Assembly: GCA_964518755.1 (NCBI GenBank)
Contig: CAZFHH010000001.1
Location: 1 to 61,916, forward strand
Direction of reading: 5' to 3'
DNA length: 61,916 nt
Source of the DNA: an uncultured Candidatus Saccharibacteria bacterium
GTDB lineage: Bacteria; Patescibacteriota; Minisyncoccia; Phycocordibacterales; Phycocordibacteraceae
Shown here: positions 1 through 61,916 of the stretch, piece after piece
Layout of the letters: each line of letters opens with the position of its first letter
How positions within the stretch are numbered: the first letter of the stretch is position 1
Made by a program: the position numbers and the translations under genes
The notes under the pieces: model-generated
Database searches by the model: none
The model's input: the letters and a program-made list of their open reading frames with translations, nothing else
Told to the model about the DNA's origin: nothing

Positions 1-393
1 AGGGAGCTGGGGGTACCCGAAATTCCACCTCGTGTGGAACTACGGTAAATTCAGTAACAAGGACTAAGTCGTAGGTGCAATCTGCACTCATGTTGCGACT
101 CTTAGCGAGCAATCGCTTTGCACAAACTTGGCTATATGCTGGAACGTCTGTGTATCCTGCGCTACGAGGTATATACTTAAATGATATGCCCGTGAAAATG
201 CGTCAGGTGCAGAAAATCAGCAGGGAAGTCCGCTGCGTGGAAACGCATGACCCCTCAGAGACTACACGCCGAGCTCCACAAAAATTACTTAGTAAGTTTT
301 GTGGATGAAGATATAGTCCATGCCTCATGGCGACATGGGGGTGCACATGAACAAGGCACGGCTAGCGGAAGCTGGTCGTGGATCATATCCAAA
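1..393 (+). rRNA. rrs: 16S rRNA gene, 3'-terminal part (truncated by window start), interrupted by an intervening sequence
   Basis: nt 2-21 GGGAGCTGGGGGTACCCGAA matches the conserved 5' strand of helix 44 (E. coli ~1415 onward). nt 44-62 GGTAAATTCAGTAACAAGG resembles E. coli GGUGAAGUCGUAACAAGG (to 1505). nt 357-380 CACGGCTAGC-GGAA-GCTGGTCGTG folds as a fully paired 10-bp helix 45 with the universal GGAA loop. It is followed by GGATCATATCCAAA, which aligns position by position with GGAUCACCUCCUUA. The small ORFs here (75..308, 247..525, 285..578) look spurious. Confidence 0.65.
63..356 (+). other. 294-nt intervening sequence inside the 16S gene; junction is ambiguous within the 7-nt direct repeat AACAAGG (56-62 and 350-356)
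   Basis: This stretch lies between the GTAACAAGG landmark and helix 45, where E. coli 16S is contiguous. It has no credible ORF. It is rich in tetraloop hairpins: AGCGA-GCAA-TCGCT (104-117), TGCGT-GGAA-ACGCA (234-247) and CCACAAAA...TTTTGTGG (276-304). Confidence 0.55.
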
Positions 394-564
394 TGGAATG
401 GGCTATTCTCGAAAGGGATAGCATTGTCGATCTGTGTACTTCGGTACGCAGGGGAGATAGCACTGTCCCTAAACTGTGCTCGGATGCCGGAGAGCGATAC
501 CGGTATCGTGAGGGGGATCATATGACCCTCCCACGATGAATAGGCGGAACGCAAGAGAACACAT

Positions 565-608
565 CGTAATAACCCCATAACTCATAAATGAGTTATGGGG
601 TTATTACG
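565..608 (+). terminator. Long perfect hairpin between the 16S 3' region and tRNA-Ile (terminator or processing stem)
   Basis: CGTAATAACCCCATAACTCAT / ATGAGTTATGGGGTTATTACG form 21-nt perfect inverted arms, followed by TT. Confidence 0.5.
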
Positions 609-716
609 TTACCTATATATTTAGGAATGCGTCTCGTGTTTGGCAAATAACTGGAAACTGGTGCCGATATCTGTTACTATCGCATTATACGCATTGTGTG
701 GGCGTGTGTAATAAAT

Positions 717-791
717 GCGAGTGTAGCTCAGATTGGTTAGAGCACTCCCCTGATAAGGGAGAGGTCCCAGGTTCGAGTCCTGGCACTCGCA
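717..791 (+). tRNA. tRNA-Ile (anticodon GAU), CCA not encoded
   Basis: Full cloverleaf: acceptor GCGAGTG/CACTCGC, D stem GCTC/GAGC, anticodon stem CTCCC/GGGAG with loop CTGATAA (GAT), T arm CCAGG-TTCGAGT-CCTGG, discriminator A. Confidence 0.93.
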
Positions 792-950
792 CAAAAACAA
801 GGAGTATGGTGCGGAGCATCATGGCGACTATGTTTTTATGGTGAGTACCGGGGTTCGAACCGAAGCCGCCGCGAAGCCCGACGAAACAAAGCCCCTACCC
901 GTCGCCTCCGGCGGGGCGGGGCAAGCGCTATTTCAGCACTATTCAAAACC

Positions 951-2732
951 ATGAACAATCAACCAATAAAAACAAAACAAAAAGCGTGGAGAATATTATT
1001 TAAGCACTTGGAAGGGCACAGGCCACTGATTATCAAGCTTGCTTTTTTGGGAGTAATCTCCGCGCTTGCAAACGGTGCCGTCCCTTATATTGTCGGTTCT
1101 TTTCTTGATGCCATTTTACACTTTTCAAAAACGGTAACTTTTTGGAATATAACCATTCCCGTGTGGCTTGCAATATTGCTTGTGTGGATTTTTGTGCAAC
1201 TTGTGGCAAATATCTCGGATTGGATTCTTGAACGAAGGGGTAGGATATTGCTGCCGCGTGTTGAGATTGCTTATCAATGTGATGCGCTTACGCATCTGCT
1301 TTTTGTTCCGCTTTCTTTTCATAAAAACGAAAAAATTGGTGCGTTGTCCGACCTCATATCAAGAACCAGTTGGCAAATGGCGTCAATAACAGAAAATATT
1401 CTTGTTAACCTTAGCCCGCCGATATTGAGTGTAGTTGTGGGTATTGTGGTAACTCTTTTTATCAATCCGATTTTTACTTTAATTCTTGTAGCTGGAGTGC
1501 TGATTTATATTGCGATATTGATACGACTCCTTGCTCCAACCACACACCTTCTTAAAGAAGGACATTCGGCATGGACAAATGCTTATGCGGACGCTTTCCA
1601 AGCCGTTTCAAATATTCAATCGGTAAAGCATATGGCTGCCGAGCAGTATGAAGAGAAAAAGAACAAGCAAAGTTTTTTTGGACACACAATAAAGATCTGG
1701 GACAAAATAGAGATTGTCTGGAGCAATATAAATTTCTACCAAAGAATGATTATATTGGTAACGCAAGCGGTGATATTTTTTCTCGCGGTTTATTTTATTC
1801 GGGAAGGAAGCCTCACTATCGGTGGGTTGGTGGCGCTCAATGGATACGCGGCGATGCTGTTTGGCCCATTTGTTTTGCTCGGACATAATTGGCAAACACT
1901 CCAAAACGGGTTGGTCAATATACAACGAACGGAAGAAAAAATATTTGATGCCCCGCATGAAATATATCATCCTAAAAATGCATATTCACCGGCAAAAATT
2001 AACGGAGAAGTTGAGTTTGACAATGTATCTTTCGGATATGATAAGTCAACGGAGGTGTTGCATAATTTAACTTTTAAAGTTCGCCAAGGAGAGCGAGTGG
2101 CGCTTGTCGGTAAATCGGGCGTTGGAAAAAGCACAATCATTGACCTCATCCCCGGATATTATTTTCCGACTGAGGGCGCAATATTGGTGGATGGGCATGA
2201 TACCAGACAATTTGATTTGCCGGCGCTTCGCCGTGGCATCGCTACCGTTTCGCAAGAACCGGTACTTTTCAATGACACGATTATGATGAATATTCGCTAT
2301 GGGAGGATTGATGCGACAGATGAAGAGGTGATTGAAGCGGCGAAAAAAGCACACGCACATGATTTCATTGAAGATCTTCCAATGAAATATGAACAATTGG
2401 TGGGGGAGCGGGGGATTAAATTATCCGTCGGACAAAAACAACGCATTGCCATTGCGCGCGCGATTTTGCGTGACCCTAAAATTCTCATCCTTGACGAGCC
2501 GACAAGCGCACTTGATGCGCACACGGAAAAAATGATCTCGGAATCGTTTGAGGAGCTTATGAAAGGGAGGACCACGCTCATCGCCGCTCACCGTTTAAGC
2601 ACTATAAGAAAAGTTGATAGAATTTTTGTGCTTGAAAAAGGAAAGATTGTGGAAGAAGGAAAACACGAAGACCTTATCAAAAAAGAGGGAGGGATTTATA
2701 AAAGTTTGAATGAATATCAGTCTGGGTTTTAG
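951..2732 (+). CDS. ABC exporter, fused permease + ATP-binding protein (MsbA/multidrug-type)
   Basis: 593 aa. The N-terminal half is hydrophobic and multi-helix. The C-terminal NBD has Walker A GKSGVGKST, signature LSVGQKQR and Walker B ILILDEPTS. Confidence 0.85.
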   Translation: MNNQPIKTKQKAWRILFKHLEGHRPLIIKLAFLGVISALANGAVPYIVGSFLDAILHFSKTVTFWNITIPVWLAILLVWIFVQLVANISDWILERRGRILLPRVEIAYQCDALTHLLFVPLSFHKNEKIGALSDLISRTSWQMASITENILVNLSPPILSVVVGIVVTLFINPIFTLILVAGVLIYIAILIRLLAPTTHLLKEGHSAWTNAYADAFQAVSNIQSVKHMAAEQYEEKKNKQSFFGHTIKIWDKIEIVWSNINFYQRMIILVTQAVIFFLAVYFIREGSLTIGGLVALNGYAAMLFGPFVLLGHNWQTLQNGLVNIQRTEEKIFDAPHEIYHPKNAYSPAKINGEVEFDNVSFGYDKSTEVLHNLTFKVRQGERVALVGKSGVGKSTIIDLIPGYYFPTEGAILVDGHDTRQFDLPALRRGIATVSQEPVLFNDTIMMNIRYGRIDATDEEVIEAAKKAHAHDFIEDLPMKYEQLVGERGIKLSVGQKQRIAIARAILRDPKILILDEPTSALDAHTEKMISESFEELMKGRTTLIAAHRLSTIRKVDRIFVLEKGKIVEEGKHEDLIKKEGGIYKSLNEYQSGF

Positions 2733-2739
2733 CGCGCCC

Positions 2740-2774
2740 CCCCGCCCAGCGCGCCTTCGGCGCGCTGGGCGGGG
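2740..2774 (+). terminator. GC-rich hairpin terminator after the ABC exporter
   Basis: CCCCGCCCAGCGCGCC / GGCGCGCTGGGCGGGG form 16-bp perfect arms, 8 nt after the stop codon. Confidence 0.6.
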
Positions 2775-2905
2775 CTACTAAAGCCCATCTCACAATAGCC
2801 AAATTATCGTAATATCGGCTGTTGTTATTGCCTTCTTGTGGTAGTATCATATTGATACGAGTGTGCAGTGTCGTTATTTCACCAAATTATTTTTATACAA
2901 AATAT

Positions 2906-4348
2906 ATGACTTCAGAAAAACCACCAACAAATCCTCCGGACAACGATCCATCGAACAATCCGGAGATTGGTCCCGTATCTGCAAACAAAGATGAAAGAAT
3001 TGAGGCCGGGAGATTTGAAAGAACAGCTTCATGTATGGATTCCGGGGTTGTAGATTCTTTTATGGAAATGACAGAGCGCGGGAAGGAAATTATCGGAGAC
3101 GCATATGGAAAATTATATGATGTGCCGATTGTGAACCGCGCGGTTGGAAAAATGGGAATCGCATTTAAATCCTTTTGGTTGGATAGGCACGAAAAGAAAG
3201 CGGCAAAAGAAAAAAGTAAAATGGACGGGTTTGATATGGCAACATCCGCACTTGAGCAGTCCGGTGATGATCTAAAAGCGGTGATTGAAGATCTAAAACA
3301 GCAAAATATGCCCGGCAGGGAGGCGTTACAACTAAAGCTGAAAGTTCTGGAACGAAAAGAAGCGGAATTGAAAAATAAAAAAGACAGAGTACAGACCAAA
3401 TTTGAAGTGCAGGATAATCAAGTGAAGAGATTCACCAATGAGCGAGATGCCATCGCCGACAAGCTCATTGGTCGTTATGAGGATAAACTCGCCCTGCTTG
3501 AAAATGTGCTTGATGGATTCCAGCGCAATAGAGACAAAATAGAATCGGAATTTGCCGCATTAGACTTGCGCGCCAAGGAAACGGAGGCTTATATAAACGG
3601 ACTTGAGCAACGGAAGAGGAAGAGGGAAGATGGGCTCAACAGAGCCGGGATGAGGAACGTTAAGAATTTCCCTGCGATTGTAGTCTTGAATGATCTAATG
3701 TCCTCACGACGTGCTGCAATACGAATAGAAAGAGAAGCATTGACAAAACGACGTAATGCCATAGAAAAGAAAATTATCAAGGCAGACAATAGAGCGAATT
3801 CATACAGAGACAAGCGAGATGAATTTGTACGTGCCAAGCAAGGGCGCCCGATTGATATGGGAGTTGAAACGCGAAGCAGGGAAAGAGACGCCGGAGCGGA
3901 CGAAGACATTTCATCTCGTTCGCGTCCGGAACAGTCGGGAGCTGAAGAGGCGGAGGCGCAAGAAGCAAATGAAGAGAGCATCGAACAACCGGATGCTGAT
4001 AATACGGAAGGGGCACCAAAGAGCGATGAATCCGAAGCCGTGGAAGCCACTGGCGTAGAGGCGCCCAGCGTAGAGGTACAAGAAACAGGAGGAACGCGCC
4101 CGGATGTTTCGTCGTATGTTTCCGGGTGGAATGAGTATTTGCAAAATAAATATGGGAAGGATAATTCTCCGGAGCTTGTGGATATGGAATACCTCTTTGC
4201 AAAAACCGGTTTAATTGGCGAAGACAACATGCGCGTGGAAGATCTTAAACAGATGCTGGATGAACTCTATGCGCATGATAAAATTCCAACGAAATCATTT
4301 GAGAGCGATTTTGATGATTTCATAAAAAATTATGCACCAAACAAATAA
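2906..4348 (+). CDS. Hypothetical coiled-coil protein (P/N-rich N-terminus, K/E/R-rich coiled coil, acidic C-terminal third)
   Basis: Long ORF. I use the first ATG at 2906 (MTSEKPPTNPP...); the ORF track starts at an upstream TTG at 2822. No family recognised. Confidence 0.6.
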   Translation: MTSEKPPTNPPDNDPSNNPEIGPVSANKDERIEAGRFERTASCMDSGVVDSFMEMTERGKEIIGDAYGKLYDVPIVNRAVGKMGIAFKSFWLDRHEKKAAKEKSKMDGFDMATSALEQSGDDLKAVIEDLKQQNMPGREALQLKLKVLERKEAELKNKKDRVQTKFEVQDNQVKRFTNERDAIADKLIGRYEDKLALLENVLDGFQRNRDKIESEFAALDLRAKETEAYINGLEQRKRKREDGLNRAGMRNVKNFPAIVVLNDLMSSRRAAIRIEREALTKRRNAIEKKIIKADNRANSYRDKRDEFVRAKQGRPIDMGVETRSRERDAGADEDISSRSRPEQSGAEEAEAQEANEESIEQPDADNTEGAPKSDESEAVEATGVEAPSVEVQETGGTRPDVSSYVSGWNEYLQNKYGKDNSPELVDMEYLFAKTGLIGEDNMRVEDLKQMLDELYAHDKIPTKSFESDFDDFIKNYAPNK

Positions 4349-4357
4349 TATAAAAAT

Positions 4358-4651
4358 ATGAATGATGACCAAAATAAAAAAGATGTGCAAAAAATAACCG
4401 ATGACCTAGATGCTCTTGTTGAAGAGGCAAAGCAATTTGCTACAGGTATGGATGAAGATAATAAGCGCACGAATGAAACGTTTGATGAGATAGAGGCGGA
4501 CGTGGACAAGTCGGTGCGGGAAGTAGATGAAATCACTGCTGACCTTGACAGCGCCGAGAAGGAGGCGGGTGAGGAAATTGATAAGCTACTCATCAACCGG
4601 GCCGAGGAGGTTGCCACTTTGGAGAAGGAGGACAAGAATGAGGGCGTATAA
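4358..4651 (+). CDS. Hypothetical small acidic coiled-coil protein
   Basis: 97 aa, D/E-rich. It starts 9 nt after the preceding stop, so co-transcription is likely. Confidence 0.5.
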   Translation: MNDDQNKKDVQKITDDLDALVEEAKQFATGMDEDNKRTNETFDEIEADVDKSVREVDEITADLDSAEKEAGEEIDKLLINRAEEVATLEKEDKNEGV

Positions 4652-4750
4652 AATACCTGCCGATTTTATACCAATGGTAATTACATCGTTATCCACATCA
4701 CCCACTTTTTATTTCCACATAATGTGTAGAGCCTGTTATACTAAAATTAT

Positions 4751-5269
4751 ATGAGAGACACTCTTATATTAATCGGTATAACCATTGTCGGACTTACCGT
4801 CGCCGGAGTATTTTTGTTGTTTGGGCTCAATCAGAAGCATGCGGTTGCCCCAACCACCACGGCACAGTCCGAGGTTTCTATGCAGTTGCCGGCAAGGGTG
4901 CTTGCCAGCGGCACAGTCGCCCCCATTGATTCTCGCGTTAATTACCTCATACAAAATAAGAGTAAGCTACATCAGCTGTGGGAGCTCATTTACGGTACAC
5001 CAATGCCGGCAGTTCCATCCGTTGATTTTTCAAAATATGATGTCGCGGCTGTATTTGCCGGATTACAACCGACAACCGGATACAGCATTTCAATATTTGG
5101 CATAAAAACCACTCCCAAAAAAGAAGTGGCGGTTATAACAATCACGCGTCCGGGTCCCGCTTGTGCGGTTACAAAAAAGCGAACCAGCCCCTATGCTATT
5201 GTGTTAATCCCGAACTCACCGTTGCCACTTACACATACCGACGTTATCAAAACAGATTTTTGTAAATAG
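4751..5269 (+). CDS. Membrane-anchored hypothetical protein (possible PrcB_C-like beta domain)
   Basis: 172 aa. N-terminal TM helix LILIGITIVGLTVAGVFLLFGL. The C-terminal segment ...GLQPTTGYSISIFGI... is reminiscent of PrcB C-terminal domains. The family call is tentative. Confidence 0.45.
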   Translation: MRDTLILIGITIVGLTVAGVFLLFGLNQKHAVAPTTTAQSEVSMQLPARVLASGTVAPIDSRVNYLIQNKSKLHQLWELIYGTPMPAVPSVDFSKYDVAAVFAGLQPTTGYSISIFGIKTTPKKEVAVITITRPGPACAVTKKRTSPYAIVLIPNSPLPLTHTDVIKTDFCK

Positions 5270-5317
5270 TGCTATTGTCGCAGTATTTTGGTACTCTTGC
5301 GTGCATTGGTGTAGGAT

Positions 5318-6649
5318 ATGTGTATGGAGTTAACGAAGCATTCTTTTGGTGGTATGCGCATTACAGTCATGGGGCTTGGGTTGCTTGGGCGTGGTGTTGG
5401 CGATGTGCATTTTTTAGCACGCACGGGTGCGGAACTTATTGTTACTGATTTGAAATCACAAGCAGAGCTTGAAGAATCACTTACACAGCTAATAGATTTT
5501 CCTAAGATACAATTTGTACTCGGTGAACACCGTCTTGAAGATTTTCGTAATCGCGACATGGTATTGAAGGCCGCCGGCGTGCCTCTTGATTCACCGTATA
5601 TAGAAGAGGCTAGAAAAGAGGGAATACCGGTGCGCATGAGCGCGGATCTGTTTGCACAGATAGCGCGTGTACCGGTAATAGGTATCACCGGTACACGCGG
5701 AAAATCAACTGTCACTTATATGGTGCACTCTATTTTAGAGCGCGCCGGAAAACCGGTTGTGCTTGGTGGCAATGTTCGCGGTGTTTCCACCCTCTCCCTT
5801 CTTGACGAGGTGACTCCTACACACACGGCGATACTTGAGCTTGATTCATGGCAGTGTCAGGGATTCGGCGAAGCACATATGAGCCCTCATATTGCAGTTT
5901 TTACAACTTTCTTTCCCGACCATCTTGGATATTACAAAAATAATCTTGATAGATATCTTGCTGACAAAGCGCAGATCTTTCTTAATCAAACGAAAGAGGA
6001 TATTTTAATTCTTGGGCAACAGGCTGCGGATATCGTGCAGGAAAAATATGGCAATCATATTATGGCAAAAGTGGTGGTTGCGGAAGAAGACATTTCCAGT
6101 GATTGGCAATTACTCATTCCCGGGAAACACAACAGATACGATGCGTCGTTGGCGCGCGCTACCGCGCGCGCACTCAGCATTGATGACGACATCATTCGTC
6201 ACGCGCTTGAGAATTTCTCCGGAGTTCCGGGCCGTCTTGAGTTTATTGGAGAAAAAAGAGGAATACGATTTTATAATGACACCACAGCGACAACTCCCGA
6301 GGCAACCATCGCCGCACTTACCGCACTTGATAGTGGAAAGAAAAATATCATTCTCATTATGGGTGGAGCTGACAAGGGACTTTCAATGGGCGTGCTCCTT
6401 GCGGAAATGGAAAAACGAGTAAAACATATTATATTGCTTTCGGGAACCGGCACAGACACTATACGTAATAAACTTTCCACAGCTCAAGCGTACACAAGCC
6501 TATCCGATGCAATGAATGACGCACTTGCGCATGCCACAGCCAATGACATCATATTATTTTCTCCCGCATTTGCATCTTTTGGTATGTTCAAGAATGAGTT
6601 TGACAGAGGTGACCAATTTGTAAAATTAGCACAAGGGAAACTCGCATGA
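5318..6649 (+). CDS. murD: UDP-N-acetylmuramoylalanine--D-glutamate ligase
   Basis: 443 aa. N-terminal Rossmann MGLGLLGRG, ATP loop GITGTRGKST, C-terminal SPAFASFGMFKNEFDRG typical of MurD. Confidence 0.9.
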   Translation: MCMELTKHSFGGMRITVMGLGLLGRGVGDVHFLARTGAELIVTDLKSQAELEESLTQLIDFPKIQFVLGEHRLEDFRNRDMVLKAAGVPLDSPYIEEARKEGIPVRMSADLFAQIARVPVIGITGTRGKSTVTYMVHSILERAGKPVVLGGNVRGVSTLSLLDEVTPTHTAILELDSWQCQGFGEAHMSPHIAVFTTFFPDHLGYYKNNLDRYLADKAQIFLNQTKEDILILGQQAADIVQEKYGNHIMAKVVVAEEDISSDWQLLIPGKHNRYDASLARATARALSIDDDIIRHALENFSGVPGRLEFIGEKRGIRFYNDTTATTPEATIAALTALDSGKKNIILIMGGADKGLSMGVLLAEMEKRVKHIILLSGTGTDTIRNKLSTAQAYTSLSDAMNDALAHATANDIILFSPAFASFGMFKNEFDRGDQFVKLAQGKLA

Positions 6650-7407
6650 TTGGAGTTTTTGATTCCGGTTCTGGAGGACTTTCTGTGTTGCATGCCATTC
6701 GCGAGCTTCTTCCGTCTGCAGATGTCATATATTTTGGTGATATAAAGAATGCTCCGTATGGTGAAAAATCACCGGAAGAACTCTCTGCTCTTACTGCATA
6801 CGCCATAAGCTTTTTACAATTACATGGTGTAAAAAACATTGTATCCGCGTGCAACAGCGTGTCAGCATCACTTGCGATGTCTCTTTTAAGAGTATCTGAT
6901 TTTCCCAGTGACAAAATCATCGAAATGGTTGAGCCAACAGTGAACAGTTTTAAGGATAGTGATGAGCGCATTCTTCTGTGCGCAACTCCGGCGACCGTTT
7001 CCTCCGGAATTTATCAAAGCGGTTTTCGTATGATTGGAAAAGAACTTTCCACAATTGCAATTCCTGAACTTGCAGGAGCAATAGAGTTTGGTGCTTCTGA
7101 AAAAGAGATTGAGCAAATTATTATTCACACATTCATGGGTGTTCCGACAGAGGCATTTGACACGCTCGTGCTTGGATGTACGCACTATCCACTTGTAACC
7201 AATATCTTTGCAAGAGTGCTTGGAAACTCGGTGAGTATTGTTAATCCGTCCGGGTCGGTAGCTTCGCGCGTGAGTGAGCAATTTTTGCCGGCGGAAAACG
7301 AGAGGGGCATGATACGCTTCTTTATCACAAAAGAATCCGCCCAATTTCGTGCCAGGGTTGCCACGTTATTTCCAGAAAGCGCAAACGCAATTGAAGTGTT
7401 AGAGTAG
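6646..7407 (+). CDS. murI: Glutamate racemase
   Basis: 253 aa. Motifs IGVFDSGSGGLSVL, SACNSVSA and LGCTHYPL. The start overlaps the murD stop (ATGA). Confidence 0.9.
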   Translation: MIGVFDSGSGGLSVLHAIRELLPSADVIYFGDIKNAPYGEKSPEELSALTAYAISFLQLHGVKNIVSACNSVSASLAMSLLRVSDFPSDKIIEMVEPTVNSFKDSDERILLCATPATVSSGIYQSGFRMIGKELSTIAIPELAGAIEFGASEKEIEQIIIHTFMGVPTEAFDTLVLGCTHYPLVTNIFARVLGNSVSIVNPSGSVASRVSEQFLPAENERGMIRFFITKESAQFRARVATLFPESANAIEVLE

Positions 7408-7411
7408 ATGA

Positions 7412-8716
7412 ATGGAATTGAAAAATATTAAAAGGGCTCATTTTGTTGGAATTGGAGGCATCGGCATGTCGGCCCTGGCACAATTTTTTGTGCATGAGGG
7501 TGTTGATGTGTCCGGTTCAGACATGGCAGTATCTCCGGTGACGGAGCTTCTTGAATCTAATGGTGTAAAAGTTGTAATTGGGCATCGTGTTGAAAATATC
7601 CCTGAGGGAGCAGACGTGCTTGTCTACAGCGATGCCATTTCCAAAGACAACGTGGAGAGAGTGGAGGCGACCCGGCGCAATATTCCGCAATATTCATATT
7701 TTCAAATGTTGGGGGAAATATCGGTGGGGAAGCGCACTGTTGCGGTTGCCGGAACGCATGGAAAGACAACCACAACGGCGATGCTTGGGAAAATCTTGAG
7801 CGATGCGGGTGTATCTCCAACGGTTATTGTCGGTTCAATCACGCGTGATTTCAATTCCAACTATCTTTTCGGCTCTTCTGATTTGTTTGTGGTGGAGGCG
7901 TGTGAATATAAAGACCATCTGCTTGAACTTTCGCCGGAAATTCTTGTCATAACCAATCTTGAGTGGGATCATACGGATTATTTTCAATCACTTCCCGCGC
8001 TTCAAGAAACATTTCGTAAGGCTATTGCAAGGGTGCCCAAAAATGGAGCCATTATTACTAACCCGTCCGACAAAAATATTGCCCCATTGCTTGTGAGTGC
8101 TGTGCCGCGCGTTATTGATTACACGGAAGAAAACGTACCGGTGCTTACGTTTCCGGGGGAGTTTAATATGATGAACGCCCGCGCGGCGCAAAGCGCCGCG
8201 CGGGCCGTACTTCCAGATATTTCTCAAAAAACGATAAACACATCGTTGACTTCATTTAAGGGAACGTGGCGCAGATTTGAATATAAAGGAAAGACAGAAA
8301 ACGGAGTGGATGTATATGATGATTACGCGCACCATCCAACGGAGGTGCGCGCAACGCTTGGAGCGTTGCGCGCCAAAACCCAAGGACAAGGAAAATTATT
8401 CGTCGTTTTCCAAGCGCACCTTTTCAGTCGCACACGTGACTTGCTTGATGATTTCGCCCACGCTTTTGTCGATGCAGACGATATTATAATTGCTCCAATC
8501 TATGGAGCTCGCGAAAAGGATGACGGCACTGTTTCAAACAAAATACTCTCACAGCGTATTGCAAAAACCGGCACGCCGGCACGCCCCATTGATTCGTTTG
8601 AAGAAATCAAAACCTATTTGAAAACAAACGCTCGCTCGGGCGACACAATCATAACCATGGGCGCCGGCGATATCTACAAACTCACCGAAAAGGGGTCAGA
8701 CCCCTTTGTTTTATAA
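7412..8716 (+). CDS. murC: UDP-N-acetylmuramate--L-alanine ligase; the last ~9 codons and the stop lie in a REP element
   Basis: 434 aa. Motifs HFVGIGGIGMSALA, GTHGKTTTT and DYAHHPTE. The C-terminus ...EKGSDPFVL* is encoded by AAAAGGGGTCAGACCCCTTTG. Confidence 0.9.
   Translation: MELKNIKRAHFVGIGGIGMSALAQFFVHEGVDVSGSDMAVSPVTELLESNGVKVVIGHRVENIPEGADVLVYSDAISKDNVERVEATRRNIPQYSYFQMLGEISVGKRTVAVAGTHGKTTTTAMLGKILSDAGVSPTVIVGSITRDFNSNYLFGSSDLFVVEACEYKDHLLELSPEILVITNLEWDHTDYFQSLPALQETFRKAIARVPKNGAIITNPSDKNIAPLLVSAVPRVIDYTEENVPVLTFPGEFNMMNARAAQSAARAVLPDISQKTINTSLTSFKGTWRRFEYKGKTENGVDVYDDYAHHPTEVRATLGALRAKTQGQGKLFVVFQAHLFSRTRDLLDDFAHAFVDADDIIIAPIYGAREKDDGTVSNKILSQRIAKTGTPARPIDSFEEIKTYLKTNARSGDTIITMGAGDIYKLTEKGSDPFVL
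8688..8707. repeat. REP unit (AAAAGGGGTCAGACCCCTTT), left flank of the RAYT gene
   Basis: Palindrome GGGGTCAGACCCC with A/T flanks. The same unit recurs at 9435, 14110, 15131-15251 and 61814-61916. Confidence 0.85.
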
Positions 8717-8722
8717 AAAATA

Positions 8723-8731
8723 TGTTATAAT
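8723..8731 (+). promoter_or_regulatory. Extended -10 promoter element TGTTATAAT, 7 nt upstream of the RAYT ATG (leaderless-type arrangement)
   Basis: TGnTATAAT consensus. The ATG is at 8738 and no Shine-Dalgarno sequence lies between. Confidence 0.45.
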
Positions 8732-8737
8732 AAAAAT

Positions 8738-9409
8738 ATGCCACGATCATTGCGCATAGATAAAGGGGGAGAAATATATCACTGCCTTAACAGGGCGGTT
8801 GGACGGCAAACTATCTTTAAGGATGGGGATGGCTATCGGCTCTTTGAATCTGTGCTGCAAGAGACCGTTGATATTACTGGTATGCGCATACTCGCGTATA
8901 GTCTTATGCCAAACCATTTCCATCTGGTGTTGTTTCCGGAAAAAGATGGAGATTTGTCAGCTTTTATGAAGCGCATCACTGCCACCCATACGCAACGTTA
9001 TCGTGTAATAACGGAAACTGTGGGCGAGGGTCCATTGTATCAGGGAAGGTATAAATCTTTCATGATTCAAGATGATAATCACTTGTTAACTGCTCTTAGA
9101 TATGTTGAACGAAATCCACTAACCGCGCAACTTGTAAAAAACATACTTGAGTGGAGGTATGGAAGCGTGTACAGGAGATACAAAGGTACAGATAGAGAAA
9201 AGAAGATTCTTTCTGCTTGGGTGTGCGATGAACCGGAAGATTATCTTCAATTCCTTGCACATCCTATCACAGAGAAGGAGTATGAAAAGATTACACAATC
9301 CGAAATAAAAGGAGTACCGTTTGGTGATGATGAATATGTATCCACAACGGTAAAGAAATATAATCTTAATTCAACGCTTCGCGCAAAAGGGAGGCCAAAG
9401 AAAGAATAA
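8738..9409 (+). CDS. REP-associated tyrosine transposase (RAYT; IS200/IS605-like Y1 HUH transposase)
   Basis: 223 aa. HUH motif NHFHLVL. Downstream QGRYKSF...LRYVERNP gives the catalytic-Tyr helix context. The gene is bracketed by two REP units in opposite orientation (central TCAGA vs TCTGA). Confidence 0.8.
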   Translation: MPRSLRIDKGGEIYHCLNRAVGRQTIFKDGDGYRLFESVLQETVDITGMRILAYSLMPNHFHLVLFPEKDGDLSAFMKRITATHTQRYRVITETVGEGPLYQGRYKSFMIQDDNHLLTALRYVERNPLTAQLVKNILEWRYGSVYRRYKGTDREKKILSAWVCDEPEDYLQFLAHPITEKEYEKITQSEIKGVPFGDDEYVSTTVKKYNLNSTLRAKGRPKKE

Positions 9410-9434
9410 AATTATAACACAGAAAAAATAAAAC

Positions 9435-9454
9435 AAAGGGGTCTGACCCCTTTT
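9435..9454. repeat. REP unit (AAAGGGGTCTGACCCCTTTT), right flank of the RAYT gene
   Basis: Same palindrome as 8688-8707 with the central base inverted. Confidence 0.85.
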
Positions 9455-9491
9455 CTGGCGGGGGTTTCTTTTTTCTGTTACAGTAATCTAT

Positions 9492-10187
9492 ATGTCAGCA
9501 GATGGAGTAGAGGGAACACTTTTTGTGGTGGCGACGCCAATTGGAAATTTGAATGACATAACGCTTCGCGCACTTGATACGTTGCGTGCGGTTGATGTTA
9601 TCGCATGTGAGGATACTCGCGTTACCGCGCGATTGCTTGCGCGTTATGAAATAAAAAAACCGCTCATCATTTTCCACGCGCACAATGCGCGCGCGGCTAC
9701 GCCGCGCGCGCTGCGCATGTTGCAAGAAGGCAAAAACATAGCCCTTGTGACAGACGCGGGCACTCCCGGGATAAGTGATCCGGGAAATGAGCTTGTCGCA
9801 TCTGTACGTCGCGATTTGTCAGACGCGCGCATTGAAGTCATTCCCGGCGCATCGGCGCTCACTTCCGCTCTTTCTCTTGCCGGAGCTTCCACCGCAACTT
9901 TTACATTTCTTGGATTTCTGCCACACAAAAAAGGACGCAAAAAATTATTTGAAGAGATTGCAAATTCTGTTCGCCCGATAGTATTTTATGAATCGCCACA
10001 CAGAATATTAAAAACGCTCTCTGCACTCGCTGATGTTCTCTCGCCACAGCATTCCGTTACCGTGGCGCGCGAGCTAACAAAAATACACGAGTCGGTAGTC
10101 ATCGGTTCGGCAAAAGAAGTGCAAGAGCATTTCGTTTCTGCGCCACAAGAAGTCAGGGGCGAGTTTGTACTTATCATCACTCATTGA
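9492..10187 (+). CDS. rsmI: 16S rRNA (cytidine1402-2'-O)-methyltransferase
   Basis: 231 aa. LFVVATPIGNLNDITLRALDTL...ACEDTR and DAGTPGISDPG match the RsmI tetrapyrrole-methylase fold. Confidence 0.85.
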   Translation: MSADGVEGTLFVVATPIGNLNDITLRALDTLRAVDVIACEDTRVTARLLARYEIKKPLIIFHAHNARAATPRALRMLQEGKNIALVTDAGTPGISDPGNELVASVRRDLSDARIEVIPGASALTSALSLAGASTATFTFLGFLPHKKGRKKLFEEIANSVRPIVFYESPHRILKTLSALADVLSPQHSVTVARELTKIHESVVIGSAKEVQEHFVSAPQEVRGEFVLIITH

Positions 10188-10207
10188 TATACTAAACAGA
10201 TATAAAT

Positions 10208-10552
10208 ATGTCATCTGAAAGTACTCTCATTTTATTTGGTTTACTCGTTGTAATAACGCCATATAGCGGTGTGCCGACATTTTGGTATACGTACATACTC
10301 CCGATACTTGGTATCGTTATAATAGGTATCGGTTTTTTGTTCCGTTCACGCCGTGTTTCTTCTCAAAGCAACACCACACAAACAACACAGCAAACACCTT
10401 CCTCTGCTTCTGCAAATGACTCGGCGGAGTTTCAAGAACATCTCAACAAGCGTGATGAGGAGTCATCCGTATCGGCATCTTGCTCTGCGGAATCGTCTGA
10501 TGCGCAACAGCCAGCATCATCCTCACGCAAAGACCCGTCACCGATTTCATAG
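10208..10552 (+). CDS. Small membrane protein (two TM helices, S/T/Q-rich tail)
   Basis: 114 aa. Hydrophobic segments LILFGLLVVITPY and ILPILGIVIIGIGFLF. It lies directly upstream of the ATPase gene. Confidence 0.5.
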   Translation: MSSESTLILFGLLVVITPYSGVPTFWYTYILPILGIVIIGIGFLFRSRRVSSQSNTTQTTQQTPSSASANDSAEFQEHLNKRDEESSVSASCSAESSDAQQPASSSRKDPSPIS

Positions 10553-10620
10553 CATATAAAACCAATTGCATTTGCGTGAATTATTCCACTCACCTATTAT
10601 GCGATATGCGGGTATACTGA

Positions 10621-10629
10621 TGCTATAGT
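10621..10629 (+). promoter_or_regulatory. Extended -10 element TGCTATAGT, 7 nt upstream of the ATPase ATG
   Basis: TGnTATAGT. ATG at 10636. A second TATACT lies at 10612-10617. Confidence 0.4.
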
Positions 10630-10635
10630 TATTAT

Positions 10636-12543
10636 ATGAACAATCCGGACAAAGTAACTTATTTTGCAGCGACAAATGCCCGCGGAGTTTCGGTGCCGTT
10701 TGGCATCAAACAGGAAGACCGCTCCAAGCACATGTATGTCATCGGGAAGACAGGCATGGGGAAGTCAACCATGCTTGAGAATATGGCAATCCAAGATATC
10801 CGCAACGGTGAAGGGCTGGCATTTATTGACCCGCATGGGGCTTCGGCGGAAAGGATTCTTGACTACATTCCCCCGGAGAGAGTAAACGATGTTGTGTATT
10901 TTGCGCCGTTTGATCTTGACCAGCCGATAGCATTTAACATTATGGAAGATATCGGCTACGACAAGCGACATCTTGTTGTCTCGGGACTTATGTCCACTTT
11001 CAAAAAGGTGTGGGTTGATGCGTGGAGTGCCCGCATGGAATACATCTTAAGCAACACGTTGCTTGCACTTCTTGAATATCCCGGCGCCACATTGCTTGAT
11101 GTAAATCGCATGTATACGAACAAAGAGTATCGCAAGCAGGTAATTGACAACGTGAAAGACCCACTCGTGAAAGATTTTTGGACAAAGGAATTTACAAACT
11201 ATACAGACCGCTACACCCAAGAAGCGACACCTGCAATACAAAATAAAATCGGGCAGTTTACCAATAATCCACTCATTAGAAATATCATCGGTCAACAGAC
11301 ATCTTCGTTTAATATTCGCGAAATGATGGACAAGCAAAAGATTCTAATCGTTAATCTTTCAAAAGGGCTTGTGGGAGATACAAACATGCTTTTGCTCGGT
11401 TCAATGCTCACCACGCATATTTTCCTTGCGGCAATGAGCAGAGCGGACAGCAGGATTTCAGTTGGTAAGGATGTGTCTCCATTTTTCTTTTACGTTGATG
11501 AATTTCAGAATTTTGCGAATGAATCTTTTTCTGAGATTCTTTCCGAGGCGCGAAAATATAAATTGGATTTGATTATCGCACATCAATATGTTGAGCAGAT
11601 GCAAGAGGAGGTGCGCGCAGCGGTGTTTGGGAACGTTGGCACCACGATTGCCTTTCGTGTCGGTCCGTTTGATGCGGAGGTGTTAGAGACGATATTTATG
11701 CCTGAGTTTACAAAAGAGGATTTGGTAAATTTAGGATTTGCGCATATTTATTTATCACTGATGATTGACGGCGTTGGCTCGCGTCCGTTTTCGGCGATAA
11801 CCATTCCGCCAATTGAGCCACCGCCACGCATTTATACACAGGAAGTTATACAGGCCTCGCGTACGCAATTTGGACATCCGCGACAGGAAGTGGAAGATGC
11901 CATTATAGCCATTTTATCCGAAGGGTCTCATTCTTCCGAGCAATCACGTGTATCGCGCCCGGTACGCAATGGAAGGGAAAATAGACCAGGCGCGCGTGAA
12001 GCGCGCCCAGCATACGATAAGGGTGAAGCAAAGGCAACTCGCGCAACGTCTGCACCCGCGCGCGCGCCGTTTGCACAAGAAAAGCATGATATGATGCCAC
12101 GCGCGATGTCAGAGCATGGTGGCGGGGAGAGTAGAGGCGCCTTGCGAGCAAAAAAAGACGCTTCCGGCGCATCACTGCGTGATGTCATCGCTTCCGTAAC
12201 AAATGTATCTCATGAAGATGAGCAAAAAAAGAAAAAACAAGATCAAAGCAAATTGAAGAGGGCACTTTCCGATGTGCTTGGGCGTGCGGAAGACGGTGAA
12301 CATCCCGGCGCGGGCGGAGCCCACGCCGGGGCGGATACATTTGGGCGTGCGGAAGACGGTGAACATCCCGGCGCGGGCTCCGCCCGCGCCGGGGCGGGTT
12401 TTCCAGCCCATGTCGCCACCGACGCCGACGCCGAAGGCGGCGGGGGCGGGGCAAAGAAAGAGCAACAAAAAAATGAGCCCGTACCAAAGCCATTTGAGGT
12501 ATCAGAGCGGAAACTGAAAGATGTTCTCAATGGAGATTCGTAG
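10636..12543 (+). CDS. VirD4/TraD-like (type IV secretion coupling-protein-like) P-loop ATPase, soluble, with a disordered repeat-containing C-terminal tail
   Basis: 635 aa. Walker A VIGKTGMGKST followed by FIDPHG, Walker B FFFYVDEFQNF, then ARKYKLDLIIAHQY...FGNVGTTIAFRV. No N-terminal TM helix. The last ~200 aa are low-complexity (R/A/G/E-rich). Clear paralog of 53589..56369. Confidence 0.7.
   Translation: MNNPDKVTYFAATNARGVSVPFGIKQEDRSKHMYVIGKTGMGKSTMLENMAIQDIRNGEGLAFIDPHGASAERILDYIPPERVNDVVYFAPFDLDQPIAFNIMEDIGYDKRHLVVSGLMSTFKKVWVDAWSARMEYILSNTLLALLEYPGATLLDVNRMYTNKEYRKQVIDNVKDPLVKDFWTKEFTNYTDRYTQEATPAIQNKIGQFTNNPLIRNIIGQQTSSFNIREMMDKQKILIVNLSKGLVGDTNMLLLGSMLTTHIFLAAMSRADSRISVGKDVSPFFFYVDEFQNFANESFSEILSEARKYKLDLIIAHQYVEQMQEEVRAAVFGNVGTTIAFRVGPFDAEVLETIFMPEFTKEDLVNLGFAHIYLSLMIDGVGSRPFSAITIPPIEPPPRIYTQEVIQASRTQFGHPRQEVEDAIIAILSEGSHSSEQSRVSRPVRNGRENRPGAREARPAYDKGEAKATRATSAPARAPFAQEKHDMMPRAMSEHGGGESRGALRAKKDASGASLRDVIASVTNVSHEDEQKKKKQDQSKLKRALSDVLGRAEDGEHPGAGGAHAGADTFGRAEDGEHPGAGSARAGAGFPAHVATDADAEGGGGGAKKEQQKNEPVPKPFEVSERKLKDVLNGDS
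12278..12403 (+). repeat. Two tandem copies of a 63-nt unit inside the ATPase C-terminal tail
   Basis: TTGGGCGTGCGGAAGACGGTGAACATCCCGGCGCGGGC occurs at 12278 and again at 12341. It encodes GRAEDGEHPGAG twice. Confidence 0.85.
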
Positions 12544-14113
12544 ATATTTAATTATTGTATTTGTGTTGGTGCTCGCTCCTTCGTTTGTGCATGCGACAGG
12601 CACGGTGCGCATCAATGAAATAGCATGGATGGGAACAAAGACGAGCGCAAATGCCGAATGGATAGAACTTTTTAATATCGGAGATACGAAAATCCCGCTC
12701 AACGGGTGGACATTGAAAGCAAAAGATGGTTCACCGAACATCCACTTTTCCTCAAAAGACGCCATAAGCCCTCACGGGTATTTTCTTTTGGAACGCACAC
12801 GCAATGGAGCGGTGTCGGGAGTTACCGCAGACAAAATATACACAGGAAGTTTAAAAAACTCCGGCGAGGCATTGGTGTTGACCAACAATGCATCTACAAC
12901 CATAGATACGGTGATAGGCGGGAAAAACTGGTGTGCAATCGGCGGCAATAATTCAACGAAACAAACCGCCCAGCGCACGGCATCCGGCTGGATAACAGCA
13001 ACCGGAACTCCACGGGCAATAAATGTCGCTATCGGGGTGATGCCATCGTGCGCGACAGTGCAAAACCCCGGCGCCGGCTCCGCCGGCGCCGGGGTTGGTA
13101 CCACCACCGCTACCAATACGGCAACTACCACAGTAACTGCCGCTACCACCACAGTAATCCAAACTTCAGCCACATCAAATTCGGGGCACGATGGACCACC
13201 GGAGTTTGAGCCTGTGCCCGCGGTATTCATTTCCATCGGTAAGGACATGGATATAGTTGCCGGAGCCGATGTCCGTTTTTCAGCGGAGGTAACCGATAAG
13301 TCGGGGAAACAATATTCATCTGCAGTTGTCTATTGGGCTTTCGGAGACGGTTCAAAAGCAACCGGCACAAGTGTTTTTAAAAACTATCGTGCGCCCGGCA
13401 CATACGCGGTGGTTGCAAATGCTGTGCAAGGGCTTGGCAGCGGGGAAGATGATTTAACGGTAACGGTTCGCAATGTACATGTATCCATACCAAGCGTTTC
13501 TGCTCGCGGAATTACCGTGCAAAATAATACGCCATATCGTTTGGATATGTCATTGTGGCGATTGCGTGCTGGCACCACTACTTTTGCGCTTCCTTTACAC
13601 ACGGTCATCTTGCCAAATACAGCAGTACTTTTTCCTAAGGACATCACAAAACTCTCTGTGACCAACAACACGGTACTTCTGTATCCAAATGGTAAAGAGG
13701 TGGCGCGGTATGCATTCGGAAGCAGTGCCAAGCGTGTAGCGCTTGGCACTGCGAAGAAACTTTCTCCGGTGTCTGTTCGTTATAGTACTGTACAGGGAGG
13801 TGAGAATGGGGATGAAAATACCCAACGCGCGATGCAACAGCATATTATTAACGCACATAATACACCATTATCGTATGATGCTGAAACGTCAATAGCCCCC
13901 GCGTCGGCGATAGACATCGCCGACGCGGGGGCACCCGTTGCCGAAGCGTTTTCGGGCAGGGGCGTCACCTCCGTGGCGCCCCTGCCCGAACCCTCCGCAA
14001 CATCCGCAATATCGTCACCAACCTCTTTCACTCACAGGTTTCTTTCTGTACCATGGACCCTCCCGCTGTTGCTCATCCTCATCCTCTCTATAGCCGGTTT
14101 CATTCTGCTGTAG
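12521..14113 (+). CDS. Secreted, C-terminally anchored surface protein with lamin-tail domain (LTD) and PKD domain
   Basis: 530 aa. Signal-peptide-like N-terminus. LTD signature VRINEIAWMG...EWIELFN...GWTL, a T/A-rich linker, PKD-like ...VYWAFGDGSKATGTSVFKNYRAPGTYAV, and a C-terminal TM helix LPLLLILILSIAGFILL. The start overlaps the ATPase gene end. Confidence 0.7.
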   Translation: MFSMEIRRYLIIVFVLVLAPSFVHATGTVRINEIAWMGTKTSANAEWIELFNIGDTKIPLNGWTLKAKDGSPNIHFSSKDAISPHGYFLLERTRNGAVSGVTADKIYTGSLKNSGEALVLTNNASTTIDTVIGGKNWCAIGGNNSTKQTAQRTASGWITATGTPRAINVAIGVMPSCATVQNPGAGSAGAGVGTTTATNTATTTVTAATTTVIQTSATSNSGHDGPPEFEPVPAVFISIGKDMDIVAGADVRFSAEVTDKSGKQYSSAVVYWAFGDGSKATGTSVFKNYRAPGTYAVVANAVQGLGSGEDDLTVTVRNVHVSIPSVSARGITVQNNTPYRLDMSLWRLRAGTTTFALPLHTVILPNTAVLFPKDITKLSVTNNTVLLYPNGKEVARYAFGSSAKRVALGTAKKLSPVSVRYSTVQGGENGDENTQRAMQQHIINAHNTPLSYDAETSIAPASAIDIADAGAPVAEAFSGRGVTSVAPLPEPSATSAISSPTSFTHRFLSVPWTLPLLLILILSIAGFILL

Positions 14114-14170
14114 AAAAGGGGTCAGACCCCTTTTCTACACAGACCCCTTTTCTACAGTGACCCCTTTTCC
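14110..14170. repeat. REP cluster (one full palindrome plus two half sites)
   Basis: GTAGAAAAGGGGTCAGACCCCTTTTCTAC, then ACAGACCCCTTTTCTAC and AGTGACCCCTTTTCC. The TAG stop of the LTD gene is part of the palindrome arm. Confidence 0.85.
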
Positions 14171-14207
14171 GAACGCCACAGACCGTGCGTGTGGTATATT
14201 TAATAGT

Positions 14208-15128
14208 ATGGAACGTATACCGATTAGGGGTGATGAATCTCCCGATCATTCTAAATTTCATAGAGAGAAAGAGATGGAGGATATATACCAACGAGAAATT
14301 ACTGAGGGAGCAAATATAATTAAAAAGGAAGTGAGTCTAAAATCCTCGGAAGGAGCGATAGTTGATTATCTAAAAGATACTGCCACTGTAGAACTGCAAG
14401 GATTGCGTGATTTAGATCCGGATAAGGGAACAAACTTAAACGTGCTCATATCTTATGTCGCTGAAAGTTGCGCGGAAATAATGTATGGTTTTGGAAGGGG
14501 GAAACCACCCATTCTCACAAGAATATCAAAGGACCTGCTTTTAGCCAAAGATGAAATTTTTGATGAAATGCAACGTTTGTATTGGATAAAAACTCCACTG
14601 GACACCACTAATTTTAAAGAGACCATCGCTGAGGCGCGTCTTGAGGGGCTTCGTCTTGTGCGTAGCGGTGATGATGGGGCTCTTGATATGGCGAAATATT
14701 TATTTGCGCAAGAACTTGTGCGCATGTCTTTATTTAATGGCAGGGAAGTGTTGCCACAGCTTAAGTTGTTGTTTTCTGTTGAAGAAATAGAAGAAATAAT
14801 AGATAGTGTGGATGAAGAAATGGAAGAAACAGAAAGAGATGACGGGCTTGCGGACAATGGTGAGGATGATATTGCGGGGGTTGTTGCAAATGATGACACG
14901 TGCGACAAGAGTGAATTGCTAAGGCATACTGGAGTACATAAAAGGATGGCGGATCGCATTATGTCAGTCAAAGAAGAAAAGAATAGGAAGCGCAGTGCGC
15001 ACGCACGTGAAGCATCGATAAAGTCTGTAGATAATGAATGGGAATATATGATAGCTCTAATAAAGAAGTATTCGGATATACGTGATTTTGTTGATGACGT
15101 CTTGGATACTGAAAATATGCCGATTTAG
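14208..15128 (+). CDS. Hypothetical acidic protein (no recognisable family)
   Basis: 306 aa from ATG 14208. The upstream GTG start at 14157 in the ORF track lies inside REP sequence. Bracketed by REP clusters. Confidence 0.5.
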   Translation: MERIPIRGDESPDHSKFHREKEMEDIYQREITEGANIIKKEVSLKSSEGAIVDYLKDTATVELQGLRDLDPDKGTNLNVLISYVAESCAEIMYGFGRGKPPILTRISKDLLLAKDEIFDEMQRLYWIKTPLDTTNFKETIAEARLEGLRLVRSGDDGALDMAKYLFAQELVRMSLFNGREVLPQLKLLFSVEEIEEIIDSVDEEMEETERDDGLADNGEDDIAGVVANDDTCDKSELLRHTGVHKRMADRIMSVKEEKNRKRSAHAREASIKSVDNEWEYMIALIKKYSDIRDFVDDVLDTENMPI

Positions 15129-15130
15129 AA

Positions 15131-15251
15131 AAAGGGGTCTGTGAATAAAGGGGTCAGACCCCTTTATTCACAGACCCCTTTATTCAACAGAGCAGGTCTG
15201 ACCCCTTTTCTCCACTCTTAATAGAAGGGGAAAAGGGGTCTGACCCCTTTT
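15131..15251. repeat. REP cluster, including a 51-nt perfect palindrome
   Basis: 15131-15181 has 25-nt perfect arms centred on A15156 (AAAGGGGTCTGTGAATAAAGGGGTC-A-GACCCCTTTATTCACAGACCCCTTT). There is a half site at ~15194-15212 and a full REP AAAAGGGGTCTGACCCCTTTT at 15231-15251. Confidence 0.85.
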
Positions 15252-15329
15252 TATGACCCCTTTTTAACTTGACCGGGCGTGGGAGTTAGATTATAATGGC
15301 ATTATAATCATAAATAATATATTTTACCT

Positions 15330-15584
15330 ATGGCAACAATTCAAAAAGCAATCAAAGTTGGGAGCTCGGTGGCGGCCGTTCTACCGAAAGCGCTTCTTAA
15401 GGAAACCGGAATTTCAGCCGGTATGAATATCTCTGTGGAGTATTCCGCCGGCGGAGTCCTTATTCGTCCCGTACGAAAGACAATGAAGCGCAGGGTTGCA
15501 AATGCAGACGAGCGTGTTGCGGAAACCGCTCTTTCACTCATCAATCGTTACAAAACAGTGCTTGAGCGCCTTTCCGATGCATAA
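15330..15584 (+). CDS. AbrB/SpoVT-family antitoxin (partner of Doc)
   Basis: 84 aa. N-terminal swapped-hairpin-type sequence IKVGSSVAAVLPKALLKETGISAGMNISVEY. It overlaps the toxin start by 8 nt. Confidence 0.75.
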   Translation: MATIQKAIKVGSSVAAVLPKALLKETGISAGMNISVEYSAGGVLIRPVRKTMKRRVANADERVAETALSLINRYKTVLERLSDA

Positions 15585-15978
15585 CATTGTATATCTTACG
15601 GCAGAGCAACTTGAGCTCATACATGCAGGCGTATTAGCAAAAAGTGGCGGCCTTTTCGGTACGCGCGAGCGCAATGTGCTTGTAGGTCTTGAATCATCTC
15701 CACGGCAAAGTGTGTTTGGGAAAGAACTTTATCCGACGCTATTTTTAAAAGCATCTGTGTACGCACACAGCATTATTGCATATCATCCGTTTCTTGACGG
15801 TAATAAACGTACAGGAATAATAAGTGCGTTTACATTTTTGGAATTAAATGGCTATCGTATTGTTGCGACTGACGATGAAGTGTTTACCTATGTGCTCATG
15901 ATTGCAACGGAAAATTCTGAAATTGAGCAAATTGCACAGTGGTTTAAAAAGCGAGCCGTAAAACCCAGAAAGTGCTAA
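15577..15978 (+). CDS. doc: Doc (death-on-curing) / Fic-family toxin
   Basis: 133 aa from ATG 15577. Fic/Doc motif HPFLDGNKRTG. Confidence 0.8.
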   Translation: MHNIVYLTAEQLELIHAGVLAKSGGLFGTRERNVLVGLESSPRQSVFGKELYPTLFLKASVYAHSIIAYHPFLDGNKRTGIISAFTFLELNGYRIVATDDEVFTYVLMIATENSEIEQIAQWFKKRAVKPRKC

Positions 15979-15989
15979 ACTTATAGTGT

Positions 15990-17090
15990 ATGAAGTTAGT
16001 CATAGCAACTCCTCTGTATCCTCCGGATATCGGCGGTCCGGCAACGTATGCGGCACTGTTATCAAAGGGGCTCGTTGAAAGAGGACATACCGTTTCTTTG
16101 GTGAAGTTTGGTGATGTGCGACATTTGCCAAAGGTAATTCGTCACATTGCATATTATCACCATGTCGCGCGCGCGTTGAAAAACGCAGACATGGTGCTCG
16201 CTCTTGATCCGATTTCAGTCGGGCTTCCTTCGTGCATTGCATCTCGTCGTATGAAAAAGCCGTTGGTGGTGAAAATAGTTGGTGATTATGCGTGGGAGCA
16301 GGGAAGACAGCGGTTTGGTGTGGCTATGTCATTGGACGAATTCGTGTGCACGCGACGAGTGCCATTGGCGGTTCGTTTTTTGCGTATGGTACAGACACGT
16401 GTGACTAAATCAGCCGCACTTATTATCGTTCCAAGCGAATATCTAAAAAAGATTGTGGGCACATGGGGAATAACAGATAACCGTATGCTGGTTATTTATA
16501 ATGCGGTATCGGGTGGTGAAAAAAGTACAGTACCAGAAGCGGTCGCGGCTCTGCCGCGACCGCTTCTGGTCTCATCCGGACGCCTTGTCCCATGGAAACA
16601 TATGGATGGAATTATCAATGCGGTTGCGTTGTTGCGCAAGCGCGGTGTGCATATCTCTCTTGTCATTGCAGGCGACGGTGGTGAGCGCTCATCTCTTGAA
16701 AGCCTTGCAAAGGAAACACTCAAGAACGATTATTATTTTACAGGCGCTATTGCGCATGCGGACTTGCTCGCCACGCTTGCCGTTTCCGCCGTGTTTGTGC
16801 TTAACTCATCATACGAAGGACTTTCTCATACTCTTATTGAAGCTCTCTCGTGTGCGGTGCCGATTATCGCAACGCGCGTGGGTGGAAATGAAGAAGTGCT
16901 TTCCGGATATTCCGGAGGTGTGTTCATATCGGAAAATAACACAAACGAGCTCGCCGATGCAATTGAACGCATAGTGAAAGAAAAAGAATCCCGCGCACGA
17001 TTGCAAGCCGATGCTTCAAAATCAATAAAGCGTTTTTCGCAAGACACCATGTCCGAGGATACGATTTCCGCTCTCTTGAAATTGCTATGA
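15990..17090 (+). CDS. Glycosyltransferase family 4 (GT-B)
   Basis: 366 aa. C-terminal EGLSHTLIEALSCAVPIIATRVGGNEEV (E-x7-E region). Confidence 0.8.
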   Translation: MKLVIATPLYPPDIGGPATYAALLSKGLVERGHTVSLVKFGDVRHLPKVIRHIAYYHHVARALKNADMVLALDPISVGLPSCIASRRMKKPLVVKIVGDYAWEQGRQRFGVAMSLDEFVCTRRVPLAVRFLRMVQTRVTKSAALIIVPSEYLKKIVGTWGITDNRMLVIYNAVSGGEKSTVPEAVAALPRPLLVSSGRLVPWKHMDGIINAVALLRKRGVHISLVIAGDGGERSSLESLAKETLKNDYYFTGAIAHADLLATLAVSAVFVLNSSYEGLSHTLIEALSCAVPIIATRVGGNEEVLSGYSGGVFISENNTNELADAIERIVKEKESRARLQADASKSIKRFSQDTMSEDTISALLKLL

Positions 17091-18235
17091 GGGCGCTTTT
17101 CATATCAAACGACCCGACTATTTTTGATATGCAAAGTGCGACGCACTCGCGCATGAAAACCTATGCCAATGCCATAGGTGAATTGCACATTCTTTCCCGA
17201 GCGATGCAACATACGGAAGTGCAAGACGGAAATTTGTATTTGCATGGGTTGCGCCCACTGCCAACAATCATCGGGCGCGCGCTGTTTTTCTATACGCTCC
17301 TTCGCCATGCCCGAGCACTGGTGCGCCGACACCGCATTGAAGTGGTGTCGGCGCAAGACCCTTTTGAAAATGGGTGGGTTGCCATGCGCGCCGTTAATGG
17401 AACGTCGGCAAAATTACACATACAAATACACACAGATTTTCTCTCATCATTTTTCACGATCGGCTCTTTTAAAAACAAAGTGCGCATACGCATTGCCAAT
17501 GCTGTCATCCCGAAAGCCGATGGCATTCGGGTTGTCTCTCGGCGTATAAAGCGTGCACTTATTGAACGTTATGGAAAGAGTATTCCAAGTCCGACAGTTA
17601 TACCCATTGCTGTCCTTGCGCCCACTTCTGTTCGCACCACACAATCACACTATCCGCCACTGCCAAAATTTCCTTTCACGTTTGCGCTTATGGCAGTGGG
17701 AAGACTGGAGAAAGAAAAGCGTCTTGGTGATGCCATTGCCGTTGTGGCAAAGTTAGTGCAGAGAAAATATCCGGTTGGGCTTTTGATTGTCGGAGAGGGC
17801 AGTCAGCACAAAACACTCACACATATTGCCAATGCGCTTGGCATAAAAGACCGAATCATCTTTCTTGGAAACCGCTCTGATGTGCCAGAGTTGTTAAAAA
17901 ATACCGCGCAGGCATTCATTCAAACAAGCGCATATGAGGGATATGGGCGAACATATATTGAGGCCGCACTTTCCGGTGCACCGATGGTTGTAACCGATGC
18001 CGGAATTATCAATGATGTATTCGTACACGATTATTCATCGCTTGTGTGTCCTGTGGGAGATGTTGAGTGCCTTTCCAAGCACGTTGCGAATCTTATTGAA
18101 GACATGGTACTGCGACATCAGCTTAGCAGTTGTGCACAGGTAGTCGTACAACAATATATCGCTTCTTCCGGAAATATTCCAAACCGCATCGCCGAAGACT
18201 TGGACAAAACCATTTCGCGCTTACGAGAGTTATAG
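17087..18235 (+). CDS. Glycosyltransferase family 4 (GT-B)
   Basis: 382 aa. EGYGRTYIEAALSGAPMVVTDAG. ATGA overlap with the previous gene. Confidence 0.75.
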   Translation: MRALFISNDPTIFDMQSATHSRMKTYANAIGELHILSRAMQHTEVQDGNLYLHGLRPLPTIIGRALFFYTLLRHARALVRRHRIEVVSAQDPFENGWVAMRAVNGTSAKLHIQIHTDFLSSFFTIGSFKNKVRIRIANAVIPKADGIRVVSRRIKRALIERYGKSIPSPTVIPIAVLAPTSVRTTQSHYPPLPKFPFTFALMAVGRLEKEKRLGDAIAVVAKLVQRKYPVGLLIVGEGSQHKTLTHIANALGIKDRIIFLGNRSDVPELLKNTAQAFIQTSAYEGYGRTYIEAALSGAPMVVTDAGIINDVFVHDYSSLVCPVGDVECLSKHVANLIEDMVLRHQLSSCAQVVVQQYIASSGNIPNRIAEDLDKTISRLREL

Positions 18236-18285
18236 TTTTTAATGCTTACTAAAACCGTCTAATGACAGATACCTTAACAACGCAT

Positions 18286-18338
18286 GTAACTCCCGGCATA
18301 AATCGGACATCCGATGTCCGATTTATGCCGGGAGTTAC
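18286..18338. repeat. 53-nt perfect hairpin (25-bp stem) with CGGACAT-CCG-ATGTCCG core
   Basis: GTAACTCCCGGCATAAATCGGACAT ccg ATGTCCGATTTATGCCGGGAGTTAC. The core recurs at 48646-48674 and, degenerate, at 49081-49104. Confidence 0.85.
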
Positions 18339-18349
18339 GCACCACTTCC

Positions 18350-19321
18350 ATGCATAAAAATAAAAGCATCGTCACTCTTGGTGGAGGCACCGGCACTTTT
18401 GTGGTGCTTTCGGGGTTCCGCGGTATGTCGGAGATAGATTTAACCGCCATCGTTTCTTCTGCAGATGATGGTGGCTCAACTGGTCGTTTGCGCGATGCGT
18501 ACGGCATGTTGCCTCCCGGAGATGCGAGGCAAGCGCTCGTGGCGCTTGCCTCGCACGACTCCATGCTTCGCCAACTATTCGCCCATCGTTTTTCAAAAGG
18601 AGATATCGCGGGACATAGTCTCGGAAATCTTTTCATCACGGCGTTGACCGAACTGCTCGGCTCCGATGATTCCGCACTCAAGGAAGCATCTCGTATTTTG
18701 CGTGTAAGCGGAAAAGTGCTCTCAGTGTCAAAGCGCGCCACACACCTGCATGCAATTCTTAAAGACAAAACGGAACTTTTAGGTGAGCACATAATAGATA
18801 TGCGTACAATCGGACGCTCTCCCATTGAAGCGTTGAAACTTTCCAAGAGGGTTACAATTTCTGCAGACGCACGTCATGCAATTATGAACGCTGATTACAT
18901 TGTGCTTGGCCCCGGTGATTTATATACGTCAACAATTGCAACCCTGCTTCCTTCGGGTGTTTCAAACGCGCTCGCACACACAAAGGCAAAACTATTCTAT
19001 GTGATGAATTTATTTACGAAAGCCGGGCAAACGGAAGGGTATACAGCAACGGCACACGTGCGCGAGATTGAGCGTTACACAACTCGCCCCATTGATGCTA
19101 TAGTTATCCACAAGAACGGGTTGCCAAAACGTGCTTGTTCTTTGTACGCAAAAGAGGGCGAATTTCCGGTGGAGGATGATTTCGGAAATGATACGCGAGT
19201 ACATCGTGTGCCACTGATTTCCGTTACGCTTGTAAAAGCGGTTCCGGAGGACCCAGTTCCTCGTTCATTGGTGCGCCATGATGTTCACAAACTTGCCGAT
19301 GCACTAACAAAACTTTTATGA
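18350..19321 (+). CDS. YvcK/CofD-family protein (UPF0052, gluconeogenesis factor-like)
   Basis: IVTLGGGTGTFVVLSGFRG and SSADDGGSTGRLRD motifs. I use ATG 18350 because the upstream ATG 18314 lies inside the hairpin. Confidence 0.8.
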   Translation: MHKNKSIVTLGGGTGTFVVLSGFRGMSEIDLTAIVSSADDGGSTGRLRDAYGMLPPGDARQALVALASHDSMLRQLFAHRFSKGDIAGHSLGNLFITALTELLGSDDSALKEASRILRVSGKVLSVSKRATHLHAILKDKTELLGEHIIDMRTIGRSPIEALKLSKRVTISADARHAIMNADYIVLGPGDLYTSTIATLLPSGVSNALAHTKAKLFYVMNLFTKAGQTEGYTATAHVREIERYTTRPIDAIVIHKNGLPKRACSLYAKEGEFPVEDDFGNDTRVHRVPLISVTLVKAVPEDPVPRSLVRHDVHKLADALTKLL

Positions 19322-19842
19322 TATATTTTCTTGATTTTGACAGAACACTTTTTGATACGCAGGCATTCGCACAATATCTGTACGTACGTGATGATACGGG
19401 AAAAATTCTGGAACAGTGTGCATATAAAGACATTGCAAAAACACTTGTTCCTTTTGTTGAATCCGGAGAAGTGACATTTGCTCCCGGGGAGCTTGGAAAA
19501 TTCGTATATTCTGACGTTCATGAGTTTTTGCGTATGACAGGCAGTGGGTCCATTATTGTAACGTATGGCGCCGTTTTGTTTCAAAAGGTGAAGGTAGATA
19601 GCGCACTTTTTGGTATCCCAAGAGTTTCTGTGCGCTACACCGGCGAAATGCAGAAAGGTCCGTTTCTCTCCAAGCATATTGAAAACTATTCCGGAAAGAA
19701 ATTGTTTGTGGATGATAATCCAAATGTGCTTGAGAGTGTTTCTGCACATTGCCCAGATATTGACACATATGAGATACGTCGCGACGGAAAGACGGGCGAT
19801 GGAAGATGGAAAGTTATTGATTCGCTCAATGAGCTTCCGTAG
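19318..19842 (+). CDS. HAD-superfamily hydrolase-like protein
   Basis: 174 aa. Motif I FLDFDRTLFDT and late acidic motif FVDDNPN. Confidence 0.55.
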   Translation: MIYFLDFDRTLFDTQAFAQYLYVRDDTGKILEQCAYKDIAKTLVPFVESGEVTFAPGELGKFVYSDVHEFLRMTGSGSIIVTYGAVLFQKVKVDSALFGIPRVSVRYTGEMQKGPFLSKHIENYSGKKLFVDDNPNVLESVSAHCPDIDTYEIRRDGKTGDGRWKVIDSLNELP

Positions 19843-19852
19843 CCCGGCCCAC

Positions 19853-19889
19853 CCCCGCCCCTGAGGCGCTCATCGCCTCAGGGGCGGGG
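19853..19889 (+). terminator. GC-rich hairpin terminator
   Basis: CCCCGCCCCTGAGGCG / CGCCTCAGGGGCGGGG form 16-bp arms, 11 nt after the stop. Confidence 0.6.
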
Positions 19890-19934
19890 TCAACGGGGAT
19901 TACATTTGTAGCCCAATTGTGCTACATTTAACCT

Positions 19935-20213
19935 ATGACTAAAACCGCAATTGTTCGCGCGCGAATTGAACCCTCCGTAAAAGAAAAGGCGGAAAAGGTA
20001 TTGCGCAAGATAGGGTTGACACCCTCACAGGCAATTAGTGTTTTTTATCATCGTGTTGCCGTTGAGAAGACAATGCCGTTTTCACTTCACATTCCAAACG
20101 CGCGCACGCGCGCGACAATCCGCGCCGGAGAGCGCGGAGAGGGGACCCGCGTTTCTCTTGATGGATTTATTAAAGAGGTGCTCAAGGATGGCAAAGATGA
20201 TAAAACAATATAG
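19935..20213 (+). CDS. RelB/DinJ-family antitoxin
   Basis: 92 aa. VRARIEPSVKEKAEKVLRKIGLTPSQAISVFYHRV...MPF is a typical DinJ ribbon-helix-helix N-terminus. Confidence 0.8.
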   Translation: MTKTAIVRARIEPSVKEKAEKVLRKIGLTPSQAISVFYHRVAVEKTMPFSLHIPNARTRATIRAGERGEGTRVSLDGFIKEVLKDGKDDKTI

Positions 20214-20218
20214 CCATA

Positions 20219-20488
20219 ATGCGTGATGTAGTATATCTTTCCGCCCTTAAGAAAGACCAAGTGCGTATGGTGCGTCGTGGGAAAGACGTTCAAAAACTTA
20301 TTGATGCGGTCATACTTCTTGTTGTAAAAGGGTCTCTTCCAAATCGTTATCGTGCACATAAATTGTCGGGTGAGTATCTTGGGTGCTGGGAGTGTCATTT
20401 AGAGTCAGATTGGCTTCTTGTGTATGCGCTTACCAATGATGCGGTTGTTGTGTATTGCACGGGAACGCATGCAGATCTTTTTGAATAA
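20219..20488 (+). CDS. YafQ/RelE-family mRNA interferase toxin
   Basis: 89 aa. ...HKLSGEYLGCWECHLESDWLLVY...TGTHADLF matches the YafQ family pattern. Confidence 0.8.
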   Translation: MRDVVYLSALKKDQVRMVRRGKDVQKLIDAVILLVVKGSLPNRYRAHKLSGEYLGCWECHLESDWLLVYALTNDAVVVYCTGTHADLFE

Positions 20489-20490
20489 GA

Positions 20491-20496
20491 TATAAT
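20491..20496 (+). promoter_or_regulatory. TATAAT box 8 nt upstream of the ATG of the glycosyltransferase 5' fragment
   Basis: GATATAATTTTACATTATG. It probably now drives the NYN cassette. Confidence 0.4.
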
Positions 20497-20504
20497 TTTA
20501 CATT

Positions 20505-20609
20505 ATGGAGCGTTACAATCTTAAAAAGAAAATACTCATCGTCACTCAAGCAATAGACGCCGACGACCATGTGCCTCCAGCCCCTGGTTACTGTAGAATA
20601 GTGATATGA
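20505..20609 (+). pseudogene. Orphaned 5' fragment of a glycosyltransferase gene (34 codons)
   Basis: Encodes MERYNLKKKILIVTQAIDADD... . nt 20533-20568 are identical to 21193-21228 in the intact GT gene. Its TGA overlaps the NYN ATG (ATGA). Confidence 0.6.
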
Positions 20610-21127
20610 AAAAATTACAGAGTAACTACGCGTTTATTGATAGCCAAAATGTAAACTTGGCAATCCGTGCCCAGGGGTGGAGGCTGGACTGGAAACGCTT
20701 TCGCGTATATTTGCGTGAGAAATATGGTGTCAGCAAGGCGTATTTATTCATTGGATATGTTGAGGCGAATAATTCATTGTATACTACACTGCAAGATGCC
20801 GGGTTCTTGTGTGTATTCAAGCCAACACTTACTTACAAAGATGGGACAACAAAGGGAAATTGCGACGCCGAGCTGGTTCTACAGGCAATGATTGAATATG
20901 TACATTTCAAAAAGGCGGTTATTGTAACCGGTGATGGGGACTTCTATTGCTTGGTGAGATATCTTATAGATCAAGAAAAACTTGAAGCCATTCTCATTCC
21001 AAGCCGCCTACACTTCTCGGCGCTCTTAAAATTTAATACTGTTAAACCATTCCTACGTTTTATGAATGATTTGGAAAATAAACTCTCTTATAAAAAGAAG
21101 AATCCCCACAAGGACAAAACCTTGTAG
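20606..21127 (+). CDS. NYN/LabA-like (PIN-fold) domain protein
   Basis: 173 aa. AFIDSQNV...GNCDAELVLQAM...VIVTGDGDFYCLVRYL is the typical NYN acidic-residue pattern. Confidence 0.75.
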   Translation: MKKLQSNYAFIDSQNVNLAIRAQGWRLDWKRFRVYLREKYGVSKAYLFIGYVEANNSLYTTLQDAGFLCVFKPTLTYKDGTTKGNCDAELVLQAMIEYVHFKKAVIVTGDGDFYCLVRYLIDQEKLEAILIPSRLHFSALLKFNTVKPFLRFMNDLENKLSYKKKNPHKDKTL

Positions 21128-21155
21128 GGGTTGCTCTTCCATTCGTAATATTTTT

Positions 21156-22232
21156 ATGCTATCAAATACCAATAACTTGTCAAGCACGCGCCTACTCATC
21201 GTCACTCAAGCAATAGACGCCGACGACCCGATACTCGGATTTTTTGTACGTTGGGTGGAGGAGTTTTCAAAACATGCACAGAGTGTGGAAGTCATTTGCT
21301 TGCGAGAAGGGAAGCATAATTTGCCGGGAAATGTGCACGTGCATTCGCTTGGAAAAGAGCGCGAAGCGCAACACACAGCGCCGAGCTACGCTCGGCGCTG
21401 TGTGTTGCGCACTACATACGCATTTCGTTTTCTCTCTCTTACCTGGCGCTTGCGCCACAATTACGACACAGTGTTTGTGCATATGAATCAAGAGTATATT
21501 CTAATCGCCGGCTGGTTATGGCGTTTGCTCGGGAAGCGCGTGTATATGTGGCGCAATCATTATGCGGGTTCGTTTCTAACAGATATCGCCGCAACATATT
21601 GTGCAAAGGTGTTTTGCACTTCAAAACACTCATACACCGTAAAATATAAAAAAACAGTTCTTATGCCGGTTGGCGTAGACACACAACGATTCAATATAAA
21701 CTCATCCGTATATCGTGTACCGCGTTCAATCCTATTCCTTTCACGCATGGCACCCTCTAAGCGTGTAGAAATATTTATTGATGCCCTGGAAATACTGGCA
21801 AGAGACAATATCAAATTCACAGCAGATATCGTCGGTTCACCACAGCATGAGCACAATACATATTATGCGAATTTAAAAGAAAAAGTACGCACATCAGCAT
21901 TTGTGAGCCAAGTCAATTTTATTCATGGCGTATCACACAGCGAAACACCCGATATATACCGCAAACACGCTGTTTTCATAAACACATCACCTTCCGGAAT
22001 GTTTGATAAAACACTATTTGAAGCTGCGGCTTGCGGAGCTCATGTGCTTTGTACAAGTGATGATTTTTCCGCTATGGCTGGACAAGGCACTCACTTTGAC
22101 TCCAGCGAGTCGCTTGCGGAGCACCTCAAAGCAGTTCTTAATGGTAAAACGGTATTCTCGCTTGATAATGTGGTGCAAAAACAATCACTCGTTGCGCTCG
22201 CCAATAAATTTTTTAGTGAAATCTCAACATGA
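21156..22232 (+). CDS. Glycosyltransferase (GT-B, GT4-like)
   Basis: 358 aa from ATG 21156 (MLSNTNNLSSTRLLIVTQAIDADDPILGFF...). C-terminal MFDKTLFEAAACGAHVL. Confidence 0.7.
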   Translation: MLSNTNNLSSTRLLIVTQAIDADDPILGFFVRWVEEFSKHAQSVEVICLREGKHNLPGNVHVHSLGKEREAQHTAPSYARRCVLRTTYAFRFLSLTWRLRHNYDTVFVHMNQEYILIAGWLWRLLGKRVYMWRNHYAGSFLTDIAATYCAKVFCTSKHSYTVKYKKTVLMPVGVDTQRFNINSSVYRVPRSILFLSRMAPSKRVEIFIDALEILARDNIKFTADIVGSPQHEHNTYYANLKEKVRTSAFVSQVNFIHGVSHSETPDIYRKHAVFINTSPSGMFDKTLFEAAACGAHVLCTSDDFSAMAGQGTHFDSSESLAEHLKAVLNGKTVFSLDNVVQKQSLVALANKFFSEIST

Positions 22233-22912
22233 AGCCAAAACATAACATCCTAAAAGAAGTTTTTGCCGGGAAAACGCTTACAAGAATTCTCATGAATTCT
22301 AATTTATCGGCGGAGACCTTGAAAGGGCGCGTTGTTGACATAGGTGGCGGGCGTAATCCTGATTATTTCGAATATTTCAAAAAAGGAAGCGATGTTCAAA
22401 TAGAACCTCTTGACGGTTCATTGTCCGGAATTGATTTTGAGATAGACATATTGCCATACTCAGATGATTCCATAGATACTGTTATCGCATGTAATGTGCT
22501 TGAACATGTGTACAACCATAAGTTTCTTTTAAATGAAATGTCACGAATTTTGAAACCAAAAACAGGAAGAATTATCGGATTCGTTCCGTTTTGGGTTGGG
22601 TATCATCCGGATCCGCACGATTACTTTCGTTATACGAGCGAAGCGCTTGGGCGACTTCTGAGTGAATCTAATTTTACAGACATTAATATTAGCGCTATTG
22701 GTGGGGGTCCGGTAATTGCAAATTATAATACGATAGTTCTTTCTGTACCACGCATAATACGTCCGCTGTTGTACCTTTTGTACGCGCCGTTGGACAGACT
22801 CTTTCTTTTCCTTCGCCCACAAAGCGCCAAGCGTAATCCGCTGGGATTTATATTCTCTGCAACTAAAACAACGAAATATAAAATTAAAACTTCCTGTATC
22901 AATGGAATATAA
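22229..22912 (+). CDS. Class I SAM-dependent methyltransferase
   Basis: 227 aa. Motif I VVDIGGGRNP and later ACNVLEHV...LKPKTGRI (Methyltransf_11-like). Confidence 0.75.
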   Translation: MKPKHNILKEVFAGKTLTRILMNSNLSAETLKGRVVDIGGGRNPDYFEYFKKGSDVQIEPLDGSLSGIDFEIDILPYSDDSIDTVIACNVLEHVYNHKFLLNEMSRILKPKTGRIIGFVPFWVGYHPDPHDYFRYTSEALGRLLSESNFTDINISAIGGGPVIANYNTIVLSVPRIIRPLLYLLYAPLDRLFLFLRPQSAKRNPLGFIFSATKTTKYKIKTSCINGI

Positions 22913-22940
22913 TAAATACAAAATATAAGTCAATAAAATT

Positions 22941-24053
22941 ATGAATATTTTATATATAGCAAATATACGTCTGCCAACCGAGAAAGCGCACGGAATTCAG
23001 ATAATGAAAACGTGTGAAGCGTTCGCTCGTGCGGGACACACCGTGGAGCTTGTTGTGCCGACACGTCACACGCCAATTGCCGACGATGCGTTTACGTATT
23101 ACGGGGTTGAGAAGATATTTAAAATCACAACACTGCCTGTGCCGGACTGGGTACGTTTTGGGAAAATTGGTTTCCTCTCCTCATTGCTCATTTTTTCTGA
23201 GCGTGCGCATTTTATGCCGAGTTTTTGGTCTGCAGATATAATCTATTCGCGCGATGCACTTGTGCTTGCACAATATACGCTCCTTGGACGTAAGTTTATT
23301 TTTGAATCGCATACCAAGCCGTCAGGCCCGGCGCGCCTTGTGGCGCGCCGGGCCTACAGAGTTGTTGTTATCTCAAGGGCCCTTCGTGAAGAATATGTGT
23401 TAGCAGGTGTCCAGCCGGGAAAAATCATTGTGGCGCCGGACGCAGTGGACGCACATTTGTTTGACGGTGTGTTGGCACGCGAGACCGAGCGCGAAGCGCT
23501 AGGCCTCGCGTGCCATGAAAAAGCCGTTGTATACACAGGACATCTATACGCACACAAGGGCGCATATACCCTTGCGAGCTCAGCGATACATTTACCAAGC
23601 GTGCAATTTTACTTTGTGGGCGGAACAGAAAAAGATATCGCACAATTTCGTGCGCGGTGGGGAAGTGAGAAAAATATACACATTATAGGTCATGTATCGC
23701 ACGCGCAGGTGCCACAATATCTGCGTTCCGCAGACATATTAGTTATCCCAAACTCCGCAACCAATCAAGACGCAAAACTCTATACGTCACCGATGAAGTT
23801 ATTTGAATATATGGCAAGTGGTACTCCGATTGTTGCTGCCGATGTGCCATCAATAAAAGAAATACTAACAGATAAAGATGCAACATTTTTTACACCGGAC
23901 GATGTGCACTCGTTGGCAGAAGCAATAGCAGCGGTTTTTTCTAACGAAAAAACCGCCCAAGAAAAAGCGCAAAATGCACGACAGAAGGCAAAAAGATATA
24001 CTTGGGATAAGCGTGTCGAGGATATCGGTGTGGTTTTGCGAAATACTTTTTAA
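22941..24053 (+). CDS. Glycosyltransferase family 4
   Basis: 370 aa. N-terminal MNILYIANIRLPTEKAHGIQIMK. C-terminal SPMKLFEYMASGTPIVAADVPSIKEIL. Confidence 0.8.
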   Translation: MNILYIANIRLPTEKAHGIQIMKTCEAFARAGHTVELVVPTRHTPIADDAFTYYGVEKIFKITTLPVPDWVRFGKIGFLSSLLIFSERAHFMPSFWSADIIYSRDALVLAQYTLLGRKFIFESHTKPSGPARLVARRAYRVVVISRALREEYVLAGVQPGKIIVAPDAVDAHLFDGVLARETEREALGLACHEKAVVYTGHLYAHKGAYTLASSAIHLPSVQFYFVGGTEKDIAQFRARWGSEKNIHIIGHVSHAQVPQYLRSADILVIPNSATNQDAKLYTSPMKLFEYMASGTPIVAADVPSIKEILTDKDATFFTPDDVHSLAEAIAAVFSNEKTAQEKAQNARQKAKRYTWDKRVEDIGVVLRNTF

Positions 24054-24072
24054 GTTGAAGAAACATAAGAAT

Positions 24073-24627
24073 ATGATAACCAAAGATATAACAGAGAACT
24101 CAACTGCTCCCCCAAAAGGTAAGGTTATTTGGTTTACCGGCTTGTCAGGCTCCGGCAAAAGCACCTTGGCAAACGAAGTTGCAAAGTATTTAAAAAGCAA
24201 AAATATAAGACATGAAATCCTTGACGGGGATTCTCTTAGAGAAAATGTAACAGCGTACCTTGGTTTTTGTAAAGAGGATAGAATAAAAAATCTTCAGATT
24301 GCAGGATTTGTTGCTCAGAAACTGTCTGAACACGGAGTTGTGGTGCTGGCTTCATTTATTTCGCCATATGCCGAACAGCGCCACAAATTAAAGAGTCAAA
24401 TTAAAAATTTTGTAGAGGTATACACAAACTCCACACTGGAAACTTGTAAAAAAAGAGATGTAAAAGGGCTGTACAAAAAAGTTGCCGATGGCAAAATAAA
24501 AGCTTTTACAGGTGTTGACGATCCGTATCAAGTGCCTGGAAATCCGGATATTGAAATCAAAACAGATTTATTATCAATAGAGCAGTCAGTACAGAAAGTT
24601 ATTGAGTTTTTAGAGCGCGAGCAGTAG
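24073..24627 (+). CDS. cysC: Adenylyl-sulfate (APS) kinase
   Basis: 184 aa from ATG 24073. VIWFTGLSGSGKSTLA P-loop, LDGDSLR, FISPY. Lower GC than the upstream genes. Confidence 0.85.
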   Translation: MITKDITENSTAPPKGKVIWFTGLSGSGKSTLANEVAKYLKSKNIRHEILDGDSLRENVTAYLGFCKEDRIKNLQIAGFVAQKLSEHGVVVLASFISPYAEQRHKLKSQIKNFVEVYTNSTLETCKKRDVKGLYKKVADGKIKAFTGVDDPYQVPGNPDIEIKTDLLSIEQSVQKVIEFLEREQ

Positions 24628-24647
24628 AGCTGTCTGTATTATTTATA

Positions 24648-25553
24648 TTAAATTTTAATCCAGCTATCCGGGCATGGGTTGTCTTGCTCTCTCTCTAGTG
24701 AAAGAAACCATTTTTTTGGAGCAACCACTACTTTATTTGGATTGTTGTTTAACCAAGCCCCCCACCAGCTAAAAGAGCTGTTTGCGATGATGTTATGTTT
24801 GCATTTGCTCATCAACGTCAATTCCTCAGAGTCTGTCAGAGAGTTGCCACTAACAAATATCATTGGATGTTCTATTTTTAGGTTTTCCTTCACCCACTCC
24901 ATGTCATCAGAAAAAATAAAAAAAGTCGGGTTTTGAACAGAATGTGTAATAAGAGAAACCGCACTTTTATAATAATCAATAGAGCATATCCCGTGGTATT
25001 TGTTTGTCCCTTCGTTGGAAATATAGTCACCCCTGCGTATATGCAAAGAAACGATTCCGGCAGTATTTAAAATTTGCCGATGCATCTTCTTATAAGCATC
25101 TGATTTGATTTTGAGAGTGAAGTCTTTGCGGATTATATCAGTAATATCTTTAAAATATTTTTCATTTTGCCAATTTCCGCTTAGATAGGCACCTTTATTT
25201 ATTTTCAAAACATCCGCACAAAAACCAAAAGAAGGCTCTCTCACATAGGTTCTTTTATAGAGGGGCTTTCTTGCGCTCAGGCCTCTAAATATCTTTCTAT
25301 ATATTCTCAAAAAAATATTTCGTGTAGCCATTTTGGGCAAATGCATCTTTTTTGTGTCTTCTTTTTTCGCAAAGTCTTCTATAGTATTGAAACACCCAAG
25401 AGAGTATTCTCGTTGTGTATCGTTTTTGCTTTGATGGTTATATGATGAAGTATCAAGTTTCAATACGGTGTTATTAAGGCGCGCCAAATGCCTCCCAAGC
25501 GCATATTGAAACATCTGATTTCCCATTCCGCTCTGTAGTTTTGTTATTATCAT
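24648..25553 (-). CDS. Alpha-1,2-fucosyltransferase (GT11)
   Basis: 301 aa. MGNQMFQYA and HIRRGDY motifs. Confidence 0.8.
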   Translation of the reverse strand: MIITKLQSGMGNQMFQYALGRHLARLNNTVLKLDTSSYNHQSKNDTQREYSLGCFNTIEDFAKKEDTKKMHLPKMATRNIFLRIYRKIFRGLSARKPLYKRTYVREPSFGFCADVLKINKGAYLSGNWQNEKYFKDITDIIRKDFTLKIKSDAYKKMHRQILNTAGIVSLHIRRGDYISNEGTNKYHGICSIDYYKSAVSLITHSVQNPTFFIFSDDMEWVKENLKIEHPMIFVSGNSLTDSEELTLMSKCKHNIIANSSFSWWGAWLNNNPNKVVVAPKKWFLSLEREQDNPCPDSWIKI

Positions 25554-26809
25554 GGGTATTGTTGAAGTATTCTATTATAAAGGCTCTCATATTCACAAGC
25601 AATTTTTTCCCAAGTGAACTTTTCACTCCAAGATTTATGCCCGGCATCTGCCAAGCCGACCAGCTTTTCTTTGTCGCCACAGATATTTTCAAGTATGGTA
25701 GCAGAGCTTTTTGTTTCTGCTCGGCAAATATTATAGTTTCCTGTTTGGTTGAGTTTTATAATGCCGGTAAGGAGTTTTTTAATAAAGGTCTTTATCTTTG
25801 CCTTCAATGATGCATCCGGATTGACGCCGTGTATTGTTGGCAACAACAAACCGCCCCCCGACCATTTTATTATTTCCTTTGCATTTCCAACATCTGTAAC
25901 CAAGAAGGGTGTTTTTGATGCCATAGCTTCAAAAAGTACGATAGGGGAACATTCTGTGTTGGACGGAAAGAGAAACAGGTCTGCCACCCCAAAAGCTGAG
26001 GCAGTCTCATCTCTATCTAACTGCTGTATCAAAATTTTCTTCCCCGCGAGTAAAGATTTCTTGTCGCCATTAATTTTCACTTTTTGTTTCTCACATGTTT
26101 CTAAACATTTTCCTTTGTTCCCAACTATTAAAAATGTTGCATTTTTAATAGTTGCAGAATTAAAAATTTCTATCGCTTCTTTGTGACCTTTTTGCCCGGT
26201 GTGGGAGCCAACAAGTAGGATTAGGAAATCATTTTTTGGAATACTTAACCTTTCTCTGATGTCGATATTATTATTTTTTGAAAATTCGTCAGAGCTCGCT
26301 CCATTTGGTATTACTGTAATATTTTTAGCGCCACTTTCTCGAGCATAGTTTATGTCCTTATAATCATTTGACAAAAAAACATTGGCGTCAAATTGCGTAA
26401 ACCAGCTCCCCATCTTTTTGTAATATTCTTTATACTCATTAACGTGGAAAGCTGCAAACCCAGTGGGCACAAAAACCTTTTTTGCTTTTATTTTATCTAA
26501 AACAAGCAACATCGCATCGGTCATCGGTTGTTGAGCTGCAAAGTTTGTTATGACATCAAAGTTTGAGTTTATCAGAAAGTCTTGATATTTTTTAACCTCC
26601 CCGGACATTCCCGAAACGAAGTTCCCGGTGATATCAAATTCTTTAACGTTAACCCCGTTTAGGTCCGGTTTGTATTCATCAGGCAGTTTTGTTGTTGCGA
26701 CGGTAACGCTATGTCCGAGACCGATCAAGTGTTCTGAAAGTTGCTTAACCACCTCATACATTCCTCCCCTCGCCGGATGATACTGTTTTACTGTGTGAAG
26801 TATTTTCAT
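25550..26809 (-). CDS. Glycosyltransferase family 4
   Basis: 419 aa. FPSNTECSPIVLFEAMASKTPFLVTDVG. Confidence 0.75.
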   Translation of the reverse strand: MKILHTVKQYHPARGGMYEVVKQLSEHLIGLGHSVTVATTKLPDEYKPDLNGVNVKEFDITGNFVSGMSGEVKKYQDFLINSNFDVITNFAAQQPMTDAMLLVLDKIKAKKVFVPTGFAAFHVNEYKEYYKKMGSWFTQFDANVFLSNDYKDINYARESGAKNITVIPNGASSDEFSKNNNIDIRERLSIPKNDFLILLVGSHTGQKGHKEAIEIFNSATIKNATFLIVGNKGKCLETCEKQKVKINGDKKSLLAGKKILIQQLDRDETASAFGVADLFLFPSNTECSPIVLFEAMASKTPFLVTDVGNAKEIIKWSGGGLLLPTIHGVNPDASLKAKIKTFIKKLLTGIIKLNQTGNYNICRAETKSSATILENICGDKEKLVGLADAGHKSWSEKFTWEKIACEYESLYNRILQQYP

Positions 26810-26827
26810 ATATTTTTTCTTAAAAAA

Positions 26828-27844
26828 TCAACCAATGTGTTTTGTGTGGAGGTTTCTGTCACCAGCAAATTTCTTGTAGTAATGATAAACTGTTTTGGTT
26901 ATATAATAAAGGAGAGGTATTTTTTGCAGTCTGTTCACAAGCCATCCCTTAACAAGTTTTATATTTTTTTGTTTATAAATTAAGTTCAGTTTTAGAAACT
27001 CATTTTTGCTTAATCTTTCTTTTGTGGTGTATGCCCTAAAAATCTTTTTGTTAAGATAGGTTCTTTTTAGTGTGCTTATTAAGCCTGATTTACTCTCGGT
27101 GTTATTAATTATATCAATATCGCCTTGTGCCAATTTATAGTAACTGTTTATATTATTAAGTACTATTTTCTTTCTGGTCTCCTCTTGAATCTCTTTTGTT
27201 TTGGGAACTTGCCCTATAGATTGACTATGAATTCTGAACCTCAATAGAATTTTTGGAATATTTACAATTTTATATTTATCAGACATTTCTGAGTACAGTT
27301 CATAGTCTTCAGCGTGCTCGTAATCTTTGTTGTAGCCACCTAACTTTTGAATAATCTCTTTTCTAAAAAAAATTGTACTGTGTATAAACGGATTGCGAAA
27401 TAGCAACTCAAATTTAATCAAGTAATATTCTGAGGGCGATCTTTTGTATCCCAAATGATTGTTATTTTCATCAATTACCTCTGCCCATCCACCGGCTAAA
27501 GCAACGCCCGGATTTCTCTCAAGGAAATCGTATTGTTCTTGAAGCCTGTCTCGTGTGCTTATGTCATCTTGGTCCATCCTGGCTATGTATTCTCCGCGCG
27601 CTTCCTTAAGCCCTCGGTTTAGTGTAAAAATCAGCCCCTCATTTTTTTCGTTTTTTATAAAGTGGACCCTGTCATCGCTATATTCGTTAATTATCTCGTG
27701 ACTTCCATCTGTTGAGCCGTCGCTGATAATCAGCAACTCAAAATCATTAAAAGTCTGCTTCAAGATACTGTCTATTGCTTCTCTTAGATATTTTTCACCA
27801 TTATATACGGGTAGTACGACAGATATTTTTGGGTTTCGAGGCAT
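26828..27844 (-). CDS. Glycosyltransferase family 2
   Basis: ISVVLPVYNGEKYLREAIDSILKQTF, LLIISDGSTDGS and MDQDD. I use ATG 27844; the ORF track's upstream start at 27868 would overlap the epimerase gene. Confidence 0.8.
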   Translation of the reverse strand: MPRNPKISVVLPVYNGEKYLREAIDSILKQTFNDFELLIISDGSTDGSHEIINEYSDDRVHFIKNEKNEGLIFTLNRGLKEARGEYIARMDQDDISTRDRLQEQYDFLERNPGVALAGGWAEVIDENNNHLGYKRSPSEYYLIKFELLFRNPFIHSTIFFRKEIIQKLGGYNKDYEHAEDYELYSEMSDKYKIVNIPKILLRFRIHSQSIGQVPKTKEIQEETRKKIVLNNINSYYKLAQGDIDIINNTESKSGLISTLKRTYLNKKIFRAYTTKERLSKNEFLKLNLIYKQKNIKLVKGWLVNRLQKIPLLYYITKTVYHYYKKFAGDRNLHTKHIG

Positions 27845-27846
27845 AA

Positions 27847-28770
27847 TTATTTTTTTTGATTTACCCAAAAGTTTTTTATTCCTTCTTTTAGGCTTATAGG
27901 TTTAAATAATGGCACGTCAGTTTTTAGTTTGGAGATATCTAAAATATTAATTGGTATATCAACGCCGCGGGCTTCTTTATAGGTGATGGGGAAGTCTATG
28001 CCACTTATGGATTTTATCATTCGTAATACATTGTTTACCGTGTTTCCTTTTCCACTGCCAACATTATAGATATTGCCCCATTTATTATTCTTAATAAGCA
28101 TTAGTATCGCTTTGCTCACATCATCAATATGAATATAGTCTCGCACAACCTTGCCGTTTCCCCATACCTCCATTGGTTTATGGTTAAGTATTTTTCCGAC
28201 AGTAACCGCTACCAGCCCAAGCTTCCCAAGCGTATTTTGATTTTTACCGTATACATTAGAGACTCTTAATATTATGTAATCTAATTTATTGGTTCGTGCG
28301 CACATCTGTATATAATTTTCTAATGTTACTTTCATCCAGCCATAGATAGTTATGGGTTTGGTAGGAGAGTCTTCTTTATTTTTTTCTTCGCCATTTATAC
28401 CATAAACAACTCCTCCTGAAGAAAAGTAAATGATTTTATTTACTTTGTTTTTTATCATCATATCAATCAATCTCATAGTGAAAATCAACTCATTGTTTTC
28501 AATAATGGCATCAATTTGTGTTGAAGGAACCGCAGAGGAAACTAAATGTACCACAATCTCTATTTGGTTTTCACTAAATATTTTCTCTAGTATCTCAAAA
28601 TTATCAAAATCACCTTTAACAATCTCAATTTTATCTATAAAAGGGATTAAATTTTCCCAGTGTGCTTTCTTTCTGTCAAATACAATAATCTCTTTATCTG
28701 CATCAACAAGAGACTTTGTTAGGTTGGACCCTATGAAGCCGGCACCGCCAAATATTAATATTTTCTTCAT
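27847..28770 (-). CDS. NAD-dependent sugar epimerase/dehydratase (SDR)
   Basis: 307 aa. GGAGFIGSNL Rossmann motif and YGWMK (YxxxK). Confidence 0.8.
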   Translation of the reverse strand: MKKILIFGGAGFIGSNLTKSLVDADKEIIVFDRKKAHWENLIPFIDKIEIVKGDFDNFEILEKIFSENQIEIVVHLVSSAVPSTQIDAIIENNELIFTMRLIDMMIKNKVNKIIYFSSGGVVYGINGEEKNKEDSPTKPITIYGWMKVTLENYIQMCARTNKLDYIILRVSNVYGKNQNTLGKLGLVAVTVGKILNHKPMEVWGNGKVVRDYIHIDDVSKAILMLIKNNKWGNIYNVGSGKGNTVNNVLRMIKSISGIDFPITYKEARGVDIPINILDISKLKTDVPLFKPISLKEGIKNFWVNQKK

Positions 28771-29615
28771 ATTGAAATTAACCCGATTACTTTTTTAAGT
28801 TTTCGTAATAAATTTTTAAATTGTACCTTCAGTTTCATTTGCAGGGACGTGTAATATGATGTTTTGTATCCTAATAATTTGTTTACTTCAATCATTTGGG
28901 CAGAATTATTTATTTCAGCAATTTTATTTGCGTAGATTGTTTTTCTATTCATGGGAATAATCTTATTAGACCTAATACCTCTGGATTTTTGTTTGTTTTG
29001 AATGTCCCCGCTAACTCTTAAAAAGTCAGTGTAGTTTTTGTATGATTCACTATACGGTATGTCGATGTATTCGCAGATTTTTTTAATTTCAAAATCTGGA
29101 TTTTTACAGAGATCTTCGTATTTGAAGATCTTTATATTATTCTTGAGGAGCTCGTTTATATATCTGGAGTATTGTGTATAAAACTCTTTAACTGGTGGCA
29201 TTCCACGAGAAATCCACACATCAATAGAGTCACGAACAAAGGCAAATGCAATAAATCCAGTGTCATTTTTTAATTCTTCTAAAGATAGTAATTTATTAGG
29301 TGGATTAAAATTGTTATATTCGTGTGGTGTAAAATTTATAAATGACCAGTCCCGTATTATTAACTGCTTATTTTTAGTAATACAGATATTAGATAGCTCC
29401 AAGGCACTTTTCCCAAAGGCATCATTTTTCAGATTAATGCCGTACCATTTTTTTGCCTGAGCTTTTATTGTGGTTGGTGACTTTTCTTTTTCTATACCCC
29501 ACCCACCTCCGAGGGGGTTGACCTCAGACATAACAACGACATTGGGCAGGCTACCCAAGCAGCGGTTGAGAAGGGTTCCTCCGGAACGAGCAAAACATAT
29601 CATCAGTTTAACCAT
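28767..29615 (-). CDS. Sulfotransferase-family protein
   Basis: 282 aa. 5'-PSB-like FARSGGTLL, 3'-PB-like FVRDSIDVWIS, and YEDLCKNPDFEIKKICEYIDIPY. Confidence 0.65.
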   Translation of the reverse strand: MVKLMICFARSGGTLLNRCLGSLPNVVVMSEVNPLGGGWGIEKEKSPTTIKAQAKKWYGINLKNDAFGKSALELSNICITKNKQLIIRDWSFINFTPHEYNNFNPPNKLLSLEELKNDTGFIAFAFVRDSIDVWISRGMPPVKEFYTQYSRYINELLKNNIKIFKYEDLCKNPDFEIKKICEYIDIPYSESYKNYTDFLRVSGDIQNKQKSRGIRSNKIIPMNRKTIYANKIAEINNSAQMIEVNKLLGYKTSYYTSLQMKLKVQFKNLLRKLKKVIGLISI

Positions 29616-30537
29616 AATAAATCATTTTGGATAACCTTATATAGACCCTTGTTAAAAGTGGTGAAATTTTATTTAGAAATAATAGAAAAAATATGATGGA
29701 TGGTATTTTTTGATTATAACCACAATCTCTAATATCTTCAATGTTTTTAATCTTGTACTGTAATGTTGTAGACCAAAGACGGAATAGATATTTTTTAATT
29801 TGTTTTTTGGGAATGCCGGTCCTTATTTTATTGAATAAATAATAATATTCAAATATCTCTATATTTTTATTATCAATACACTGCTTAGTAACTTTGTGAT
29901 CAGCGTCTGCAATAGTACCAATAAGTGGGCGAGAAGAATATATAAAATTATTGTTCATTGATAGCATATTTATATAAAAATCTATATCAACAAGCCATTT
30001 TAAGTTTCTATCGTAGTACTTGCCGGCATCTTTTTTGTATATTGTAGCACTCGGGGCACCTATAATATTTCCAAAATATAGACTTGTGGGTTCCCCCATT
30101 AAGGTTTTTAATTCGCTATAAGAAACACTATGTATTCTATTTTTACTACTGTCACTTGAATAGTGGATGGCCGTTGCGCTGAATGCAAAATCAGATTCCG
30201 GATTTTGTTCCAAGATCTTCACAAGCTCTCGTAAACTATCTTTGTACATAAATTTATCATCATGATGCAATATTTTTATATATTTCCCTGAAGCGTGGCG
30301 TACCGCCTCATTCCAATTTTCGGGACTTCCTTTTCTGGTTTTGTTTTTAAAATATTTTAGTTTATTCCCAAAATCATATCTTTGTATTAATTCTTGAATC
30401 GAATTATCAGGAGAATCATCCGTAACTATAACCTCATAGTCTTCGTAATCCTGAATTAAAATGGACCCAAGAGTTTTTTTGAGGTAGTTTGTTTGTGCGT
30501 ATGCGGGAATACATACTGATACTTTAGGGTTTTTCAT
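29608..30537 (-). CDS. Glycosyltransferase family 2
   Basis: 309 aa. VSVCIPAYAQTNYLKKTLGSILIQDY, VIVTDDSPD and HHDDKF. Confidence 0.8.
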   Translation of the reverse strand: MKNPKVSVCIPAYAQTNYLKKTLGSILIQDYEDYEVIVTDDSPDNSIQELIQRYDFGNKLKYFKNKTRKGSPENWNEAVRHASGKYIKILHHDDKFMYKDSLRELVKILEQNPESDFAFSATAIHYSSDSSKNRIHSVSYSELKTLMGEPTSLYFGNIIGAPSATIYKKDAGKYYDRNLKWLVDIDFYINMLSMNNNFIYSSRPLIGTIADADHKVTKQCIDNKNIEIFEYYYLFNKIRTGIPKKQIKKYLFRLWSTTLQYKIKNIEDIRDCGYNQKIPSIIFFLLFLNKISPLLTRVYIRLSKMIYYG

Positions 30538-31321
30538 GTAGAAAATGCTTTAAGGTGTTATAAAACTTCAATATAAATTTATTTAGTTTATATTGATATT
30601 CTATAACGCGTGGAGAGTTTTGTTGAGTGCAGTGTGAATCAAGTTGATAATGTTTAAGCGCGTTTAAAATGTAATAGTTCTCCATTTTATGGAGGATACA
30701 GTATATTTTGATAGCTCTTTCAAACGAGTGTCCACAATTTTTGTCATCTCGTATTAAAATTGAGATCGGAGTAAACCATTTTACGAAACCTAAAAGAGTT
30801 TCACTACTCATACTCATGTTACTGGTTGATGGCCAGGTCTCATCCCCTGTGTCTTTTTTATATTTGTCTATTATTTTTTTAATATCGATTTTGCATATTT
30901 TATTTACACTATCTACTAATATGTTAGCGCCCTTATTTTTAGATAAAAAATAAGGGCTTCCCATTGGGTGCGGTACATAACCAATAATCGCACGGGGACT
31001 ACTTTTAAGTTTGGTAATTGATTTGGAATAAAAATCATGAGAAAGATCCACGTCATATTCAAGCAGGGTAACAAAAGCTGTCTCTAATAAGTCATTTTTT
31101 ATTAAGGCGTACCAGGCTGTATATGCTACAAGATATTTATATTTTTCAATGTTATTTGGTAGCTTTCTTGCAATTATGACCTTATTAATATTTTCAATAA
31201 GAGAAGTGTCTCCTGTGCCGACAAACACATATCTAAATTTTGGGAATTGAGAAAATGTTTTTTTATTTTCGAAATCCAAAATTTTATTTTGATCATGAAC
31301 AATAATAAAGGTTTCGTGCAT
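30524..31321 (-). CDS. Hypothetical protein within the glycan operon (possibly a non-canonical glycosyltransferase)
   Basis: 265 aa. Overlaps its neighbours in an operonic arrangement. No motif recognised with confidence. Confidence 0.45.
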   Translation of the reverse strand: MHETFIIVHDQNKILDFENKKTFSQFPKFRYVFVGTGDTSLIENINKVIIARKLPNNIEKYKYLVAYTAWYALIKNDLLETAFVTLLEYDVDLSHDFYSKSITKLKSSPRAIIGYVPHPMGSPYFLSKNKGANILVDSVNKICKIDIKKIIDKYKKDTGDETWPSTSNMSMSSETLLGFVKWFTPISILIRDDKNCGHSFERAIKIYCILHKMENYYILNALKHYQLDSHCTQQNSPRVIEYQYKLNKFILKFYNTLKHFLHEKP

Positions 31322-31325
31322 GTTT

Positions 31326-32480
31326 TTAGCAATTAAAGTTATTAATTCGGCCTGGTTGTAATCTTTTATATATTCTAAGTGTTTTTTCAGCTGTATTTTC
31401 CCATGTAAAATTTTTAACTCTGTTTAACCCTAATTTTATACGATTTGAATTTCTTCCCTCAAGTATTACTTGTGCTATTGCTTGGGTCATATTTTCTGTG
31501 TCTTTTGGGTCAAAATATAAAGCAGAATCTCCAGCAACTTCTGGTAGTGATGATGAATTCGATGCGGCAATAGGGGTTCCACACGCCATGGCTTCTAGTA
31601 ACGGTATACCAAAACCTTCATATAGTGAGGGAAATACAAAAGTCTTCGCACAATTATACAATAAAATTAATTCTCTATTGGAAACAAAGCCAAAATTATG
31701 AATTTTATTTTCAATATTATTTGTTTTAAACAAATTAGTTTCTTTTTCTGTAAACTTTCCGCCACCTACAACTATGACATCTAAATTGAATTTATTTAAG
31801 TTATTGTATGATTTAATAAAGGCTAAAAAATTCTTATATTTATCTCTACCTCCTACATACAGCAGATATGGTTTTTTGATATTTCTTTTATTTAAAAAAC
31901 TTTTCTTGGTATTTTCATCTTCAATCTTTTTGAAATCAGGATTGACCCCTAAATAGATTACAGAAATCTTCTTTTCATCTATATTGTAATAATGCAGGAG
32001 GTCATTTTTTGTATTTTGAGAAACACAGATAATAGCATCTGCTGAATAGGCGCACTCCTTTTTTCGTTTGACAAATTCCAAGCTTGATTTTGTATGAAAA
32101 AAAACAGGAAATTTTTCATAAATCATATCATGCATGGTAAGAACTTGCGGGATTTTTAAGTTTCCATAGGTGGTAAAATAAGTTGAGTGAAAAACACCAT
32201 CAGTTAACTTTCCCCAGTATCTATTTTTAATGTAGTTATTTATTTTTTGAAATAAAGGTTTAAAAATACGGTTAGGGCGTGGAGGTGTTAACTGTTTTAT
32301 TTTTTTAATAGTAATATTTTCTTCTTTTGGCAGTGCCCCGGTCGGGTCTTTATCAATTAGAATGTTGATTTTTGTATCAACCTCTATATTGTTTAATCTA
32401 CTGAGGTACTCATTAAAATAACGAGAAATCCCGCCCGTTTTCTGCAAGCTATAAATTATGCCGTCTATATATATTTTCAT
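31326..32480 (-). CDS. Glycosyltransferase family 4
   Basis: 384 aa. EGFGIPLLEAMACGTPIAASNSSSLPEV. Confidence 0.8.
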   Translation of the reverse strand: MKIYIDGIIYSLQKTGGISRYFNEYLSRLNNIEVDTKINILIDKDPTGALPKEENITIKKIKQLTPPRPNRIFKPLFQKINNYIKNRYWGKLTDGVFHSTYFTTYGNLKIPQVLTMHDMIYEKFPVFFHTKSSLEFVKRKKECAYSADAIICVSQNTKNDLLHYYNIDEKKISVIYLGVNPDFKKIEDENTKKSFLNKRNIKKPYLLYVGGRDKYKNFLAFIKSYNNLNKFNLDVIVVGGGKFTEKETNLFKTNNIENKIHNFGFVSNRELILLYNCAKTFVFPSLYEGFGIPLLEAMACGTPIAASNSSSLPEVAGDSALYFDPKDTENMTQAIAQVILEGRNSNRIKLGLNRVKNFTWENTAEKTLRIYKRLQPGRINNFNC

Positions 32481-32747
32481 CTTGAATGTTAGTTTGGTTC
32501 TCTTCCTACGAACTTTGTGGCTGTACCACCGTGTTCATTAAGGGTTTCTAAAAATCATCATAAAACGTAACCTCATTATAACTAATATTCTTTAAGATCT
32601 CTAGCTTGATATTTTTCTTTTGCCGTGTATCGTGGAAGACGCTGATGAATATCCGACCCTTTCTAAGGTTTTAGATAACACATGGGCTGGTCTTAATTTA
32701 AGAAATATCTATTTGTGGGTTTTGTAAACCAGTACCCGTGGAGATTT

Positions 32748-33698
32748 TTATTGTTTTCTTTCTTTAAAATTGCCGAACCATTTTTCTGGGGGATAGAATT
32801 CTTTAACCATACTAATCAAGTCAAGTTCTTCTAATTTTTTAATAAAATCTTGCCTTAATCTTTCGTCATAGTCTATTTGGGGGAAAATCTCGCTACTGCA
32901 TTTTTTATCAAATTTTACGCCTGAAAAATCAGACATTTTTTTAAGCCATTTTTCTGGATTTAATACTATGTCTTCGTAAAAAACAATCATTCCATTTATG
33001 TTATCTGCTTGTATAAAGGCGTGGTAATTAAAGTATGTCCAAACCGTAAGCATTTTAGATAATTGATTTTTCTCGTTGTCTTGTCTATTAAACTTTCTTG
33101 CTATAAGTTCATAGTTAGAATTTCCGAAAAAATACTCCCCGACATCTTTATTTTTCGATAAATATTTTGTTAAAAAATAATTTTTACCATATTTACCTAA
33201 AATATTTGTTGCTAACGCGTATCTTTTTTTAAGACGAATTCTGTTTTTAATAGGAGGGGTTACTGTTTGGCTAAGCCAAGTATTAATTGGATTGCGAATT
33301 ATATGTATAAATTTACAATTATAATCATTTACTATGTCTTTTAGTACAAAATGACATCTATTGGGTTGCAAAATCGCATCATTTTCTAAATTATGTAAAA
33401 GATCAAAAAGTGGTTGGATTTCTTGAAAATTAGTAGGAATAATATCGCTTCCCGTTTTTTTTAGTCCGTTATGATAAAATTTGTATTTTTCCTTAATGAG
33501 TTTAAAATTAGTGGTTTTATAACTGTCCCACGGATAAAATTTATGTAAGGTCGTGGCAATGTTTTTTGTTATTTCATTAAATAGGTTTGGATGTAGCGGC
33601 TCATAAAAACAACTCATGTCAGAGTTACTCCCTTTTAATATTTTATACATCATCGTTGTCCCTGAACGATAATAACCATTAAATATAAGTTTAATCAT
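32748..33698 (-). CDS. Sulfotransferase-family protein
   Basis: 316 aa. 5'-PSB YYRSGTTMM, 3'-PB IIRNPINTWLSQ, FYEDIVLNPEKWLKKM. Confidence 0.65.
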   Translation of the reverse strand: MIKLIFNGYYRSGTTMMYKILKGSNSDMSCFYEPLHPNLFNEITKNIATTLHKFYPWDSYKTTNFKLIKEKYKFYHNGLKKTGSDIIPTNFQEIQPLFDLLHNLENDAILQPNRCHFVLKDIVNDYNCKFIHIIRNPINTWLSQTVTPPIKNRIRLKKRYALATNILGKYGKNYFLTKYLSKNKDVGEYFFGNSNYELIARKFNRQDNEKNQLSKMLTVWTYFNYHAFIQADNINGMIVFYEDIVLNPEKWLKKMSDFSGVKFDKKCSSEIFPQIDYDERLRQDFIKKLEELDLISMVKEFYPPEKWFGNFKERKQ

Positions 33699-33726
33699 TT
33701 TGTTATTGATTTTAATGAGGCATGAT

Positions 33727-34737
33727 TCATCTTAATTTATATTTATTTCTAATTCTATAAATGATACCCTTAAGTCGAGCATATTTATTCTGAAACTTTA
33801 TTCTGAGTATACTTTTTAGAGTAACATTATTCTTTCCCTCATCAATATGATATAAAGATCTAATCATTTCAATATCTTCTTTATTTTCTTTATAAATTTT
33901 ATCTGCCAGTGGTAACCTTTTTTTATAGTGCGGTTCATTATGTTTAGTAGACCAGTCAGTTAATTTATCTTGAAAAGAAAAGTATTTCAAAACCTTTTCA
34001 TTTTGGCGTAATGACTCTGTTCCTCGTGGGTGCCAGGGGTGTACTGTAAAACAATTTGGTAGACAAACACTTTGTGATCCAGTTGCTATTTCCAGTCGTT
34101 TATTAACATCTCCCCCCAACTTTGATAAGCTGGTACTCCAAATTTGGTGTGAGTCATATCCCCCTATCTTATCCCAATATTCTCTGCGAGCAGATATCAT
34201 GGAGCCCTTATTTCCTGCGATTTTTGGAATCGCAGAGTTTTTATTAAGGCAAGTATTCAAGCATTTGTGGAAATCATTACTTGCCTTGAGCCATTTTTTA
34301 TACGATTTTACACTGGCAGGATATTGAGCCATTTTCCTATAGATGTTTACTACAGCTTTGGGGTTCCCCTCGTGGAAGTTTTGTAACTTAATCAAAAAGT
34401 CTCTTGGCAATAATTGGTCTCCATCCATAACAGATATTATTTTACCTTTAGCAACACTAAGTCCGGCATTATTACATTTCCCCCAATGGAAAGGTGAATT
34501 TATGGGTTCGTTTAGATAAATAACTCTAATGTTTATTTTATCTTTTACTTCTTTATATCTATCTTCAAGAGAACTTAGCCCCAGCCCATGATTGTGTTTA
34601 TTAGCCACTTCCTTACTTCGTTGTTCGATATAGACAATCTCAAATTCTTCCTTGGGGTAGTCTTGAAGTAGTAGCCCATCAATAATATGGAAAAAATTTC
34701 TATAACTACAATCCCAACTGATTATTGTGTGAGTCAT
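33727..34737 (-). CDS. GT-A-fold glycosyltransferase-like protein
   Basis: 336 aa. ...FEIVYIEQ... and VMDGDQLL (DxD-like). The call is tentative. Confidence 0.5.
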   Translation of the reverse strand: MTHTIISWDCSYRNFFHIIDGLLLQDYPKEEFEIVYIEQRSKEVANKHNHGLGLSSLEDRYKEVKDKINIRVIYLNEPINSPFHWGKCNNAGLSVAKGKIISVMDGDQLLPRDFLIKLQNFHEGNPKAVVNIYRKMAQYPASVKSYKKWLKASNDFHKCLNTCLNKNSAIPKIAGNKGSMISARREYWDKIGGYDSHQIWSTSLSKLGGDVNKRLEIATGSQSVCLPNCFTVHPWHPRGTESLRQNEKVLKYFSFQDKLTDWSTKHNEPHYKKRLPLADKIYKENKEDIEMIRSLYHIDEGKNNVTLKSILRIKFQNKYARLKGIIYRIRNKYKLR

Positions 34738-34750
34738 ATCGTATGGTTTA

Positions 34751-35992
34751 TTATTGCTTTTCTATTTTTTCTAAAACGTAACTTACTGGAGGGTATACTC
34801 CCAAAATATCTTTTCTGGATATTACAAAGACGTCTTTAATTCCTTCGGTTGATATTTCAAAAGGTAATAAATGTGTTTTGTAAAAGACGTTATTCCCCAA
34901 CACTCCTATACCAGCGTTCAAATTATAATTACCGGGAGGTAAATAAGGATTTTCAATAGTAATATGTAATTTATTTTTACCGGCATCTATTTTGGAGATA
35001 TCAACTTTGGCGGTCATTATCCTCACTAGTTGGCTGTTTATTATTTGCAGTCCAATCAAGAGATCGTTTATCGGTTTGGTGGAATTTAGGATTAACTCAA
35101 ATTCTAATGGCTGATTATAAAGAGATTTGTTTCTGTTGGTAAGTTTAATATTTTCTATGCAAAAATTATCAATATTTGTTTTATAGGGCCCCGCTTCTTT
35201 TAGTTCGTTCTGTGATAGCTTTAAGTATTCCGCAATGACATCTTTTGTGTCGCCTATCATTTTTATTTTGCCAGCCTCCATCAGTATGCATCTCTTGCAT
35301 AGACTTTGTACGGCGGGGAGGTTGTGGCTGACGAATAAGATGGTGCGTCCTGATTTTTTTGTCACTTCGTCCATTTTACCAAGGCACTTTTTTTGGAATT
35401 CCGCATCACCCACAGCAAGCACTTCGTCAACAATTAATATATCCGGCTCCATGTGTGCAGCAACAGCAAAAGCGAGGCGAACGGACATGCCGGATGAGTA
35501 TCTTTTTACTTGCATGTCAAGGAATTTTTCGACGCCGGAAAATTCAACGATGTCGTTGAATTTTCCGGCAATTTCTTTTTTGCTCATTCCAAGGATTGCT
35601 CCGTTTAGAAAAATATTTTCCCGTCCGGTGAGCTCCGGGTGGAAGCCGGTCCCGACTTCAAGCAGGGAAGACATGCTTCCTTTGTATTCTATTGTCCCGG
35701 TTGTTGGTGGGGTTATTTTTGAGAGTATTTTCAGGAGAGTGGATTTACCCGCGCCGTTTGCTCCTATGATGCCAACTGCCTCGCCTTTGCCAACGGTGAA
35801 ATTTATATCTTTGAGCGCCCAGAATTCTTCTCGGGTTTCTCTGCGGATTACTTTCCCAGTTTTATGTTTTAGAAATCTGAATGGGTGCTTGAGGGTGTTT
35901 GCAAACACATCTCTTAGCGCGACATAACCACCGCGCTGGTGGGTGATGTTATATTTTTTTGATATTCCTTTGACTGTTATAATCGGTTCCAT
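34751..35992 (-). CDS. wzt: Polysaccharide ABC exporter ATP-binding protein (Wzt/TagH-type) with C-terminal extension
   Basis: 413 aa. Walker A GANGAGKST, signature YSSGMSVRL, Walker B ILIVDEVL. The extra C-terminal domain of ~160 aa sits where Wzt carbohydrate-binding modules occur. Confidence 0.8.
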   Translation of the reverse strand: MEPIITVKGISKKYNITHQRGGYVALRDVFANTLKHPFRFLKHKTGKVIRRETREEFWALKDINFTVGKGEAVGIIGANGAGKSTLLKILSKITPPTTGTIEYKGSMSSLLEVGTGFHPELTGRENIFLNGAILGMSKKEIAGKFNDIVEFSGVEKFLDMQVKRYSSGMSVRLAFAVAAHMEPDILIVDEVLAVGDAEFQKKCLGKMDEVTKKSGRTILFVSHNLPAVQSLCKRCILMEAGKIKMIGDTKDVIAEYLKLSQNELKEAGPYKTNIDNFCIENIKLTNRNKSLYNQPLEFELILNSTKPINDLLIGLQIINSQLVRIMTAKVDISKIDAGKNKLHITIENPYLPPGNYNLNAGIGVLGNNVFYKTHLLPFEISTEGIKDVFVISRKDILGVYPPVSYVLEKIEKQ

Positions 35993-36011
35993 ATTTTTTT
36001 ATTATTACAGA

Positions 36012-36833
36012 CTACACTATGTCTGCAAAATATTTTTCAGTCTTCTTGAAAAATGCGACACCTGTGATGAGCAAAATTGAAACCGCAATAAATGAAATGC
36101 CGAGAAGATCCCAGTTAACCGGTGCATTTCCAAAAAGCGATGCTCTTGCCGCTTTAATAACTCCGGTCATTGGGTTTATCGCCAATATCCACGAATACTT
36201 TCCAGCCATACTTGCCGGATAAATTACCGGGGTTAAGAAAAGCATAATTTGAATGAAAAATGGCAAGATATATCTGACGTCGCGATATTTAACATTGATT
36301 GATGCCAGAAACAATCCGCCTCCGATTGCCGCCATGAAAGTTATCAGTAGTAATATAGGGAGTATCCATAGGCTGGAGAGGTTTGGTACATAACCATAGT
36401 AGATCATCATGCCAACAAGTATCATTGCGGCGATGAAGAAGTCTACAAATTTAGTGATGACGCCGGATATTGGAAGTATCAATCGGGGGAAATATACTTT
36501 TGTAATGATGTTCGTGTTACTAATTAGTGAGCTACTTGTTTGTGCGAGCGCGGAGGAGAAAAATTGCCAAAATAACAGTCCGGTATATACAAATATAGGG
36601 TAGGGAATTCCGTCTGATGGCATCTTGGCAAATTTGCCGAAGAATATACTAAACACAACCATTGTCATGAATGGTTGAAAGACCGCCCACAAAATGCCGA
36701 TGGCGGTTTGCTTGTAGCGTACTTTGAAATCTTTCCATGTGAAAAAATACAACAGCTCTTTGTACTGCCAGATTTCTTTGAAGTCATCCAAGCTAAGTGC
36801 CTTCTTCGGTTTTATGATTGTTACATTATTCAT
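36012..36833 (-). CDS. wzm: ABC-2 type polysaccharide exporter permease (Wzm-type)
   Basis: Six hydrophobic helices. I use ATG 36833 ([11 protein letters not shown]...), which overlaps the fcl stop by 8 nt. Confidence 0.8.
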   Translation of the reverse strand: MNNVTIIKPKKALSLDDFKEIWQYKELLYFFTWKDFKVRYKQTAIGILWAVFQPFMTMVVFSIFFGKFAKMPSDGIPYPIFVYTGLLFWQFFSSALAQTSSSLISNTNIITKVYFPRLILPISGVITKFVDFFIAAMILVGMMIYYGYVPNLSSLWILPILLLITFMAAIGGGLFLASINVKYRDVRYILPFFIQIMLFLTPVIYPASMAGKYSWILAINPMTGVIKAARASLFGNAPVNWDLLGISFIAVSILLITGVAFFKKTEKYFADIV

Positions 36834-37752
36834 TTTTTTTATACCAATCATAAGTTGATTTAATGCCATCCAACAGTTCAATTTTGTGGCGCCAACCAAG
36901 ATTGTTGATTTTGTTTACATTCAACAATTTTCTTGGTGTACCGTCCGGTTTGGAACTGTCCCACACAATTTCTCCGGTAAATCCCACTATATTTTTTATG
37001 ATGTCGGCGAGCTCTTTTATAGATATGTCTTCTCCGGACCCAATATTTATGATTTCTGAATCAGAATAATTATTCATTAAAAATATACACGCATCGGCAA
37101 GGTCGTCCACATGCAGGAACTCTCTTTTGGGTGAACCGGTACCCCACAAAATAACTTCTTTTTTGCCATGTGTTTTTGCGTCATGAAATTTCCTCAAAAG
37201 AGCCGGAATAACATGAGAGCTCTGTAAATCAAAGTTATCATTTAATCCGTAGAGATTAGTTGGCATAACGGATATAAAGTTCGTACCGTATTGTTTATTG
37301 TATGCTTGGCACATTATGATACCGGCGATTTTAGCGACCGCGTATGCTTTGTTAGTTGGTTCCAGTTTTCCGTCCAATAAATAATCCTCTTGTATCGGTT
37401 GTTTCGCCAATTTTGGATATATGCACGAACTCCCCAAGAAAAGTAATTTCTTTACATTATTTATATACGCATTGTGTATGATGTTAGTTTGTATTTTTAG
37501 ATTTTCATATATAAACTCAGCCGGGTGTTCGTCATTCGCGATTATTCCTCCGACTTTTGCAGCAGCGAGAAAAACATACACCGGCTTTTCTTTTTGAAAG
37601 AAATTTTTTACCGCCTCGTCATTAAGTAAATCAAGCTCGCTTCTTGTTTTCAGAATAATATCTTCATAGCCGGTCGCTTGGAGTTTTCTTAAAAGAGCAG
37701 ACCCGACAAGACCACGATGCCCGGCTATATAAATTTTTGATTTTTTATTCAT
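36826..37752 (-). CDS. fcl: GDP-L-fucose synthase
   Basis: [15 protein letters not shown] and YAVAK (YxxxK). The start at 37752 overlaps the gmd stop by 8 nt. Confidence 0.85.
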
Positions 37753-38824
37753 ATTTTTTATTTCTTTTATGTATACCATTCTTTACGATATTATTTTTAA
37801 TCTTTTGTAAATCATACCGTATCATTTCTTTTACTAATTCCCGGAAGGTGATTTTTGGTTGCCAATGCAGTATTTTTTTGGCTTTAGTTGCATCACCCAT
37901 TAAAGAATCCACCTCAGTAGGTCTAAAGTACTTCCGATCAACCCCAATGATAATCTTACCTGTCTTTTTATCTGTCCCTTTCTCATGTATCCCTTTTCCA
38001 GACCATTGAATATCAATACCCAGTTCTCCAAAAGCAAGTTTACAAAAATCTTTAACTGAATATTGCTCTCCCGTGGCTATTACAATATCTCTTGGCTGAT
38101 CCTGCTGGAGCATGAGATACATAGCTCTTACATAATCTTTGGCATGTCCCCAATCACGCTTGGCATTCAAATTTCCCAGATATAATTTATTTTGTAATCC
38201 GTATTTAATTTTAACAGCCGCTTGAGTTATTTTTTTGGTTACAAATGTCTCGCCTCTCCTTGGCGATTCGTGATTAAATAAAATACCCGAGACCGCAAAA
38301 ATTCCATAAGCTTCTCTGTAATTTATGGTTATCCAGTGAGCATATAATTTGGCAGCTCCATAAGGACTTCTGGGATGGAAGGCGGTGTTTTCATTTTGCG
38401 GTGGCGTGGCAGAACCAAACATTTCAGACGTTGATGCTTGGTAAAATTTTGTTTTATCTTTTAGTCCAAGTATTTTTATCGCTTCAAGCAAACGGAGTGT
38501 ACCGATAGCATCTGAATTTGCCGTGTATTCCGGAGTTTCAAAAGAAACTTGCACATGACTTTGTGCCCCGAGATTATATATCTCATTCGGTTGAACTTCT
38601 TGAATAATCCTAATAATGTTTGTTGAGTCCGTCAGGTCTCCATAATGTAATAAAAACTTTTTGTTTTTTTCATGTGGATCTTGATATAAATGATCTATTC
38701 TTTCCGTGTTAAAAGATGAAGAGCGTCTTTTAATGCCGTGAACTTCATACCCCTTATCTAAAAGAAGTTCCGCCAAGTATGAACCATCTTGTCCCGTTAT
38801 ACCCGTTATGAGAGCTTTTTTCAT
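37745..38824 (-). CDS. gmd: GDP-mannose 4,6-dehydratase
   Basis: 359 aa. [19 protein letters not shown] and [10 protein letters not shown]. Confidence 0.9.
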
Positions 38825-38828
38825 ATAA

Positions 38829-39077
38829 TTACCATTTATTTATTTTACCAACGACTTTCTTTTTTAATCCGAGGTATGTTTTCACGGCGCTCTTTTCCAA
38901 GTCCGGTGAGACAAGTCGCAGGATTTCTTTCCCGAGGATGCGATATTGTCCACCGACTTTGTTTGCGCGAAGTAACCCCTTTTTAAGCATACGTTTGATT
39001 GTGCTGTTGCTTATCTTTAGAAGTTTTTGCGTTTCGCTTGTTGTGTATACTGCGTTTTCTCTGATTTCCTCGCTCAT
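38829..39077 (-). CDS. Excisionase-family (MerR-like winged HTH, HTH_17-type) DNA-binding protein, first gene of the island operon
   Basis: [37 protein letters not shown]. It ends 4 nt before the gmd start. I use ATG 39077. Confidence 0.6.
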
Positions 39078-39136
39078 GTTTTGATTATATAGAAGTGTCA
39101 TGCGGTGTCAAGTGGTGCCAGTGCGAGGGAGCTTAG

Positions 39137-39168
39137 CCCCACGGATTTCCTTTAGGAAATCCGTGGGG
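39137..39168. repeat. Hairpin CCCCACGGATTTCC-ttta-GGAAATCCGTGGGG (member of a two-copy family)
   Basis: 14-bp perfect stem. The related copy is at 39825-39870. Confidence 0.8.
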
Positions 39169-39214
39169 TGGGGGATGGAATGTAAGTATTGAGTTTGCGT
39201 GTTTTGTGTTGTGG

Positions 39215-39225
39215 TATACTATACT
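39215..39225 (+). promoter_or_regulatory. Tandem TATACT boxes preceded by TGG (GTGGTATACTATACT), 7 nt upstream of the hicB-like ATG
   Basis: The motif GTGGTAT(A/T)(C/G)T recurs upstream of several genes (2839, 39913, 61130, 61671). Confidence 0.4.
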
Positions 39226-39231
39226 CATATT

Positions 39232-39550
39232 ATGTCCTTTAAGAATACCTTACGAAATGGACAGGTGCGCAACGTTATATTTCGAGAAGGAAACTCCTTT
39301 TATGGGGTTGCGCTTGAGCTCAATATTGTTGAACAGGGCGACCCCGCAGGAAGTGGTGTTTCTTTTTGATGAGGCGGTGAGAGGATATTTGGAGTCTGCA
39401 CAAAAAAATAAACTTCCCATCTCGGTTTTGAATCAAGATGTTGCTTCCGAATATGAACTGCTTTGGAACGCCGGACAAAAGGGATATAAAAAAGGCCGTC
39501 AACATATTTATAGTACCTCCTCGCAGTCAATCTCCGCTCTTGTGGCGTAG
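39232..39550 (+). pseudogene. HicB-like antitoxin gene with a frameshift
   Basis: Frame A gives MSFKNTLRNGQVRNVIFREGNSFYGVALELNIVEQGD..., with a stop at 39367. Frame B continues ...TPQEVVFLFDEAVRGYLESAQKN... to 39550. Joined, they give the HicB pattern (beta strands, then QGxTxEE...EA...YLE). The shift lies near GGCGACCCCGCAGG (39338-39350). Confidence 0.55.
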
Positions 39551-39556
39551 TGTGGT

Positions 39557-39792
39557 ATGCCACGCGGTTTCAGCAATTGGAACCCCGTGATTGTTATTCG
39601 CTTTCTTCGGTAGCACGGTTTTGTACATTCACATACGCGAGGAAGTCACTTTTACTATGTTGGAGAAGTCTGTAATCACCGCAGGCAAGTGTGCTACCTA
39701 TTCATGGGAAAAATTCTTCCATTCATCTAAAAACTCTGAAAGGTATCATTCGTCAATCTGGTATTCAAGCAAGCGAGTGGCGTTTGAAATAA
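39557..39792 (+). pseudogene. HicA-like toxin gene, disrupted by an in-frame TAG and a frameshift
   Basis: MPRGFSNWNPVIVIRFLR-TAG(39611)-HGFVHSHTRGSHFYYVGEV..., then a -1 shift in GTGTG (~39689). After the shift it reads VLPIHGKNSSIHLKTLKGIIRQSGIQASEWRLK*. Confidence 0.5.
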
Positions 39793-39824
39793 TTCGGCGT
39801 TCTGGCTCTCGTGTAGAATACAGC

Positions 39825-39870
39825 CCCCCACCCCACGGAATTTCCCAAAGGAAATTCCGTGGGGTGGGGG
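39825..39870. repeat. Hairpin CCCCCACCCCACGGAATTTCC-caaa-GGAAATTCCGTGGGGTGGGGG
   Basis: 21-bp perfect stem. Related to 39137-39168. Confidence 0.8.
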
Positions 39871-39912
39871 TGTCGCCGTTGTATCCGACATTTTCATTAC
39901 TTGGGCACATCG

Positions 39913-39921
39913 TGGTATAGT
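39913..39921 (+). promoter_or_regulatory. Extended -10 element TGGTATAGT, 9 nt upstream of the ATG at 39930
   Basis: TGnTATAGT. No Shine-Dalgarno sequence. Confidence 0.4.
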
Positions 39922-39929
39922 GTTTTATT

Positions 39930-42113
39930 ATGAAAGCGTTGGAACATCCCGCAAAATCACTGGCACGTTGGACAGTCATCGGCGCGCTTTTTCTCTTGCC
40001 GTTTACAGTGTTGTTGGTGTCAAACAGTCTATTTTTCCCATTTATAACCGGCAAAGGATTCTTTTTTCGTATTGTTGTTGAGATAGCGTTTGGCGCGTGG
40101 CTTATATTGGCTGCGGTGGATAAAAAATATCGTCCGAAATGGACGTGGATTTCCGTGTTGCTCGTTGCGTTCATTGTGTGGATGCTCATTGCGGATTTGT
40201 TCGCTGTTAATCCGCAAAAAGCATTTTGGAGCAACTTTGAGCGAATGGAGGGGTGGATTACACTCGTTCACTTGTTAATGTTTTTCATTGTGTCAAGCAC
40301 GGTGCTCACTATAGAAAAGAAATGGCGCGTGTGGTGGTATACATCTCTCATTGCTGCGTCGTTGGTCGGCATGTACGGTATTATGCAACTTACCGGGCAC
40401 GCACAAATTACTCAGGGAGGCGTGCGTCTTGATGCGTCACTTGGCAATGCCGCATATCTCGCCGTGTACATGCTCTTTAATGCGTTCATTGCCGGATGGC
40501 TCGCATTCACAACCAAACACACATGGTTGCGTTATGTGCTTTTCTCGCTGGCGATATTCTTTGCATTCATATTATTTTCCACAGCAACGCGCGGTACTAT
40601 TTTAGGACTTGCCGGGGGCATTTTCCTTGCTTCTATTTTGGCGGCGTTCACGATGGGGAAGCGGGTGCGAGGCATTGCCACCGGCGCGGTCATATTGGTG
40701 TTGCTTATCGCCGGCGGATTCTGGGCATTGAAAGATACCGGAGTAATCCGTCACGATCCGGTGTTATCGCGTATCGCTTCCATCTCTTTATCCGCCGGCG
40801 ATGTGCGGTTTTCCATTTGGCACATTGCATACGATGGTTTTGTTGCACACCCTGTTTTGGGGTGGGGGCAGGAAGGTTTTAATTATGTGTTCAACACATA
40901 TTACAACCCATCTCTATACACACAGGAGCAATGGTTTGACAGGGCGCACAATGAATTTCTTGACTGGCTTACACAGGGCGGGTTACCTGCATTCCTTTTA
41001 TATATAGCACTATTCTTTTCGGTGATAGCCACTCTATGGCGTGCACCGTTTTCACGCGCTGAACAAATTGCGCTCACGGCACTTCTTGCCGGATATGCTT
41101 TCCATGATCTTTTTGTTTTTGATAATATCATTTCCTATTTATTATTCTTTGCGGTTGCCGCGATGGTTGACGGTGTTGCGGGCGGAAGACGCATCGCATT
41201 TTTTGAAAAAATACCGGAACTGCCCGAGCGGTTTTTAACCAGTGTGGCGTGGCCTGTCGCGGCCGTATCAGTTACAATAATTATTGTCATTATTAATGTG
41301 CCCGGGATTACAACTGCACGCAACCTAATCACCGCTCTTAATGAAACCGGCTATCCGCAAAGTATATCCACATGGAAAAACGTTTCCGCACATCCGGCAT
41401 TCGCAGCGCAAGAAGTGCGAGAACAACTTATGATATCCGCAGTTTCCTCATTAAGAAGCACACACATGTCCGTACCTCAGAAGAAGGAGCTCGCAATGCT
41501 TGCAATAACGCAAATGCGAAAGGAGGTGGAGGAAGTTCCTTTTGATGCGCGCATTCGTCTTGAGCTTGCTGGCGGATATTCCGCATTTGGCGACATAAAA
41601 GATGCGCTGGCACAAATAAAAATAGCACACATGCTATCTCCTAAAAAAGAGTCAATTCTCATTGAGCAGGGTTTCTTTTACTTGCAGGGTGGCGATGTAA
41701 AAAATGCTGGGGTGGCGTTTGAGGATGCGTATAATCTTGCCCCGCAATTTTCCAAGCTAGCAATTTATGGTGCTGCGGGGGAAGTGCTTGGGGGAAATAT
41801 GCCATCGGCGCAAGCCATTTTGAAAAAAACGTTTAAGACAACGACAGTGGACAATCCAATTCTTCTTGACGCGTATGCGCGCATGAAGCAGTACCCGGCA
41901 ATCGCCGATGTCTTGAAAGAGCGTCTTTCCGGGAAGCATCCCACTGTGCGCGATGCGTTCCGTTTGGCAAATGTGTATGCAACTATGGGCAATCGCTCCG
42001 GGGCAATCGCTTTGATACGCAAGACTATAAATGCAACCGCAAAGCATTCTGTCACTAAAGAAGGTAATGCTCTTATAAAAATGATCCGTTCGGGGAAGTT
42101 GCCGAAAATATAA
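39930..42113 (+). CDS. O-antigen ligase/polymerase-like (Wzy_C-type) polytopic membrane protein with C-terminal TPR-like repeats
   Basis: 727 aa. About 12 hydrophobic helices, a central loop ...FSTATRGTILGLAGG..., and a C-terminal ~250 aa helical-repeat region. Confidence 0.6.
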   Translation: MKALEHPAKSLARWTVIGALFLLPFTVLLVSNSLFFPFITGKGFFFRIVVEIAFGAWLILAAVDKKYRPKWTWISVLLVAFIVWMLIADLFAVNPQKAFWSNFERMEGWITLVHLLMFFIVSSTVLTIEKKWRVWWYTSLIAASLVGMYGIMQLTGHAQITQGGVRLDASLGNAAYLAVYMLFNAFIAGWLAFTTKHTWLRYVLFSLAIFFAFILFSTATRGTILGLAGGIFLASILAAFTMGKRVRGIATGAVILVLLIAGGFWALKDTGVIRHDPVLSRIASISLSAGDVRFSIWHIAYDGFVAHPVLGWGQEGFNYVFNTYYNPSLYTQEQWFDRAHNEFLDWLTQGGLPAFLLYIALFFSVIATLWRAPFSRAEQIALTALLAGYAFHDLFVFDNIISYLLFFAVAAMVDGVAGGRRIAFFEKIPELPERFLTSVAWPVAAVSVTIIIVIINVPGITTARNLITALNETGYPQSISTWKNVSAHPAFAAQEVREQLMISAVSSLRSTHMSVPQKKELAMLAITQMRKEVEEVPFDARIRLELAGGYSAFGDIKDALAQIKIAHMLSPKKESILIEQGFFYLQGGDVKNAGVAFEDAYNLAPQFSKLAIYGAAGEVLGGNMPSAQAILKKTFKTTTVDNPILLDAYARMKQYPAIADVLKERLSGKHPTVRDAFRLANVYATMGNRSGAIALIRKTINATAKHSVTKEGNALIKMIRSGKLPKI

Positions 42114-42116
42114 TAT

Positions 42117-43154
42117 ATGAATTTTGTTGAGGAAAATGTTCCTCTTGCTCCACATACAACGCTTGGCGTTGGTGGCTGTGCTCGCTTTTTTGCAAATATA
42201 CAATCGCGCGCTCATCTGCACGAGGTTCTTCACAGTGCTGTTGCGCAAGGTATTGGCGTGTGTGTGTTGGGTGGAGGTTCAAACATGTTGGTACCGGATG
42301 AAGGAGTGGATGGTTTAGTATTGCATATGAAAATACCGGGGATAACATCTCGCGATGATGACCCCACCACCGGCGTACTGGTGCACGCCGGTGGTGGGGT
42401 CATGTGGGACACTCTCGTGCGCTATGCAACAACGCGCGGTCTGTGGGGGATAGAAAACTTAGCGGGCATCCCCGGAACTGTTGGTGGGGCACCGGTACAA
42501 AATATCGGCGCATATGGAACAGAGCTATCAGATACTTTTGTGAGCGCAGACGTTGTGACTTTCCCAAAGGGTGAGCGTTTGCGCATAGATGCAAGTCACG
42601 CGCAGTTTGGCTATCGTGAAAGTATTTTTAAAAAAGACTCTTCTATGATAATTACAGGCGTCACGCTGCGACTTTCACGCGAGCGAACTGCGCATAAGAT
42701 ATATCCTGACTTGGAAGATGCGCGAGCGCGAGGTGTGCCACTTGATGCTCCGTCTCAAATTGCAAGCGCCTTGCAAGATATCCGCTCCAGAAAATTCCCA
42801 AAACGTGAAGAAGGTGGAACTGCCGGCTCCTTCTTTAAGAACCCGATTATTTCAAGAAAGAAGTATGACATATTGCATAAGCGCTTCCCCGGTTTGCCGG
42901 GGTTCCCGACAGGAACAGACATGAAAATATCGCTTGCATGGGTTTTAGATAATGTATTGCATATGCGAGGATTTAGAATAGGAAATATCTACTTGAACGA
43001 ACGTCAGCCACTGGTGCTCGTTGTATGTTCGCCATCATCCGCAAAAGAGATTGAAGAGTTCGCGCGCGAAATTGCAGTGCGCGTAAAAACAAAAACTGAA
43101 ATTGATATTGAAAGGGAAGTGCGTTTGTGTAAACTCACAGAGTGTAAAAAATAA
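42117..43154 (+). CDS. murB: UDP-N-acetylenolpyruvoylglucosamine reductase
   Basis: 345 aa. TTLGVGG, VLGGGSNMLV and LAGIPGTVGGAPVQNIGAYG. Confidence 0.88.
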   Translation: MNFVEENVPLAPHTTLGVGGCARFFANIQSRAHLHEVLHSAVAQGIGVCVLGGGSNMLVPDEGVDGLVLHMKIPGITSRDDDPTTGVLVHAGGGVMWDTLVRYATTRGLWGIENLAGIPGTVGGAPVQNIGAYGTELSDTFVSADVVTFPKGERLRIDASHAQFGYRESIFKKDSSMIITGVTLRLSRERTAHKIYPDLEDARARGVPLDAPSQIASALQDIRSRKFPKREEGGTAGSFFKNPIISRKKYDILHKRFPGLPGFPTGTDMKISLAWVLDNVLHMRGFRIGNIYLNERQPLVLVVCSPSSAKEIEEFAREIAVRVKTKTEIDIEREVRLCKLTECKK

Positions 43155-43167
43155 TTTGTCGTGCGTG

Positions 43168-43210
43168 TTTTTCCGTGCGTAATGTTTTTCAAACATTACG
43201 CACGGAAAAA
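43168..43210 (+). terminator. Long perfect hairpin terminator after murB
   Basis: TTTTTCCGTGCGTAATGTTT / AAACATTACGCACGGAAAAA form 20-bp arms. Confidence 0.6.
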
Positions 43211-43340
43211 TGTTATCCACATTTTTATTTTTTATTTTTACAAAAATATTTTTTACGCGCAATAATATAAAAAGAACATCCGTGTAAAAAAATTATGCGA
43301 ATGGGTCGAATGATTATTTATTTTCTTTCTGTATATAAAC

Positions 43341-43556
43341 ATGGCAACAAAAAAGAAGTCAACACGCAAAGTGGCAACCAAGCGCAAGACAGTAGCAACC
43401 AAGCGTAAGCCGGCAGTCAAGAAAACCGCAAAGCGCAAGGTAGCAACCAAGCGTAAGCCGGCAGTCAAGAAAACCGCAAAGCGCAAGGTAGCAACCAAGC
43501 GTAAGCCGGCAGTCAAGAAGACGACCAAGCGCAAGGCAACAACAAAGCGTAAATAG
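43341..43556 (+). CDS. Lysine-rich histone-H1-like / Hc1-like nucleoid protein
   Basis: 71 aa. About half the residues are K/R, the rest A/T/V/P. Repeats of KRKPAVKKTAKRKVAT. Confidence 0.7.
   Translation: MATKKKSTRKVATKRKTVATKRKPAVKKTAKRKVATKRKPAVKKTAKRKVATKRKPAVKKTTKRKATTKRK
43392..43535 (+). repeat. Three tandem 48-bp repeats within the H1-like gene
   Basis: GTAGCAACCAAGCGTAAGCCGGCAGTCAAGAAAACCGCAAAGCGCAAG occurs at 43392 and 43440 (identical). The third copy at 43488 has a few substitutions. Confidence 0.9.
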
Positions 43557-43585
43557 TCGCAAATGTTTTGGCTCGTTCCGTGCAA

Positions 43586-43619
43586 ACGTAAAAACCTCCA
43601 CAAATGGAGGTTTTTACGT
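43586..43619 (+). terminator. Hairpin terminator after the H1-like gene, abutting the secA -10 box
   Basis: ACGTAAAAACCTCCA-caaa-TGGAGGTTTTTACGT, then TATAAT at 43620-43625. Confidence 0.6.
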
Positions 43620-43625
43620 TATAAT
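43620..43625 (+). promoter_or_regulatory. TATAAT box 8 nt upstream of the secA ATG
   Basis: GTTATAATAGGATGAATG. No Shine-Dalgarno sequence. Confidence 0.4.
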
Positions 43626-43632
43626 AGGATGA

Positions 43633-46161
43633 ATGAGTATACTTGACCGTATTTTTTCAAAGAACCAATCGGCCGCATTTTTGCGAGCTGCAAAGCCGGT
43701 CGTTGACATAGCGTCTTCGTTTGAGCCTGATTTTAAGTCACTTTCGCGCGAAGAACTCATTGCGCGACTTAAATCAATAAGTGAGCGCACTGATGGGCTG
43801 CCAACGGAGAAACCGGACATCGCAGAGATATTTGCAATTGCTCGCGAGGCGGCTCGCCGAACGCTCGGCGAGCCGCACTACGATGTACAGCTCATCGGCG
43901 GGCTTGTCCTTACGGAGGGGCGCATCGCAGAGATGCGCACAGGGGAAGGCAAAACACTTTCCGCGGTGTTAGCCGCAGTCGTGCACGCCCTTGCCTGCAA
44001 GGGCGTGCACATCGTAACGGTGAACGATTATCTCGCGCGTCGCGATAGCGCGTGGATGGGACAAGTATATGACTACATGGGTCTTTCGGTTGGCGTTGTT
44101 ACTTCTTCCGGTTCATATTTGTATGATCCGTCACATGTTACGCTTGAAGAAGATAAGGAGCGCGATGAAACTGGTTCGTTTCGCGTGTCGTATGATTTCC
44201 TTCGTCCATCATCAAAAAAAGAATCGTACGCCGCCGACATTACATTTGCAACAAACAACGAGCTTGGTTTTGATTATTTGCGCGACAACACCGCATACGA
44301 AAGTTCACAAGTCGCGCAACGTGGGCACTACTATGCCATTGTTGACGAAATAGATTCTATTCTCATTGATGAGGCGCGTACACCGCTTATCATCTCCGGT
44401 CCCGCAGAAGATGCGCAAGAATTGTATAAGCGTTTTGCTGGTATTGTCAGCTCATTTGTTCCGGAAGAAGATTATACGGTTGATGAAAAACTAAAAGCGA
44501 TTCAAATAACCGATGAAGGAATGACAAAAGCCGAGAAAGCTCTCGGTATAGAAAATTTATATACGGAAGGTGGCGCTAAGTATGCGCACCATCTGGAAAC
44601 CGCAATTAGGGCGAAGGCGCTTTTTTCCAAAGATAAAGAATATGTAGTGAAAGATGATGAGGTGGTTATCGTGGATGAGTTTACCGGTCGTCTACAGCCT
44701 GGACGCAGATGGTCGGAAGGTCTGCACCAGGCAATGGAGGCAAAAGAGGGCACGCGTGTACAGCAAGAAACTCGCACTTACGCAAGTGTTACATTTCAAA
44801 ATTATTTCCGCATGTATGAAAAACTTTCCGGCATGACCGGAACGGCGATTTCTTCCGATGAAGAATTTTATACCGTATATAAATTAGACGTGATTGCCAT
44901 CCCGACTAATCTTCCGATTAAGCGCAAGGATTTTAATGACAGCATTTTCCGCACGGCGAAAGGAAAATATACGGCAGTGACAAAACAGATAAAAGAATGT
45001 TATGAAAAAGGACAGCCGGTGCTTGTGGGTACCGTTTCAATTGAAGACAACGAAGTGATGCACAGATATCTCACAGAGGCGGGTATTCCTCATGAGGTGC
45101 TCAATGCCAAAAACCACGAACGTGAAGGTGAGATTATAGCTCAAGCCGGGCGCAAGGCGCGCATAACGGTCGCGACAAACATGGCTGGGCGAGGTGTTGA
45201 CATTAAGCTTGGTGGTTCTCCCGTAGATGCGACAAGGCGAGATGAGGTTATTTCCACCGGCGGGCTTTTGGTTATCGGTACTGAACGACACGAGGCACGA
45301 CGCATTGACGACCAGTTGCGCGGGCGCTCCGGCAGACAGGGTGACCCCGGGGAAACACGGTTTTATGTATCTCTTGAAGACAAACTTATGAGAGTGTTTG
45401 CCGCCGATGCAATCAAGCGCGTCATGGGCACATTGAAAATCCCCGAAGATGAGCCGATTGAGAGCGGAATGATTACGCGCGCTCTTGAGAATGCTCAAAA
45501 GCGCATTGAGGGATTTAACTTTGATTCGCGCAAACAGATACTGGCGTATGACGACGTGCTTAACACACAGCGTTTGGCAGTATACACGCGTAGAAATGCC
45601 GCACTGTTTGGTACGGAAGAGGAGGTGTTGGCGTTGGTACAGTCTTTTGTTGCAAGCGACACACAGGCAACGGGGGCATTTGAAGCGAAGCGAAAAGAAT
45701 TCGGCGACGAGGTGTTTACACTTATGTTGCGCAACTTCGTCTTGCAGGTTGTGGATACTTTTTGGCTCGAGCAATTGGAAACCATGGAGTATCTGCGCAG
45801 AAGTGTTTCGCTAAGGGCATATGGACAGCGTGACCCGCTTATTGAGTATCGTCGTGAAGGGCTTATTCGTTTCAATATTATGGAAGAAAATATACGGCAA
45901 TCCGTTCGTGAGGCGATGCCACACCTCATGCTTTCCGATGATGCGCGTATTCGCGAAGAAGAAGAGCGCACACGCAGTACGCTTGTTGCGGTGTCGGACG
46001 CATCCGGCGAAGATGGTGACAAAACGCAGTCCGAATTAAAAAAAGAAGATGCCCCAGCAAGAAATGAAAAAGTGACAGTCAAAAAAGGAAACGAAACGCA
46101 AGAAGTAAAATATAAAAAAGTAGAGTCGCTTTTGAAAGAAGGCTGGACATTGCTTTCATAA
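43633..46161 (+). CDS. secA: Preprotein translocase ATPase SecA
   Basis: 842 aa. MRTGEGKTL, DEIDSILIDEARTPLIISG and TNMAGRGVDIKLGG. Confidence 0.95.
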   Translation: MSILDRIFSKNQSAAFLRAAKPVVDIASSFEPDFKSLSREELIARLKSISERTDGLPTEKPDIAEIFAIAREAARRTLGEPHYDVQLIGGLVLTEGRIAEMRTGEGKTLSAVLAAVVHALACKGVHIVTVNDYLARRDSAWMGQVYDYMGLSVGVVTSSGSYLYDPSHVTLEEDKERDETGSFRVSYDFLRPSSKKESYAADITFATNNELGFDYLRDNTAYESSQVAQRGHYYAIVDEIDSILIDEARTPLIISGPAEDAQELYKRFAGIVSSFVPEEDYTVDEKLKAIQITDEGMTKAEKALGIENLYTEGGAKYAHHLETAIRAKALFSKDKEYVVKDDEVVIVDEFTGRLQPGRRWSEGLHQAMEAKEGTRVQQETRTYASVTFQNYFRMYEKLSGMTGTAISSDEEFYTVYKLDVIAIPTNLPIKRKDFNDSIFRTAKGKYTAVTKQIKECYEKGQPVLVGTVSIEDNEVMHRYLTEAGIPHEVLNAKNHEREGEIIAQAGRKARITVATNMAGRGVDIKLGGSPVDATRRDEVISTGGLLVIGTERHEARRIDDQLRGRSGRQGDPGETRFYVSLEDKLMRVFAADAIKRVMGTLKIPEDEPIESGMITRALENAQKRIEGFNFDSRKQILAYDDVLNTQRLAVYTRRNAALFGTEEEVLALVQSFVASDTQATGAFEAKRKEFGDEVFTLMLRNFVLQVVDTFWLEQLETMEYLRRSVSLRAYGQRDPLIEYRREGLIRFNIMEENIRQSVREAMPHLMLSDDARIREEEERTRSTLVAVSDASGEDGDKTQSELKKEDAPARNEKVTVKKGNETQEVKYKKVESLLKEGWTLLS

Positions 46162-46171
46162 ATTTTTTATC

Positions 46172-47164
46172 ATGGCATTTATTGATTATGTGGTTATACA
46201 TGCATCTGCCGGAAGGGGTGGCAACGGTGTGGTGCGCTGGTTGCGTGAGAAAGGCAGACCAAAAGGAGGTCCCGCGGGTGGCGATGGCGGAAGGGGCGGG
46301 GATGTATTATTGCGCGGAGTGCGTGACCTTGAAGCTCTTAAAAATTTTGCATATGAGAAAAGATTCAACGCTGAATCAGGGCATCCGGGGAGTGGGCGCA
46401 ATCGTCACGGCGCCGATGGCGCCGTGAAAGTGTTGTCAGTTCCAATCGGTACGTGTGCAAAGATATTGGAAACCGGGAAAGAAATTGAAATTATGGAGGA
46501 GGGACAAACGGTCGTGCTTTTTGGGGGTGGCAAGGGCGGTTTCGGGAATAATTATTTCAAGAGTTCTACAAATCAGAATCCGTTTGAATCAACGCCGGGC
46601 TCTGCCGGCGGGAAAGGGTCGGTTTCGCTTGAGCTGAAAATAATAGCCGACGGAGGACTTATCGGTCTTCCAAATGCCGGGAAATCATCTTTATTGAATA
46701 TACTCACTCACGCACGTGCTAAAGTTGGGGCATATCCGTTCACCACATTAGAGCCAAATCTCGGCGCCTTCTGGGGGTATGTTTTGGCAGATATCCCGGG
46801 GCTCATAGAAGGAGCCGCCACAGGCAAAGGTCTTGGTGCCCGTTTTCTTAAGCACACCGAGAGAACAAATACGCTCATACATCTTATCTCGCTTGAGCAA
46901 GAAGATGCTGTAAAAGCATATCATACCGTACGGAACGAGCTCGCGTCTTTTGGTGAGGAGCTAGTTGGCAAGAAAGAAATCATTGTGCTCTCAAAAACTG
47001 ATATTGTTTCGGAAGACGTGCTTGCAAAACGAAAAAAAGAACTCGCCGACGCTCTCAATCTTTCGGAGGTATACAGTGTTTCAATAAAAGACCCGGAATC
47101 AGTAAAAGAATTTTCCGATATGTTGACGTCTCTTTTCCGTGAGAACACTTCCTCACATGTTTGA
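46172..47164 (+). CDS. obg: GTPase Obg/CgtA
   Basis: 330 aa. Glycine-rich Obg fold (GGNG, GGDGGRGG), G1 GLPNAGKSS, G3 DIPG, G4 SKTD. Confidence 0.92.
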   Translation: MAFIDYVVIHASAGRGGNGVVRWLREKGRPKGGPAGGDGGRGGDVLLRGVRDLEALKNFAYEKRFNAESGHPGSGRNRHGADGAVKVLSVPIGTCAKILETGKEIEIMEEGQTVVLFGGGKGGFGNNYFKSSTNQNPFESTPGSAGGKGSVSLELKIIADGGLIGLPNAGKSSLLNILTHARAKVGAYPFTTLEPNLGAFWGYVLADIPGLIEGAATGKGLGARFLKHTERTNTLIHLISLEQEDAVKAYHTVRNELASFGEELVGKKEIIVLSKTDIVSEDVLAKRKKELADALNLSEVYSVSIKDPESVKEFSDMLTSLFRENTSSHV

Positions 47165-47203
47165 GCGCTCGCTGTGTGCGAGCATATATGATAAATTTTC
47201 TAT

Positions 47204-48643
47204 ATGAGTGATTCTTCTTACATTCCAACCATCGGGCTTGAAATACATGCAGAACTCGCCACCAAAACTAAAATGTTTTGTTCGTGCGCAAATGATTCGG
47301 AGGCGACAGAGCCGAATATTAACGTGTGCCCCGTATGTCTTGCGCACCCCGGAACGCTCCCAACGGTAAATCGCTTGGCGGTCAAACACGTGCTTCGTGT
47401 GGGCGTGGCGCTTGGGGCTGGCATCGCAATAAAGTACAGCGAGTTTGATAGAAAGAGTTATTTTTATCCGGATATTCCAAAAGGGTATCAGATAAGTCAG
47501 TTTGCATATCCGTTTGTGTCGGGAGGTACTCTTTCGGGTGTTGCGGTTACTCGTGTCCATTTGGAGGAAGACACAGCGCGCTCCACGCACACGCAAAATG
47601 AAAGTCTGGTTGATTTTAATCGCGCTGGTGTGCCATTGATGGAATTGGTAACGGAGCCTGTCATACACGATGCAACAACTGCGGTTACGTTTGCGCGCGA
47701 ACTGCAGCTACTCCTTCGTACCCTTGGTGTCTCCAAAGCAAACTTGGAAAAAGGCGAGATGCGCATAGAAGCGAATATCTCCGTATCAAAAAACGATACA
47801 CTCGGCACAAAAGTGGAAGTAAAAAATCTTAATTCTTTTCGTTCAGTTGAACGCGCAATAGCATTTGAAATTGACAGGCAAATTACAACATATGAGAATG
47901 GAAAGGAGGTTGTGCAAGAAACACGGGGTTGGAATGAAGGTACCCAAAAGACATTCCACCAGCGTTTCAAAGAGGGCAGTGCTGATTATCGTTATTTCCC
48001 GGAGCCTGACATTCCAAAAATGGTTCTTGAAGAACTGAAGGATTTGTCTGTTGATGAGATTAAAAAAACACTACCGGAACTTCCGTGGGAAAGGCGCGAA
48101 AGATACAAAGATGCGTACGAATTGAAATCGGATGATATCGCGTATATAGTGGCAACCGGTAGTCGTAGTGATTTTTTTGAGGCGGTTGCACATGAGCTTA
48201 AACAAGATAAAGCGTTGGTACGGCGCATGGTAAATTATATGGTATCAGACATGGCGGGTTGGTATGCAAAATCAGATGTGGAAGAATATGTGGGGATTTC
48301 TCCAAAAGCGATTGCGGAACTTATACATATGATTACACGCAATGAAGTCTCTTCGCGTGGAGCAAAAGATATCTTGGAGGTGTTGCTTCGTGAGGAGCGT
48401 GATGATCCGCAACAGGTTGCTCGTGACAAATCGCTTTTGCAAACACAAGATGATGATGCTCTCGCGCGTATCGTAGGCACTGTACTGAAAGCGCATCCGC
48501 AACAAGTTGAAGAATTCAAAAGCGGAAAAGAAACTGTTATACAATTTCTCATAGGGCAGTGTATGAAAGAAGCGAAAGGCTCCGGCAACCCCGCCCGCTT
48601 CAAAGAGATATTACTTGCGATTTTACGCACCAAACCAAAGTAA
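47204..48643 (+). CDS. gatB: Asp-tRNA(Asn)/Glu-tRNA(Gln) amidotransferase subunit B
   Basis: 479 aa. IGLEIHAEL, CPVCLAHPGTLP, HLEEDTA, and a C-terminal YqeY-like tail. Confidence 0.92.
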   Translation: MSDSSYIPTIGLEIHAELATKTKMFCSCANDSEATEPNINVCPVCLAHPGTLPTVNRLAVKHVLRVGVALGAGIAIKYSEFDRKSYFYPDIPKGYQISQFAYPFVSGGTLSGVAVTRVHLEEDTARSTHTQNESLVDFNRAGVPLMELVTEPVIHDATTAVTFARELQLLLRTLGVSKANLEKGEMRIEANISVSKNDTLGTKVEVKNLNSFRSVERAIAFEIDRQITTYENGKEVVQETRGWNEGTQKTFHQRFKEGSADYRYFPEPDIPKMVLEELKDLSVDEIKKTLPELPWERRERYKDAYELKSDDIAYIVATGSRSDFFEAVAHELKQDKALVRRMVNYMVSDMAGWYAKSDVEEYVGISPKAIAELIHMITRNEVSSRGAKDILEVLLREERDDPQQVARDKSLLQTQDDDALARIVGTVLKAHPQQVEEFKSGKETVIQFLIGQCMKEAKGSGNPARFKEILLAILRTKPK

Positions 48644-48645
48644 AT

Positions 48646-48674
48646 AAATATCGGACATCCGATGTCCGATATTT
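48646..48674. repeat. Hairpin AAATATCGGACAT-ccg-ATGTCCGATATTT (same core as 18286-18338)
   Basis: 13-bp perfect stem, immediately after the gatB stop. Confidence 0.85.
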
Positions 48675-48682
48675 GCAATCCA

Positions 48683-49081
48683 ATGAAAAATCAAACAACA
48701 GAATTCTCATTTACTTTAAAACCGTCAAAATATGGGATCGGTGTTTTTGCTAACCATGATATTACAAAAGAAAGCCACCTTAGGTTATTTGGTAATAAGA
48801 ACAATGACCGTTATGTGGCGGTCACAAGGAATAAAAAAGATGTACCTAAAGATTTTGAATCATATTGTATAGGTAGGAGAGATAAAAAATTATTGTGTCC
48901 GGGAGATTTTGGATGTATGGAGATTGGTTGGTATCTTAACCATTCTAAATCTCCCAACGCCTATCATCGTAATTATGATTACTATGCGTTACGTGATATA
49001 AAAGCCGGGGAGGAAATTGTAATTGATTATAATACGCTTGAAGAACCGGAAGAATTAAAAGATGATTATTACAAACAGTAG
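48683..49081 (+). CDS. SET-domain protein (putative protein-lysine methyltransferase)
   Basis: 132 aa from ATG 48683. NHSKSPNA (NHSxxPN) and GEEIVIDYN motifs. AT-rich relative to gatB. Confidence 0.7.
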   Translation: MKNQTTEFSFTLKPSKYGIGVFANHDITKESHLRLFGNKNNDRYVAVTRNKKDVPKDFESYCIGRRDKKLLCPGDFGCMEIGWYLNHSKSPNAYHRNYDYYALRDIKAGEEIVIDYNTLEEPEELKDDYYKQ

Positions 49082-49251
49082 GACATAAGCATCGAATGTC
49101 CGATGTTTGTTGAAGGTTCAAGATTTTATATATTCAGAACCGCATGTTTTGTTGATGACATCGTCCGTTTGTGTAAAATCATTTGGTCGGGCAGTGTAAT
49201 TGTGCCTATACCAATGAACAATTTTTATACGGGGCGCTACCTTAAAATTTT

Positions 49252-50277
49252 TTATTTAAATTTACATACGAAGATTTTCGGATGTAGGTATGCGTTAACA
49301 GATGTGATAAGTTTCAAATCCACCGTCGATATTATTTTAAATTTTGATTTTAAGATAATTTCTTTTAGAGTTTCATGTTCGCTCGTATAAATAACCAGCC
49401 TGCCTTTGGCGTGTAATGTCTTCTGGCAATAGTCAATAAAGTGTTGATAGAGCGCTTTAATGTTTTCGTTTTTTGAAACAGCCATGCCAAAAGGCAAGTC
49501 CGATGTGATTGCATCAAAAGTACCAAGTTCCGGATTGTCAAAGATATTTTCTTCTTTGAGTTGTATTCTTTTGAGTAGTCCGGCTTTCTTTATATTTTGT
49601 ATTGCCAGAGAAAGATGCTTTTTATTGTTATCAAAACCAATTAGATGTTTGATATTTGGGTAACATTGCATAGCCTCAAGCAACAGCGTTGCGCTTCCGG
49701 AAAAGATATTTAAATAGGAATTCGCATTTTCTAATTTGCAAAAAGAATTTACCGCAAATGCGATTGTCGGATCCATTGCCCCACTCATGTTTTTTGATTT
49801 GTACTCTCTGAAAGAAAGTGGTCTCGGTGTAATTTGAATTCCGATTTCCCATGTACCGTTAATCTTGATGATGTGTATTTTTAGATCAGCTTTGTCTTTT
49901 CTTGTCAGTCCATATTTTTCTTGTGTATATTCTGTCATATCTTGAACCTCCGGTGAATTTGCCCCGGCACAGGTTATTTTGAAGCTCTTAAATAGATTTT
50001 TGTTTTCTGTGAGTACCGTATCTATCATGTTACTCAAAATTGCTTTGTGATTGGAAATGTAAGATGGGTTGTATTTATAATCTTGCGCAATGACATATGC
50101 TCTCGCGACACCTCTTAATGACTTAATCGTTGTGAGATTTTGTGTGAAGTTCAGATATAGCGAATCAGCATCTTCCGTGCTGATATGAAGGAGTGCGTGA
50201 CGATTTATCTCATGCAAGACGACCTTTCTTAATCCTGTAATAAAAGACAGCTTAATTTTTAGATTGGAATTATTCAT
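49252..50277 (-). CDS. THUMP-like / UPF0020-type SAM-dependent N-methyltransferase (probable RNA m2G/m6A-type)
   Basis: Motif I-like NIFSGSATLLLEA and motif IV DLPFG. I use ATG 50277; the TTG start at 50325 lies inside the ssrA terminator hairpin. AT-rich. Confidence 0.55.
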   Translation of the reverse strand: MNNSNLKIKLSFITGLRKVVLHEINRHALLHISTEDADSLYLNFTQNLTTIKSLRGVARAYVIAQDYKYNPSYISNHKAILSNMIDTVLTENKNLFKSFKITCAGANSPEVQDMTEYTQEKYGLTRKDKADLKIHIIKINGTWEIGIQITPRPLSFREYKSKNMSGAMDPTIAFAVNSFCKLENANSYLNIFSGSATLLLEAMQCYPNIKHLIGFDNNKKHLSLAIQNIKKAGLLKRIQLKEENIFDNPELGTFDAITSDLPFGMAVSKNENIKALYQHFIDYCQKTLHAKGRLVIYTSEHETLKEIILKSKFKIISTVDLKLITSVNAYLHPKIFVCKFK

Positions 50278-50314
50278 GGGTTTTACGAATTGTTTGTATT
50301 TTCTCAATGATTTA

Positions 50315-50364
50315 CTATAACCCAACCCCTCGCCGGCTACAGCCGGCGAGGGGTTGGGTTATAG
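50315..50364 (-). terminator. 24-bp perfect hairpin 11 nt downstream of the tmRNA 3' end
   Basis: CTATAACCCAACCCCTCGCCGGCT / AGCCGGCGAGGGGTTGGGTTATAG. Confidence 0.65.
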
Positions 50365-50375
50365 TTGGGATTTTT

Positions 50376-50799
50376 TGGTGGAAGTGGGGAGAATTGAACC
50401 CCCGTCCGAATTCGGTCTTTGAGATGCGTCTACGGTGCGTAGCTTTTGTTTATATGTGAGACAAGGTGCGTAAATGAAAGCAAAATCCTCCTTGTCTCAT
50501 CCATTTTAAGATTTAAGCGATATCTCCAAATGGAAAGGGAATCGCCGATTTCGCAAAAGATGTCGCCTCATTATATTGTACGAACGCAAGATATAACGAA
50601 ACGCGCTTTCGAGCGACGAGCGTTATGCTCGAGCCGTTGCGAAAGCGAACGCAAAGTCGTTCATACCGAAGTATGGAGACACTGCGCGTGCAAGAGTTTT
50701 CTTGGCACTTATGGTTTGCTCGCACAGATTTAGGTGATAAGCGAGCGTGCACCGCACCGCACATTCTCAAAGAACAAACCGTCAAAGCCGGTCACCCCC
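50376..50799 (-). ncRNA. ssrA: tmRNA (SsrA), about 424 nt, CCA encoded
   Basis: On the minus strand the 5' end reads GGGGGTGACCGGCTTTGACGG. The 3' end reads GGACGGGGGTTCAATTCTCCCCACTTCCACCA (tRNA-Ala-like T arm and acceptor). It lies directly downstream of smpB. Confidence 0.9.
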
Positions 50800-50839
50800 G
50801 AAACATACAAAAAATACAGGAGTATTTTTTGTATGTTTC
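50800..50839 (-). terminator. 18-bp hairpin between the smpB stop and the tmRNA 5' end
   Basis: GAAACATACAAAAAATAC-agga-GTATTTTTTGTATGTTTC. It abuts tmRNA nucleotide 1. Confidence 0.5.
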
Positions 50840-50861
50840 GGGACTTTCTCGCACTGACGTC

Positions 50862-51299
50862 TTACCCAAGTGCTCGTTGCGCTTCACGCTGTGCGTCTTT
50901 GCGTTTAAGGTATTCGCGTTTGTCAGACTTATTTTTCCCGCGAACAATAGCAATTTGCATCTTTAGTAAGTGTCGGTCATTATACACCGAGAGAGGTACT
51001 ATTGTCAACCCTTTTTTCATCTCAGCATTTGCAAGCTCTCGTATTTCTCGTTTAGTGAGGAGCAATCGGCGTGTGCGTGATGGGTCATATTCTTTGGGAG
51101 TGTTGTTTACTTGATACGGCGGAATGGTCATCCCGATAACAAACACTTCGCCTGCCCGCACAATGATTCGCGAGCCATCAAGTTTCCCCAGTTTTTTCCG
51201 CAGTGTTTTCACTTCAGTACCAACAAGTTCAATACCCGCTGTGTATTTTTCAAGTATCTCATATTTGAGTCCCGCTTTTTTGTATGCAATCAATGTCAT
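50862..51299 (-). CDS. smpB: SsrA-binding protein
   Basis: 145 aa. GIELVGTEVKTLR, RRLLLTKREI and GLTIVPLSVY. Confidence 0.93.
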   Translation of the reverse strand: MTLIAYKKAGLKYEILEKYTAGIELVGTEVKTLRKKLGKLDGSRIIVRAGEVFVIGMTIPPYQVNNTPKEYDPSRTRRLLLTKREIRELANAEMKKGLTIVPLSVYNDRHLLKMQIAIVRGKNKSDKREYLKRKDAQREAQRALG

Positions 51300-51366
51300 T
51301 AACAGTTAAGTATACCCAATGTGTGTGATTTTTGAAATCAGCCACATTGGCTTTAAATTTGCACGT

Positions 51367-51425
51367 GTGCTTCCCGGCGGCTATATGCGCCCCGTGCCGG
51401 GGCGCATATAGCCGCCGGGAAGCAC
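51367..51425. repeat. 59-nt perfect hairpin (27-bp stem) in the divergent smpB/ftsH intergenic region
   Basis: GTGCTTCCCGGCGGCTATATGCGCCCC-gtgcc-GGGGCGCATATAGCCGCCGGGAAGCAC. Confidence 0.85.
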
Positions 51426-51493
51426 CTCTTCATCATCGTTTGTATGCGACCATGTTTACTCCCCGAGGATTTTGCGATATAGTTTCCATACAC

Positions 51494-53503
51494 ATGAACT
51501 ATCTGTTACAATTTGCCCGCAGGAAAAGCGGGGGTGGTAAGAATAATAAAGGACAAAAGCGTAAGCTTGGTTTCAAGTCTCGCATACGCAGTCCGTTTTC
51601 CGGACCTTCTTTCACCGGAAATATCATTTCAACCATTCTCATCTTTTTATTACTGATGAGTTTGTACACGGTATTCTCTCCGCAGAAGAAAGCTCCGCAG
51701 ACAATCTCAATTTCTCAGGTGGCGCAAGATGTTAAGGCGAACAAGGTTTCTAAAATTGTGGTGTCCGGCAACGACCTCGCGCTCACTTATAAAGATGGTG
51801 TTAAACGTGTGTCGCGCAAAGATGCGGATTCAGCGTTGTCGCGAATTCTTTCAGTCTACGGTGTTACGCCAAAAGAATTTTCACAAGTTGCCATCACAAT
51901 ACAAGGTGAGTCCGGATTTCGTTTTTGGTTTGTCACGTTGGCGCCGATAATTCTCCCCATTCTATTTTTTGTATTTTTGTTTTGGTTTTTATCGCGACAG
52001 GTTAAAGGGGCTGGCATGCAGGCATTTTCTTTCGGGCAGTCCAAAGCGCGCTTGACCGACCCGGCGGATACTATCCAACGAATTACATTTGCAGATGTCG
52101 CCGGCGCGCGTGAAGCAAAAGACGAGCTTCTTGAAATTGTTGACTTCTTAAAAAATCCAAAGAAATTTATCAACATTGGGGCGCGTATTCCTAAAGGTAT
52201 TCTGCTTATGGGAGCACCCGGAACAGGGAAGACACTTTTGGCGCGAGCTGTCGCGGGCGAAGCCGGTGTGCCGTTCTTTTCAATTTCCGGTTCTGAATTC
52301 GTAGAGATGTTTGTTGGTATAGGTGCCAGCCGAGTGCGCGATTTGTTCCAGGTGGCAAAACGTGCGGCGCCCGCAATTATTTTTATAGATGAAATTGATG
52401 CTGTGGGAAGATTGCGCGGAAGTGGCATGGGAGGTGGCAATGACGAGCGCGAACAAACGCTCAATCAGATTTTGGTGGAGATGGATGGATTTGAGCCGAC
52501 TGAAAAGGTAGTAGTGATGGCGGCAAGCAACCGCCCGGATGTGTTGGACCCGGCACTCTTGCGCCCCGGGCGGTTTGACCGAAGAGTTATGATTGATTTG
52601 CCGGACAGAAAAGATCGCGAGGAGATACTTCTCATTCATGCGCGAAAGAAGCCACTCGGTCCCGATGTTAATCTTGCCATTGTTGCGGAGCGCACCCCCG
52701 GATTTTCCGGTGCCGAGCTTCATTCAATCATGAATGAAGGCGCCATTCTTGCCGCGCGCGAAAATCGTAAAGAGGTAACACAATACGACCTCGTGCGCTC
52801 CATTGAGAAGGTCATGCTCGGACCCGAGCGCAAGAGTCATATTCTCTCCGCAAAAGAAAAAAAGATAACCGCATATCACGAGGCGGGTCATGCACTTGTT
52901 TCTTCAGTGTTGCCTTATGCGGATCCCGTACATAAAATTTCAATAATCAGTCGCGGGCGTGCTGCTGGATATACTCTCAAGCTCCCGTTTGAAGACAAGA
53001 GAATGCAGAGTAAGAAAGAGTTTCTTGATGATATTTCTTCAACGCTTGGCGGATATGTCGCGGAGATGATGATATTCGGAGATGTTACAACCGGTCCGCA
53101 CAATGACCTTGCCGTGGCGACAAAGATTGCTCGCGACATGGTTGAGCAATATGGTATGAGCGAAAAACTCGGACCTATTGCATTTGTAACTGAGCATGCG
53201 CACCAGGTGGAAACACAATACTCGCAAGCGGTAGCGGCAAAAATAGACGAAGAAGTTGAGCACATTATTACGCAAGAAACAAATCGTGCCAAAGAGGTTC
53301 TCGGGGCGCATCGCGGCGCCCTTGATGCCATTACGGAAAAATTGATTACCGTAGAAACTCTTGAGAGAGATGATTTTGAAAAACTTCTCATTGCAAACGG
53401 GATTACGCCAAAAAAGAAAGAAGACGCAGGCATCTCAGTTGGTATTCAAAGTGCTGATACTAAAGACAGCTCCGGTGCCGACACAGGTGCCGGCACCGCG
53501 TAA
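51494..53503 (+). CDS. ftsH: ATP-dependent zinc metalloprotease FtsH
   Basis: 669 aa from ATG 51494. Two TM helices, Walker [10 protein letters not shown], Walker [13 protein letters not shown] region, Zn motif HEAGHAL. TATAGT at 51478-51483. Confidence 0.93.
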
Positions 53504-53588
53504 GCTCCATAACCCAACCGCCTTTTATCAACATTTTACGATGAGCTTCTTTTTGTGCGGTGGTGTGTATGCGGTATACTAATTGGTA

Positions 53589-56369
53589 ATGGAAGGAGTA
53601 CCACTGCGAACACCGGAAGAAGAGCTTGCGTATTTGCGTGAGCAGGTGCAACAAAAAGAAAGAGAGCTCGCTCAAAACGCGGTTGAGAACGGTGCCTCGG
53701 AAGAGGCACCGCAAGCACGCTTTGAGCGTGCGGCTGATGCTACGCTTGTCGCGCATCGCGCGGCGCCACCCGAAAATACCCTTGAAGAAAATTATCGCAT
53801 AACTGAAGACGAGGCGAGTAACAAGGCGCTCGGGCTTGATCCTGACAGTAACGATGACACGATGCTTGAGTTGCGTAGTATCATGGATGAACGGGGCATA
53901 AAAAATGCTTTTACAGTGTTGGGAAAACTCAATAATCCGCACATCACTGATGATTTCCATAGATTTTTGGTGCGCTATATTGCAGCCGGTTTTTTGCCAA
54001 AGGGACTTTCTGAAAAGGCGCCGGAATTCAAAGCGTTGCATATGGTGCTTTATGAGGTGCAGTTACCCGAATTCAAAAGTACGCAAGAAAATTCCCGAGA
54101 GAAACCACTCAAAGAAATGGTGTCTGTTATGGAGCAGTTTTATTCAGGACTACTTTCGGTTTCAGCGACAACGCCACAGGAGCCACCATACATAGTACTT
54201 GAAATGGCGGTACCTCTTGAAAGTGCCTTGCTTTCTTTTTATGTTGCCGTACCAAACGGGAAGCGGGATATGTTTGAAAAACAATTGCTTGCCATTTTTC
54301 CGTTGGCGCGTCTTTCGCTTCAGCCAAATGACTATAATATCTTTGTTGAAAATGGTACGACACTCATTTCAGAGGCACGCCTTACCACCGTTCCAATGCT
54401 GCCACTCAGAGATTACACAGAGTTTGACTATGACCCGCTTAATACTGTTCTGAGCGCATTTGCAAAAATTCAAGACAATGAAGAGGGTGCGGCATTGCAA
54501 ATAGTATTTTCACCGCAAGGTGAGCGATATGTGGCACACTATCGCAAGGTGTTGCAAGCTCTGCGCAAGGGCATGAAGCGCGGGAAAGCATTTAACATAC
54601 CAAGCACCACACTTGGTGAGGTGGGCAAAGAGTTCAAAGATTTTTTCTTTACTGGCAGTAAATCAAAGGAAGATGAGAGCAGGATTCGCGAAGAAGAAAA
54701 ACGACAAGCGGAGATAAATAAAAATGATATAGAGCAGCTTGAAAAGAAAATATCCACACCAATTGCCGGCGTATCTATGCGTCTTCTGGTTTCTTCTCCT
54801 GATGCCGGTCGCGCAGGGCAGGTCATTTCAGATATTGAATCGGCATTCAATCAATTTGATAATACATTGGGGAATCACCTGGAGTTTGCTCGTGTAAAAG
54901 AAAAGAAAATACATTCTGTTGCTGATGCATATTCGTTTCGTTTGCCCGGTGACCACCTTATGCCACTTTCACTTCGTGAGCTTTCAACTATGTATCATTT
55001 CCCGTCCACCGGCATCACTTCTTCACCGCATCTTAAGCAATCAAGATTTGCAACGGCGCCGGCTCCTGTTGATTTGCCAAAATCAGGAATACAAATTGGC
55101 GCCAACGTTGTACGTGGGCAAGAAATGCCAATATTTATTGATGACGAAGACCGTTTGCGACACCTTTATGTTATCGGTCAAACCGGTGCCGGTAAAACCG
55201 GTTTCCTAAAAACACTTATTGAACAAGATATGCGCGCCGGTCGTGGAGTATGTTTTATAGACCCGCACGGCAACGATATTTTGGACGTGCTCGCGGCGGT
55301 ACCTCCCGAACGGTATGACGATGTCATTTATTTTGATCCGGCATATCTTGACAGACCATTCGGGCTCAACATGCTTGAGTATGACCCGCAACGTCCGGAA
55401 CAAAAAACATTTATTGTGAATGAATTGTTCATGATATTTCGTAGCTTATATGGTGATGTGCCTGAAAGTATGGGCCCGGCGTTTGAACAGTATTTCAGAA
55501 ACTCCACCATGCTTATTATGGAAGATCCGGAATCCGGTTCAACCATGCTTGATATTGGAAGGGTTCTTTCTGACGATGCGTTTCGCAATATGAAACTTTC
55601 TCACAGTCATAATCCGGTAGTCAATCAATTTTGGACGGGCATTGCGACAAAAGCCGGTGGGGAAGCATCTCTTGAAAATATTGTTCCCTATATCACCAGC
55701 AAACTTGATGATTTTACCTCCAATGATTTTATGCGCCCGATTATTGGGCAACAAAATTCCTCTTTTGATTTCAGAGATATTATAGATAATAAAAAGATTT
55801 TATTGGTAAACCTTTCCAAGGGGCGATTGGGAGAACGCAACGCCAACCTGATTGGTCTCATCTTGGTGGGAAAGATATTTATGGCGGCGCTTTCTCGCGC
55901 CGATTCGCCCGGAGTTGATTTACCCCCGTTTTATTTCTACATTGATGAATTCCAAAATATCACTACAGATTCAATCCCGTCTATTCTTTCGGAAGCGCGC
56001 AAATATAAACTTTCACTCAATATCGCGCATCAATTCCTTGACCAGGTAAATGAAAAGACACGCGATGCTGTGTTTGGCAACGTTGGTAATATGGTCGTGT
56101 TCCGTGTTGGAGAAAAAGACGGTGAATTTTTCGCAAAACAATTTGCCCCGACTTTTTCAGCTCCTGATTTCATCAATATAGAAAATCGCAATGCGTATGC
56201 AAAGATTTTGGCTCGTGGAGTTCCACAGAAACCGTTTAATATCCGCACACTTAATCTTTCAGAGCGCAATCTCGCGCAAGTGGACGATTTAAGAGAGCTT
56301 TCGTATCTGACATATGGGCGCGACCGTGCAACCATTGAGGAAGAAATAAGAATACGATATCTCTCGTGA
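53589..56369 (+). CDS. VirD4/TraD-like P-loop ATPase with a ~490-aa N-terminal extension (paralog of 10636..12543)
   Basis: 926 aa from ATG 53589. The C-terminal half aligns with the other ATPase: LYVIGQTGAGKTGF...FIDPHG, FYFYIDEFQNI, ARKYKLSLNIAHQF...FGNVGNMVVFRV. The N-terminal half has no recognisable family. TATACT at 53575-53580. Confidence 0.7.
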   Translation: MEGVPLRTPEEELAYLREQVQQKERELAQNAVENGASEEAPQARFERAADATLVAHRAAPPENTLEENYRITEDEASNKALGLDPDSNDDTMLELRSIMDERGIKNAFTVLGKLNNPHITDDFHRFLVRYIAAGFLPKGLSEKAPEFKALHMVLYEVQLPEFKSTQENSREKPLKEMVSVMEQFYSGLLSVSATTPQEPPYIVLEMAVPLESALLSFYVAVPNGKRDMFEKQLLAIFPLARLSLQPNDYNIFVENGTTLISEARLTTVPMLPLRDYTEFDYDPLNTVLSAFAKIQDNEEGAALQIVFSPQGERYVAHYRKVLQALRKGMKRGKAFNIPSTTLGEVGKEFKDFFFTGSKSKEDESRIREEEKRQAEINKNDIEQLEKKISTPIAGVSMRLLVSSPDAGRAGQVISDIESAFNQFDNTLGNHLEFARVKEKKIHSVADAYSFRLPGDHLMPLSLRELSTMYHFPSTGITSSPHLKQSRFATAPAPVDLPKSGIQIGANVVRGQEMPIFIDDEDRLRHLYVIGQTGAGKTGFLKTLIEQDMRAGRGVCFIDPHGNDILDVLAAVPPERYDDVIYFDPAYLDRPFGLNMLEYDPQRPEQKTFIVNELFMIFRSLYGDVPESMGPAFEQYFRNSTMLIMEDPESGSTMLDIGRVLSDDAFRNMKLSHSHNPVVNQFWTGIATKAGGEASLENIVPYITSKLDDFTSNDFMRPIIGQQNSSFDFRDIIDNKKILLVNLSKGRLGERNANLIGLILVGKIFMAALSRADSPGVDLPPFYFYIDEFQNITTDSIPSILSEARKYKLSLNIAHQFLDQVNEKTRDAVFGNVGNMVVFRVGEKDGEFFAKQFAPTFSAPDFINIENRNAYAKILARGVPQKPFNIRTLNLSERNLAQVDDLRELSYLTYGRDRATIEEEIRIRYLS

Positions 56370-56425
56370 TGATGCATCAGTGGAGATTTCTATAAAATAG
56401 TGTGCCTGGATGGTGCAATATATAG

Positions 56426-56431
56426 TATAAT
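56426..56431 (+). promoter_or_regulatory. TATAAT box 7 nt upstream of the ATG at 56438
   Basis: AGTATAATAAATGTATG. Leaderless-type spacing. Confidence 0.4.
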
Positions 56432-56437
56432 AAATGT

Positions 56438-58735
56438 ATGCACGAAAAACCGCCACAACGAAAAGCGAAAACGCACGAAAAAGTTATCATTCACACTCGC
56501 GAAGAGAAGCCCGTGGCATCAGCGAGTAAGGAGAGTGCTCGTGCAAATAAAGCGACTCACACGAAAGTTGAATCACCGGAAAGAATTCGTATGCGTGAAG
56601 ATGTTTCCGATGCCAGAGCAAAAATGATTGTTGCCGAGTCGGCATATCTGCGTGCGGTGCGACTCAACCAAAAAGGTCATTCAACCGAAACGCACAAGGG
56701 TCGCGTGAGTGAACTGCGTGACGTATACGACCAATCTCGTGCTGATTTTTCAAACAAAGTAAATGAATCTGTTCGGACACGCTTGAATGAAAGTGAGTTC
56801 GGTATGACGTTTGTCATGAAAGATGATCCTGGGGAAACCGTTATAAAAAAAGTATCTTACACTGAGGCACAGAAAAAAGAAATTGAACGCCGGCATAATA
56901 GTATGGTGCTTACGCGTGATACCATTGATCGCGCGCATGACAGGAGTGTGGAAGCGCTTATGGGTAATGAGCGAGGAATATTCAAAAAAGTCTTTGGGTG
57001 GTATGCTCGTGCGAATAATCGCATGGAAACGAAAATAGCACGACTCATAACACGAAGAGCATATGAGTATCTCCCGCAAGAAGAAAAAAGTAAGAAACTG
57101 AAAACGGCGCGGAGAATTACTCGCGGGTTGCGCATTCTTACCTTTGCCGGTATCGGTGGTCTTGCCGGAGGTATCGCCGGTGCTGGGTATTATTTGTTTC
57201 GCTACATAGGCAGTGTTTTGTTGGGTTCTTTTGCCGGCAAAGGTGTTGGCAAGCACTTTATGAAAACCAAAGGCGCGCAACGTGCGCAGGACCTTGCTGG
57301 GGAACGCAAAAAGATTGATTCGGCATCAATTAAGTCTATAAGGGCTTTGGATTTGGCATACAAAAAGGGGTCGCCTGATGCGATTGAGAAAAGTCGCCGG
57401 AGGCGCGAGATGTTCACTGCGGTTCTTCTCGGCGCCGGGGCTTCCATCGGGTCCGCGGACATTCTAAGCAGGTTGCCTGTAATGGACGCTGTTGAGAAAA
57501 GTATGAGCCGATTACCATCTGCTTCTCACGGCATTGCAACCACCATCACAGACGAAACGCATTCGGCGATGCACAGCATTGGCGACTCAGCCTCAGACGA
57601 AGCTGAGAAATTGTTGGGAGATATATACAATGCGACCGCTCCTTCTTCGCATGGCGCCGCAACTGTCGGCGCGGCACACTCGGCAGCTATTTCCGCCACG
57701 CACGAATCATCCGCATCGGTGGCATCATCGGCATCGGCTACGTCGGTATCACATTTGGCACACGCTCCGGTTGCGCATGGTGCGCTTGCATCTGCGTCGC
57801 GTGTGGGAGTTGCTCCGGAAACGTTTGCCGGTGGTGCGCCGGGGCATGGGCTCGCCCCCGCCCACGCCGGCGGAGCCGGCGTGGGCGGGGGCTCTCCAGA
57901 CCGAGCGTTTGAGTCATATCAAACGCAACCCGATACTGCAATCGTCATTCCGTTTGCACCGCATTCCGGTGTTGCTTCCGCCGTTGCGCATCATGCCTCC
58001 GCAACACCGCATGAGGCACTAGCCACTCATGCCACTCATGCCACTCATGCGAATGCCGGCTCACCGTCGCAACACGATATATATTTGCGTGATGGTGAAG
58101 GACACATCGTTCATGATGGTTTCGGTCAGCCGGTGTATGCGGGGGCGGCGCCTCACGCCACACACATACCGACGCCCGCACATATTCCGCAAAACCCCAT
58201 CGTACATATGGAGAACATATCCGGAGCTCATGCCATTGCGGAATTACACAGCGAACTCGCGACGCACATGAATGAGCCAATAGCTGAAGTGCTGTACGGG
58301 AAAGGTTCTCCCGTACTATCAAAAGTTCATGAGCAAATTGTTGCCGTTGTATCACAGTCGGGTGTTGGACCTGCCAATAATGAAACCATTGCGCACTTTC
58401 TTACACGGGCGCAGGAAAGTATCGCGACACACGCCTCAAGCGCAGAGCATCTCATCGGTATGCATAACCTACACGTACCGATTCACAAAACTTTTTTGTA
58501 TGGGACACCAAATGGAAACGTAGTTGCTTTCGGTGGCGATTTTAATGCGCGTGCCATGCTGGCATATGAGTATCTTAGCGGTCATCCGGGGGCACACGTC
58601 TTAGCTGAGAATGTTGCCGGTACTCGGGTAATTGACATGTCTTCCACTCAGACAATCGTCGGGAAGGTTATGACTACCTCACGTCCAGGAACGTTTATCC
58701 CACCACTGCAATTCGCAGAGAATATAAAACCTTAA
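56438..58735 (+). CDS. Large hypothetical membrane protein (basic coiled-coil N-terminus, central TM helices, Ala/His/Gly-rich low-complexity region, C-terminal globular part)
   Basis: 765 aa. Hydrophobic segments LRILTFAGIGGLAGGIAGAGYYLF and FTAVLLGAGASIG. Region ~370-560 is A/H/S/G-rich. No family recognised. Confidence 0.6.
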   Translation: MHEKPPQRKAKTHEKVIIHTREEKPVASASKESARANKATHTKVESPERIRMREDVSDARAKMIVAESAYLRAVRLNQKGHSTETHKGRVSELRDVYDQSRADFSNKVNESVRTRLNESEFGMTFVMKDDPGETVIKKVSYTEAQKKEIERRHNSMVLTRDTIDRAHDRSVEALMGNERGIFKKVFGWYARANNRMETKIARLITRRAYEYLPQEEKSKKLKTARRITRGLRILTFAGIGGLAGGIAGAGYYLFRYIGSVLLGSFAGKGVGKHFMKTKGAQRAQDLAGERKKIDSASIKSIRALDLAYKKGSPDAIEKSRRRREMFTAVLLGAGASIGSADILSRLPVMDAVEKSMSRLPSASHGIATTITDETHSAMHSIGDSASDEAEKLLGDIYNATAPSSHGAATVGAAHSAAISATHESSASVASSASATSVSHLAHAPVAHGALASASRVGVAPETFAGGAPGHGLAPAHAGGAGVGGGSPDRAFESYQTQPDTAIVIPFAPHSGVASAVAHHASATPHEALATHATHATHANAGSPSQHDIYLRDGEGHIVHDGFGQPVYAGAAPHATHIPTPAHIPQNPIVHMENISGAHAIAELHSELATHMNEPIAEVLYGKGSPVLSKVHEQIVAVVSQSGVGPANNETIAHFLTRAQESIATHASSAEHLIGMHNLHVPIHKTFLYGTPNGNVVAFGGDFNARAMLAYEYLSGHPGAHVLAENVAGTRVIDMSSTQTIVGKVMTTSRPGTFIPPLQFAENIKP

Positions 58736-58746
58736 TCACACCCAAC

Positions 58747-59070
58747 ATGAACACGCAAACGCAATCCGGCTCACTTATTGACATGGTCATTTCCACGTTG
58801 CATCTATCTGATTATGCTCCGGAACAGCAGGAGGAACTTCTTGATAGATTTTCTGCTATACTGTTTGAGGATCTCATGGCGCGCTTCGTATTGCGTATGA
58901 CATCATCATCGCGCACTGAATTTTATTCACTTTTGGACCACGATATCTCCGAGAAGAAATTGATGTTGTTTATCGAGAATAATGTGCCTGATGTTGATGA
59001 GGCAACACGAGAAGCACTGCAAGATTTTACACAGGAAGTTTCCGAATTGGGCGAGCATGAGGTACACTAA
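58747..59070 (+). CDS. Small hypothetical acidic protein
   Basis: 107 aa. Starts 11 nt after the previous stop. Confidence 0.5.
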   Translation: MNTQTQSGSLIDMVISTLHLSDYAPEQQEELLDRFSAILFEDLMARFVLRMTSSSRTEFYSLLDHDISEKKLMLFIENNVPDVDEATREALQDFTQEVSELGEHEVH

Positions 59071-59102
59071 AGTTATACATCTTAATTTTTTAATCAATAC
59101 TT

Positions 59103-59645
59103 ATGAATAATACTTCCATTGCAACAGGTATCGCAGTCGCGATTGCACTTATCATCGTCATCGCCTCGTTCTTTTTTGGTATAAATATCTTTTCGCTTTT
59201 CTCTTCCTCCCCACGTTCTTCCACGCAAACAACGGAAACAACCTCCGCGCCATCAGCGAAAACATCCGCCCAAAAGTTTTCCGGTACTTCGGCACCTCTT
59301 CCAGCAGTTAAAAAACTTTCAATAACAGACGCCGTTGTCGGAACCGGTGTGGTTGCCAAGCCCGGTGATACCATCTCGGTACAATATGTTGGTAAGTTTA
59401 CAGATGGGAAAGTGTTTGATTCTTCGCAAGCGCACGGAGGCAAACCGTTTTCGTTTGTTCTTGGTGCAGGGAAAGTAATTAAGGGATGGGATGAAGGGCT
59501 CGTTGGAATGAAGGTTGGCGGAACGCGCCTTTTGGCAATTCCGCCGGCGCTCGGGTATGGCAGTCGCACTTTCGGTCCCATTCCGGCAAACTCATCGCTT
59601 GTCTTTGAAGTGAAGCTTTTGAACGTTGTCACTCCTAAAAGATAA
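59103..59645 (+). CDS. FKBP-type peptidyl-prolyl cis-trans isomerase with N-terminal membrane anchor
   Basis: 180 aa. TM helix IAVAIALIIVIASFFFGI. FKBP core GDTISVQYVGKFTDGKVFDSS...FVLGAGKVIKGWDEGLVGMKVGG...LVFEVKLL. Confidence 0.88.
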   Translation: MNNTSIATGIAVAIALIIVIASFFFGINIFSLFSSSPRSSTQTTETTSAPSAKTSAQKFSGTSAPLPAVKKLSITDAVVGTGVVAKPGDTISVQYVGKFTDGKVFDSSQAHGGKPFSFVLGAGKVIKGWDEGLVGMKVGGTRLLAIPPALGYGSRTFGPIPANSSLVFEVKLLNVVTPKR

Positions 59646-59667
59646 TCACAACACCACAGGCAATATA

Positions 59668-59710
59668 TCAAACATGACCTTGCAAGTTAAACTTGCAAGG
59701 TCATGTTTGA
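59668..59710 (+). terminator. Hairpin terminator after the FKBP gene (inner part of a nested inverted repeat)
   Basis: TCAAACATGACCTTGCAAGTT / AACTTGCAAGGTCATGTTTGA. Confidence 0.6.
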
Positions 59711-59814
59711 TTATGCAAAGTTAGTGAGTATATTGCCTGTTGCATTGCAATTATTTTCTGTACCTAAAACGCATTTAGTAGATAAGAATCGTTTTTCTTG
59801 GTACTCTTTGTTTT

Positions 59815-61029
59815 ATGGACGATTTCTTTTCAATTGAAGCACACGATGGTATCGCACGTGCCGGAAACTTAAAAACACCGCACGGCACAATACAAACTCC
59901 CGCGTTTATTCCCGTTGCAACGCAGGCGAGCGTGAAGGGCGTTTCTCCACAGTCAATGCGCTCCATTGGAGCGCAAGCACTTCTTGCGAACACATATCAT
60001 TTATATTTGCGTCCGGGGTCGCAAATTGTGCATGATGGAGGTGGAGTGGGTACATTTATGAACTGGAGCGGACCAACGGTAACTGATTCAGGAGGTTTCC
60101 AAGTATTCTCGCTTGGTGCTGCTTTTGGAAAAAATATCACAAAGATTTCGCAAGGTCTTGAAATGCCAAATAATCATGATGTATCAGTGTATGACGAAAG
60201 TGTTGCCAGTCAGCATGGGCAACTGGCGATTATTGATGAGCAGGGCGTTACGTTCACTTCGCATTTAGATGGTTCGTTGCACAGGTTTACTCCGGAGCGC
60301 TCCGTTGAAATTCAGCATGCTCTTGGTGCTGATATATTTTTTGCATTTGATGAATGTACGGCGCCAACCGATGGGTATGAATATCAGCGAAGTGCAATGG
60401 AGCGCACACATCGGTGGGCGATGCGTTCTCTTGCGGCGCACCGCCTTAATCTTTCGGCGAGAAAGACGCAGGCAATTTTCGGTATTGTGCAGGGAGGACG
60501 TTTTGAAGATTTACGTAAAGAGAGTGCCAAAGAAATTGCATCAATGGGTTTTGATGGGTTTGGCATAGGTGGTTCATTTGGAAAGGAAGATATGCGCGGG
60601 GCGTTGCAAGCGGCGGTTGACAATCTCCCGGAAGATAAACCACGTCACTTTCTTGGCATCGGTGAGCCGGGGGATATTTTGCTTGGTATTGAAAACGGCA
60701 TGGATTTATTTGATTGTGTTGCAGCGACAAGACAGGGAAGGCATGGCACAATATACACGCGCCGCGGACTAATTCATTTGAAAAACGAGCAATATAAAAA
60801 TGATTTTACACCACTTGATGATGAGGTGATTGTTCCGGGCACCGAAGGGTTTACTCGTGCGTACGTAGCACATCTTTTGCGCGCAGGTGAAATGTTTGGG
60901 GCGTCTATTGCCTCATTACACAATCTTGGATTTATACTTTCTCTTGTGGGCGGTGCGCGTAAGGCAATACTTTCCGGAAGTTTTGATGAGTATCGGGCGG
61001 ACTTTGCGCGCGATTATTACCACAGCTAG
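59815..61029 (+). CDS. tgt: tRNA-guanine transglycosylase (queuine/preQ1 tRNA-ribosyltransferase), atypical at the zinc site
   Basis: 404 aa. TPAFIPVAT, TDSGGFQV, GIGEPGD and LFDCVAATRQGRHG. The usual CxCxxC segment is replaced by VIVPGTEG. Confidence 0.85.
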   Translation: MDDFFSIEAHDGIARAGNLKTPHGTIQTPAFIPVATQASVKGVSPQSMRSIGAQALLANTYHLYLRPGSQIVHDGGGVGTFMNWSGPTVTDSGGFQVFSLGAAFGKNITKISQGLEMPNNHDVSVYDESVASQHGQLAIIDEQGVTFTSHLDGSLHRFTPERSVEIQHALGADIFFAFDECTAPTDGYEYQRSAMERTHRWAMRSLAAHRLNLSARKTQAIFGIVQGGRFEDLRKESAKEIASMGFDGFGIGGSFGKEDMRGALQAAVDNLPEDKPRHFLGIGEPGDILLGIENGMDLFDCVAATRQGRHGTIYTRRGLIHLKNEQYKNDFTPLDDEVIVPGTEGFTRAYVAHLLRAGEMFGASIASLHNLGFILSLVGGARKAILSGSFDEYRADFARDYYHS

Positions 61030-61033
61030 ACCC

Positions 61034-61091
61034 AGAGCCTTATCCCGTGGTTGTGAAGGCATACGCCTTCACAACCACGGGATAAGGCTCT
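61034..61091 (+). terminator. 58-nt perfect hairpin (27-bp stem) after tgt
   Basis: AGAGCCTTATCCCGTGGTTGTGAAGGC-atac-GCCTTCACAACCACGGGATAAGGCTCT. Confidence 0.6.
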
Positions 61092-61127
61092 CCTCAACAT
61101 CGCAAAAATCCTAGCAATGTCATAATT

Positions 61128-61178
61128 GTGTGGTATTGTGTTGAAAGTATTCGGAAGTTCGGCATCGTGCCGAACTTG
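61128..61178 (+). repeat. Copy 1 of a conserved module: promoter-like GTGTGGTATTGTGTTGAAAGTATT plus hairpin
   Basis: 24 nt are identical to 61669-61692. This is followed by hairpin AAGTTCGGCA-tcg-TGCCGAACTT. Confidence 0.75.
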
Positions 61179-61208
61179 TTCATTGAAAGCACAAAAGAGG
61201 TGAGTCCA

Positions 61209-61598
61209 ATGAATACACAAGAGATTCTTTTTGTCGTGTTTTGGATTGTGGCAGTATCCGCGATGTGTGTGTTCGCGGATGGCATGGTAAAGGAGCATCT
61301 GAAAGGCATACGAAAAGATACCGTCAACAGTATAGCGGTTGGGATACTGTTGTTTGCAACCATTATGGAGGCTGGAGTTGTGATTCTCGGTGGATTTGGT
61401 CATGTTATATCCACCGCCATAATCATATCCCTTGTCCTCGTTATTGTGGTGATAGCAATAGGTGCTTATCTCATCGCTGGTGGACAAAGGAATAAGCGTC
61501 TGTTTGTTGCCGGGGCTGTCGTGGTCGTGGTGTACATGCTTAGCATGGTGGTGGGAATGAGTACATTTCTATTCCGATTTCTTTCCACCTGCGCATAA
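61209..61598 (+). CDS. Small polytopic membrane protein (hypothetical)
   Basis: 129 aa from ATG 61209, with four hydrophobic segments. The ORF-track start at 61128 lies in the repeat module. Confidence 0.55.
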   Translation: MNTQEILFVVFWIVAVSAMCVFADGMVKEHLKGIRKDTVNSIAVGILLFATIMEAGVVILGGFGHVISTAIIISLVLVIVVIAIGAYLIAGGQRNKRLFVAGAVVVVVYMLSMVVGMSTFLFRFLSTCA

Positions 61599-61668
61599 AA
61601 AGAAAAAGAAAAAGTATCTATTGATTTTTTGTCCCGTGGCATAAGGAAATCTCGCGCCTTCTTATGCC

Positions 61669-61722
61669 GTGTGGTATTGTGTTGAAAGTATTTGGAGGTT
61701 CGGCACAGGTGCCGAACCTCCA
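61669..61722 (+). repeat. Copy 2 of the promoter-like plus hairpin module
   Basis: GTGTGGTATTGTGTTGAAAGTATT, then TTGGAGGTTCGGCA-cag-TGCCGAACCTCCAA. The stem differs from copy 1 by a compensatory A>G / T>C pair. Confidence 0.75.
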
Positions 61723-61813
61723 ATAAACGGCTCCGTACCCTTCACCCCACGCTGTCTGCATTACGGACTCGTGGGGTTTATATATATTTGCCCGCCGTAT
61801 CTTTTCCCAGAAC

Positions 61814-61916
61814 AAAGGGGTCAGACCCCTTTTCTCCACCGATAGATTGGCTTTACAGTCAAACAAAGGGGTCAGACCCCTTTTCTCCAGACCCCTTTTC
61901 TCCACCGATAGATTGG
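61814..61916. repeat. REP cluster at the window end (two full REPs plus a half site; 25-nt direct repeat CCCCTTTTCTCCACCGATAGATTGG)
   Basis: AAAGGGGTCAGACCCCTTTT at 61814 and 61865. The direct repeat is at 61826-61850 and 61892-61916. Confidence 0.85.

Follow-up and report, generated by a model that had tools for sequence, protein, structure and literature searches.

[quoted passage not shown]

The insert that interrupts the 16S rRNA gene at the start of the window (61,916 nt) is very probably a 277-nt group I intron without an ORF, for which junctions, helices and relatives can all be laid out. It occupies positions 73-349; this and every other feature described here lies on the forward (+) strand. 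The Rfam group I model RF00028 scores 76 bits on window 78-340, where its cut-off is 50, and the match covers the model from end to end (1-253). Exons abut directly at 72|350 in 21 intron-less loci of relatives, and it is these joints that set the limits of the intron. The segment folds with z = -4.71, and the unconstrained minimum free energy (MFE) fold recovers P1-P6, P8 and P9. The terminal G at 349 (omega-G) has its counterpart in all the same-site introns, 16/16 distinct examples ending in G. As expected of a group I intron, the conserved core P3-P9 is present, including the P3/P7 pseudoknot; in addition, removal of the intron leaves uninterrupted conserved host sequence, as seen in the 21 intron-less loci and in the SSU alignment of one intron-less locus (L013, below).

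The original prediction had pointed to a large, ORF-less insert without counterpart in ordinary 16S, and had suspected a folded RNA, possibly a group I intron, near E. coli 1498 in the 16S gene of a CPR bacterium. Rfam match, fold and covariation now agree on that reading. No gene-sized ORF was found in the insert, where the longest stop-to-stop frame has 77 codons. The scan with group I and group II models that had been suggested as a check separates the two classes: the group I model matches above its cut-off; group II families (RF00029 and related, domain V/VI) give no match in window 1-720, either at the gathering score or at E up to 1. An intervening sequence of the RNase III type was considered and set aside: the full ribozyme core is present, and the strand interrupted is one conserved universally, not part of a variable helix.

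The ribozyme fold

Covariation was assessed on separate alignments of the 5′ core (A2) and the 3′ core (A3). A whole-intron MAFFT alignment (A1) was discarded; in it, the 3′ part of two ORF-less introns fell against the ORF region. The composition of the two partial alignments differs slightly: the intron of G165 (locus L055) was left out of A2 and kept in A3, because an ORF upstream of P7 splits its 5′ core; G158, whose intron is cut short by the end of its contig, contributes to A2 alone; and the five introns of family B were kept apart from family A on account of their different middle parts. Over the 46 pairs of the 5′ core, 98.0% of cells are paired, as against 27.7-43.7% in slid-register controls. 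Eight double-sided changes were counted there, a number reached by 0/500 shuffles, although the tested structure came from one of the aligned sequences and the rows are related, so that the shuffle controls are inflated.

P1 (67-100) pairs the exon sequence AGUCGU (67-72) with the guide GCGACU (95-100), placing a U72-G95 wobble at the 5′ splice site; its upper stem is formed by 74-79 and 83-88. The pairing of GUCGU (68-72) with GCGAC (95-99), wobble included, is found in 11/11 aligned sequences; the outer A67-U100 pair forms in only 4 of the 11; and in the upper stem three pairs are changed on both sides. Neither P1 with its IGS nor a P7 core had been located when the insert was first noticed. 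Both are present with the 5′ junction at 72|73. A second guide, UGUU (91-94), is proposed to pair with the downstream exon AACA (350-353) as P10, a putative helix of three or four invariant, canonical pairs; its GUU is invariant in family A, without covariation, and is missing in 3/5 complete family-B introns.

P2 (101-120) is a hairpin with a GCAA (GNRA) loop at 109-112, canonical in its pairs and recovered in the MFE fold; relatives have other P2 stems and a GUAA loop. P3 (127-132/268-273), for which both covariation and the MFE fold speak, spans 127-273 and encloses P4 (137-142/217-222), P5 (148-150/210-212), P5a (156-162/200-207), P5b (164-173/185-193) and P6 (223-225/252-254), the last of these bearing the P6a hairpin (234-247) with its GGAA loop. 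The two hairpins already picked out by eye, 104-117 with GCAA and 234-247 with GGAA, are indeed there and correspond to the intron helices P2 and P6a.

The P7 pseudoknot (258-319) joins 258 and 260-264 to 314-319 through canonical pairs, of which G260-C318 is presumed to be the guanosine-binding pair; J8/7 runs from 305 to 313. This region matches the Rfam consensus UCAaAGACUA...gAAGAUAUAGUC and is invariant among relatives. P8 is a hairpin of canonical pairs at 276-304. P9 (323-340) has 7 bp and a GCGA (GNRA) loop, with 100% of cells paired and 5/7 pairs altered on both sides.

Compensatory changes fall in P3, P5a, P5b and P9; P4, P5, P6 and P7 are canonical and invariant. Since these four helices and lower P1 are invariant in the 11 sequences, covariation is neutral on them. 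P2 and P6a stand outside the formal pair count because gaps in A2 shift their strands; P7 and P10, which span A2 and A3 and are invariant, stand outside it as well. One competing pairing in the MFE fold, exon GGACUA (61-66) with UAGUCC (314-319), was rejected: a pseudoknot such as P7 is beyond what the folding program can represent, and relatives differ in the exon letter concerned.

Splicing and the state of the window copy

Splicing of the window intron would follow standard group I chemistry. That is, in the precursor rRNA the guide GCGAC (95-99) would pair with the exon end GUCGU (68-72) to form P1, U72-G95 marking the 5′ splice site; a free guanosine held in the P7 pocket would attack after U72; G349 would then occupy the same pocket; the downstream exon AACA (350-353) may be kept in place by pairing with UGUU (91-94) in P10; finally, the 3′-OH of U72 would attack after G349, joining the exons as the universal AAGUCGU-AACAAGG and releasing the intron. 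The site adjoins the decoding-centre strand and helix 45, as had been supposed from the start; lying in that strand just before the helix, it makes it unlikely that an unspliced 16S would work, and removal of the intron is therefore presumed to be obligatory.

Contigs of four runs (X4, X15, X17 and X19) were compared with the window. X4, a run of unstated kind, holds one contig jointed exactly 72->350, with a short side of 22 nt and one letter off the window; X15, an RNA run, holds one contig with the same joint and a short side of 18 nt. These joints are no proof of splicing, because the short sides are so short and because intron-less relatives give the identical junction; the joined contig of X4, differing by one letter, may derive from such a relative. 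One X4 contig stops at 55 and two share a start at 26, a pattern suggesting a variant at position 56 that is tied to the joined form, that is, a different allele. In no RNA run does the share of sampled words exceed 0.05; the low depth over the intron in these runs comes from relatives and carries no weight as evidence.

With RNA evidence for the window copy ambiguous in this way, the intron might be decayed or inactive, or might be excised without ligation in an RNase III-like manner; the result would be a fragmented 16S with a separate 44-nt piece carrying helix 45 and the tail, or a dead gene. Loss of a maturase or endonuclease gene would fit such decay, and CPR bacteria tolerate unusual rRNA, fragmented 23S being known elsewhere (PMC11270868, in its available text). 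This outcome is nevertheless improbable. The U-G wobble, the guide, the P7 pocket sequence, J8/7 and the terminal G are all intact; compensatory changes keep the helices across relatives, which argues for selection on the intron fold; the insertion lies in a universally conserved strand, unlike the variable helix tips that host RNase III-type sequences. Nor was a second 16S copy found in the assembled host genome (672,743 bases in 29 contigs, rated 97% complete): a search of the 28 other contigs gave no SSU match beyond that in the window, and thus none for the missing upstream part of this single assembled 16S gene either.

An assembly artefact, by which an intron from another strain or species of the metagenome was joined to the 16S end of the host, is still less probable. 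The 16S gene is cut by the contig start, so that the contig begins within it, and the intron-less joined form co-occurs in X4, where its depth is the higher (117 versus 69). Against this, an independent X4 contig spans 26-379 with zero differences; in three more runs 95% of the sampled words are present, and the source sample may be among these; and the intron is continuous with genome-specific exon sequence on both sides. A genuine group I intron, intact in its splicing elements, remains the preferred reading.

Exons, junctions and insertion site

The upstream exon fragment (1-72) contains the distal part and the 3′ strand of helix 44, down to the equivalent of E. coli U1498. Window 1-73 forms one continuous alignment with positions 1405-1490 of the SSU model RF00177, in which AAGUCGUA (66-73) falls on model 1483-1490, and relatives match 1-72 or 1-73; with the model unbroken across this stretch, the upstream exon ends with AAGUCGU (66-72). 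Among the relatives joined at 72|350, exon identity is 99%/100% in G238 and 97%/98% in G115. In intron-less L013, whose 3′ exon is 98% identical, the SSU model runs unbroken from 1356 to 1533 over junction, helix 45 and tail (115.4 bits). The intron follows the U of AAGUCGU, Rfam model position 1489. The model ends at 1533 and E. coli 16S is 1542 nt long, so that model 1489 equates to E. coli U1498; by this count the insertion falls between the equivalents of U1498 and A1499.

The 3′ junction first put forward, G349|A350, is correct. The 5′ junction is not: U55|A56 gives way to U72|A73, 17 nt further right, on the evidence of the SSU alignment and the relatives' joints, and the length of 294 nt (63-356 or 56-349) gives way to the 277 nt between exons that relatives join from 72 to 350. 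There is next to no probability left for the insert as originally drawn, flanked by an AACAAGG repeat with junctions at U55|A56 and G349|A350 (or at 62|63 and 356|357) and with a helix 44 that is 30 nt short: the AACAAGG copies exist, and U55 with G349 fits the U...G convention, but the SSU model aligns through 63-73, intron-less relatives keep the equivalent of 56-72, no guide pairs UUCAGU whereas GCGAC pairs GUCGU in 16/16 same-site introns, and the repeat is not kept in other intron-bearing loci. The repeat, at 56-62 and 350-356, thus stands as an observation and falls as a mark of the junctions. A 7-mer shared between two 40-nt junction windows arose in 1064/20000 shuffles (5.3%); among the 18 other loci listed, the upstream copy reads AACAAGG in only two, both intron-less, and GACAAGG or GACAGGG in the six that bear introns. 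A candidate guide for UUCAGU, GCUGGA at 138-143, was rejected, being a strand of P4 and lying beyond P3.

The source of the displacement is a look-alike. GTAACAAGG at 54-62 had been taken for the 1497-1505 landmark; the SSU model places it at about 1471-1479, inside helix 44, in the 3′ strand. The equivalent positions read GTGACAAGG, ATGACAAGG or GTGACAGGG in most of the relatives listed. The claim that helix 44 is 30 nt short came from this mistaken landmark; its tip is indeed shortened against the bacterial consensus, by about 13 model positions in the Rfam alignment.

The downstream exon (350-393) consists of AACAAGG (350-356), helix 45 (357-380) and the 3′ tail GAUCAUAUCCAAA (381-393), as placed by the SSU alignment of L013. 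In helix 45, 357-366 pairs with 371-380 around a GGAA loop (367-370); helix and loop are as the original prediction described them, except that the 10 bp are not strictly perfect, comprising eight Watson-Crick and two G-U pairs. A tRNA-Ile(GAU) gene lies downstream of the 16S gene, at 717-792.

The main value of these assignments is for annotation. An interruption 44 nt short of the 16S 3′ terminus leads rRNA finders to terminate the gene too early; at locus L131 the SSU alignment was pushed into the first part of the intron. The insertion splits AAGTCGT|AACAAGG, which we take to be the 1492R-type primer site, and the usual PCR primer would probably fail on the split site. With exact splice sites, guide and helix map in hand, the mature 3′ end of the 16S can be rebuilt.

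Introns at the same site and their relation to known systems

Related genomes hold 16 distinct introns at exactly the 72|350 site, most of them with LAGLIDADG homing-endonuclease frames. All 16 come after AAGTCGT, carry GCGAC within their first ~30 nt, and end in G before AACAAGG; ORF-less examples at the site are the window copy and that of G016. Pfam LAGLIDADG_3 is found in same-family introns at L003 (E 4.7e-15) and L004 (E 3.4e-14), and LAGLIDADG_2 in a second intron family at the same site (E 1.8e-40). The LAGLIDADG_3 frame of the relatives replaces window 278-302, in P8, and their matches to the window break at 277/303. Most likely, the window intron descends from a LAGLIDADG_3-bearing mobile intron by loss of the gene; the alternative, gain of the gene by the other family members, is not the favoured direction. 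The choice between loss and gain depends on a tree split whose support, 94/95, does not reach the star threshold of the tree program. Devoid of an endonuclease gene, the window copy would no longer be able to home by itself. It adds one more case to the cycle of homing-endonuclease gain and loss already described for CPR rRNA introns.

CPR 16S genes carry group I introns at recurrent sites (Tsurumaki et al. 2024, J Bacteriol, PMC11270868). The available text of that paper gives an insertion at position 1498 that encodes LAGLIDADG_2, and ORF-less and ORF-bearing forms at the same sites; it cites Brown et al. 2015 both for the first sighting of such CPR 16S insertions and for their removal from transcripts. 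The likeness is close: the window intron shares with the 1498 insertions a CPR host, the 16S gene, the position (counted from the Rfam alignment) and assignment to group I by Rfam, and its relatives share with them LAGLIDADG_2 and LAGLIDADG_3 genes at the site. At sites of this type, the ORF-less and ORF-bearing forms are highly alike outside the ORF and are scattered over the phylogeny. In the present set, the position agrees, the host appears from its sequence to be a CPR (Paceibacterota) bacterium, an assignment at genus level, and some members hold LAGLIDADG_2 or LAGLIDADG_3 while others hold neither. Nothing essential differs from the insertions in PMC11270868, the available text of which contains neither this 277-nt copy nor its P1-P10 map. 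As the site was already known for such introns, the window intron is real but ordinary: it is a further instance of the described CPR 16S introns at 1498.

Other systems are more distant. The bacterial 16S group I introns of Salman et al. 2012 are, according to papers citing them, experimentally self-splicing and in some cases equipped with LAGLIDADG genes; their subgroups are IA3, ID and IC1 (PMC4853749, in its available text). As far as these sources go, their host is a gammaproteobacterium, in contrast to the CPR host here. One of their sites is said to lie near 1495; for the label ‘S1495’ as a 16S intron site, no support was found in the literature searched.

Eukaryotic nuclear SSU rDNA has group I introns at S1506 and neighbouring sites, bordering helix 45. 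These have a similar J8/7-P7 (AAGAUAUAGUC) and occupy the same conserved 3′ SSU region; they differ in being inserted 8 nt further downstream, and in another domain of life. The J8/7-P7 of the window intron presumably resembles that of IC-type introns. The Tetrahymena and Azoarcus group I ribozymes are the mechanistic prototypes, with which the window intron shares the U-G wobble of P1, the guanosine pocket of P7 and the terminal G. Its P2 and P9 GNRA loops could dock, as in small bacterial introns; unlike the prototypes, it has a P5a/P5b extension and lacks P2.1 and P9.1/9.2.

A further implication concerns the reach of the family. That an intron family defined by site 1498, the GCGAC guide and a LAGLIDADG_3 gene in P8 extends beyond CPR is, in our estimate, an evenly balanced proposition. 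The 2024 survey describes the site as unreported outside CPR (PMC11270868), and a literature search on actinobacterial 16S group I introns returned nothing on the subject by title. If the taxonomic labels of certain sequence records are true, site 1498 would carry group I introns in the 16S genes of bacteria outside CPR as well, which would point to homing between phyla at a target conserved universally; the ORF-less copy in the window would in that case be a leftover of this movement. The occurrence of the family in Actinomycetota-labelled chromosomes is possibly worth separate study.

A genome-wide pattern scan for the intron signature yielded at least 120 stretches, of which 80 are listed, many of them chance matches. 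At least 27 of the 80 listed are positive for the intron-site signature, a count that gives no estimate of frequency; the strict helix 45 pattern scored as negative some eight further loci that have the upstream signature and 16S-like sequence downstream. Among the matches listed, the 1498/GCGAC signature occurs on records labelled Acidiferrales and Micrarchaeota, and in complete rrn operons labelled Solirubrobacterales, Acidimicrobiaceae/Acidimicrobiales and Actinomycetota. The records with these operons range from a 564-kb contig to ‘chromosome 1’ records of 3.83 and 4.69 Mb.

Identity and junctions of the intron

Base 1 of the window is also base 1 of its contig, C1, in a genome of 672,743 bases and 29 contigs; the window therefore begins within the 16S rRNA gene. 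The gene is interrupted by a group I intron, which Rfam matches over its full length at 78-340 on the + strand (model positions 1-253; 76 bits, curated cut-off 50). Group II families gave no match, neither at their gathering scores nor, within 1-720, with E allowed as high as 1. The original prediction had proposed a scan with both intron models and had named group I tentatively. It was right in kind: as an observation it is confirmed in part, and as an interpretation supported in part, with the 5′ junction, the length and a claim about helix 44 corrected.

That prediction had read GTAACAAGG (54-62) as the universal landmark 1497-1505 and had tentatively set the 5′ junction at U55|A56, giving an insert of 294 nt. 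This is incorrect: by the bacterial SSU model the motif belongs to the 3′ strand of helix 44. In a permissive scan, window 1-73 aligns without a break to model positions 1405-1490 (AAGUCGUA at 66-73 corresponding to 1483-1490); the insert is not 63-356. The relatives are decisive. BLAST of window 1-420 against 101 related genomes, its own included, gave matches in 77, and in many of these query 1-72/73 directly abuts query 350 onward. Where both exons were located in fetched loci, 21 loci have zero gap between them; 16 distinct inserts lie at exactly the 72|350 joint. Intron-less members of the genus include G238 (exon identities 99% and 100%) and G115 (97% and 98%), and in one intron-less locus the SSU model spans AAGUCGU|AACAAGG, helix 45 and the 3′ tail as a single match (L013; model 1356-1533, 115.4 bits). 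BLAST alone is ambiguous by one base because positions 73 and 350 both hold an A; the group I rule, that U precedes the intron and G ends it, fixes the junctions at U72|A73 and G349|A350. On these comparisons the intron is 73-349, 277 nt long, and the 3′ junction first proposed is upheld. U72 is SSU model position 1489, counting back from the model end; with an E. coli 16S rRNA of 1542 nt, it corresponds to E. coli 1498.

Three smaller features need revision. The direct repeat AACAAGG is present at 56-62 and 350-356, but is not a feature of the junctions: a 7-mer common to both 40-nt junction windows arises in 1064 of 20000 shuffles, and of 18 other loci compared only two, both intron-less, have AACAAGG as the upstream copy, while the six intron-bearing loci of that set have GACAAGG or GACAGGG. 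Helix 45 (357-366 with 371-380, GGAA loop) is there, but its pairing, once called perfect, comprises eight Watson-Crick and two G-U pairs. Helix 44 is not 30 nt short; by the SSU model its tip lacks 13 Rfam consensus positions.

Secondary structure, covariation and probable splicing

Once the 5′ junction was moved, every group I element could be located, including the P1 guide and the P7 core, previously described as not identifiable. The lower P1 stem pairs 67-72 with 95-100 (exon AGUCGU with guide GCGACU, U72-G95 being a wobble), and the upper stem 74-79 with 83-88. Directly 5′ of the guide, UGUU at 91-94 could pair with exon AACA at 350-353, a proposed P10. There follow P2 (101-120, GCAA loop), P3 (127-132 with 268-273), P4 (137-142 with 217-222), P5 (148-150 with 210-212), P5a (156-162 with 200-207), P5b (164-173 with 185-193, an A-rich strand coming next), P6 with P6a (223-225 with 252-254), P7 (258 and 260-264 with 314-319), P8 (276-304), P9 (323-340, GCGA loop) and the terminal G at 349. 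All pairs in these helices are canonical. Both GNRA hairpins noted earlier are real, the GCAA one at 104-117 being P2 and the GGAA one at 234-247 P6a. An unconstrained fold of 61-361, by a method unable to draw the P7 pseudoknot, yields P1, the upper P1 stem, P2-P6, P8 and P9 at -108.4 kcal/mol (z = -4.71; equalled by 0 of 100 shuffles).

Two alignments were made of the intron family to which the window's belongs (family A), one for the 5′ core and one for the 3′ core, each of eleven sequences; the controls that follow are inflated, as the structure was derived from the window's intron itself and the aligned sequences are kin. In the 5′ core (46 pairs, 8 helices) the paired share of cells is 98.0%, where shuffles average 93.6, and both sides change at 8 pairs, where shuffles average 3.0; 0 of 500 shuffles reach either value. 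With the register slid, pairing is 27.7-43.7% and no more than 3 pairs change on both sides. Of the compensated pairs, three belong to the upper P1 stem, three to P5a and one each to P3 and P5b. Covariation is uninformative on the lower P1 stem, P4, P5 and P6, which are invariant in this alignment. In P9, 100% of cells are paired and five of the seven pairs change on both sides.

With the identity, junctions, helices and kinship of the intron established, we infer that it is spliced, because its catalytic elements are intact, its fold is under selection, and a 16S rRNA that kept an insert in the decoding-centre strand, where this one lies, would not be expected to function. The exact 72→350 joint occurs in one contig of sequencing run X4 and one of RNA run X15, with short sides of only 22 and 18 nt. 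The joined X4 contig has one letter other than the window's, apparently at position 56, and is probably from a relative that lacks the intron; the same run contains the intron-bearing form as well, over 26-379 with zero differences from the window.

Intron families at position 1498

Two families, A (11, including the window's) and B (5), account for the 16 distinct introns at position 1498. Family A contains two ORF-less introns of 277 nt each (the window's and that of G016), eight of 765-805 nt with an open frame in place of the P8 loop, and one of 676 nt (G165) with its frame located elsewhere; family B introns are 463-934 nt long, with a middle part unlike that of family A. Two family-A frames tested match LAGLIDADG_3 (E 4.7e-15 and 3.4e-14) and one family-B frame LAGLIDADG_2 (E 1.8e-40); on these matches the open frames of site-1498 introns are predicted homing endonucleases. 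In a 5′-core tree the window's intron groups with those of G168, G158 and G106, and that of G016 with the remainder (split support 94/95, below the star threshold), which suggests, only weakly, that the ORF may have been lost twice. Genus-wide, the 16S end was matched in 159 of 222 genomes and intron DNA in 26 (E up to 1e-5); site 1498 was confirmed for the intron in at least 18, for some in part owing to contig ends.

DNA resembling the P6-P9 core (67-75% identity) also occurs elsewhere in relatives: L047 (G115:C5:9143-9235), L033/L054 (G005), L034 (G012), L032/L051 (G014) and L056 (G031). That of G115 lies about 1 kb upstream of its intron-less 1498 junction, probably at another 16S site, and those of G005 and G012 about 14-16 kb from the 16S end; these genomes thus seem to have related group I introns at other sites too. 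G050 has two 16S 3′ ends with different site-1498 introns: on contig C2 (L031) a family-B intron of 463 nt whose frame is degenerate, and at the end of contig C3 (L005) the start of a family-A-type intron. Either this genome carries two rRNA copies or the bin is mixed.

The passages on 16S insertions in the survey of Tsurumaki et al. 2024 (PMC11270868) report insertions in 48% of 380 CPR 16S genes; of 378 insertions, 134 are group I introns, 49 of those ORF-less. The same passages describe recurrent sites (16IS1-10), with 16IS5 and 16IS10 common to LAGLIDADG_2 and LAGLIDADG_3; a LAGLIDADG_2-encoding insertion at position 1498; ORF-less and ORF-bearing forms at the same site, near-identical outside the ORF and phylogenetically scattered; and, citing Brown et al. 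2015, the absence of such insertions from transcripts. As set out there, this is exactly the pattern of the window's intron, which is thus a further case of a known CPR feature and an ordinary example of it. Those passages also state that for several of the CPR sites, including 16IS10, group I introns were unreported in other bacteria.

Among the matches listed, the site-1498 signature (AAGTCGT, GCGAC guide, GATATAGTCC, a final G, then AACAAGG and helix 45) stands on records without a CPR label (L131, L124, L090, L136, L134, L100, L068, L070, L081, L125). The labels among these matches are Solirubrobacterales (a record titled chromosome 1, 3.83 Mb, and contigs of 2.7 and 1.7 Mb), Acidimicrobiaceae/Acidimicrobiales (a record titled chromosome 1, 4.69 Mb, and contigs of 1.77 Mb and 564 kb), Actinomycetota (contigs of 1.05 Mb and 4.8 kb), Acidiferrales and Micrarchaeota archaeon. 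Three signature loci were tested with Rfam; in each, the 3′ end of the 16S gene carries a group I intron, and the gene belongs to a 16S-23S(-5S) operon. Core blocks of the signature loci are 70-100% identical to the window's intron, and their long frames are LAGLIDADG_3 in five of six tested (four from non-CPR-labelled records, one Paceibacterota-labelled). In L131 the SSU model calls a ‘complete’ 16S (model 1-1533) at 1124-2659, overlapping the intron match at 822-1180; the final model positions are thus forced into the intron start, and automatic annotation of such genes would have the wrong 3′ end.

The 16S tail and its surroundings

The 16S 3′ tail at 381-393 reads GAUCAUAUCC against a consensus GAUCACCUCC and thus lacks the CCUCC anti-Shine-Dalgarno core; the reading in most genus members is GAACAUAUCC. 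In keeping with this, a GGAG, GAGG, AGGA or AAGG tetramer lies within 22 nt upstream of only two of 58 long window ORFs, against 12 of 58 in a control inside ORFs, starts being taken naively as the first ATG. The regions upstream of the ORFs are A/T-rich.

Downstream of the 16S gene come tRNA-Ile(GAU) at 717-792 and then protein-coding sequence. Neither 23S nor 5S rRNA was found anywhere in the 61.9-kb window, and the rRNA genes therefore appear unlinked. The spacer carries a perfect 20-bp hairpin at about 566-607, where a match to mir-1 is spurious. A tmRNA gene lies at 50376-50799 on the - strand (RF00023, 110.6 bits); compared with the model, its tag-coding and pseudoknot region contains long insertions.

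Follow-up and report, generated by a model that had tools for sequence, protein, structure and literature searches.

A TrwB/VirD4-fold ATPase and a membrane-anchored surface protein form a conserved gene pair in Patescibacteria that suggests DNA handling outside conjugation

Coupling proteins of the TrwB/VirD4 type (T4CPs) are hexameric DNA-dependent motors that normally pump DNA through conjugation machines. What, then, does a coupling-protein-like ATPase do when its gene stands beside that of a secreted surface protein, away from any T4SS, as in this ultra-small bacterium (Patescibacteria) and in relatives numbering in the hundreds? The question is raised by a locus in the window (the whole stretch of DNA analysed, 61,916 nucleotides), where the ORF listing gives three co-oriented ORFs of 114, 635 and 530 aa on the + strand (10208-10552, 10636-12543 and 12521-14113), as a preliminary description of this DNA had stated. 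The LTD gene starts 23 nt inside the ATPase gene, and the public record GCA_006243245.1 carries identical calls for all three genes. That description had also claimed that T4SS genes are absent nearby, which was borne out when the large ORFs and the neighbours in the 62-kb window were scanned. The ORFs of at least 500 aa encode an ABC transporter, unknown proteins of 508 and 765 aa, two ATPases, the LTD protein, Wzy_C, SecA and FtsH; all neighbours scanned are cell-wall, polysaccharide or housekeeping genes, and no T4SS gene was found among them.

The ATPase gene comprises the following features:
10636-11925, + strand: ATPase core (aa 1-430), a soluble TrwB/VirD4-fold P-loop ATPase (Pfam, AlphaFold2, Foldseek)
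10744-10770, + strand: Walker A, GKTGMGKST (aa 37-45), read in translation
10822-10839, + strand: FIDPHG (aa 63-68), read in translation
10957-11289, + strand: inserted all-alpha domain in the nucleotide-binding domain (~aa 108-218)
11482-11586, + strand: Walker B, FFFYVDEFQNF (aa 283-293), and ARKYKL...AHQ (aa 305-317), read in translation
11926-12489, + strand: disordered tether (aa 431-618), rich in Pro, Lys, Glu, Ala and Ser (pLDDT, composition)
12490-12543, + strand: C-terminal peptide and stop codon, PFEVSERKLKDVLNGDS

The motifs reported earlier for this protein (GKTGMGKST, FIDPHG, YVDEFQNF and ARKYKL...AHQ) are all present; YVDEFQNF occupies aa 286-293 within the Walker B region, and ARKYKL...AHQ is the T4CP-type arginine/glutamine sensor region. 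Among 78 homologues the residues G37, K38, G40, G42, K43, S44, T45, D65 and G68 of the Walker A and FIDPHG motifs and D288, E289, F290, Q291, R306, K307, Y308 and Q317 of the Walker B and sensor motifs are invariant, and P66 and H67 nearly so. Profile searches matched the T4CP domains TrwB_AAD_bind (3e-9) and TraG-D_C (1e-6) as well as DUF87 (2e-5), all above the Pfam gathering score. The AlphaFold model, with block-mean pLDDT mostly above 90 over aa 1-430, shares its fold with the soluble part of the VirD4-type coupling protein TrwB, which is the best Foldseek match in the PDB (E = 1e-12, TM 0.60-0.65 over ~420 columns), followed by Cag-beta, HerA, DotL, DndH-C and VirB4. In a hydrophobic-segment scan no segment of the ATPase reached the TM threshold, so that Pfam, fold match and hydrophobicity together uphold the description of a VirD4/TraD-like ATPase devoid of TM helices. 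The protein is one of a very large family in Patescibacteria, for which a 2025 report describes T4CP homologues lying mostly away from virB4 as "possibly exapted" and about two orphan homologues per genome (PMC12102498).

One could suppose that the ATPase is a genuine coupling protein of a distant chromosomal T4SS (VirB4/VirB6/VirB8/pilins), with the surface protein as its accessory receptor or adhesin. The T4SS would then lie, as is typical, near dnaA, the peptide of the tether might recruit substrates or dock on VirB4, and the system might mediate DNA uptake or release like H. pylori ComB or the Neisseria GGI. T4CP genes do frequently sit apart from virB4, conserved adaptor-binding C-terminal tails are typical of TraD and DotL, and the VirB4-like N-terminal domain of a paralogue (below) ties the family to T4SS ATPases. 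However, nearly all T4CPs join the channel through a TM domain, which this ATPase lacks, and no T4SS gene occurs in ~12 annotated neighbourhoods. Although the fold and the Pfam/CONJScan-type signatures are those of a T4CP (PMC12102498), the protein falls far below all NCBIfam T4CP equivalog cutoffs. A Saccharibacteria T4SS locus without a recognisable coupling protein is on record (PMC10633639); yet T4CP homologues are present in 2,918 of 3,035 Patescibacteria genomes and VirB4 in 2,417, a difference of ~500 genomes, and only 148 of 5,713 homologues lie near virB4 (PMC12102498). S. epibionticum, moreover, has an essential T4SS but a non-essential T4CP homologue, SEML1_0293. We consider a coupling protein of this kind unlikely.

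The disordered tail of ~200 aa ascribed to the ATPase is confirmed by the block-mean pLDDT of ~40-60 over aa 431-620, but the earlier account had missed a conserved peptide at its end. The tail varies from 78 to 244 aa (median 165 aa) in the 78 homologues and consists of 12.5% P, 11% K and 10% E; here, a tandem repeat of 63 nt occupies 12278-12397, and a semi-conserved helix, LKxALxxVL, lies at ~aa 529-548. The peptide, with the family consensus PFEVPEExL[RK]xI[LF]K[GE], forms the extreme C-terminus in essentially all homologues listed of this short form of the ATPase. Its residues E621 and L627 are nearly invariant among the 78 homologues, and the AlphaFold model places a helix at aa 624-631 (block pLDDT 71-79). 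We predict that the peptide is a partner-binding short linear motif.

The gene downstream of the ATPase and the element behind it are organized as follows:
12521-14113, + strand: partner surface protein, 530 aa, predicted to be Sec-exported, with a C-terminal TM anchor (Pfam and hydrophobic segments)
aa 1-25 of the partner, + strand: signal peptide, VHA/T (N-terminal signal-like segment)
12590-12913, + strand: LTD head (aa 24-131; Pfam LTD, 2e-17)
between LTD head and PKD, + strand: Thr/Ala-rich linker
13232-13468, + strand: PKD (aa 238-316; Pfam PKD, 2e-8)
13469-13720, + strand: degenerate LTD-like domain (aa 317-400), after PKD
between this domain and the anchor, + strand: low-complexity stalk
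14054-14110, + strand: TM anchor (aa 512-530), a hydrophobic segment at the extreme C-terminus
14116-14132, no strand: perfect palindrome, AAGGGGTCAGACCCCTT, directly after the partner stop codon

Pfam and the hydrophobic segments thus bear out the LTD, PKD and C-terminal anchor of the secreted protein, while the second, degenerate LTD-like domain had been overlooked. The palindrome, of which the window holds seven copies against none expected by chance, is a REP-like element and probably a transcription stop, with which the unit closes at its 3' end.

Is the pairing more than a coincidence of this genome? We compared related loci, 80 of them picked as closest relatives. Of 73 loci with enough flank, 55 have a partner-type gene directly downstream of the ATPase, with many starts between -50 and +25 nt of the ATPase stop and often overlapping it. 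The pair is kept where DnaG-RpoD-PriA (L086) or SpoU-MscS and a degenerate paralogue (L170) lie upstream, where a transposase (L162) or a glycosyltransferase (L083) has been inserted, in L162 between the two genes, and where ATPase identity is only 45% (L087). Profile searches found exactly one partner-type gene per short-form locus, each time beside the ATPase, and none in 79 long-form loci, which made up 862 kb of same-phylum control DNA. The proposed pairing of the ATPase with the LTD protein is therefore conserved well beyond chance, and the conserved unit is the ATPase plus its downstream gene.

Part of this adjacency, however, is inherited synteny, since most loci share a long block (murD-murC-rsmI-2TM-(DUF4015)-ATPase-partner-glycosyltransferases) that is syntenic across Paceibacteria. 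The two genes might accordingly be neighbours through synteny only and functionally independent, the ATPase doing a HerA/FtsK/VirD4-type cytoplasmic DNA job (chromosome or plasmid resolution, repair, anti-phage) and the downstream gene encoding a surface adhesin or ComEA-like receptor that works on its own. Consistent with this, 18 of the 73 loci have no partner at this place, one whole clade carrying epimerase or glycosyltransferase genes instead; tail-less, partnerless relatives occur in integrase, defence and restriction islands, on non-mobilizable plasmids and in Bacillus phages; and the ATPase shows weak PADLOC similarities to mad8 and HerA. Its core is also more conserved than MurC/RsmI of the same loci (median 76% against 60%, a comparison biased by the selection of loci; 65-67% against 43-55% in L083-L085), as expected for a core cytoplasmic machine. 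Independence fits poorly with a pair that survives at least three unrelated flanking contexts and two insertions, with the stop/start overlap at many loci, including this one, and with a partner type that was found nowhere in 2 Mb of Patescibacteria DNA except beside the short-form ATPase. We judge it doubtful, though a serious possibility.

The third gene of the proposed module fared differently:
10208-10552, + strand: 2-TM hairpin protein, 114 aa (ORF and two hydrophobic segments, aa 7-45), a doubtful member of the unit

Its adjacent TM helices (~aa 5-46, nt 10220-10345) are followed by a Ser/Thr/Gln-rich tail, and conservation is limited to the hairpin (median 37% identity). BLAST found homologues in 51 of the 80 loci, always directly after rsmI, and the gene overlaps the DUF4015 gene start wherever DUF4015 is present; in L086 and L170 no such gene precedes the ATPase-partner pair. 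The 2-TM gene thus tracks rsmI/DUF4015 and not the ATPase, and of the three-gene order only the ATPase and its downstream gene hold up in relatives. The same data weaken the notion of a split VirD4, in which this protein would be the N-terminal membrane domain, now encoded separately, and would make up a classical membrane-anchored T4CP together with the ATPase. Classical T4CPs do begin with two TM helices (the crystallised form of TrwB was deltaN70), and in the window the hairpin gene lies 83 nt upstream of the TM-less ATPase. But in ~15 of the 80 loci and in L082-L085 and L087 a DUF4015 gene, its start codon overlapped by the 2-TM gene, intervenes, and L169 likewise has no 2-TM gene upstream of the pair. 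A split VirD4 is thus highly improbable.

A second copy of the module had been proposed at 53589-59070. What lies there is a paralogue outside the unit:
53583-56369, + strand: long-form paralogue, 928 aa (ORF, Pfam/NCBIfam, Foldseek)

Its longest ORF starts with TTG at 53583, and 53589 is an in-frame ATG two codons downstream. Residues 2-132 are a fused small-protein module (small-ORF profile match, E = 5e-11), and ~aa 150-490 form a VirB4-NTD-like domain, the top 13 Foldseek matches of the N-terminal model all being TrwK/VirB4 (E = 3.5e-7 to 2.5e-4). The ATPase core is 41% identical to the short form, and the neighbours are conserved in close relatives only. Because of its VirB4-NTD-like N-terminal half, and with no LTD-type partner, the long form is not a second copy of the three-gene module.

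The partner was compared across relatives. The core of PKD, degenerate LTD-like domain and anchor is present in the downstream gene at 50 of the 73 loci, and 5 further loci have a head-plus-anchor protein lacking it. The heads are LTD at 20 loci, ComEA-type HhH at 20, HhH-only short proteins at 4 and Ig-like or unknown at 10. The HhH head scores 71 bits on TIGR00426 (cutoff 53) and matches the ComEA structure 8dfk (E = 2e-12). Close relatives carry LTD, HhH and Ig-like heads in an interleaved pattern, indicating that heads have been exchanged repeatedly on one core. The HhH heads and short HhH proteins lend independent support to the idea of a surface protein that handles DNA; the literature does not establish the premise that LTD means DNA binding, and considers either membrane targeting or nuclease support as the bacterial role of LTD (PMC6085458).

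A role in cell-envelope biogenesis was also considered. The ATPase would then energise export or assembly of surface glycoprotein or polysaccharide, the PKD/LTD protein would be a glycoprotein associated with the S-layer or a structural stalk, and the glycosyltransferases, epimerases, DUF4015 and Wzy_C encoded on either side would be their functional partners. Mur ligases, DUF4015 glycoside-hydrolase-like proteins, GT4 glycosyltransferases, epimerases and Wzy_C are consistently found as neighbours, both here and in relatives, and the Thr-rich linker may hint at O-glycosylation of the partner. To our knowledge, however, no VirD4/HerA-type ATPase powers polysaccharide or glycoprotein export; ComEA-type HhH heads play no part in glycan biology, the L170 pair has neither Mur nor glycosyltransferase neighbours, and the only envelope-type neighbour in L086 is Wzy_C, downstream. 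This explanation appears improbable.

The reading that we favour, tentatively and at somewhat less than even confidence, is that the pair consists of a DNA receptor at the surface and a DNA motor in the cytoplasm, probably as an adjunct to competence. Paceibacteria-type Patescibacteria would thus possess a chromosomal unit of two genes for handling DNA at the cell envelope. The partner would be exported by Sec and kept in the membrane by its C-terminal helix, its stalk of PKD, LTD-like domain and low-complexity segments projecting the distal head outward. With an LTD head here and a ComEA-type dsDNA-binding HhH head in close relatives, it may act as a receptor for extracellular DNA. The soluble ATPase, which we infer to assemble into hexamers as TrwB/VirD4 do, would serve as the DNA motor. 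Since in this genome no cytoplasmic tail follows the partner anchor, direct contact between the two proteins is unlikely; the tether of ~165-200 aa and its peptide presumably dock the motor onto a membrane protein whose gene lies elsewhere, the prime candidate being the ComEC/ComFC competence channel. Jointly, DNA might be captured outside the cell and pulled or processed inside. The coupling proteins known so far move DNA out of the cell and not into it, which counts against uptake. Neither the unit nor its 10-kb flanks encode a channel protein such as ComEC or VirB6, so that the earlier term "translocation device" was overstated and is unproven.

We propose the partner and the ATPase as analogues of the competence proteins ComEA and ComFA. 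A paper that lists ComEC, DprA and ComFC as the conserved CPR competence core mentions neither ComEA nor ComFA in its text (PMC10633639), and its supplement places an LTD protein of S. epibionticum in the order comEC-yebC-LTD-ruvC. In one lineage (L169, a single case) a type IV pilus operon ends with the ATPase gene, which comes 15 nt after a run of PilB, PilC and four pilin-like genes. S. epibionticum can dispense with ComEC but not with the LTD protein SEML1_0775 or with one long-form paralogue, pointing to family roles beyond ComEC-dependent transformation. New here are the conserved pair, the partner architecture with its head swapping, the tail peptide, the association of the 2-TM gene and the architecture of the long-form module. 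Altogether, these results suggest an undescribed DNA-handling pair of Patescibacteria and not a conjugation system.

Three co-oriented reading frames are called as listed here, with a 23-nt overlap between the ATPase gene and the gene of its downstream partner, and the public record GCA_006243245.1 carries identical calls for all three.

Genes of the unit and its upstream neighbour (ORF calls)
10208-10552, plus strand: small protein with two transmembrane (TM) helices, 114 aa
10636-12543, plus strand: ATPase, 635 aa
12521-14113, plus strand: partner (LTD/PKD protein), 530 aa

Judging from its closest loci, the window appears to be Patescibacteria/CPR DNA of the Paceibacteria-Kaiserbacteria type. 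The rest of the 62 kb codes for Mur ligases, RsmI, glycosyltransferases, a polysaccharide cluster, Wzy_C, MurB, SecA, Obg, GatB, tmRNA/SmpB, FtsH, FKBP and Tgt, and no VirB4, VirB6, relaxase or pilin gene lies within this window. A block of polysaccharide genes on the minus strand, at about 24600-38900, is only 0.30-0.39 GC where other parts are at about 0.45; GT11, GT4, a Wzt-like ABC ATPase and a GDP-mannose dehydratase are among the genes scanned there, and the block is possibly a horizontally acquired glycan cluster. A MazE-like antitoxin gene overlapping a Fic/Doc-family toxin gene (15330-15978) sits between the unit and glycosyltransferase genes, and the pair occurs in only 3 of the 80 related loci that we fetched. 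Right after the stop codon of the partner gene lies a perfect palindrome, AAGGGGTC[A/T]GACCCCTT, which is found in seven copies in the window against none expected by chance.

Copies of the palindrome in the window
8690-8706
9436-9452
14116-14132
15148-15164
15233-15249
61815-61831
61866-61882

Two of these copies flank an IS200-like Y1 transposase gene (8738-9409), an arrangement that looks like a REP/RAYT-like system. Two others flank a 323-aa ORF (14157-15128) with no Pfam match and no homologue in the 80 related loci; the palindromes on both sides suggest that this genome-specific ORF is an insertion.

The catalytic machinery of the ATPase is intact. Walker A, Walker B and sensor motifs are all present, as the preliminary description had read them, and residues G37, K38, G40, G42, K43, S44, T45, D288, E289, R306, K307 and Q317 are invariant in 78 of 78 homologues. 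Pfam profiles place it with TrwB_AAD_bind (36.6 bits, cutoff 20.5) and TraG-D_C (28.7 bits, cutoff 22), while DUF87 barely passes its gathering level (25 versus 23.2 bits). Since a sequence search of the PDB returned only marginal matches to TrwB (E = 0.047), a fold search was needed. An AlphaFold2 model made from the 78 sequences has block-mean pLDDT values mostly above 90 for residues 1-430 and of about 40-60 for residues 431-620. It opens with the beta-strands of a soluble domain, and no hydrophobic stretch in the 635 residues reached the threshold for a TM segment, so that the protein proposed earlier to lack N-terminal TM helices and to end in a disordered tail is recovered here. Among PDB structures, Foldseek ranks the soluble part of TrwB first (E about 1e-12, with a target-normalised TM score of 0.60-0.65 across about 420 aligned columns), ahead of Cag-beta (VirD4), HerA, DotL, the C-terminal domain of DndH and VirB4. 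On this model, the ATPase is best described as a motor of the coupling-protein (T4CP) fold without a membrane domain.

Membership in the T4CP family holds at the level of fold and motifs only. The cutoffs of the named NCBIfam T4CP families are all missed (SXT_TraD, 40.6 versus 366 bits; conju_CD1115, 34.3 versus 250 bits; conj_TOL_TraD, 29.6 versus 648 bits), the membrane domain that defines T4CPs is absent, and no T4SS or relaxase association is seen in the window or in 12 Pfam-annotated neighbourhoods. Like TrwB of R388, VirD4, TraD, Cag-beta and DotL, the ATPase has an all-alpha domain set into its nucleotide-binding domain, shows the Walker A-DPxG, hhhhDE and R-K/S-x...Q motifs, and is extended at the C-terminus by a tail that finishes in an interaction peptide, as in the TraD-TraM and DotL-IcmSW pairs. 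Unlike them, it has no N-terminal TM domain and no relaxase or T4SS genes nearby, and it is encoded on the chromosome, with near-universal presence and strong conservation in one phylum, where it is paired with a protein resembling a surface DNA receptor. The hexameric DNA translocases HerA and FtsK/SpoIIIE belong to the same ASCE superfamily, and HerA is among the Foldseek matches. However, the ATPase model contains no HAS-barrel, its neighbourhoods hold no NurA, Sir2 or DUF4297 partner and the PADLOC matches to HerA are fragmentary, which leaves the marginal DUF87 score as the profile link to HerA; likewise, the ATPase has neither gamma nor TM domains and gives no FtsK_SpoIIIE match.

The family is large, with 21,343 representatives of 50% identity clusters at E <= 1e-3, at least 5,670 of them at E <= 1e-30, and at least 8,000 clusters at 90% identity. 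It comes in two architectures, a short form in which an N-terminal core is followed by a tail and a long form with an extra N-terminal extension of 230-460 aa; the window encodes one of each, with cores that are 41% identical. A survey of Patescibacteria has reported 5,713 VirD4-type homologues in 2,918 of 3,035 genomes (about 96%) and raised exaptation as a possibility (Quinonero-Coronel et al. 2025, PMC12102498). These orphan T4CP homologues, of which a genome has about two, seldom close to virB4 and possibly exapted, are the same gene family, and from those counts their orphan status is already known; the division into short and long forms, the partner with its LTD or ComEA head, the peptide at the end of the tether and the VirB4-like N-terminal domain of the long form go beyond that work. 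The ATPase might also be the T4CP of a T4SS encoded at a distance on the chromosome. The fold is compatible with this; the smaller number of genomes with VirB4 (2,417) and the fact that only 148 of the 5,713 homologues lie near virB4 (PMC12102498) speak against it; we regard it as unlikely. If the unit did serve an essential Patescibacteria T4SS, it would name the missing coupling protein of that system.

The tails of the short forms are rich in Pro, Lys and Glu, have a median length of 165 aa and terminate in a strongly conserved peptide, PFEVPEExL[RK]xI[LF]K[GE]. The C-terminal tails of TraD and DotL bind adaptors (TraM and IcmSW, respectively), and by analogy the succession of NTPase, tether and terminal peptide resembles these adaptor-binding tails. 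Within the region coding for the disordered tail, a 63-nt tandem repeat (12278-12397, 1.9 copies, 92% match) doubles the peptide GRAEDGEHPGAG..., and the local GC content is raised (0.53 versus about 0.45). In the loci compared, which were picked by ATPase similarity and are therefore biased towards this outcome, the ATPase is more conserved than MurC or RsmI; two deliberately divergent representatives (L082 and L087) do not show it.

The partner is predicted to be exported and membrane-anchored, with its binding domain outside the cell. Its N-terminus resembles a signal peptide (VHA|T), a predicted TM helix occupies residues 512-530 at the extreme C-terminus, and no cytoplasmic tail is predicted in this genome. 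An LTD (PF00932; residues 24-131, 64.2 versus 34.3 bits, E = 2e-17) is followed through a Thr-rich linker by a PKD domain (residues 238-316). Sub-threshold LTD matches in orthologues point to a second, degenerate LTD-like domain at residues 317-400. The HhH domain of ComEA (PF12836 / TIGR00426) does not occur in the partner of the window, which has LTD and PKD domains instead. In its orthologues, a common core of PKD domain, degenerate LTD-like domain and C-terminal TM anchor carries various heads, and 73 of the 80 loci had enough downstream flank for the gene following the ATPase to be classified.

Class of the gene downstream of the short-form ATPase (73 loci)
core with LTD head: 20/73
core with ComEA-type HhH head: 20/73
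core with FlgD-Ig-like or unknown head: 10/73
short HhH-plus-anchor protein: 4/73
LTD-plus-anchor protein: 1/73
other (mostly epimerase/glycosyltransferase) or none: 18/73

A partner-type gene thus lies directly 3' of the ATPase gene in 55 of the 73 loci, and in many of these the stop and start codons overlap or lie almost side by side. The HhH heads are of the ComEA type: they pass the ComEA-specific TIGR00426 cutoff and match solved ComEA structures (71 versus 53 bits, and 8dfk at E = 2e-12, for example in L001, one of the related loci). When loci are sorted by ATPase similarity the head types are interleaved, and even the cluster nearest to the window holds both LTD (L004, L006) and HhH heads (L001, L002). 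This interleaving implies that heads have been swapped repeatedly on one scaffold, the short form being paired with a surface protein that bears an LTD or a ComEA-HhH head interchangeably.

As a control, all fetched loci were searched with profile HMMs built for the core and for each of the LTD and HhH heads. Every short-form locus gave a single matching ORF, in each case the gene beside the ATPase, and the 79 long-form loci, which add up to 862 kb from the same phylum, gave none. These local searches replaced a search of a 5.8-billion-protein index with a profile of the PKD plus LTD-like core, which had returned five matches from which the query's own protein was absent. The pair is also kept where the surroundings differ: behind DnaG-RpoD-PriA in L086, as overlapping genes behind SpoU-MscS and a degenerate third paralogue in L170, and at 45% ATPase identity in L087. 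In L162 a RAYT-like transposase (Y1 type, similar to that of the window) stands between the two genes, and in L083 a glycosyltransferase. The third paralogue (L170:5627-6961, 444 aa), which lies directly upstream of the ATPase-LTD pair and has the degenerate Walker A IIGRPRTHKSE, may be a catalytically dead paralogue that serves as a subunit or regulator.

Part of the ATPase-partner adjacency is inherited synteny, and about a quarter of the loci (the 18 of 73) have no partner at the downstream position. The two proteins could therefore be independent and share nothing beyond synteny, an explanation that we find rather doubtful beside a pair that persists across contexts and the specificity of the control HMMs. 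The unit might instead serve envelope-glycan biogenesis, in keeping with the Mur ligase, glycosyltransferase and Wzy_C genes around it, but this seems very improbable. No channel gene lies near the unit, and a search of the flanks for ComEC- or VirB6-like candidates (ORFs of 450 aa or more with six or more TM segments) gave no recurrent one. The DNA capture and translocation device proposed earlier has accordingly gained on one side, through the recurrent pairing and the link to DNA that the HhH heads provide, and lost on the other, where nothing near the unit supports translocation.

The small protein, with two adjacent hydrophobic helices (residues 7-45) and a low-complexity tail, has a different allegiance. 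The order murC...rsmI-2TM-ATPase is widespread among the 80 related loci, but a DUF4015 gene stands between the 2-TM gene and the ATPase gene in about 15 of them and in the distant loci L082-L085 and L087, where the 2-TM gene overlaps the DUF4015 start. No 2-TM gene precedes the ATPase in the other contexts L086, L169 and L170. From this intervening gene and these absences, the 2-TM protein goes with rsmI/DUF4015, and a tie to the ATPase is not demonstrable; of the conserved three-gene order, the ATPase-partner half stands and the 2-TM gene falls away. A split VirD4, with the 2-TM protein as the detached TM domain of the ATPase, would suit a soluble motor with a membrane protein encoded just upstream; we dropped it as the main reading and now think it scarcely likely, as the 2-TM gene follows rsmI/DUF4015, not the ATPase. 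In many Paceibacteria, translation of the 2-TM gene is coupled to that of a DUF4015 gene, whose glycoside-hydrolase-like product is membrane-anchored, and the hairpin protein conserves the loop motif LPFLGFP..WKN. The lineage of the window has kept the 2-TM gene, and no DUF4015 gene is present in its 62 kb.

The second ATPase gene of the window, taken earlier as a second copy of the module, is listed below.

Long-form paralogue (module 2)
53583-56369: ORF; N-terminal region confident in the model at about residues 150-490

In a model of its N-terminal 505 residues, 13 of the 13 top Foldseek PDB matches are to the N-terminal domain of TrwK/VirB4 (E = 3.5e-7 to 2.5e-4), though at low TM scores of only about 0.3, and the scores for NCBIfam VirB4_CagE and Pfam FtsK_SpoIIIE (PF01580) stay below cutoff (18 versus 643 bits and 16.4 versus 24 bits, respectively). 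The long form is thus predicted to be a hybrid of a VirB4 N-terminal domain and a T4CP-like core, unaccompanied by any other T4SS gene. No LTD, HhH or PKD partner lies beside the long forms in 79 loci. A conserved partner for module 2 was sought and rejected: the neighbours in the window (FtsH, a 765-aa protein, DUF5663, FKBP and Tgt) are conserved only in close relatives, at ATPase-core identities of about 75% or more, and in distant loci nothing recurs beyond a small ORF upstream and, in some, GtrA. At its N-terminal end (aa 2-132, 53586-53978) the long form matches a small protein (124-165 aa, E = 5e-11), a module with no Pfam match whose separate gene mostly abuts the ATPase start in many distant loci. 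Among the fetched loci (L103-L145), 12 ORFs have it fused and 37 have it as a gene of its own, which makes the small ORF and the long-form N-terminus a gene fusion/fission pair. The separate arrangement is that of SEML1_0141/0142 of S. epibionticum, both essential in published Tn-seq data (PMC10633639 supplement). By its sequence and neighbours, the long form is a paralogue and not a second copy of the three-gene module.

Outside these settings the ATPase family occurs in other contexts. In a single case among the fetched loci, L169:389-8035, a short form closes a type IV pilus operon; the order there is response regulator, PilB-like T2SSE, PilC-like T2SSF, four pilin-like proteins and, after a 15-nt gap, the ATPase. 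Tail-less relatives of 395-545 aa sit in integrase, restriction or defence islands (L088, L171, L172), where they adjoin AAA_15/OLD-like ATPases, ResIII helicases, methyltransferases, SIR2 and integrases. Others, at 38% identity or less, are carried by mostly non-mobilizable plasmids (H1-H12; Bacillus, Streptomyces, Sulfitobacter) and by large Bacillus phages (H13-H20; G, CP-51, Shanette). These islands, plasmids and phages thus reveal a wider and unstudied clade of soluble T4CP-like ATPases associated with mobile elements and defence. The ATPase does not group with a plasmid TraD within a full conjugation locus, a case that the preliminary description had named as refuting: its plasmid and phage relatives are at most 38% identical, lack the tail and lie in non-conjugative surroundings. 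Membership in a defence system was likewise rejected, PADLOC giving just weak similarity to mad8/HerA-type ATPases.

Comparison with DNA-uptake systems sharpens the picture of the partner. Like ComEA of Bacillus, Vibrio and Neisseria, some of its orthologues have a bona fide ComEA HhH domain and, as in Gram-positive ComEA, they are predicted to be membrane-anchored with the DNA-binding domain outside the cell. Unlike ComEA, the partner of the window has an LTD in place of the HhH domain, the anchor is C-terminal rather than N-terminal, a PKD plus LTD-like stalk is inserted, and the gene adjoins a T4CP-like ATPase instead of lying in a comEA-comEC operon. The role proposed for the ATPase is that of ComFA, the Gram-positive DEAD-box motor, namely a cytoplasmic ATPase pulling incoming DNA, on a different fold. 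CedB and CedD of the archaeal Ced system are DNA-import ATPases of the HerA/VirB4 superfamily; their similarity to the ATPase is confined to a stretch of about 60 residues at Walker A (scores of 24 and 19-21 bits versus cutoffs of 600-700), and Ced membrane components are missing. A distal LTD is known from exported, membrane-associated proteins involved with extracellular DNA, namely the extracellular nucleases and ComEC-like proteins ExeM (Shewanella), Hvo_1477 and haloarchaeal ComA (PMC6085458, PMC5118699), in which the molecular role of the LTD is itself unsettled. The partner shares with them the distal LTD on an exported, membrane-associated protein but has no nuclease or metallo-beta-lactamase domain.

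Altogether, two elements are solid: a TM-less ATPase of T4CP fold with intact catalytic residues and a tethered conserved C-terminal peptide, and a stalk protein, genetically coupled to it, exported and anchored at its C-terminus, whose exchangeable distal head is often a ComEA DNA-binding domain. The most economical reading, which we hold tentatively, is that they are a DNA receptor and a DNA motor at the envelope, likely accessories of competence. In line with it, an LTD protein of S. epibionticum lies in the gene order comEC-yebC-LTD-ruvC (PMC10633639 supplementary table). Several points temper it: every functional link is drawn from context, coupling proteins are known as exporters, no channel gene is near, the partner has no cytoplasmic tail, the partner is missing from its position in a quarter of loci, the adjacency is partly inherited, and the role of bacterial LTDs is unsettled. 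In S. epibionticum, moreover, ComEC is dispensable, as is the long form SEML1_0293, whereas the LTD protein SEML1_0775 (NE/ES/ES) and a second long form, SEML1_0142 (ES/ES/ES), are essential (PMC10633639 supplement). A more specific version of the competence reading, to which we give limited credence, is that a domesticated TM-less coupling-protein ATPase replaces ComFA as the cytoplasmic motor of Patescibacteria DNA uptake while its neighbour replaces ComEA. In such a scheme, a surface receptor with exchangeable tips (an LTD, a ComEA-HhH or an Ig-like head borne by a PKD/LTD stalk) would capture DNA, and the tethered C-terminal peptide of the motor would dock on ComEC/ComFC. A conjugation-type export motor would have become an import motor, fixed near-core in a phylum unable to make nucleotides.

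What is new here is that an orphan coupling-protein ATPase, apparently domesticated, is paired with a putative receptor of the ComEA/LTD kind. Patescibacteria account for much of bacterial diversity, are naturally transformable and cannot make nucleotides, and the competence core reported for the CPR comprises ComEC, DprA and ComFC, with the terms ComEA and ComFA absent from the text (Wang et al., PMC10633639), that is, with neither a DNA receptor nor a motor. The ATPase family is among the most widespread "enriched" protein families of the phylum, and the swapping of heads is the first comparative argument that bacterial LTDs can replace a DNA-binding domain. Because the short form is tied to an LTD/ComEA-HhH surface protein, bears a conserved tethered peptide and has a partner with swapped heads, an annotation oddity ("T4SS DNA-binding domain-containing protein" without a T4SS) turns into concrete hypotheses of DNA acquisition by ultra-small symbionts, testable in the genetically tractable Saccharibacteria and in vitro.

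Follow-up and report, generated by a model that had tools for sequence, protein, structure and literature searches.

A probable recombining surface-glycan locus with Wzm/Wzt export and an O-antigen-like variable part in a Patescibacterium

Described systems closest to the locus

The S-layer glycan (slg) clusters of the Gram-positive bacteria Geobacillus stearothermophilus NRS 2004/3a and Paenibacillus alvei CCM 2051T carry wzm/wzt upstream of the transferase genes, Wzy_C transferases with TPR and overlapping ORFs, and have a G+C content below that of the genome (PMC2943079). Judged by design, they are the closest analogue of the locus described here, which lies in a window of 61,916 nt (~62 kb; the whole stretch of DNA analysed). 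Common features are a host with no outer membrane, wzm-wzt upstream of a central glycosyltransferase block, nucleotide-sugar genes within the cluster, a Wzy_C-domain transferase, a G+C content lower than that of the genome, tightly packed, overlapping ORFs and, in the mechanism proposed below, recognition of the capped chain end by Wzt. Asparagine-synthase-like genes are found in P. alvei and in the related CPR loci L086, L087, L094, and L095. The systems differ in the sugar (fucose here, rhamnose or ManNAc in slg), in the host phylum and in the HTH_17 gene heading the operon here. Sulfotransferases and CysC are encoded here, whereas the slg terminator is a methyl or glyceric-acid-phosphate group, and this window has neither a WbaP-type priming gene nor an S-layer structural gene. 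The original prediction regarded such a pathway as unexpected in an organism with no outer membrane, a view which is not supported, as the Wzm/Wzt export module is abundant in Patescibacteria and the same design occurs in Gram-positive S-layer clusters (PMC2943079).

ABC-transporter-dependent O-antigen systems were also compared, namely those of E. coli O8/O9a (2R5O), K. pneumoniae O12 / R. terrigena (5HNO) and Aquifex aeolicus WzmWzt (7K2T, 8DKU, 8DKY). These share with the locus a Wzm and a Wzt in which the ATPase is N-terminal and a beta-sandwich domain C-terminal. Among Patescibacteria the Wzt ATPase is conserved (70–87%) and the C-terminal domain variable, as in O-antigen systems and as is classical for cap-specific Wzt domains. 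However, there is here no lipid A-core acceptor or outer membrane, and no chain terminator was identified at the locus, with no WbdD- or WbbB-type protein recognized. Gram-negative O-antigen and capsule loci are low in G+C, recombining and held at a fixed chromosomal site. The present locus resembles the serotype-variable examples in its fixed flanks (GT4-cysC; WzyC-MurB-SecA), its variable and AT-rich center, its mosaic divergence and the apparent swapping of content between lineages, although the variation here is between deeply diverged Patescibacteria (SecA 55–74% identical) and not between strains of one species. On balance, we consider it likely that this is a lineage-typical, recombining surface-glycan locus, ABC-transporter-dependent and with an O-antigen-like variable part, which functions and evolves as proposed below.

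Gene content and predicted pathway

The gene calls and gene order of the original prediction were all reproduced exactly by Pfam and NCBIfam. The 15 island genes, all on the minus strand, are tightly packed with overlaps of 4, 4, 8, 14, and 8 nt, while cysC is on the plus strand. Larger apparent overlaps at GT2a/epimerase and fcl/gmd are a product of longest-ORF start choice. The features are as follows:

39084..39111, minus strand: predicted sigma-70-type promoter (TTGACA-16-TATAAT, 12/12 consensus matches)
38829..39077, minus strand: HTH_17 small DNA-binding protein, MerR/excisionase-like, first operon gene (Pfam PF12728, E=3.5e-11)
37745..38824, minus strand: gmd, GDP-mannose 4,6-dehydratase (TIGR01472, 600.8 bits, cut-off 415; PF16363, E=7e-156)
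36826..37779, minus strand: fcl, GDP-L-fucose synthase (NF047922, 506.9 bits, cut-off 500)
36012..36833, minus strand: wzm, ABC-2 permease (ABC2_membrane, PF01061, 64.2 bits)
34751..35992, minus strand: wzt, ABC ATPase with C-terminal carbohydrate-binding domain (PF00005, ABC_tran; Wzt_C weak)
33727..34737, minus strand: GT2-like (GT-A) glycosyltransferase, adjoining wzt (PF00535, 30.7 bits)
32748..33698, minus strand: sulfotransferase ST2 (PF00685, 38.8 bits)
32481..32747, minus strand: intergenic gap of 267 nt, the only sizeable one
31326..32480, minus strand: GT4b, GT4 glycosyltransferase (PF00534, 108.9 bits)
30524..31321, minus strand: GT-A-fold glycosyltransferase-like ORF, listed as unknown in the original prediction (structural match, no Pfam family)
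29608..30537, minus strand: GT2b, GT2 glycosyltransferase (PF00535, 79.9 bits)
28767..29615, minus strand: sulfotransferase ST1 (PF00685, 28.4 bits, cut-off 22)
27847..28770, minus strand: SDR nucleotide-sugar epimerase/dehydratase (PF01370, 162 bits)
26828..27868, minus strand: GT2a, GT2 glycosyltransferase (PF00535, 131 bits)
25550..26809, minus strand: GT4a, GT4 glycosyltransferase (PF00534, 67.2 bits)
24648..25553, minus strand: GT11, alpha-1,2-fucosyltransferase family protein, last operon gene (PF01531, 121.5 bits)
24073..24627, plus strand: cysC, APS kinase (PF01583, 185.5 bits)
22941..24053, plus strand: left-hand GT4 (Pfam; normal G+C; 78% identity to L088)
22229..22912, plus strand: left-hand methyltransferase (Pfam; normal G+C; 76% identity to L088)
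21066..22232, plus strand: left-hand GT4 (Pfam; normal G+C; 57% identity to L088)
39930..42113, plus strand: Wzy_C (WaaL/O-oligosaccharyltransferase-type) membrane protein with C-terminal TPR (PF04932, 63.6 bits)

The predicted promoter is the only perfect sigma-70-type site in 16.7 kb, and its -10 element ends 6 nt ahead of the HTH start codon. The gap between ST2 and GT4b contains a promoter-like site (32603-32575), and ~239 bp here (32516-32754) are missing from the relative.

It is proposed that the single promoter ahead of the small HTH gene drives the 15-gene operon, and that Gmd and Fcl would supply GDP-L-fucose. Seven cytoplasmic glycosyltransferases (GT11, two GT4, three GT2 or GT2-like and one GT-A domain outside any Pfam family) would assemble a fucose-containing chain, presumably on a polyprenyl-phosphate carrier with the priming enzyme encoded elsewhere. 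The chain may then be sulfated by the two PAPS-type sulfotransferases, fed via the adjacent APS kinase CysC. By analogy, the Wzt C-terminal domain may recognize the non-reducing end of the finished chain, which Wzm/Wzt would export and the neighboring Wzy_C+TPR membrane protein could move onto an acceptor. An S-layer protein or pilin at the cell surface would be the likeliest acceptor, on the model of S-layer glycosylation in Gram-positive bacteria, with a lipid or wall acceptor less likely. Domain identities agree with the pathway class first predicted (GDP-fucose synthesis, glycosyltransferases, PAPS-type sulfotransferases and Wzm/Wzt export), and from this gene content the pathway is read as building and exporting a fucose-containing surface sugar chain, which is probably sulfated. 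It had also been called self-contained, which it is not: initiating phosphoglycosyltransferase, ATP sulfurylase and GDP-mannose genes are all absent from the window, and therefore sulfation and fucosylation would rely on genes elsewhere.

The ORF at 30524-31321, with no match in Pfam or NCBIfam, is on the basis of its AF2 model (pLDDT 93.9) a further GT-A-fold glycosyltransferase-like domain. Its best PDB match is the Klebsiella pneumoniae O2a galactan polymerase WbbM (6U4B, E=5.5e-8), and further GT-A enzymes rank next. WbbM is also part of an ABC-transporter-dependent pathway, but the identity is just 13% with a TM-score of 0.55, and the ORF here is a single domain. In homologues of the ORF the domain is joined to GT2_5, GT34 or methyltransferase domains. 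ST2 possesses YRSGTT and RNP motifs, and ST1 possesses ARSGGT and VRD motifs with 70% identity in L004 and L091. The SDR epimerase falls under every NCBIfam equivalog cut-off (GalE 162.8 vs. 262.3). The true start of GT2a is probably ~12 codons downstream of the TTG, because the alignment with L004 begins at residue 13.

Export domain and candidate acceptor

Wzm is 273 aa long from the ATG used by independent gene calls (L001 among them), with 89% identity to L004. In Wzt, the ATPase covers residues 1 to ~250 and the C-terminal domain residues ~250–413 (DNA 34754-35245). The Pfam Wzt_C score of 27.7 bits is under the gathering threshold of 30.4, and profile comparison with the PDB matched 7K2T/8DKU/6O14 at E=5e-17 to 1e-15 (E=5e-17 being the Aquifex Wzt domain) and 5HNO at E=0.017. 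The best 16 Foldseek PDB matches to the AF2 model of the domain (pLDDT 86.9) are all Wzt domains, with TM-scores to solved Wzt domains of just 0.5–0.6 and sequence identity of 12–19%. By profile and predicted fold, the domain is thus homologous to solved Wzt carbohydrate-binding domains, as the original prediction had supposed. Its further idea of a sulfate or methyl cap is weakened, because locus L086 has the same Wzt C-terminal subtype without a sulfotransferase.

The profile of the Wzy_C+TPR protein matches WaaL (7TPG, E=8.4e-5) over residues 208–364 and TPR structures over residues 520–720. Orthologues adjoin SecA in L004, L005, and L008/L095. The gene adjoins the glycan locus in the close relative and in one distant relative; in a third it holds its position beside (MurB-)SecA, and no Wzy_C was found within 10 kb of the locus in L094. 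The WaaL match and the kept neighborhood make this protein a plausible candidate for the ligase of the locus, as had been suggested.

It is possible, though decidedly less likely, that the same pathway delivers its polymer to a lipid anchor or peptidoglycan (as a capsule, teichoic-acid-like polymer or lipoglycan) and not to protein. The Wzt ATPase scores best, yet below cut-off, with the TagH and galactan-export models of NCBIfam, the Wzy_C domain has the lipid-A-core ligase WaaL as a relative, murB adjoins the locus and seven transferases suggest a sizeable polymer. However, CPR bacteria are not known to have lipid A, and neither an LCP-family ligase nor a lipid-anchor synthesis gene is present in the window. 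The Wzy_C+TPR architecture moreover agrees with that of PglL and WsfB, protein O-oligosaccharyltransferases in which TPR occurs with the Wzy_C domain (PMC2943079). A surface protein is preferred here as the acceptor; among the genes adjoining the locus, none was recognized as encoding an S-layer protein or pilin.

Composition, synteny and origin of the locus

The block was predicted to be AT-rich, and its G+C content is indeed 0.348 (24073-39077) vs. 0.457 across the rest of the window. In 1-kb windows the mean is 0.346 within the block and 0.457 beyond it, each with an sd of 0.035, and this difference of ~3 sd is unbroken over 14 consecutive windows. The lowest values (0.27–0.30) occur at 31–34 kb, ST2 being the lowest-G+C gene (28%), and GC3 is 0.25–0.34 in interior genes vs. 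0.40–0.48 in the flanks. The dip is graded, with wzt and wzm at ~40%, and its extent differs from that of the block of raised similarity to GCA_964650475.1, which reaches left to ~22.2 kb and takes in the left-hand methyltransferase and the GT4 gene of normal G+C (22941-24053). MurB-WzyC-HTH-gmd-fcl-wzm-wzt-GT2 is covered by a separate Logan assembly contig (L001) that crosses the right junction, which is therefore not an assembly artifact.

The best SecA matches are Patescibacteria throughout (52–60%), which identifies the host by sequence as a Patescibacterium, a member of the ultra-small CPR bacteria. In GCA_964650475.1 the whole locus was found at the same chromosomal site (GT4-MT-GT4-cysC / island / WzyC-TPR-MurB-SecA-Obg-GatB) in the same gene order and with both the strand switch and the G+C dip, the dip being common to three genomes. 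Site and head are shared by GCA_023266935.1, whose tail differs. L094 carries exactly the head seen here (HTH-gmd-fcl-wzm-wzt), and a Bac_transf priming enzyme is encoded close by. In more distant Patescibacteria HTH-(gmd-fcl)-wzm-wzt is again found joined to differing tails, and modules of the locus appear in other combinations in L085–L087, L091, and L093. The HTH_17 protein is 85% identical in L004 and 68% in L008/L095 and L094, its gene always being directly upstream of (gmd-fcl-)wzm-wzt in these. On the other side, cysC closes a convergent plus-strand operon (GT4-MT-GT4-cysC), and the GT4-cysC pair is kept in L088/L089 and L093; the cysC start, placed at Met34 of the long ORF (24073), is consistent with the 184-aa orthologue in the close relative. 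The same-site locus in a relative and the recurring head with differing tails argue, at the level of sequence comparison, for a conserved hypervariable glycan locus and against a foreign island.

Compared with the close relative, island proteins are 70–89% identical vs. 48% for MurB, 60% for WzyC, 62% for Obg and 74% for SecA. Synonymous divergence, which was compared with this one close relative only, is lowest in GT4b (dS 0.34; 86% protein and 81% four-fold-site identity to L004) and in the GT2-like gene adjoining wzt (GT2c, dS 0.45; 87% identity to L004, 57% to L087). It is 0.84–1.09 in cysC, GT11, wzt, GT2a, GT4f, and GT4a, whereas flanking genes are saturated (four-fold-site identity 27–34%). 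Synonymous sites in roughly half of the genes of the island (ST1, epimerase, GT2b, wzm, HTH, and MT) are almost saturated, resembling those of the flanks. Lateral exchange within the Patescibacteria lineage is supported because island identity exceeds flank identity and several island genes are unsaturated in dS vs. saturated flanks, although the higher conservation of island proteins could be partly due to selection. The two lineages were found in sibling sequencing runs (SRR14803398 and SRR14803397).

Purely vertical inheritance, with the low G+C due to local mutational or selective bias and the similarity due to purifying selection with no lateral exchange, is improbable. Conserved synteny, the shared dip and the near-saturated half of the genes agree with it, but dS is uneven along the locus, with GT4b, GT2c and six more genes far from saturation, and purifying selection that acts on the protein does not reduce dS. 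The glycosyltransferases are, in addition, better conserved than SecA, Obg, and MurB. Least likely is the recent acquisition of a self-contained island from a foreign donor (e.g., Gram-negative, low-G+C), since the 11-point G+C drop, the strand switch and the rare, patchily distributed ST2 family (34 homologues in a 5.8-billion-protein collection, Archaeoglobus fulgidus among them at 47% identity) are set against organism-named top homologues from Patescibacteria or unclassified "bacterium" (14 and two for Wzt, six and one for GT11), the same locus, strand switch and dip at the same site in a relative with SecA just 74% identical, a head kept in still more distant Patescibacteria, borders that lack an integrase, a neighboring tRNA and direct repeats, and missing pathway steps. 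The horizontal acquisition first proposed is thus contradicted by own-lineage Wzt/GT11 homologues and the synteny in GCA_964650475.1. Own-lineage homologues in conserved synteny, the pattern named beforehand as speaking against acquisition, were what was found.

We favor a lineage-typical, recombining surface-glycan locus, in which both the position on the chromosome and the operon head (HTH-(gmd-fcl)-wzm-wzt) would be ancestral within the lineage. The AT-rich transferase tail would be a mosaic, swapped by recombination between related Patescibacteria with no import from outside the phylum.

Composition and layout of the AT-rich locus

The average G+C content of the block at 24073-39077 was found to be 34.8%, compared with 45.7% for the remainder of the window (means of 0.346 inside and 0.457 outside in 1-kb windows, sd 0.035 each), with a trough of 0.27-0.30 at 31-34 kb. 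The GC3 of the interior genes is 0.25-0.34 compared with 0.40-0.48 for the flanking genes, and the AT-rich block of the original prediction is thus borne out by computation. Pfam and NCBIfam also reproduced the predicted genes and their order, namely HTH_17, Gmd, Fcl, Wzm, Wzt, a weak GT2 (GT2c), a sulfotransferase (ST2), GT4 (GT4b), an ORF of no family, GT2 (GT2b), a second sulfotransferase (ST1), an SDR epimerase, GT2 (GT2a), GT4 (GT4a) and GT11. As the ORF of no family also models as a GT-A fold, the operon is considered to encode seven putative glycosyltransferases.

All 15 operon genes are encoded on the minus strand, with overlaps of 4-14 nt or short gaps except for one gap of 267 nt. 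CysC is encoded on the plus strand, with a start at 24073 which matches that of its 184-aa orthologue. Wzm was identified by PF01061 (64.2 bits, cut-off 26.9), with a spacing of 19 nt between wzm and wzt. The right junction of the locus is spanned by a contig from an independent assembly. The HTH gene, the first of the operon, may be translated from a leaderless mRNA. The following features were identified within the operon:

39075-39111 (including the ATG end), minus strand: perfect promoter TTGACA-16-TATAAT directly upstream of the HTH start codon, ending 6 nt before the ATG
32516-32754: 239-bp insertion compared with the locus of the related genome GCA_964650475.1, making the operon's only large intergenic gap
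32603-32575, minus strand: promoter-like site within the 239-bp insertion

Between the HTH promoter and the gene of a Wzy_C-TPR protein (WzyC, 39930-42113), two G-rich palindromic hairpins (39137-39174 and 39825-39870) sharing the motif CCGTGGGGTGGGGG (three copies in the window compared with 0.11 expected) flank ~650 bp of small ORFs. These ORFs (39206-39920) gave no Pfam match, a 'GSH' motif seen in them by eye may be HicA-like, and a 323-aa ORF takes their place in GCA_964650475.1. The hairpin-bracketed segment may be a small mobile or decayed toxin-antitoxin cassette.

Conservation and probable exchange of the locus in Patescibacteria

Among the matches listed for GTDB species representatives, the best SecA matches were all from Patescibacteria (Paceibacterota, Vogelbacteria, Wildermuthbacteria, Nealsonbacteria and others), a host placement which rests on identities of only 52-60%. 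Given this placement, the premise of a host without an outer membrane is reasonable; to our knowledge, CPR bacteria are without LPS. The remaining content of the window also fits Patescibacteria, with a group I intron (no rRNA model matched the bases surrounding it), TrwB/TraG-like ATPases and a surface protein with lamin-tail (LTD) and PKD domains. An IS200-like Y1 transposase and two of these coupling-type ATPases are found at 8738-9409, 10636-12543 and 53583-56369. A second low-G+C patch (~34-35%) is present at 48662-50799 and adjoins a tmRNA gene, tmRNA genes being a classical integration hotspot.

78-340, plus strand: complete group I intron (Rfam RF00028, 76 bits) at the window start
717-792, plus strand: tRNA-Ile(GAT), after the group I intron
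48662-49081, plus strand: SET-domain protein in the second low-G+C patch
49252-50325, minus strand: RMKL/UPF0020-type methyltransferase in the second low-G+C patch
50376-50799, minus strand: tmRNA gene adjoining the second low-G+C patch

The same place in GCA_964650475.1 (SecA 74% identical) is occupied by GT4-methyltransferase-GT4-cysC and a convergent operon GT11...wzt-wzm-HTH, followed by WzyC-MurB-SecA-Obg-GatB, with strand switch and G+C dip (0.27-0.35 vs 0.43-0.46) as in the window; gmd-fcl is absent and two extra ORFs are present. The more distant GCA_023266935.1 (SecA 55%) uses the same site, SecA-WzyC being followed by gmd-epimerase-...-HTH-wzm-wzt. Its tail differs: methyltransferases of TylF and other types are found together with a GT11-like and an Asn-synthase-like gene, and a sulfotransferase is absent. 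In all three genomes the variable tail is of lower G+C, which has also been described as a general trait of LPS and S-layer glycan clusters (PMC2943079). Among other contigs, L094 has a head HTH-gmd-fcl-wzm-wzt identical to that of the window, a hydrothermal-vent contig has ST1-epimerase-GT2-GT4-GT11 adjoining an orthologue of GT4f (the GT4 gene before cysC), and L093 has GT4f-cysC with several sulfotransferases. Three further contigs (L085-L087) carry wzm-wzt of the window's Wzt C-terminal subtype with STELLO-like glycosyltransferases, GT11, DUF268 methyltransferases and, except in L086, sulfotransferases.

Horizontal acquisition from a foreign donor, as originally proposed, was not upheld. 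The organism-named sequences among the best 120 Wzt matches comprised 14 from Patescibacteria and two from an unclassified 'bacterium' with no others, those for GT11 comprised six from Patescibacteria and one unclassified, and homologue searches with Wzt, GT11 and ST2 found no donor outside Patescibacteria for Wzt or GT11. Repeat, tRNA and domain scans identified no integrase, adjacent tRNA or flanking direct repeat at the locus. Compositional deviation is the only genomic-island hallmark present, there being no mobility gene or borders, the site being conserved in relatives and the nearest homologues being from Patescibacteria. By the condition which the original prediction had itself set, closest homologues all of the same lineage in conserved synteny, the foreign-island reading is refuted.

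The proteins from the methyltransferase to HTH are 70-89% identical to those of GCA_964650475.1, compared with 57% for GT4e (the GT4 before the methyltransferase), 60% for WzyC, 48% for MurB, 62% for Obg and 74% for SecA in the flanks. Synonymous divergence varies along the locus:

Synonymous divergence between the window and GCA_964650475.1 (Nei-Gojobori calculation)
Flanking genes: pS 0.67-0.82, dS saturated, four-fold-site identity 27-34%
GT4b: dS 0.34, four-fold-site identity 81%
GT2c: dS 0.45, four-fold-site identity 77%
cysC, GT11, wzt, GT2a, GT4f, GT4a: dS 0.84-1.09
ST1, epimerase, GT2b, wzm, HTH, methyltransferase: dS near saturation

This mosaic is of the kind to which recombination between lineages gives rise. 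It cannot be explained by selection at the protein level, and the sequence comparison supports lateral exchange of the locus within the Patescibacteria lineage. The block of raised similarity (~22.2-39.1 kb) has ends which differ from those of the low-G+C block, and both lineages come from sibling sequencing runs. That the tail originated in AT-rich Patescibacteria is plausible but unproven, as related clusters also occur in Patescibacteria contigs which are AT-rich throughout (L085 and L086, 25-32% G+C).

Predicted glycan pathway and export

The equivalogs Gmd (TIGR01472, 600.8 bits, cut-off 415) and Fcl (NF047922, 506.9 bits, cut-off 500) are present together with a GT11 transferase (PF01531, 121.5 bits; an alpha-1,2 linkage is assumed on the basis of family membership), which completes the set for a de novo GDP-L-fucose pathway with GT11. 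Of the components of PAPS-dependent glycan sulfation, the window encodes the APS kinase CysC (185.5 bits) and, with scores of 38.8 and 28.4 bits against a cut-off of 22, two Sulfotransfer_1 proteins. Both of the latter possess a 5'-phosphosulfate-loop-like xRSGxT and RxP/RD (5'-PSB- and 3'-PB-like), which we take to be sulfotransferase motifs. A fusion of ATP sulfurylase and APS kinase (Sat-CysC), that is, a PAPS synthase, is found in a Paceibacterota MAG (L005, 287-1948) directly upstream of WzyC-MurB-SecA orthologues, which links sulfation genes to the WzyC-SecA site in other members of the lineage.

ST2 (32748-33698, minus strand) is the gene with the lowest G+C and belongs to a very rare family, with 34 matches in a collection of 5.8 billion proteins. 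Its only organism-named relative is archaeal (47% identical; Archaeoglobus fulgidus DSM 8774, L092 8001-8933) and belongs to an archaeal glycan cluster which also encodes a Wzx-type flippase. This is taken as a patchy, cross-domain distribution and not as proof of a donor.

The ORF of no family (30524-31321, minus strand) had been listed as unknown and has no Pfam family. A sequence-profile search against the PDB returned no match and the fold search alone was informative, the model (pLDDT 93.9) having a GT-A fold with WbbM as the best match (6U4B, E=5.5e-8), followed by other GT-A transferases. At the 50% clustering level the family has 318 representatives, all distant homologues, in which H9, E59, Y89-D90 and E201-R202 are invariant and fusion to GT2_5, GT34 or methyltransferase domains is frequent. 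This may be an uncatalogued glycosyltransferase family.

The extra C-terminal domain predicted for Wzt stood up to structural comparison. Its Pfam Wzt_C score is below threshold (27.7 vs 30.4 bits), and a profile built from homologues and run against the PDB matched the carbohydrate-binding domain of Aquifex aeolicus Wzt (7K2T, 8DKU, 6O14; E=5e-17 to 1e-15) and, at E=0.017, the Kdo-cap-binding domain 5HNO. The 16 best PDB fold matches of an AlphaFold (AF2) model of residues 250-413 (pLDDT 86.9) were all Wzt domains, including 8DKY (bound to 3-O-methyl-mannose), 5HNO and 2R5O, with TM-scores of 0.5-0.6. Homologues are 70-87% identical in the ATPase part and variable in the C-terminal part, which by analogy is the classical pattern of cap-specific Wzt domains, and a distinct C-terminal subtype is common to the window protein and seven others.

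No terminator enzyme of WbdD- or WbbB-like type was recognised; as candidates, either of the two sulfotransferases, GT11 or the methyltransferase at 22229-22912 could add the cap. The original suggestion of a sulfate cap read by the Wzt domain stands as a hypothesis, weakened by L086, which has the same Wzt subtype without a sulfotransferase. For the same reason a sulfotransferase was rejected as a firm conserved partner of this subtype. GT11 occurs in all five loci with the subtype and was also rejected as a specific partner; it is not discriminating, since it also occurs in a genome whose Wzt domain looked different in the alignment (P0062 and P0177, on one contig).

Proposed attachment, known analogues and significance

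WzyC (727 aa) has a Wzy_C domain (PF04932, 63.6 bits) and C-terminal TPR repeats. A single-sequence search against solved structures gave TPR noise only, and a 4-sequence profile was needed to relate the domain to an O-antigen ligase structure (7TPG, E=8.4e-5). The protein could formally be a polymerase instead of a ligase.

The locus combines the enzyme families above with a transporter bearing a Wzt-type binding domain and a conserved ligase-like neighbour. A chain would be assembled in the cytoplasm on polyprenyl phosphate, receive L-fucose from GT11 after its synthesis by Gmd and Fcl, be sulfated from PAPS via CysC and the two sulfotransferases, and be closed by a cap read by the Wzt domain; export by Wzm/Wzt would then be followed by transfer by the Wzy_C-TPR enzyme. 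The description of the pathway as self-contained did not hold, as the 62-kb window was found to have no Bac_transf priming transferase (best tblastn E=0.78), no ATP sulfurylase, no GDP-mannose genes (ManB/ManC) and, among the ORFs scanned with Pfam, no Polysacc_synt/MurJ-type (Wzx-type) flippase.

Of the systems described, S-layer protein O-glycosylation in Geobacillus stearothermophilus and Paenibacillus alvei is the nearest to this locus. Those clusters have wzm/wzt upstream of the transferases, low G+C, overlapping ORFs and Wzy_C transferases (WsaB and WsfB; WsfB and PglL contain a TPR motif), and Wzt is proposed to recognise a 2-O-methyl cap during export (PMC2943079). WzyC corresponds to these transferases at the domain level only (PMC2943079). 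The slg-type clusters, unlike the window, contain a WbaP/WsaP-type priming gene; in L094 a Bac_transf priming enzyme lies ~6 kb from the operon head. Because of the likeness to S-layer glycosylation a protein acceptor is tentatively favoured, with a lipid or wall acceptor as the main alternative. Near the locus, no gene for an S-layer protein or a pilin was recognised. The LTD and PKD-domain surface protein (12521-14113) is a possible acceptor candidate, and two large ORFs (2822-4348 and 56438-58735) have no Pfam match.

Such a pathway had been thought unexpected without an outer membrane. This surprise is unwarranted, as every component belongs to a known family, none is mechanistically new and the same design is already known in monoderm bacteria. 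Literature searches found nothing linking Patescibacteria with sulfotransferases, O-antigen ligase or Wzm/Wzt, and a recent study of Saccharibacteria pili calls their glycosylation 'unexplored' (PMC11623550). The only sulfotransferase found adjoining wzt in the literature is that of Aeromonas salmonicida, with a product without sulfate (PMC4483657). As yet there appears to be no description of a phylum-typical head HTH-(gmd-fcl)-wzm-wzt whose tails can be swapped at a conserved site, of evidence that such tails pass between deeply diverged Patescibacteria, or of Wzt-domain export combined with PAPS-type sulfation.

These observations are of value for cataloguing and for generating hypotheses and do not amount to a conceptual advance. 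The surface chemistry of CPR/Patescibacteria is almost unknown. Their mode of life is one of attachment to host cells, and a role of their surface glycans in host recognition and phage defence readily suggests itself. The conserved head could serve as a marker by which such loci are found and typed throughout the phylum, the locus gives evidence that the variable part moves between lineages, the Wzt binding domain is suited to ligand screening, and the probable sulfated, fucose-containing product is of a kind rare in bacteria. It is considered rather unlikely that the joint reading holds in full, namely a conserved-site, O-antigen-like hypervariable locus of Patescibacteria with a fixed head HTH-(gmd-fcl)-wzm-wzt and a tail shuffled between lineages, which here would make a sulfated, fucosylated glycan whose end-cap (sulfate or sulfated/alpha-1,2-linked fucose) is read by a new specificity class of Wzt domain, the Wzy_C-TPR enzyme placing the glycan on proteins of the S-layer or pilus. 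If true, the glycan would help to determine how these episymbiotic, ultra-small bacteria attach to hosts or evade phages.
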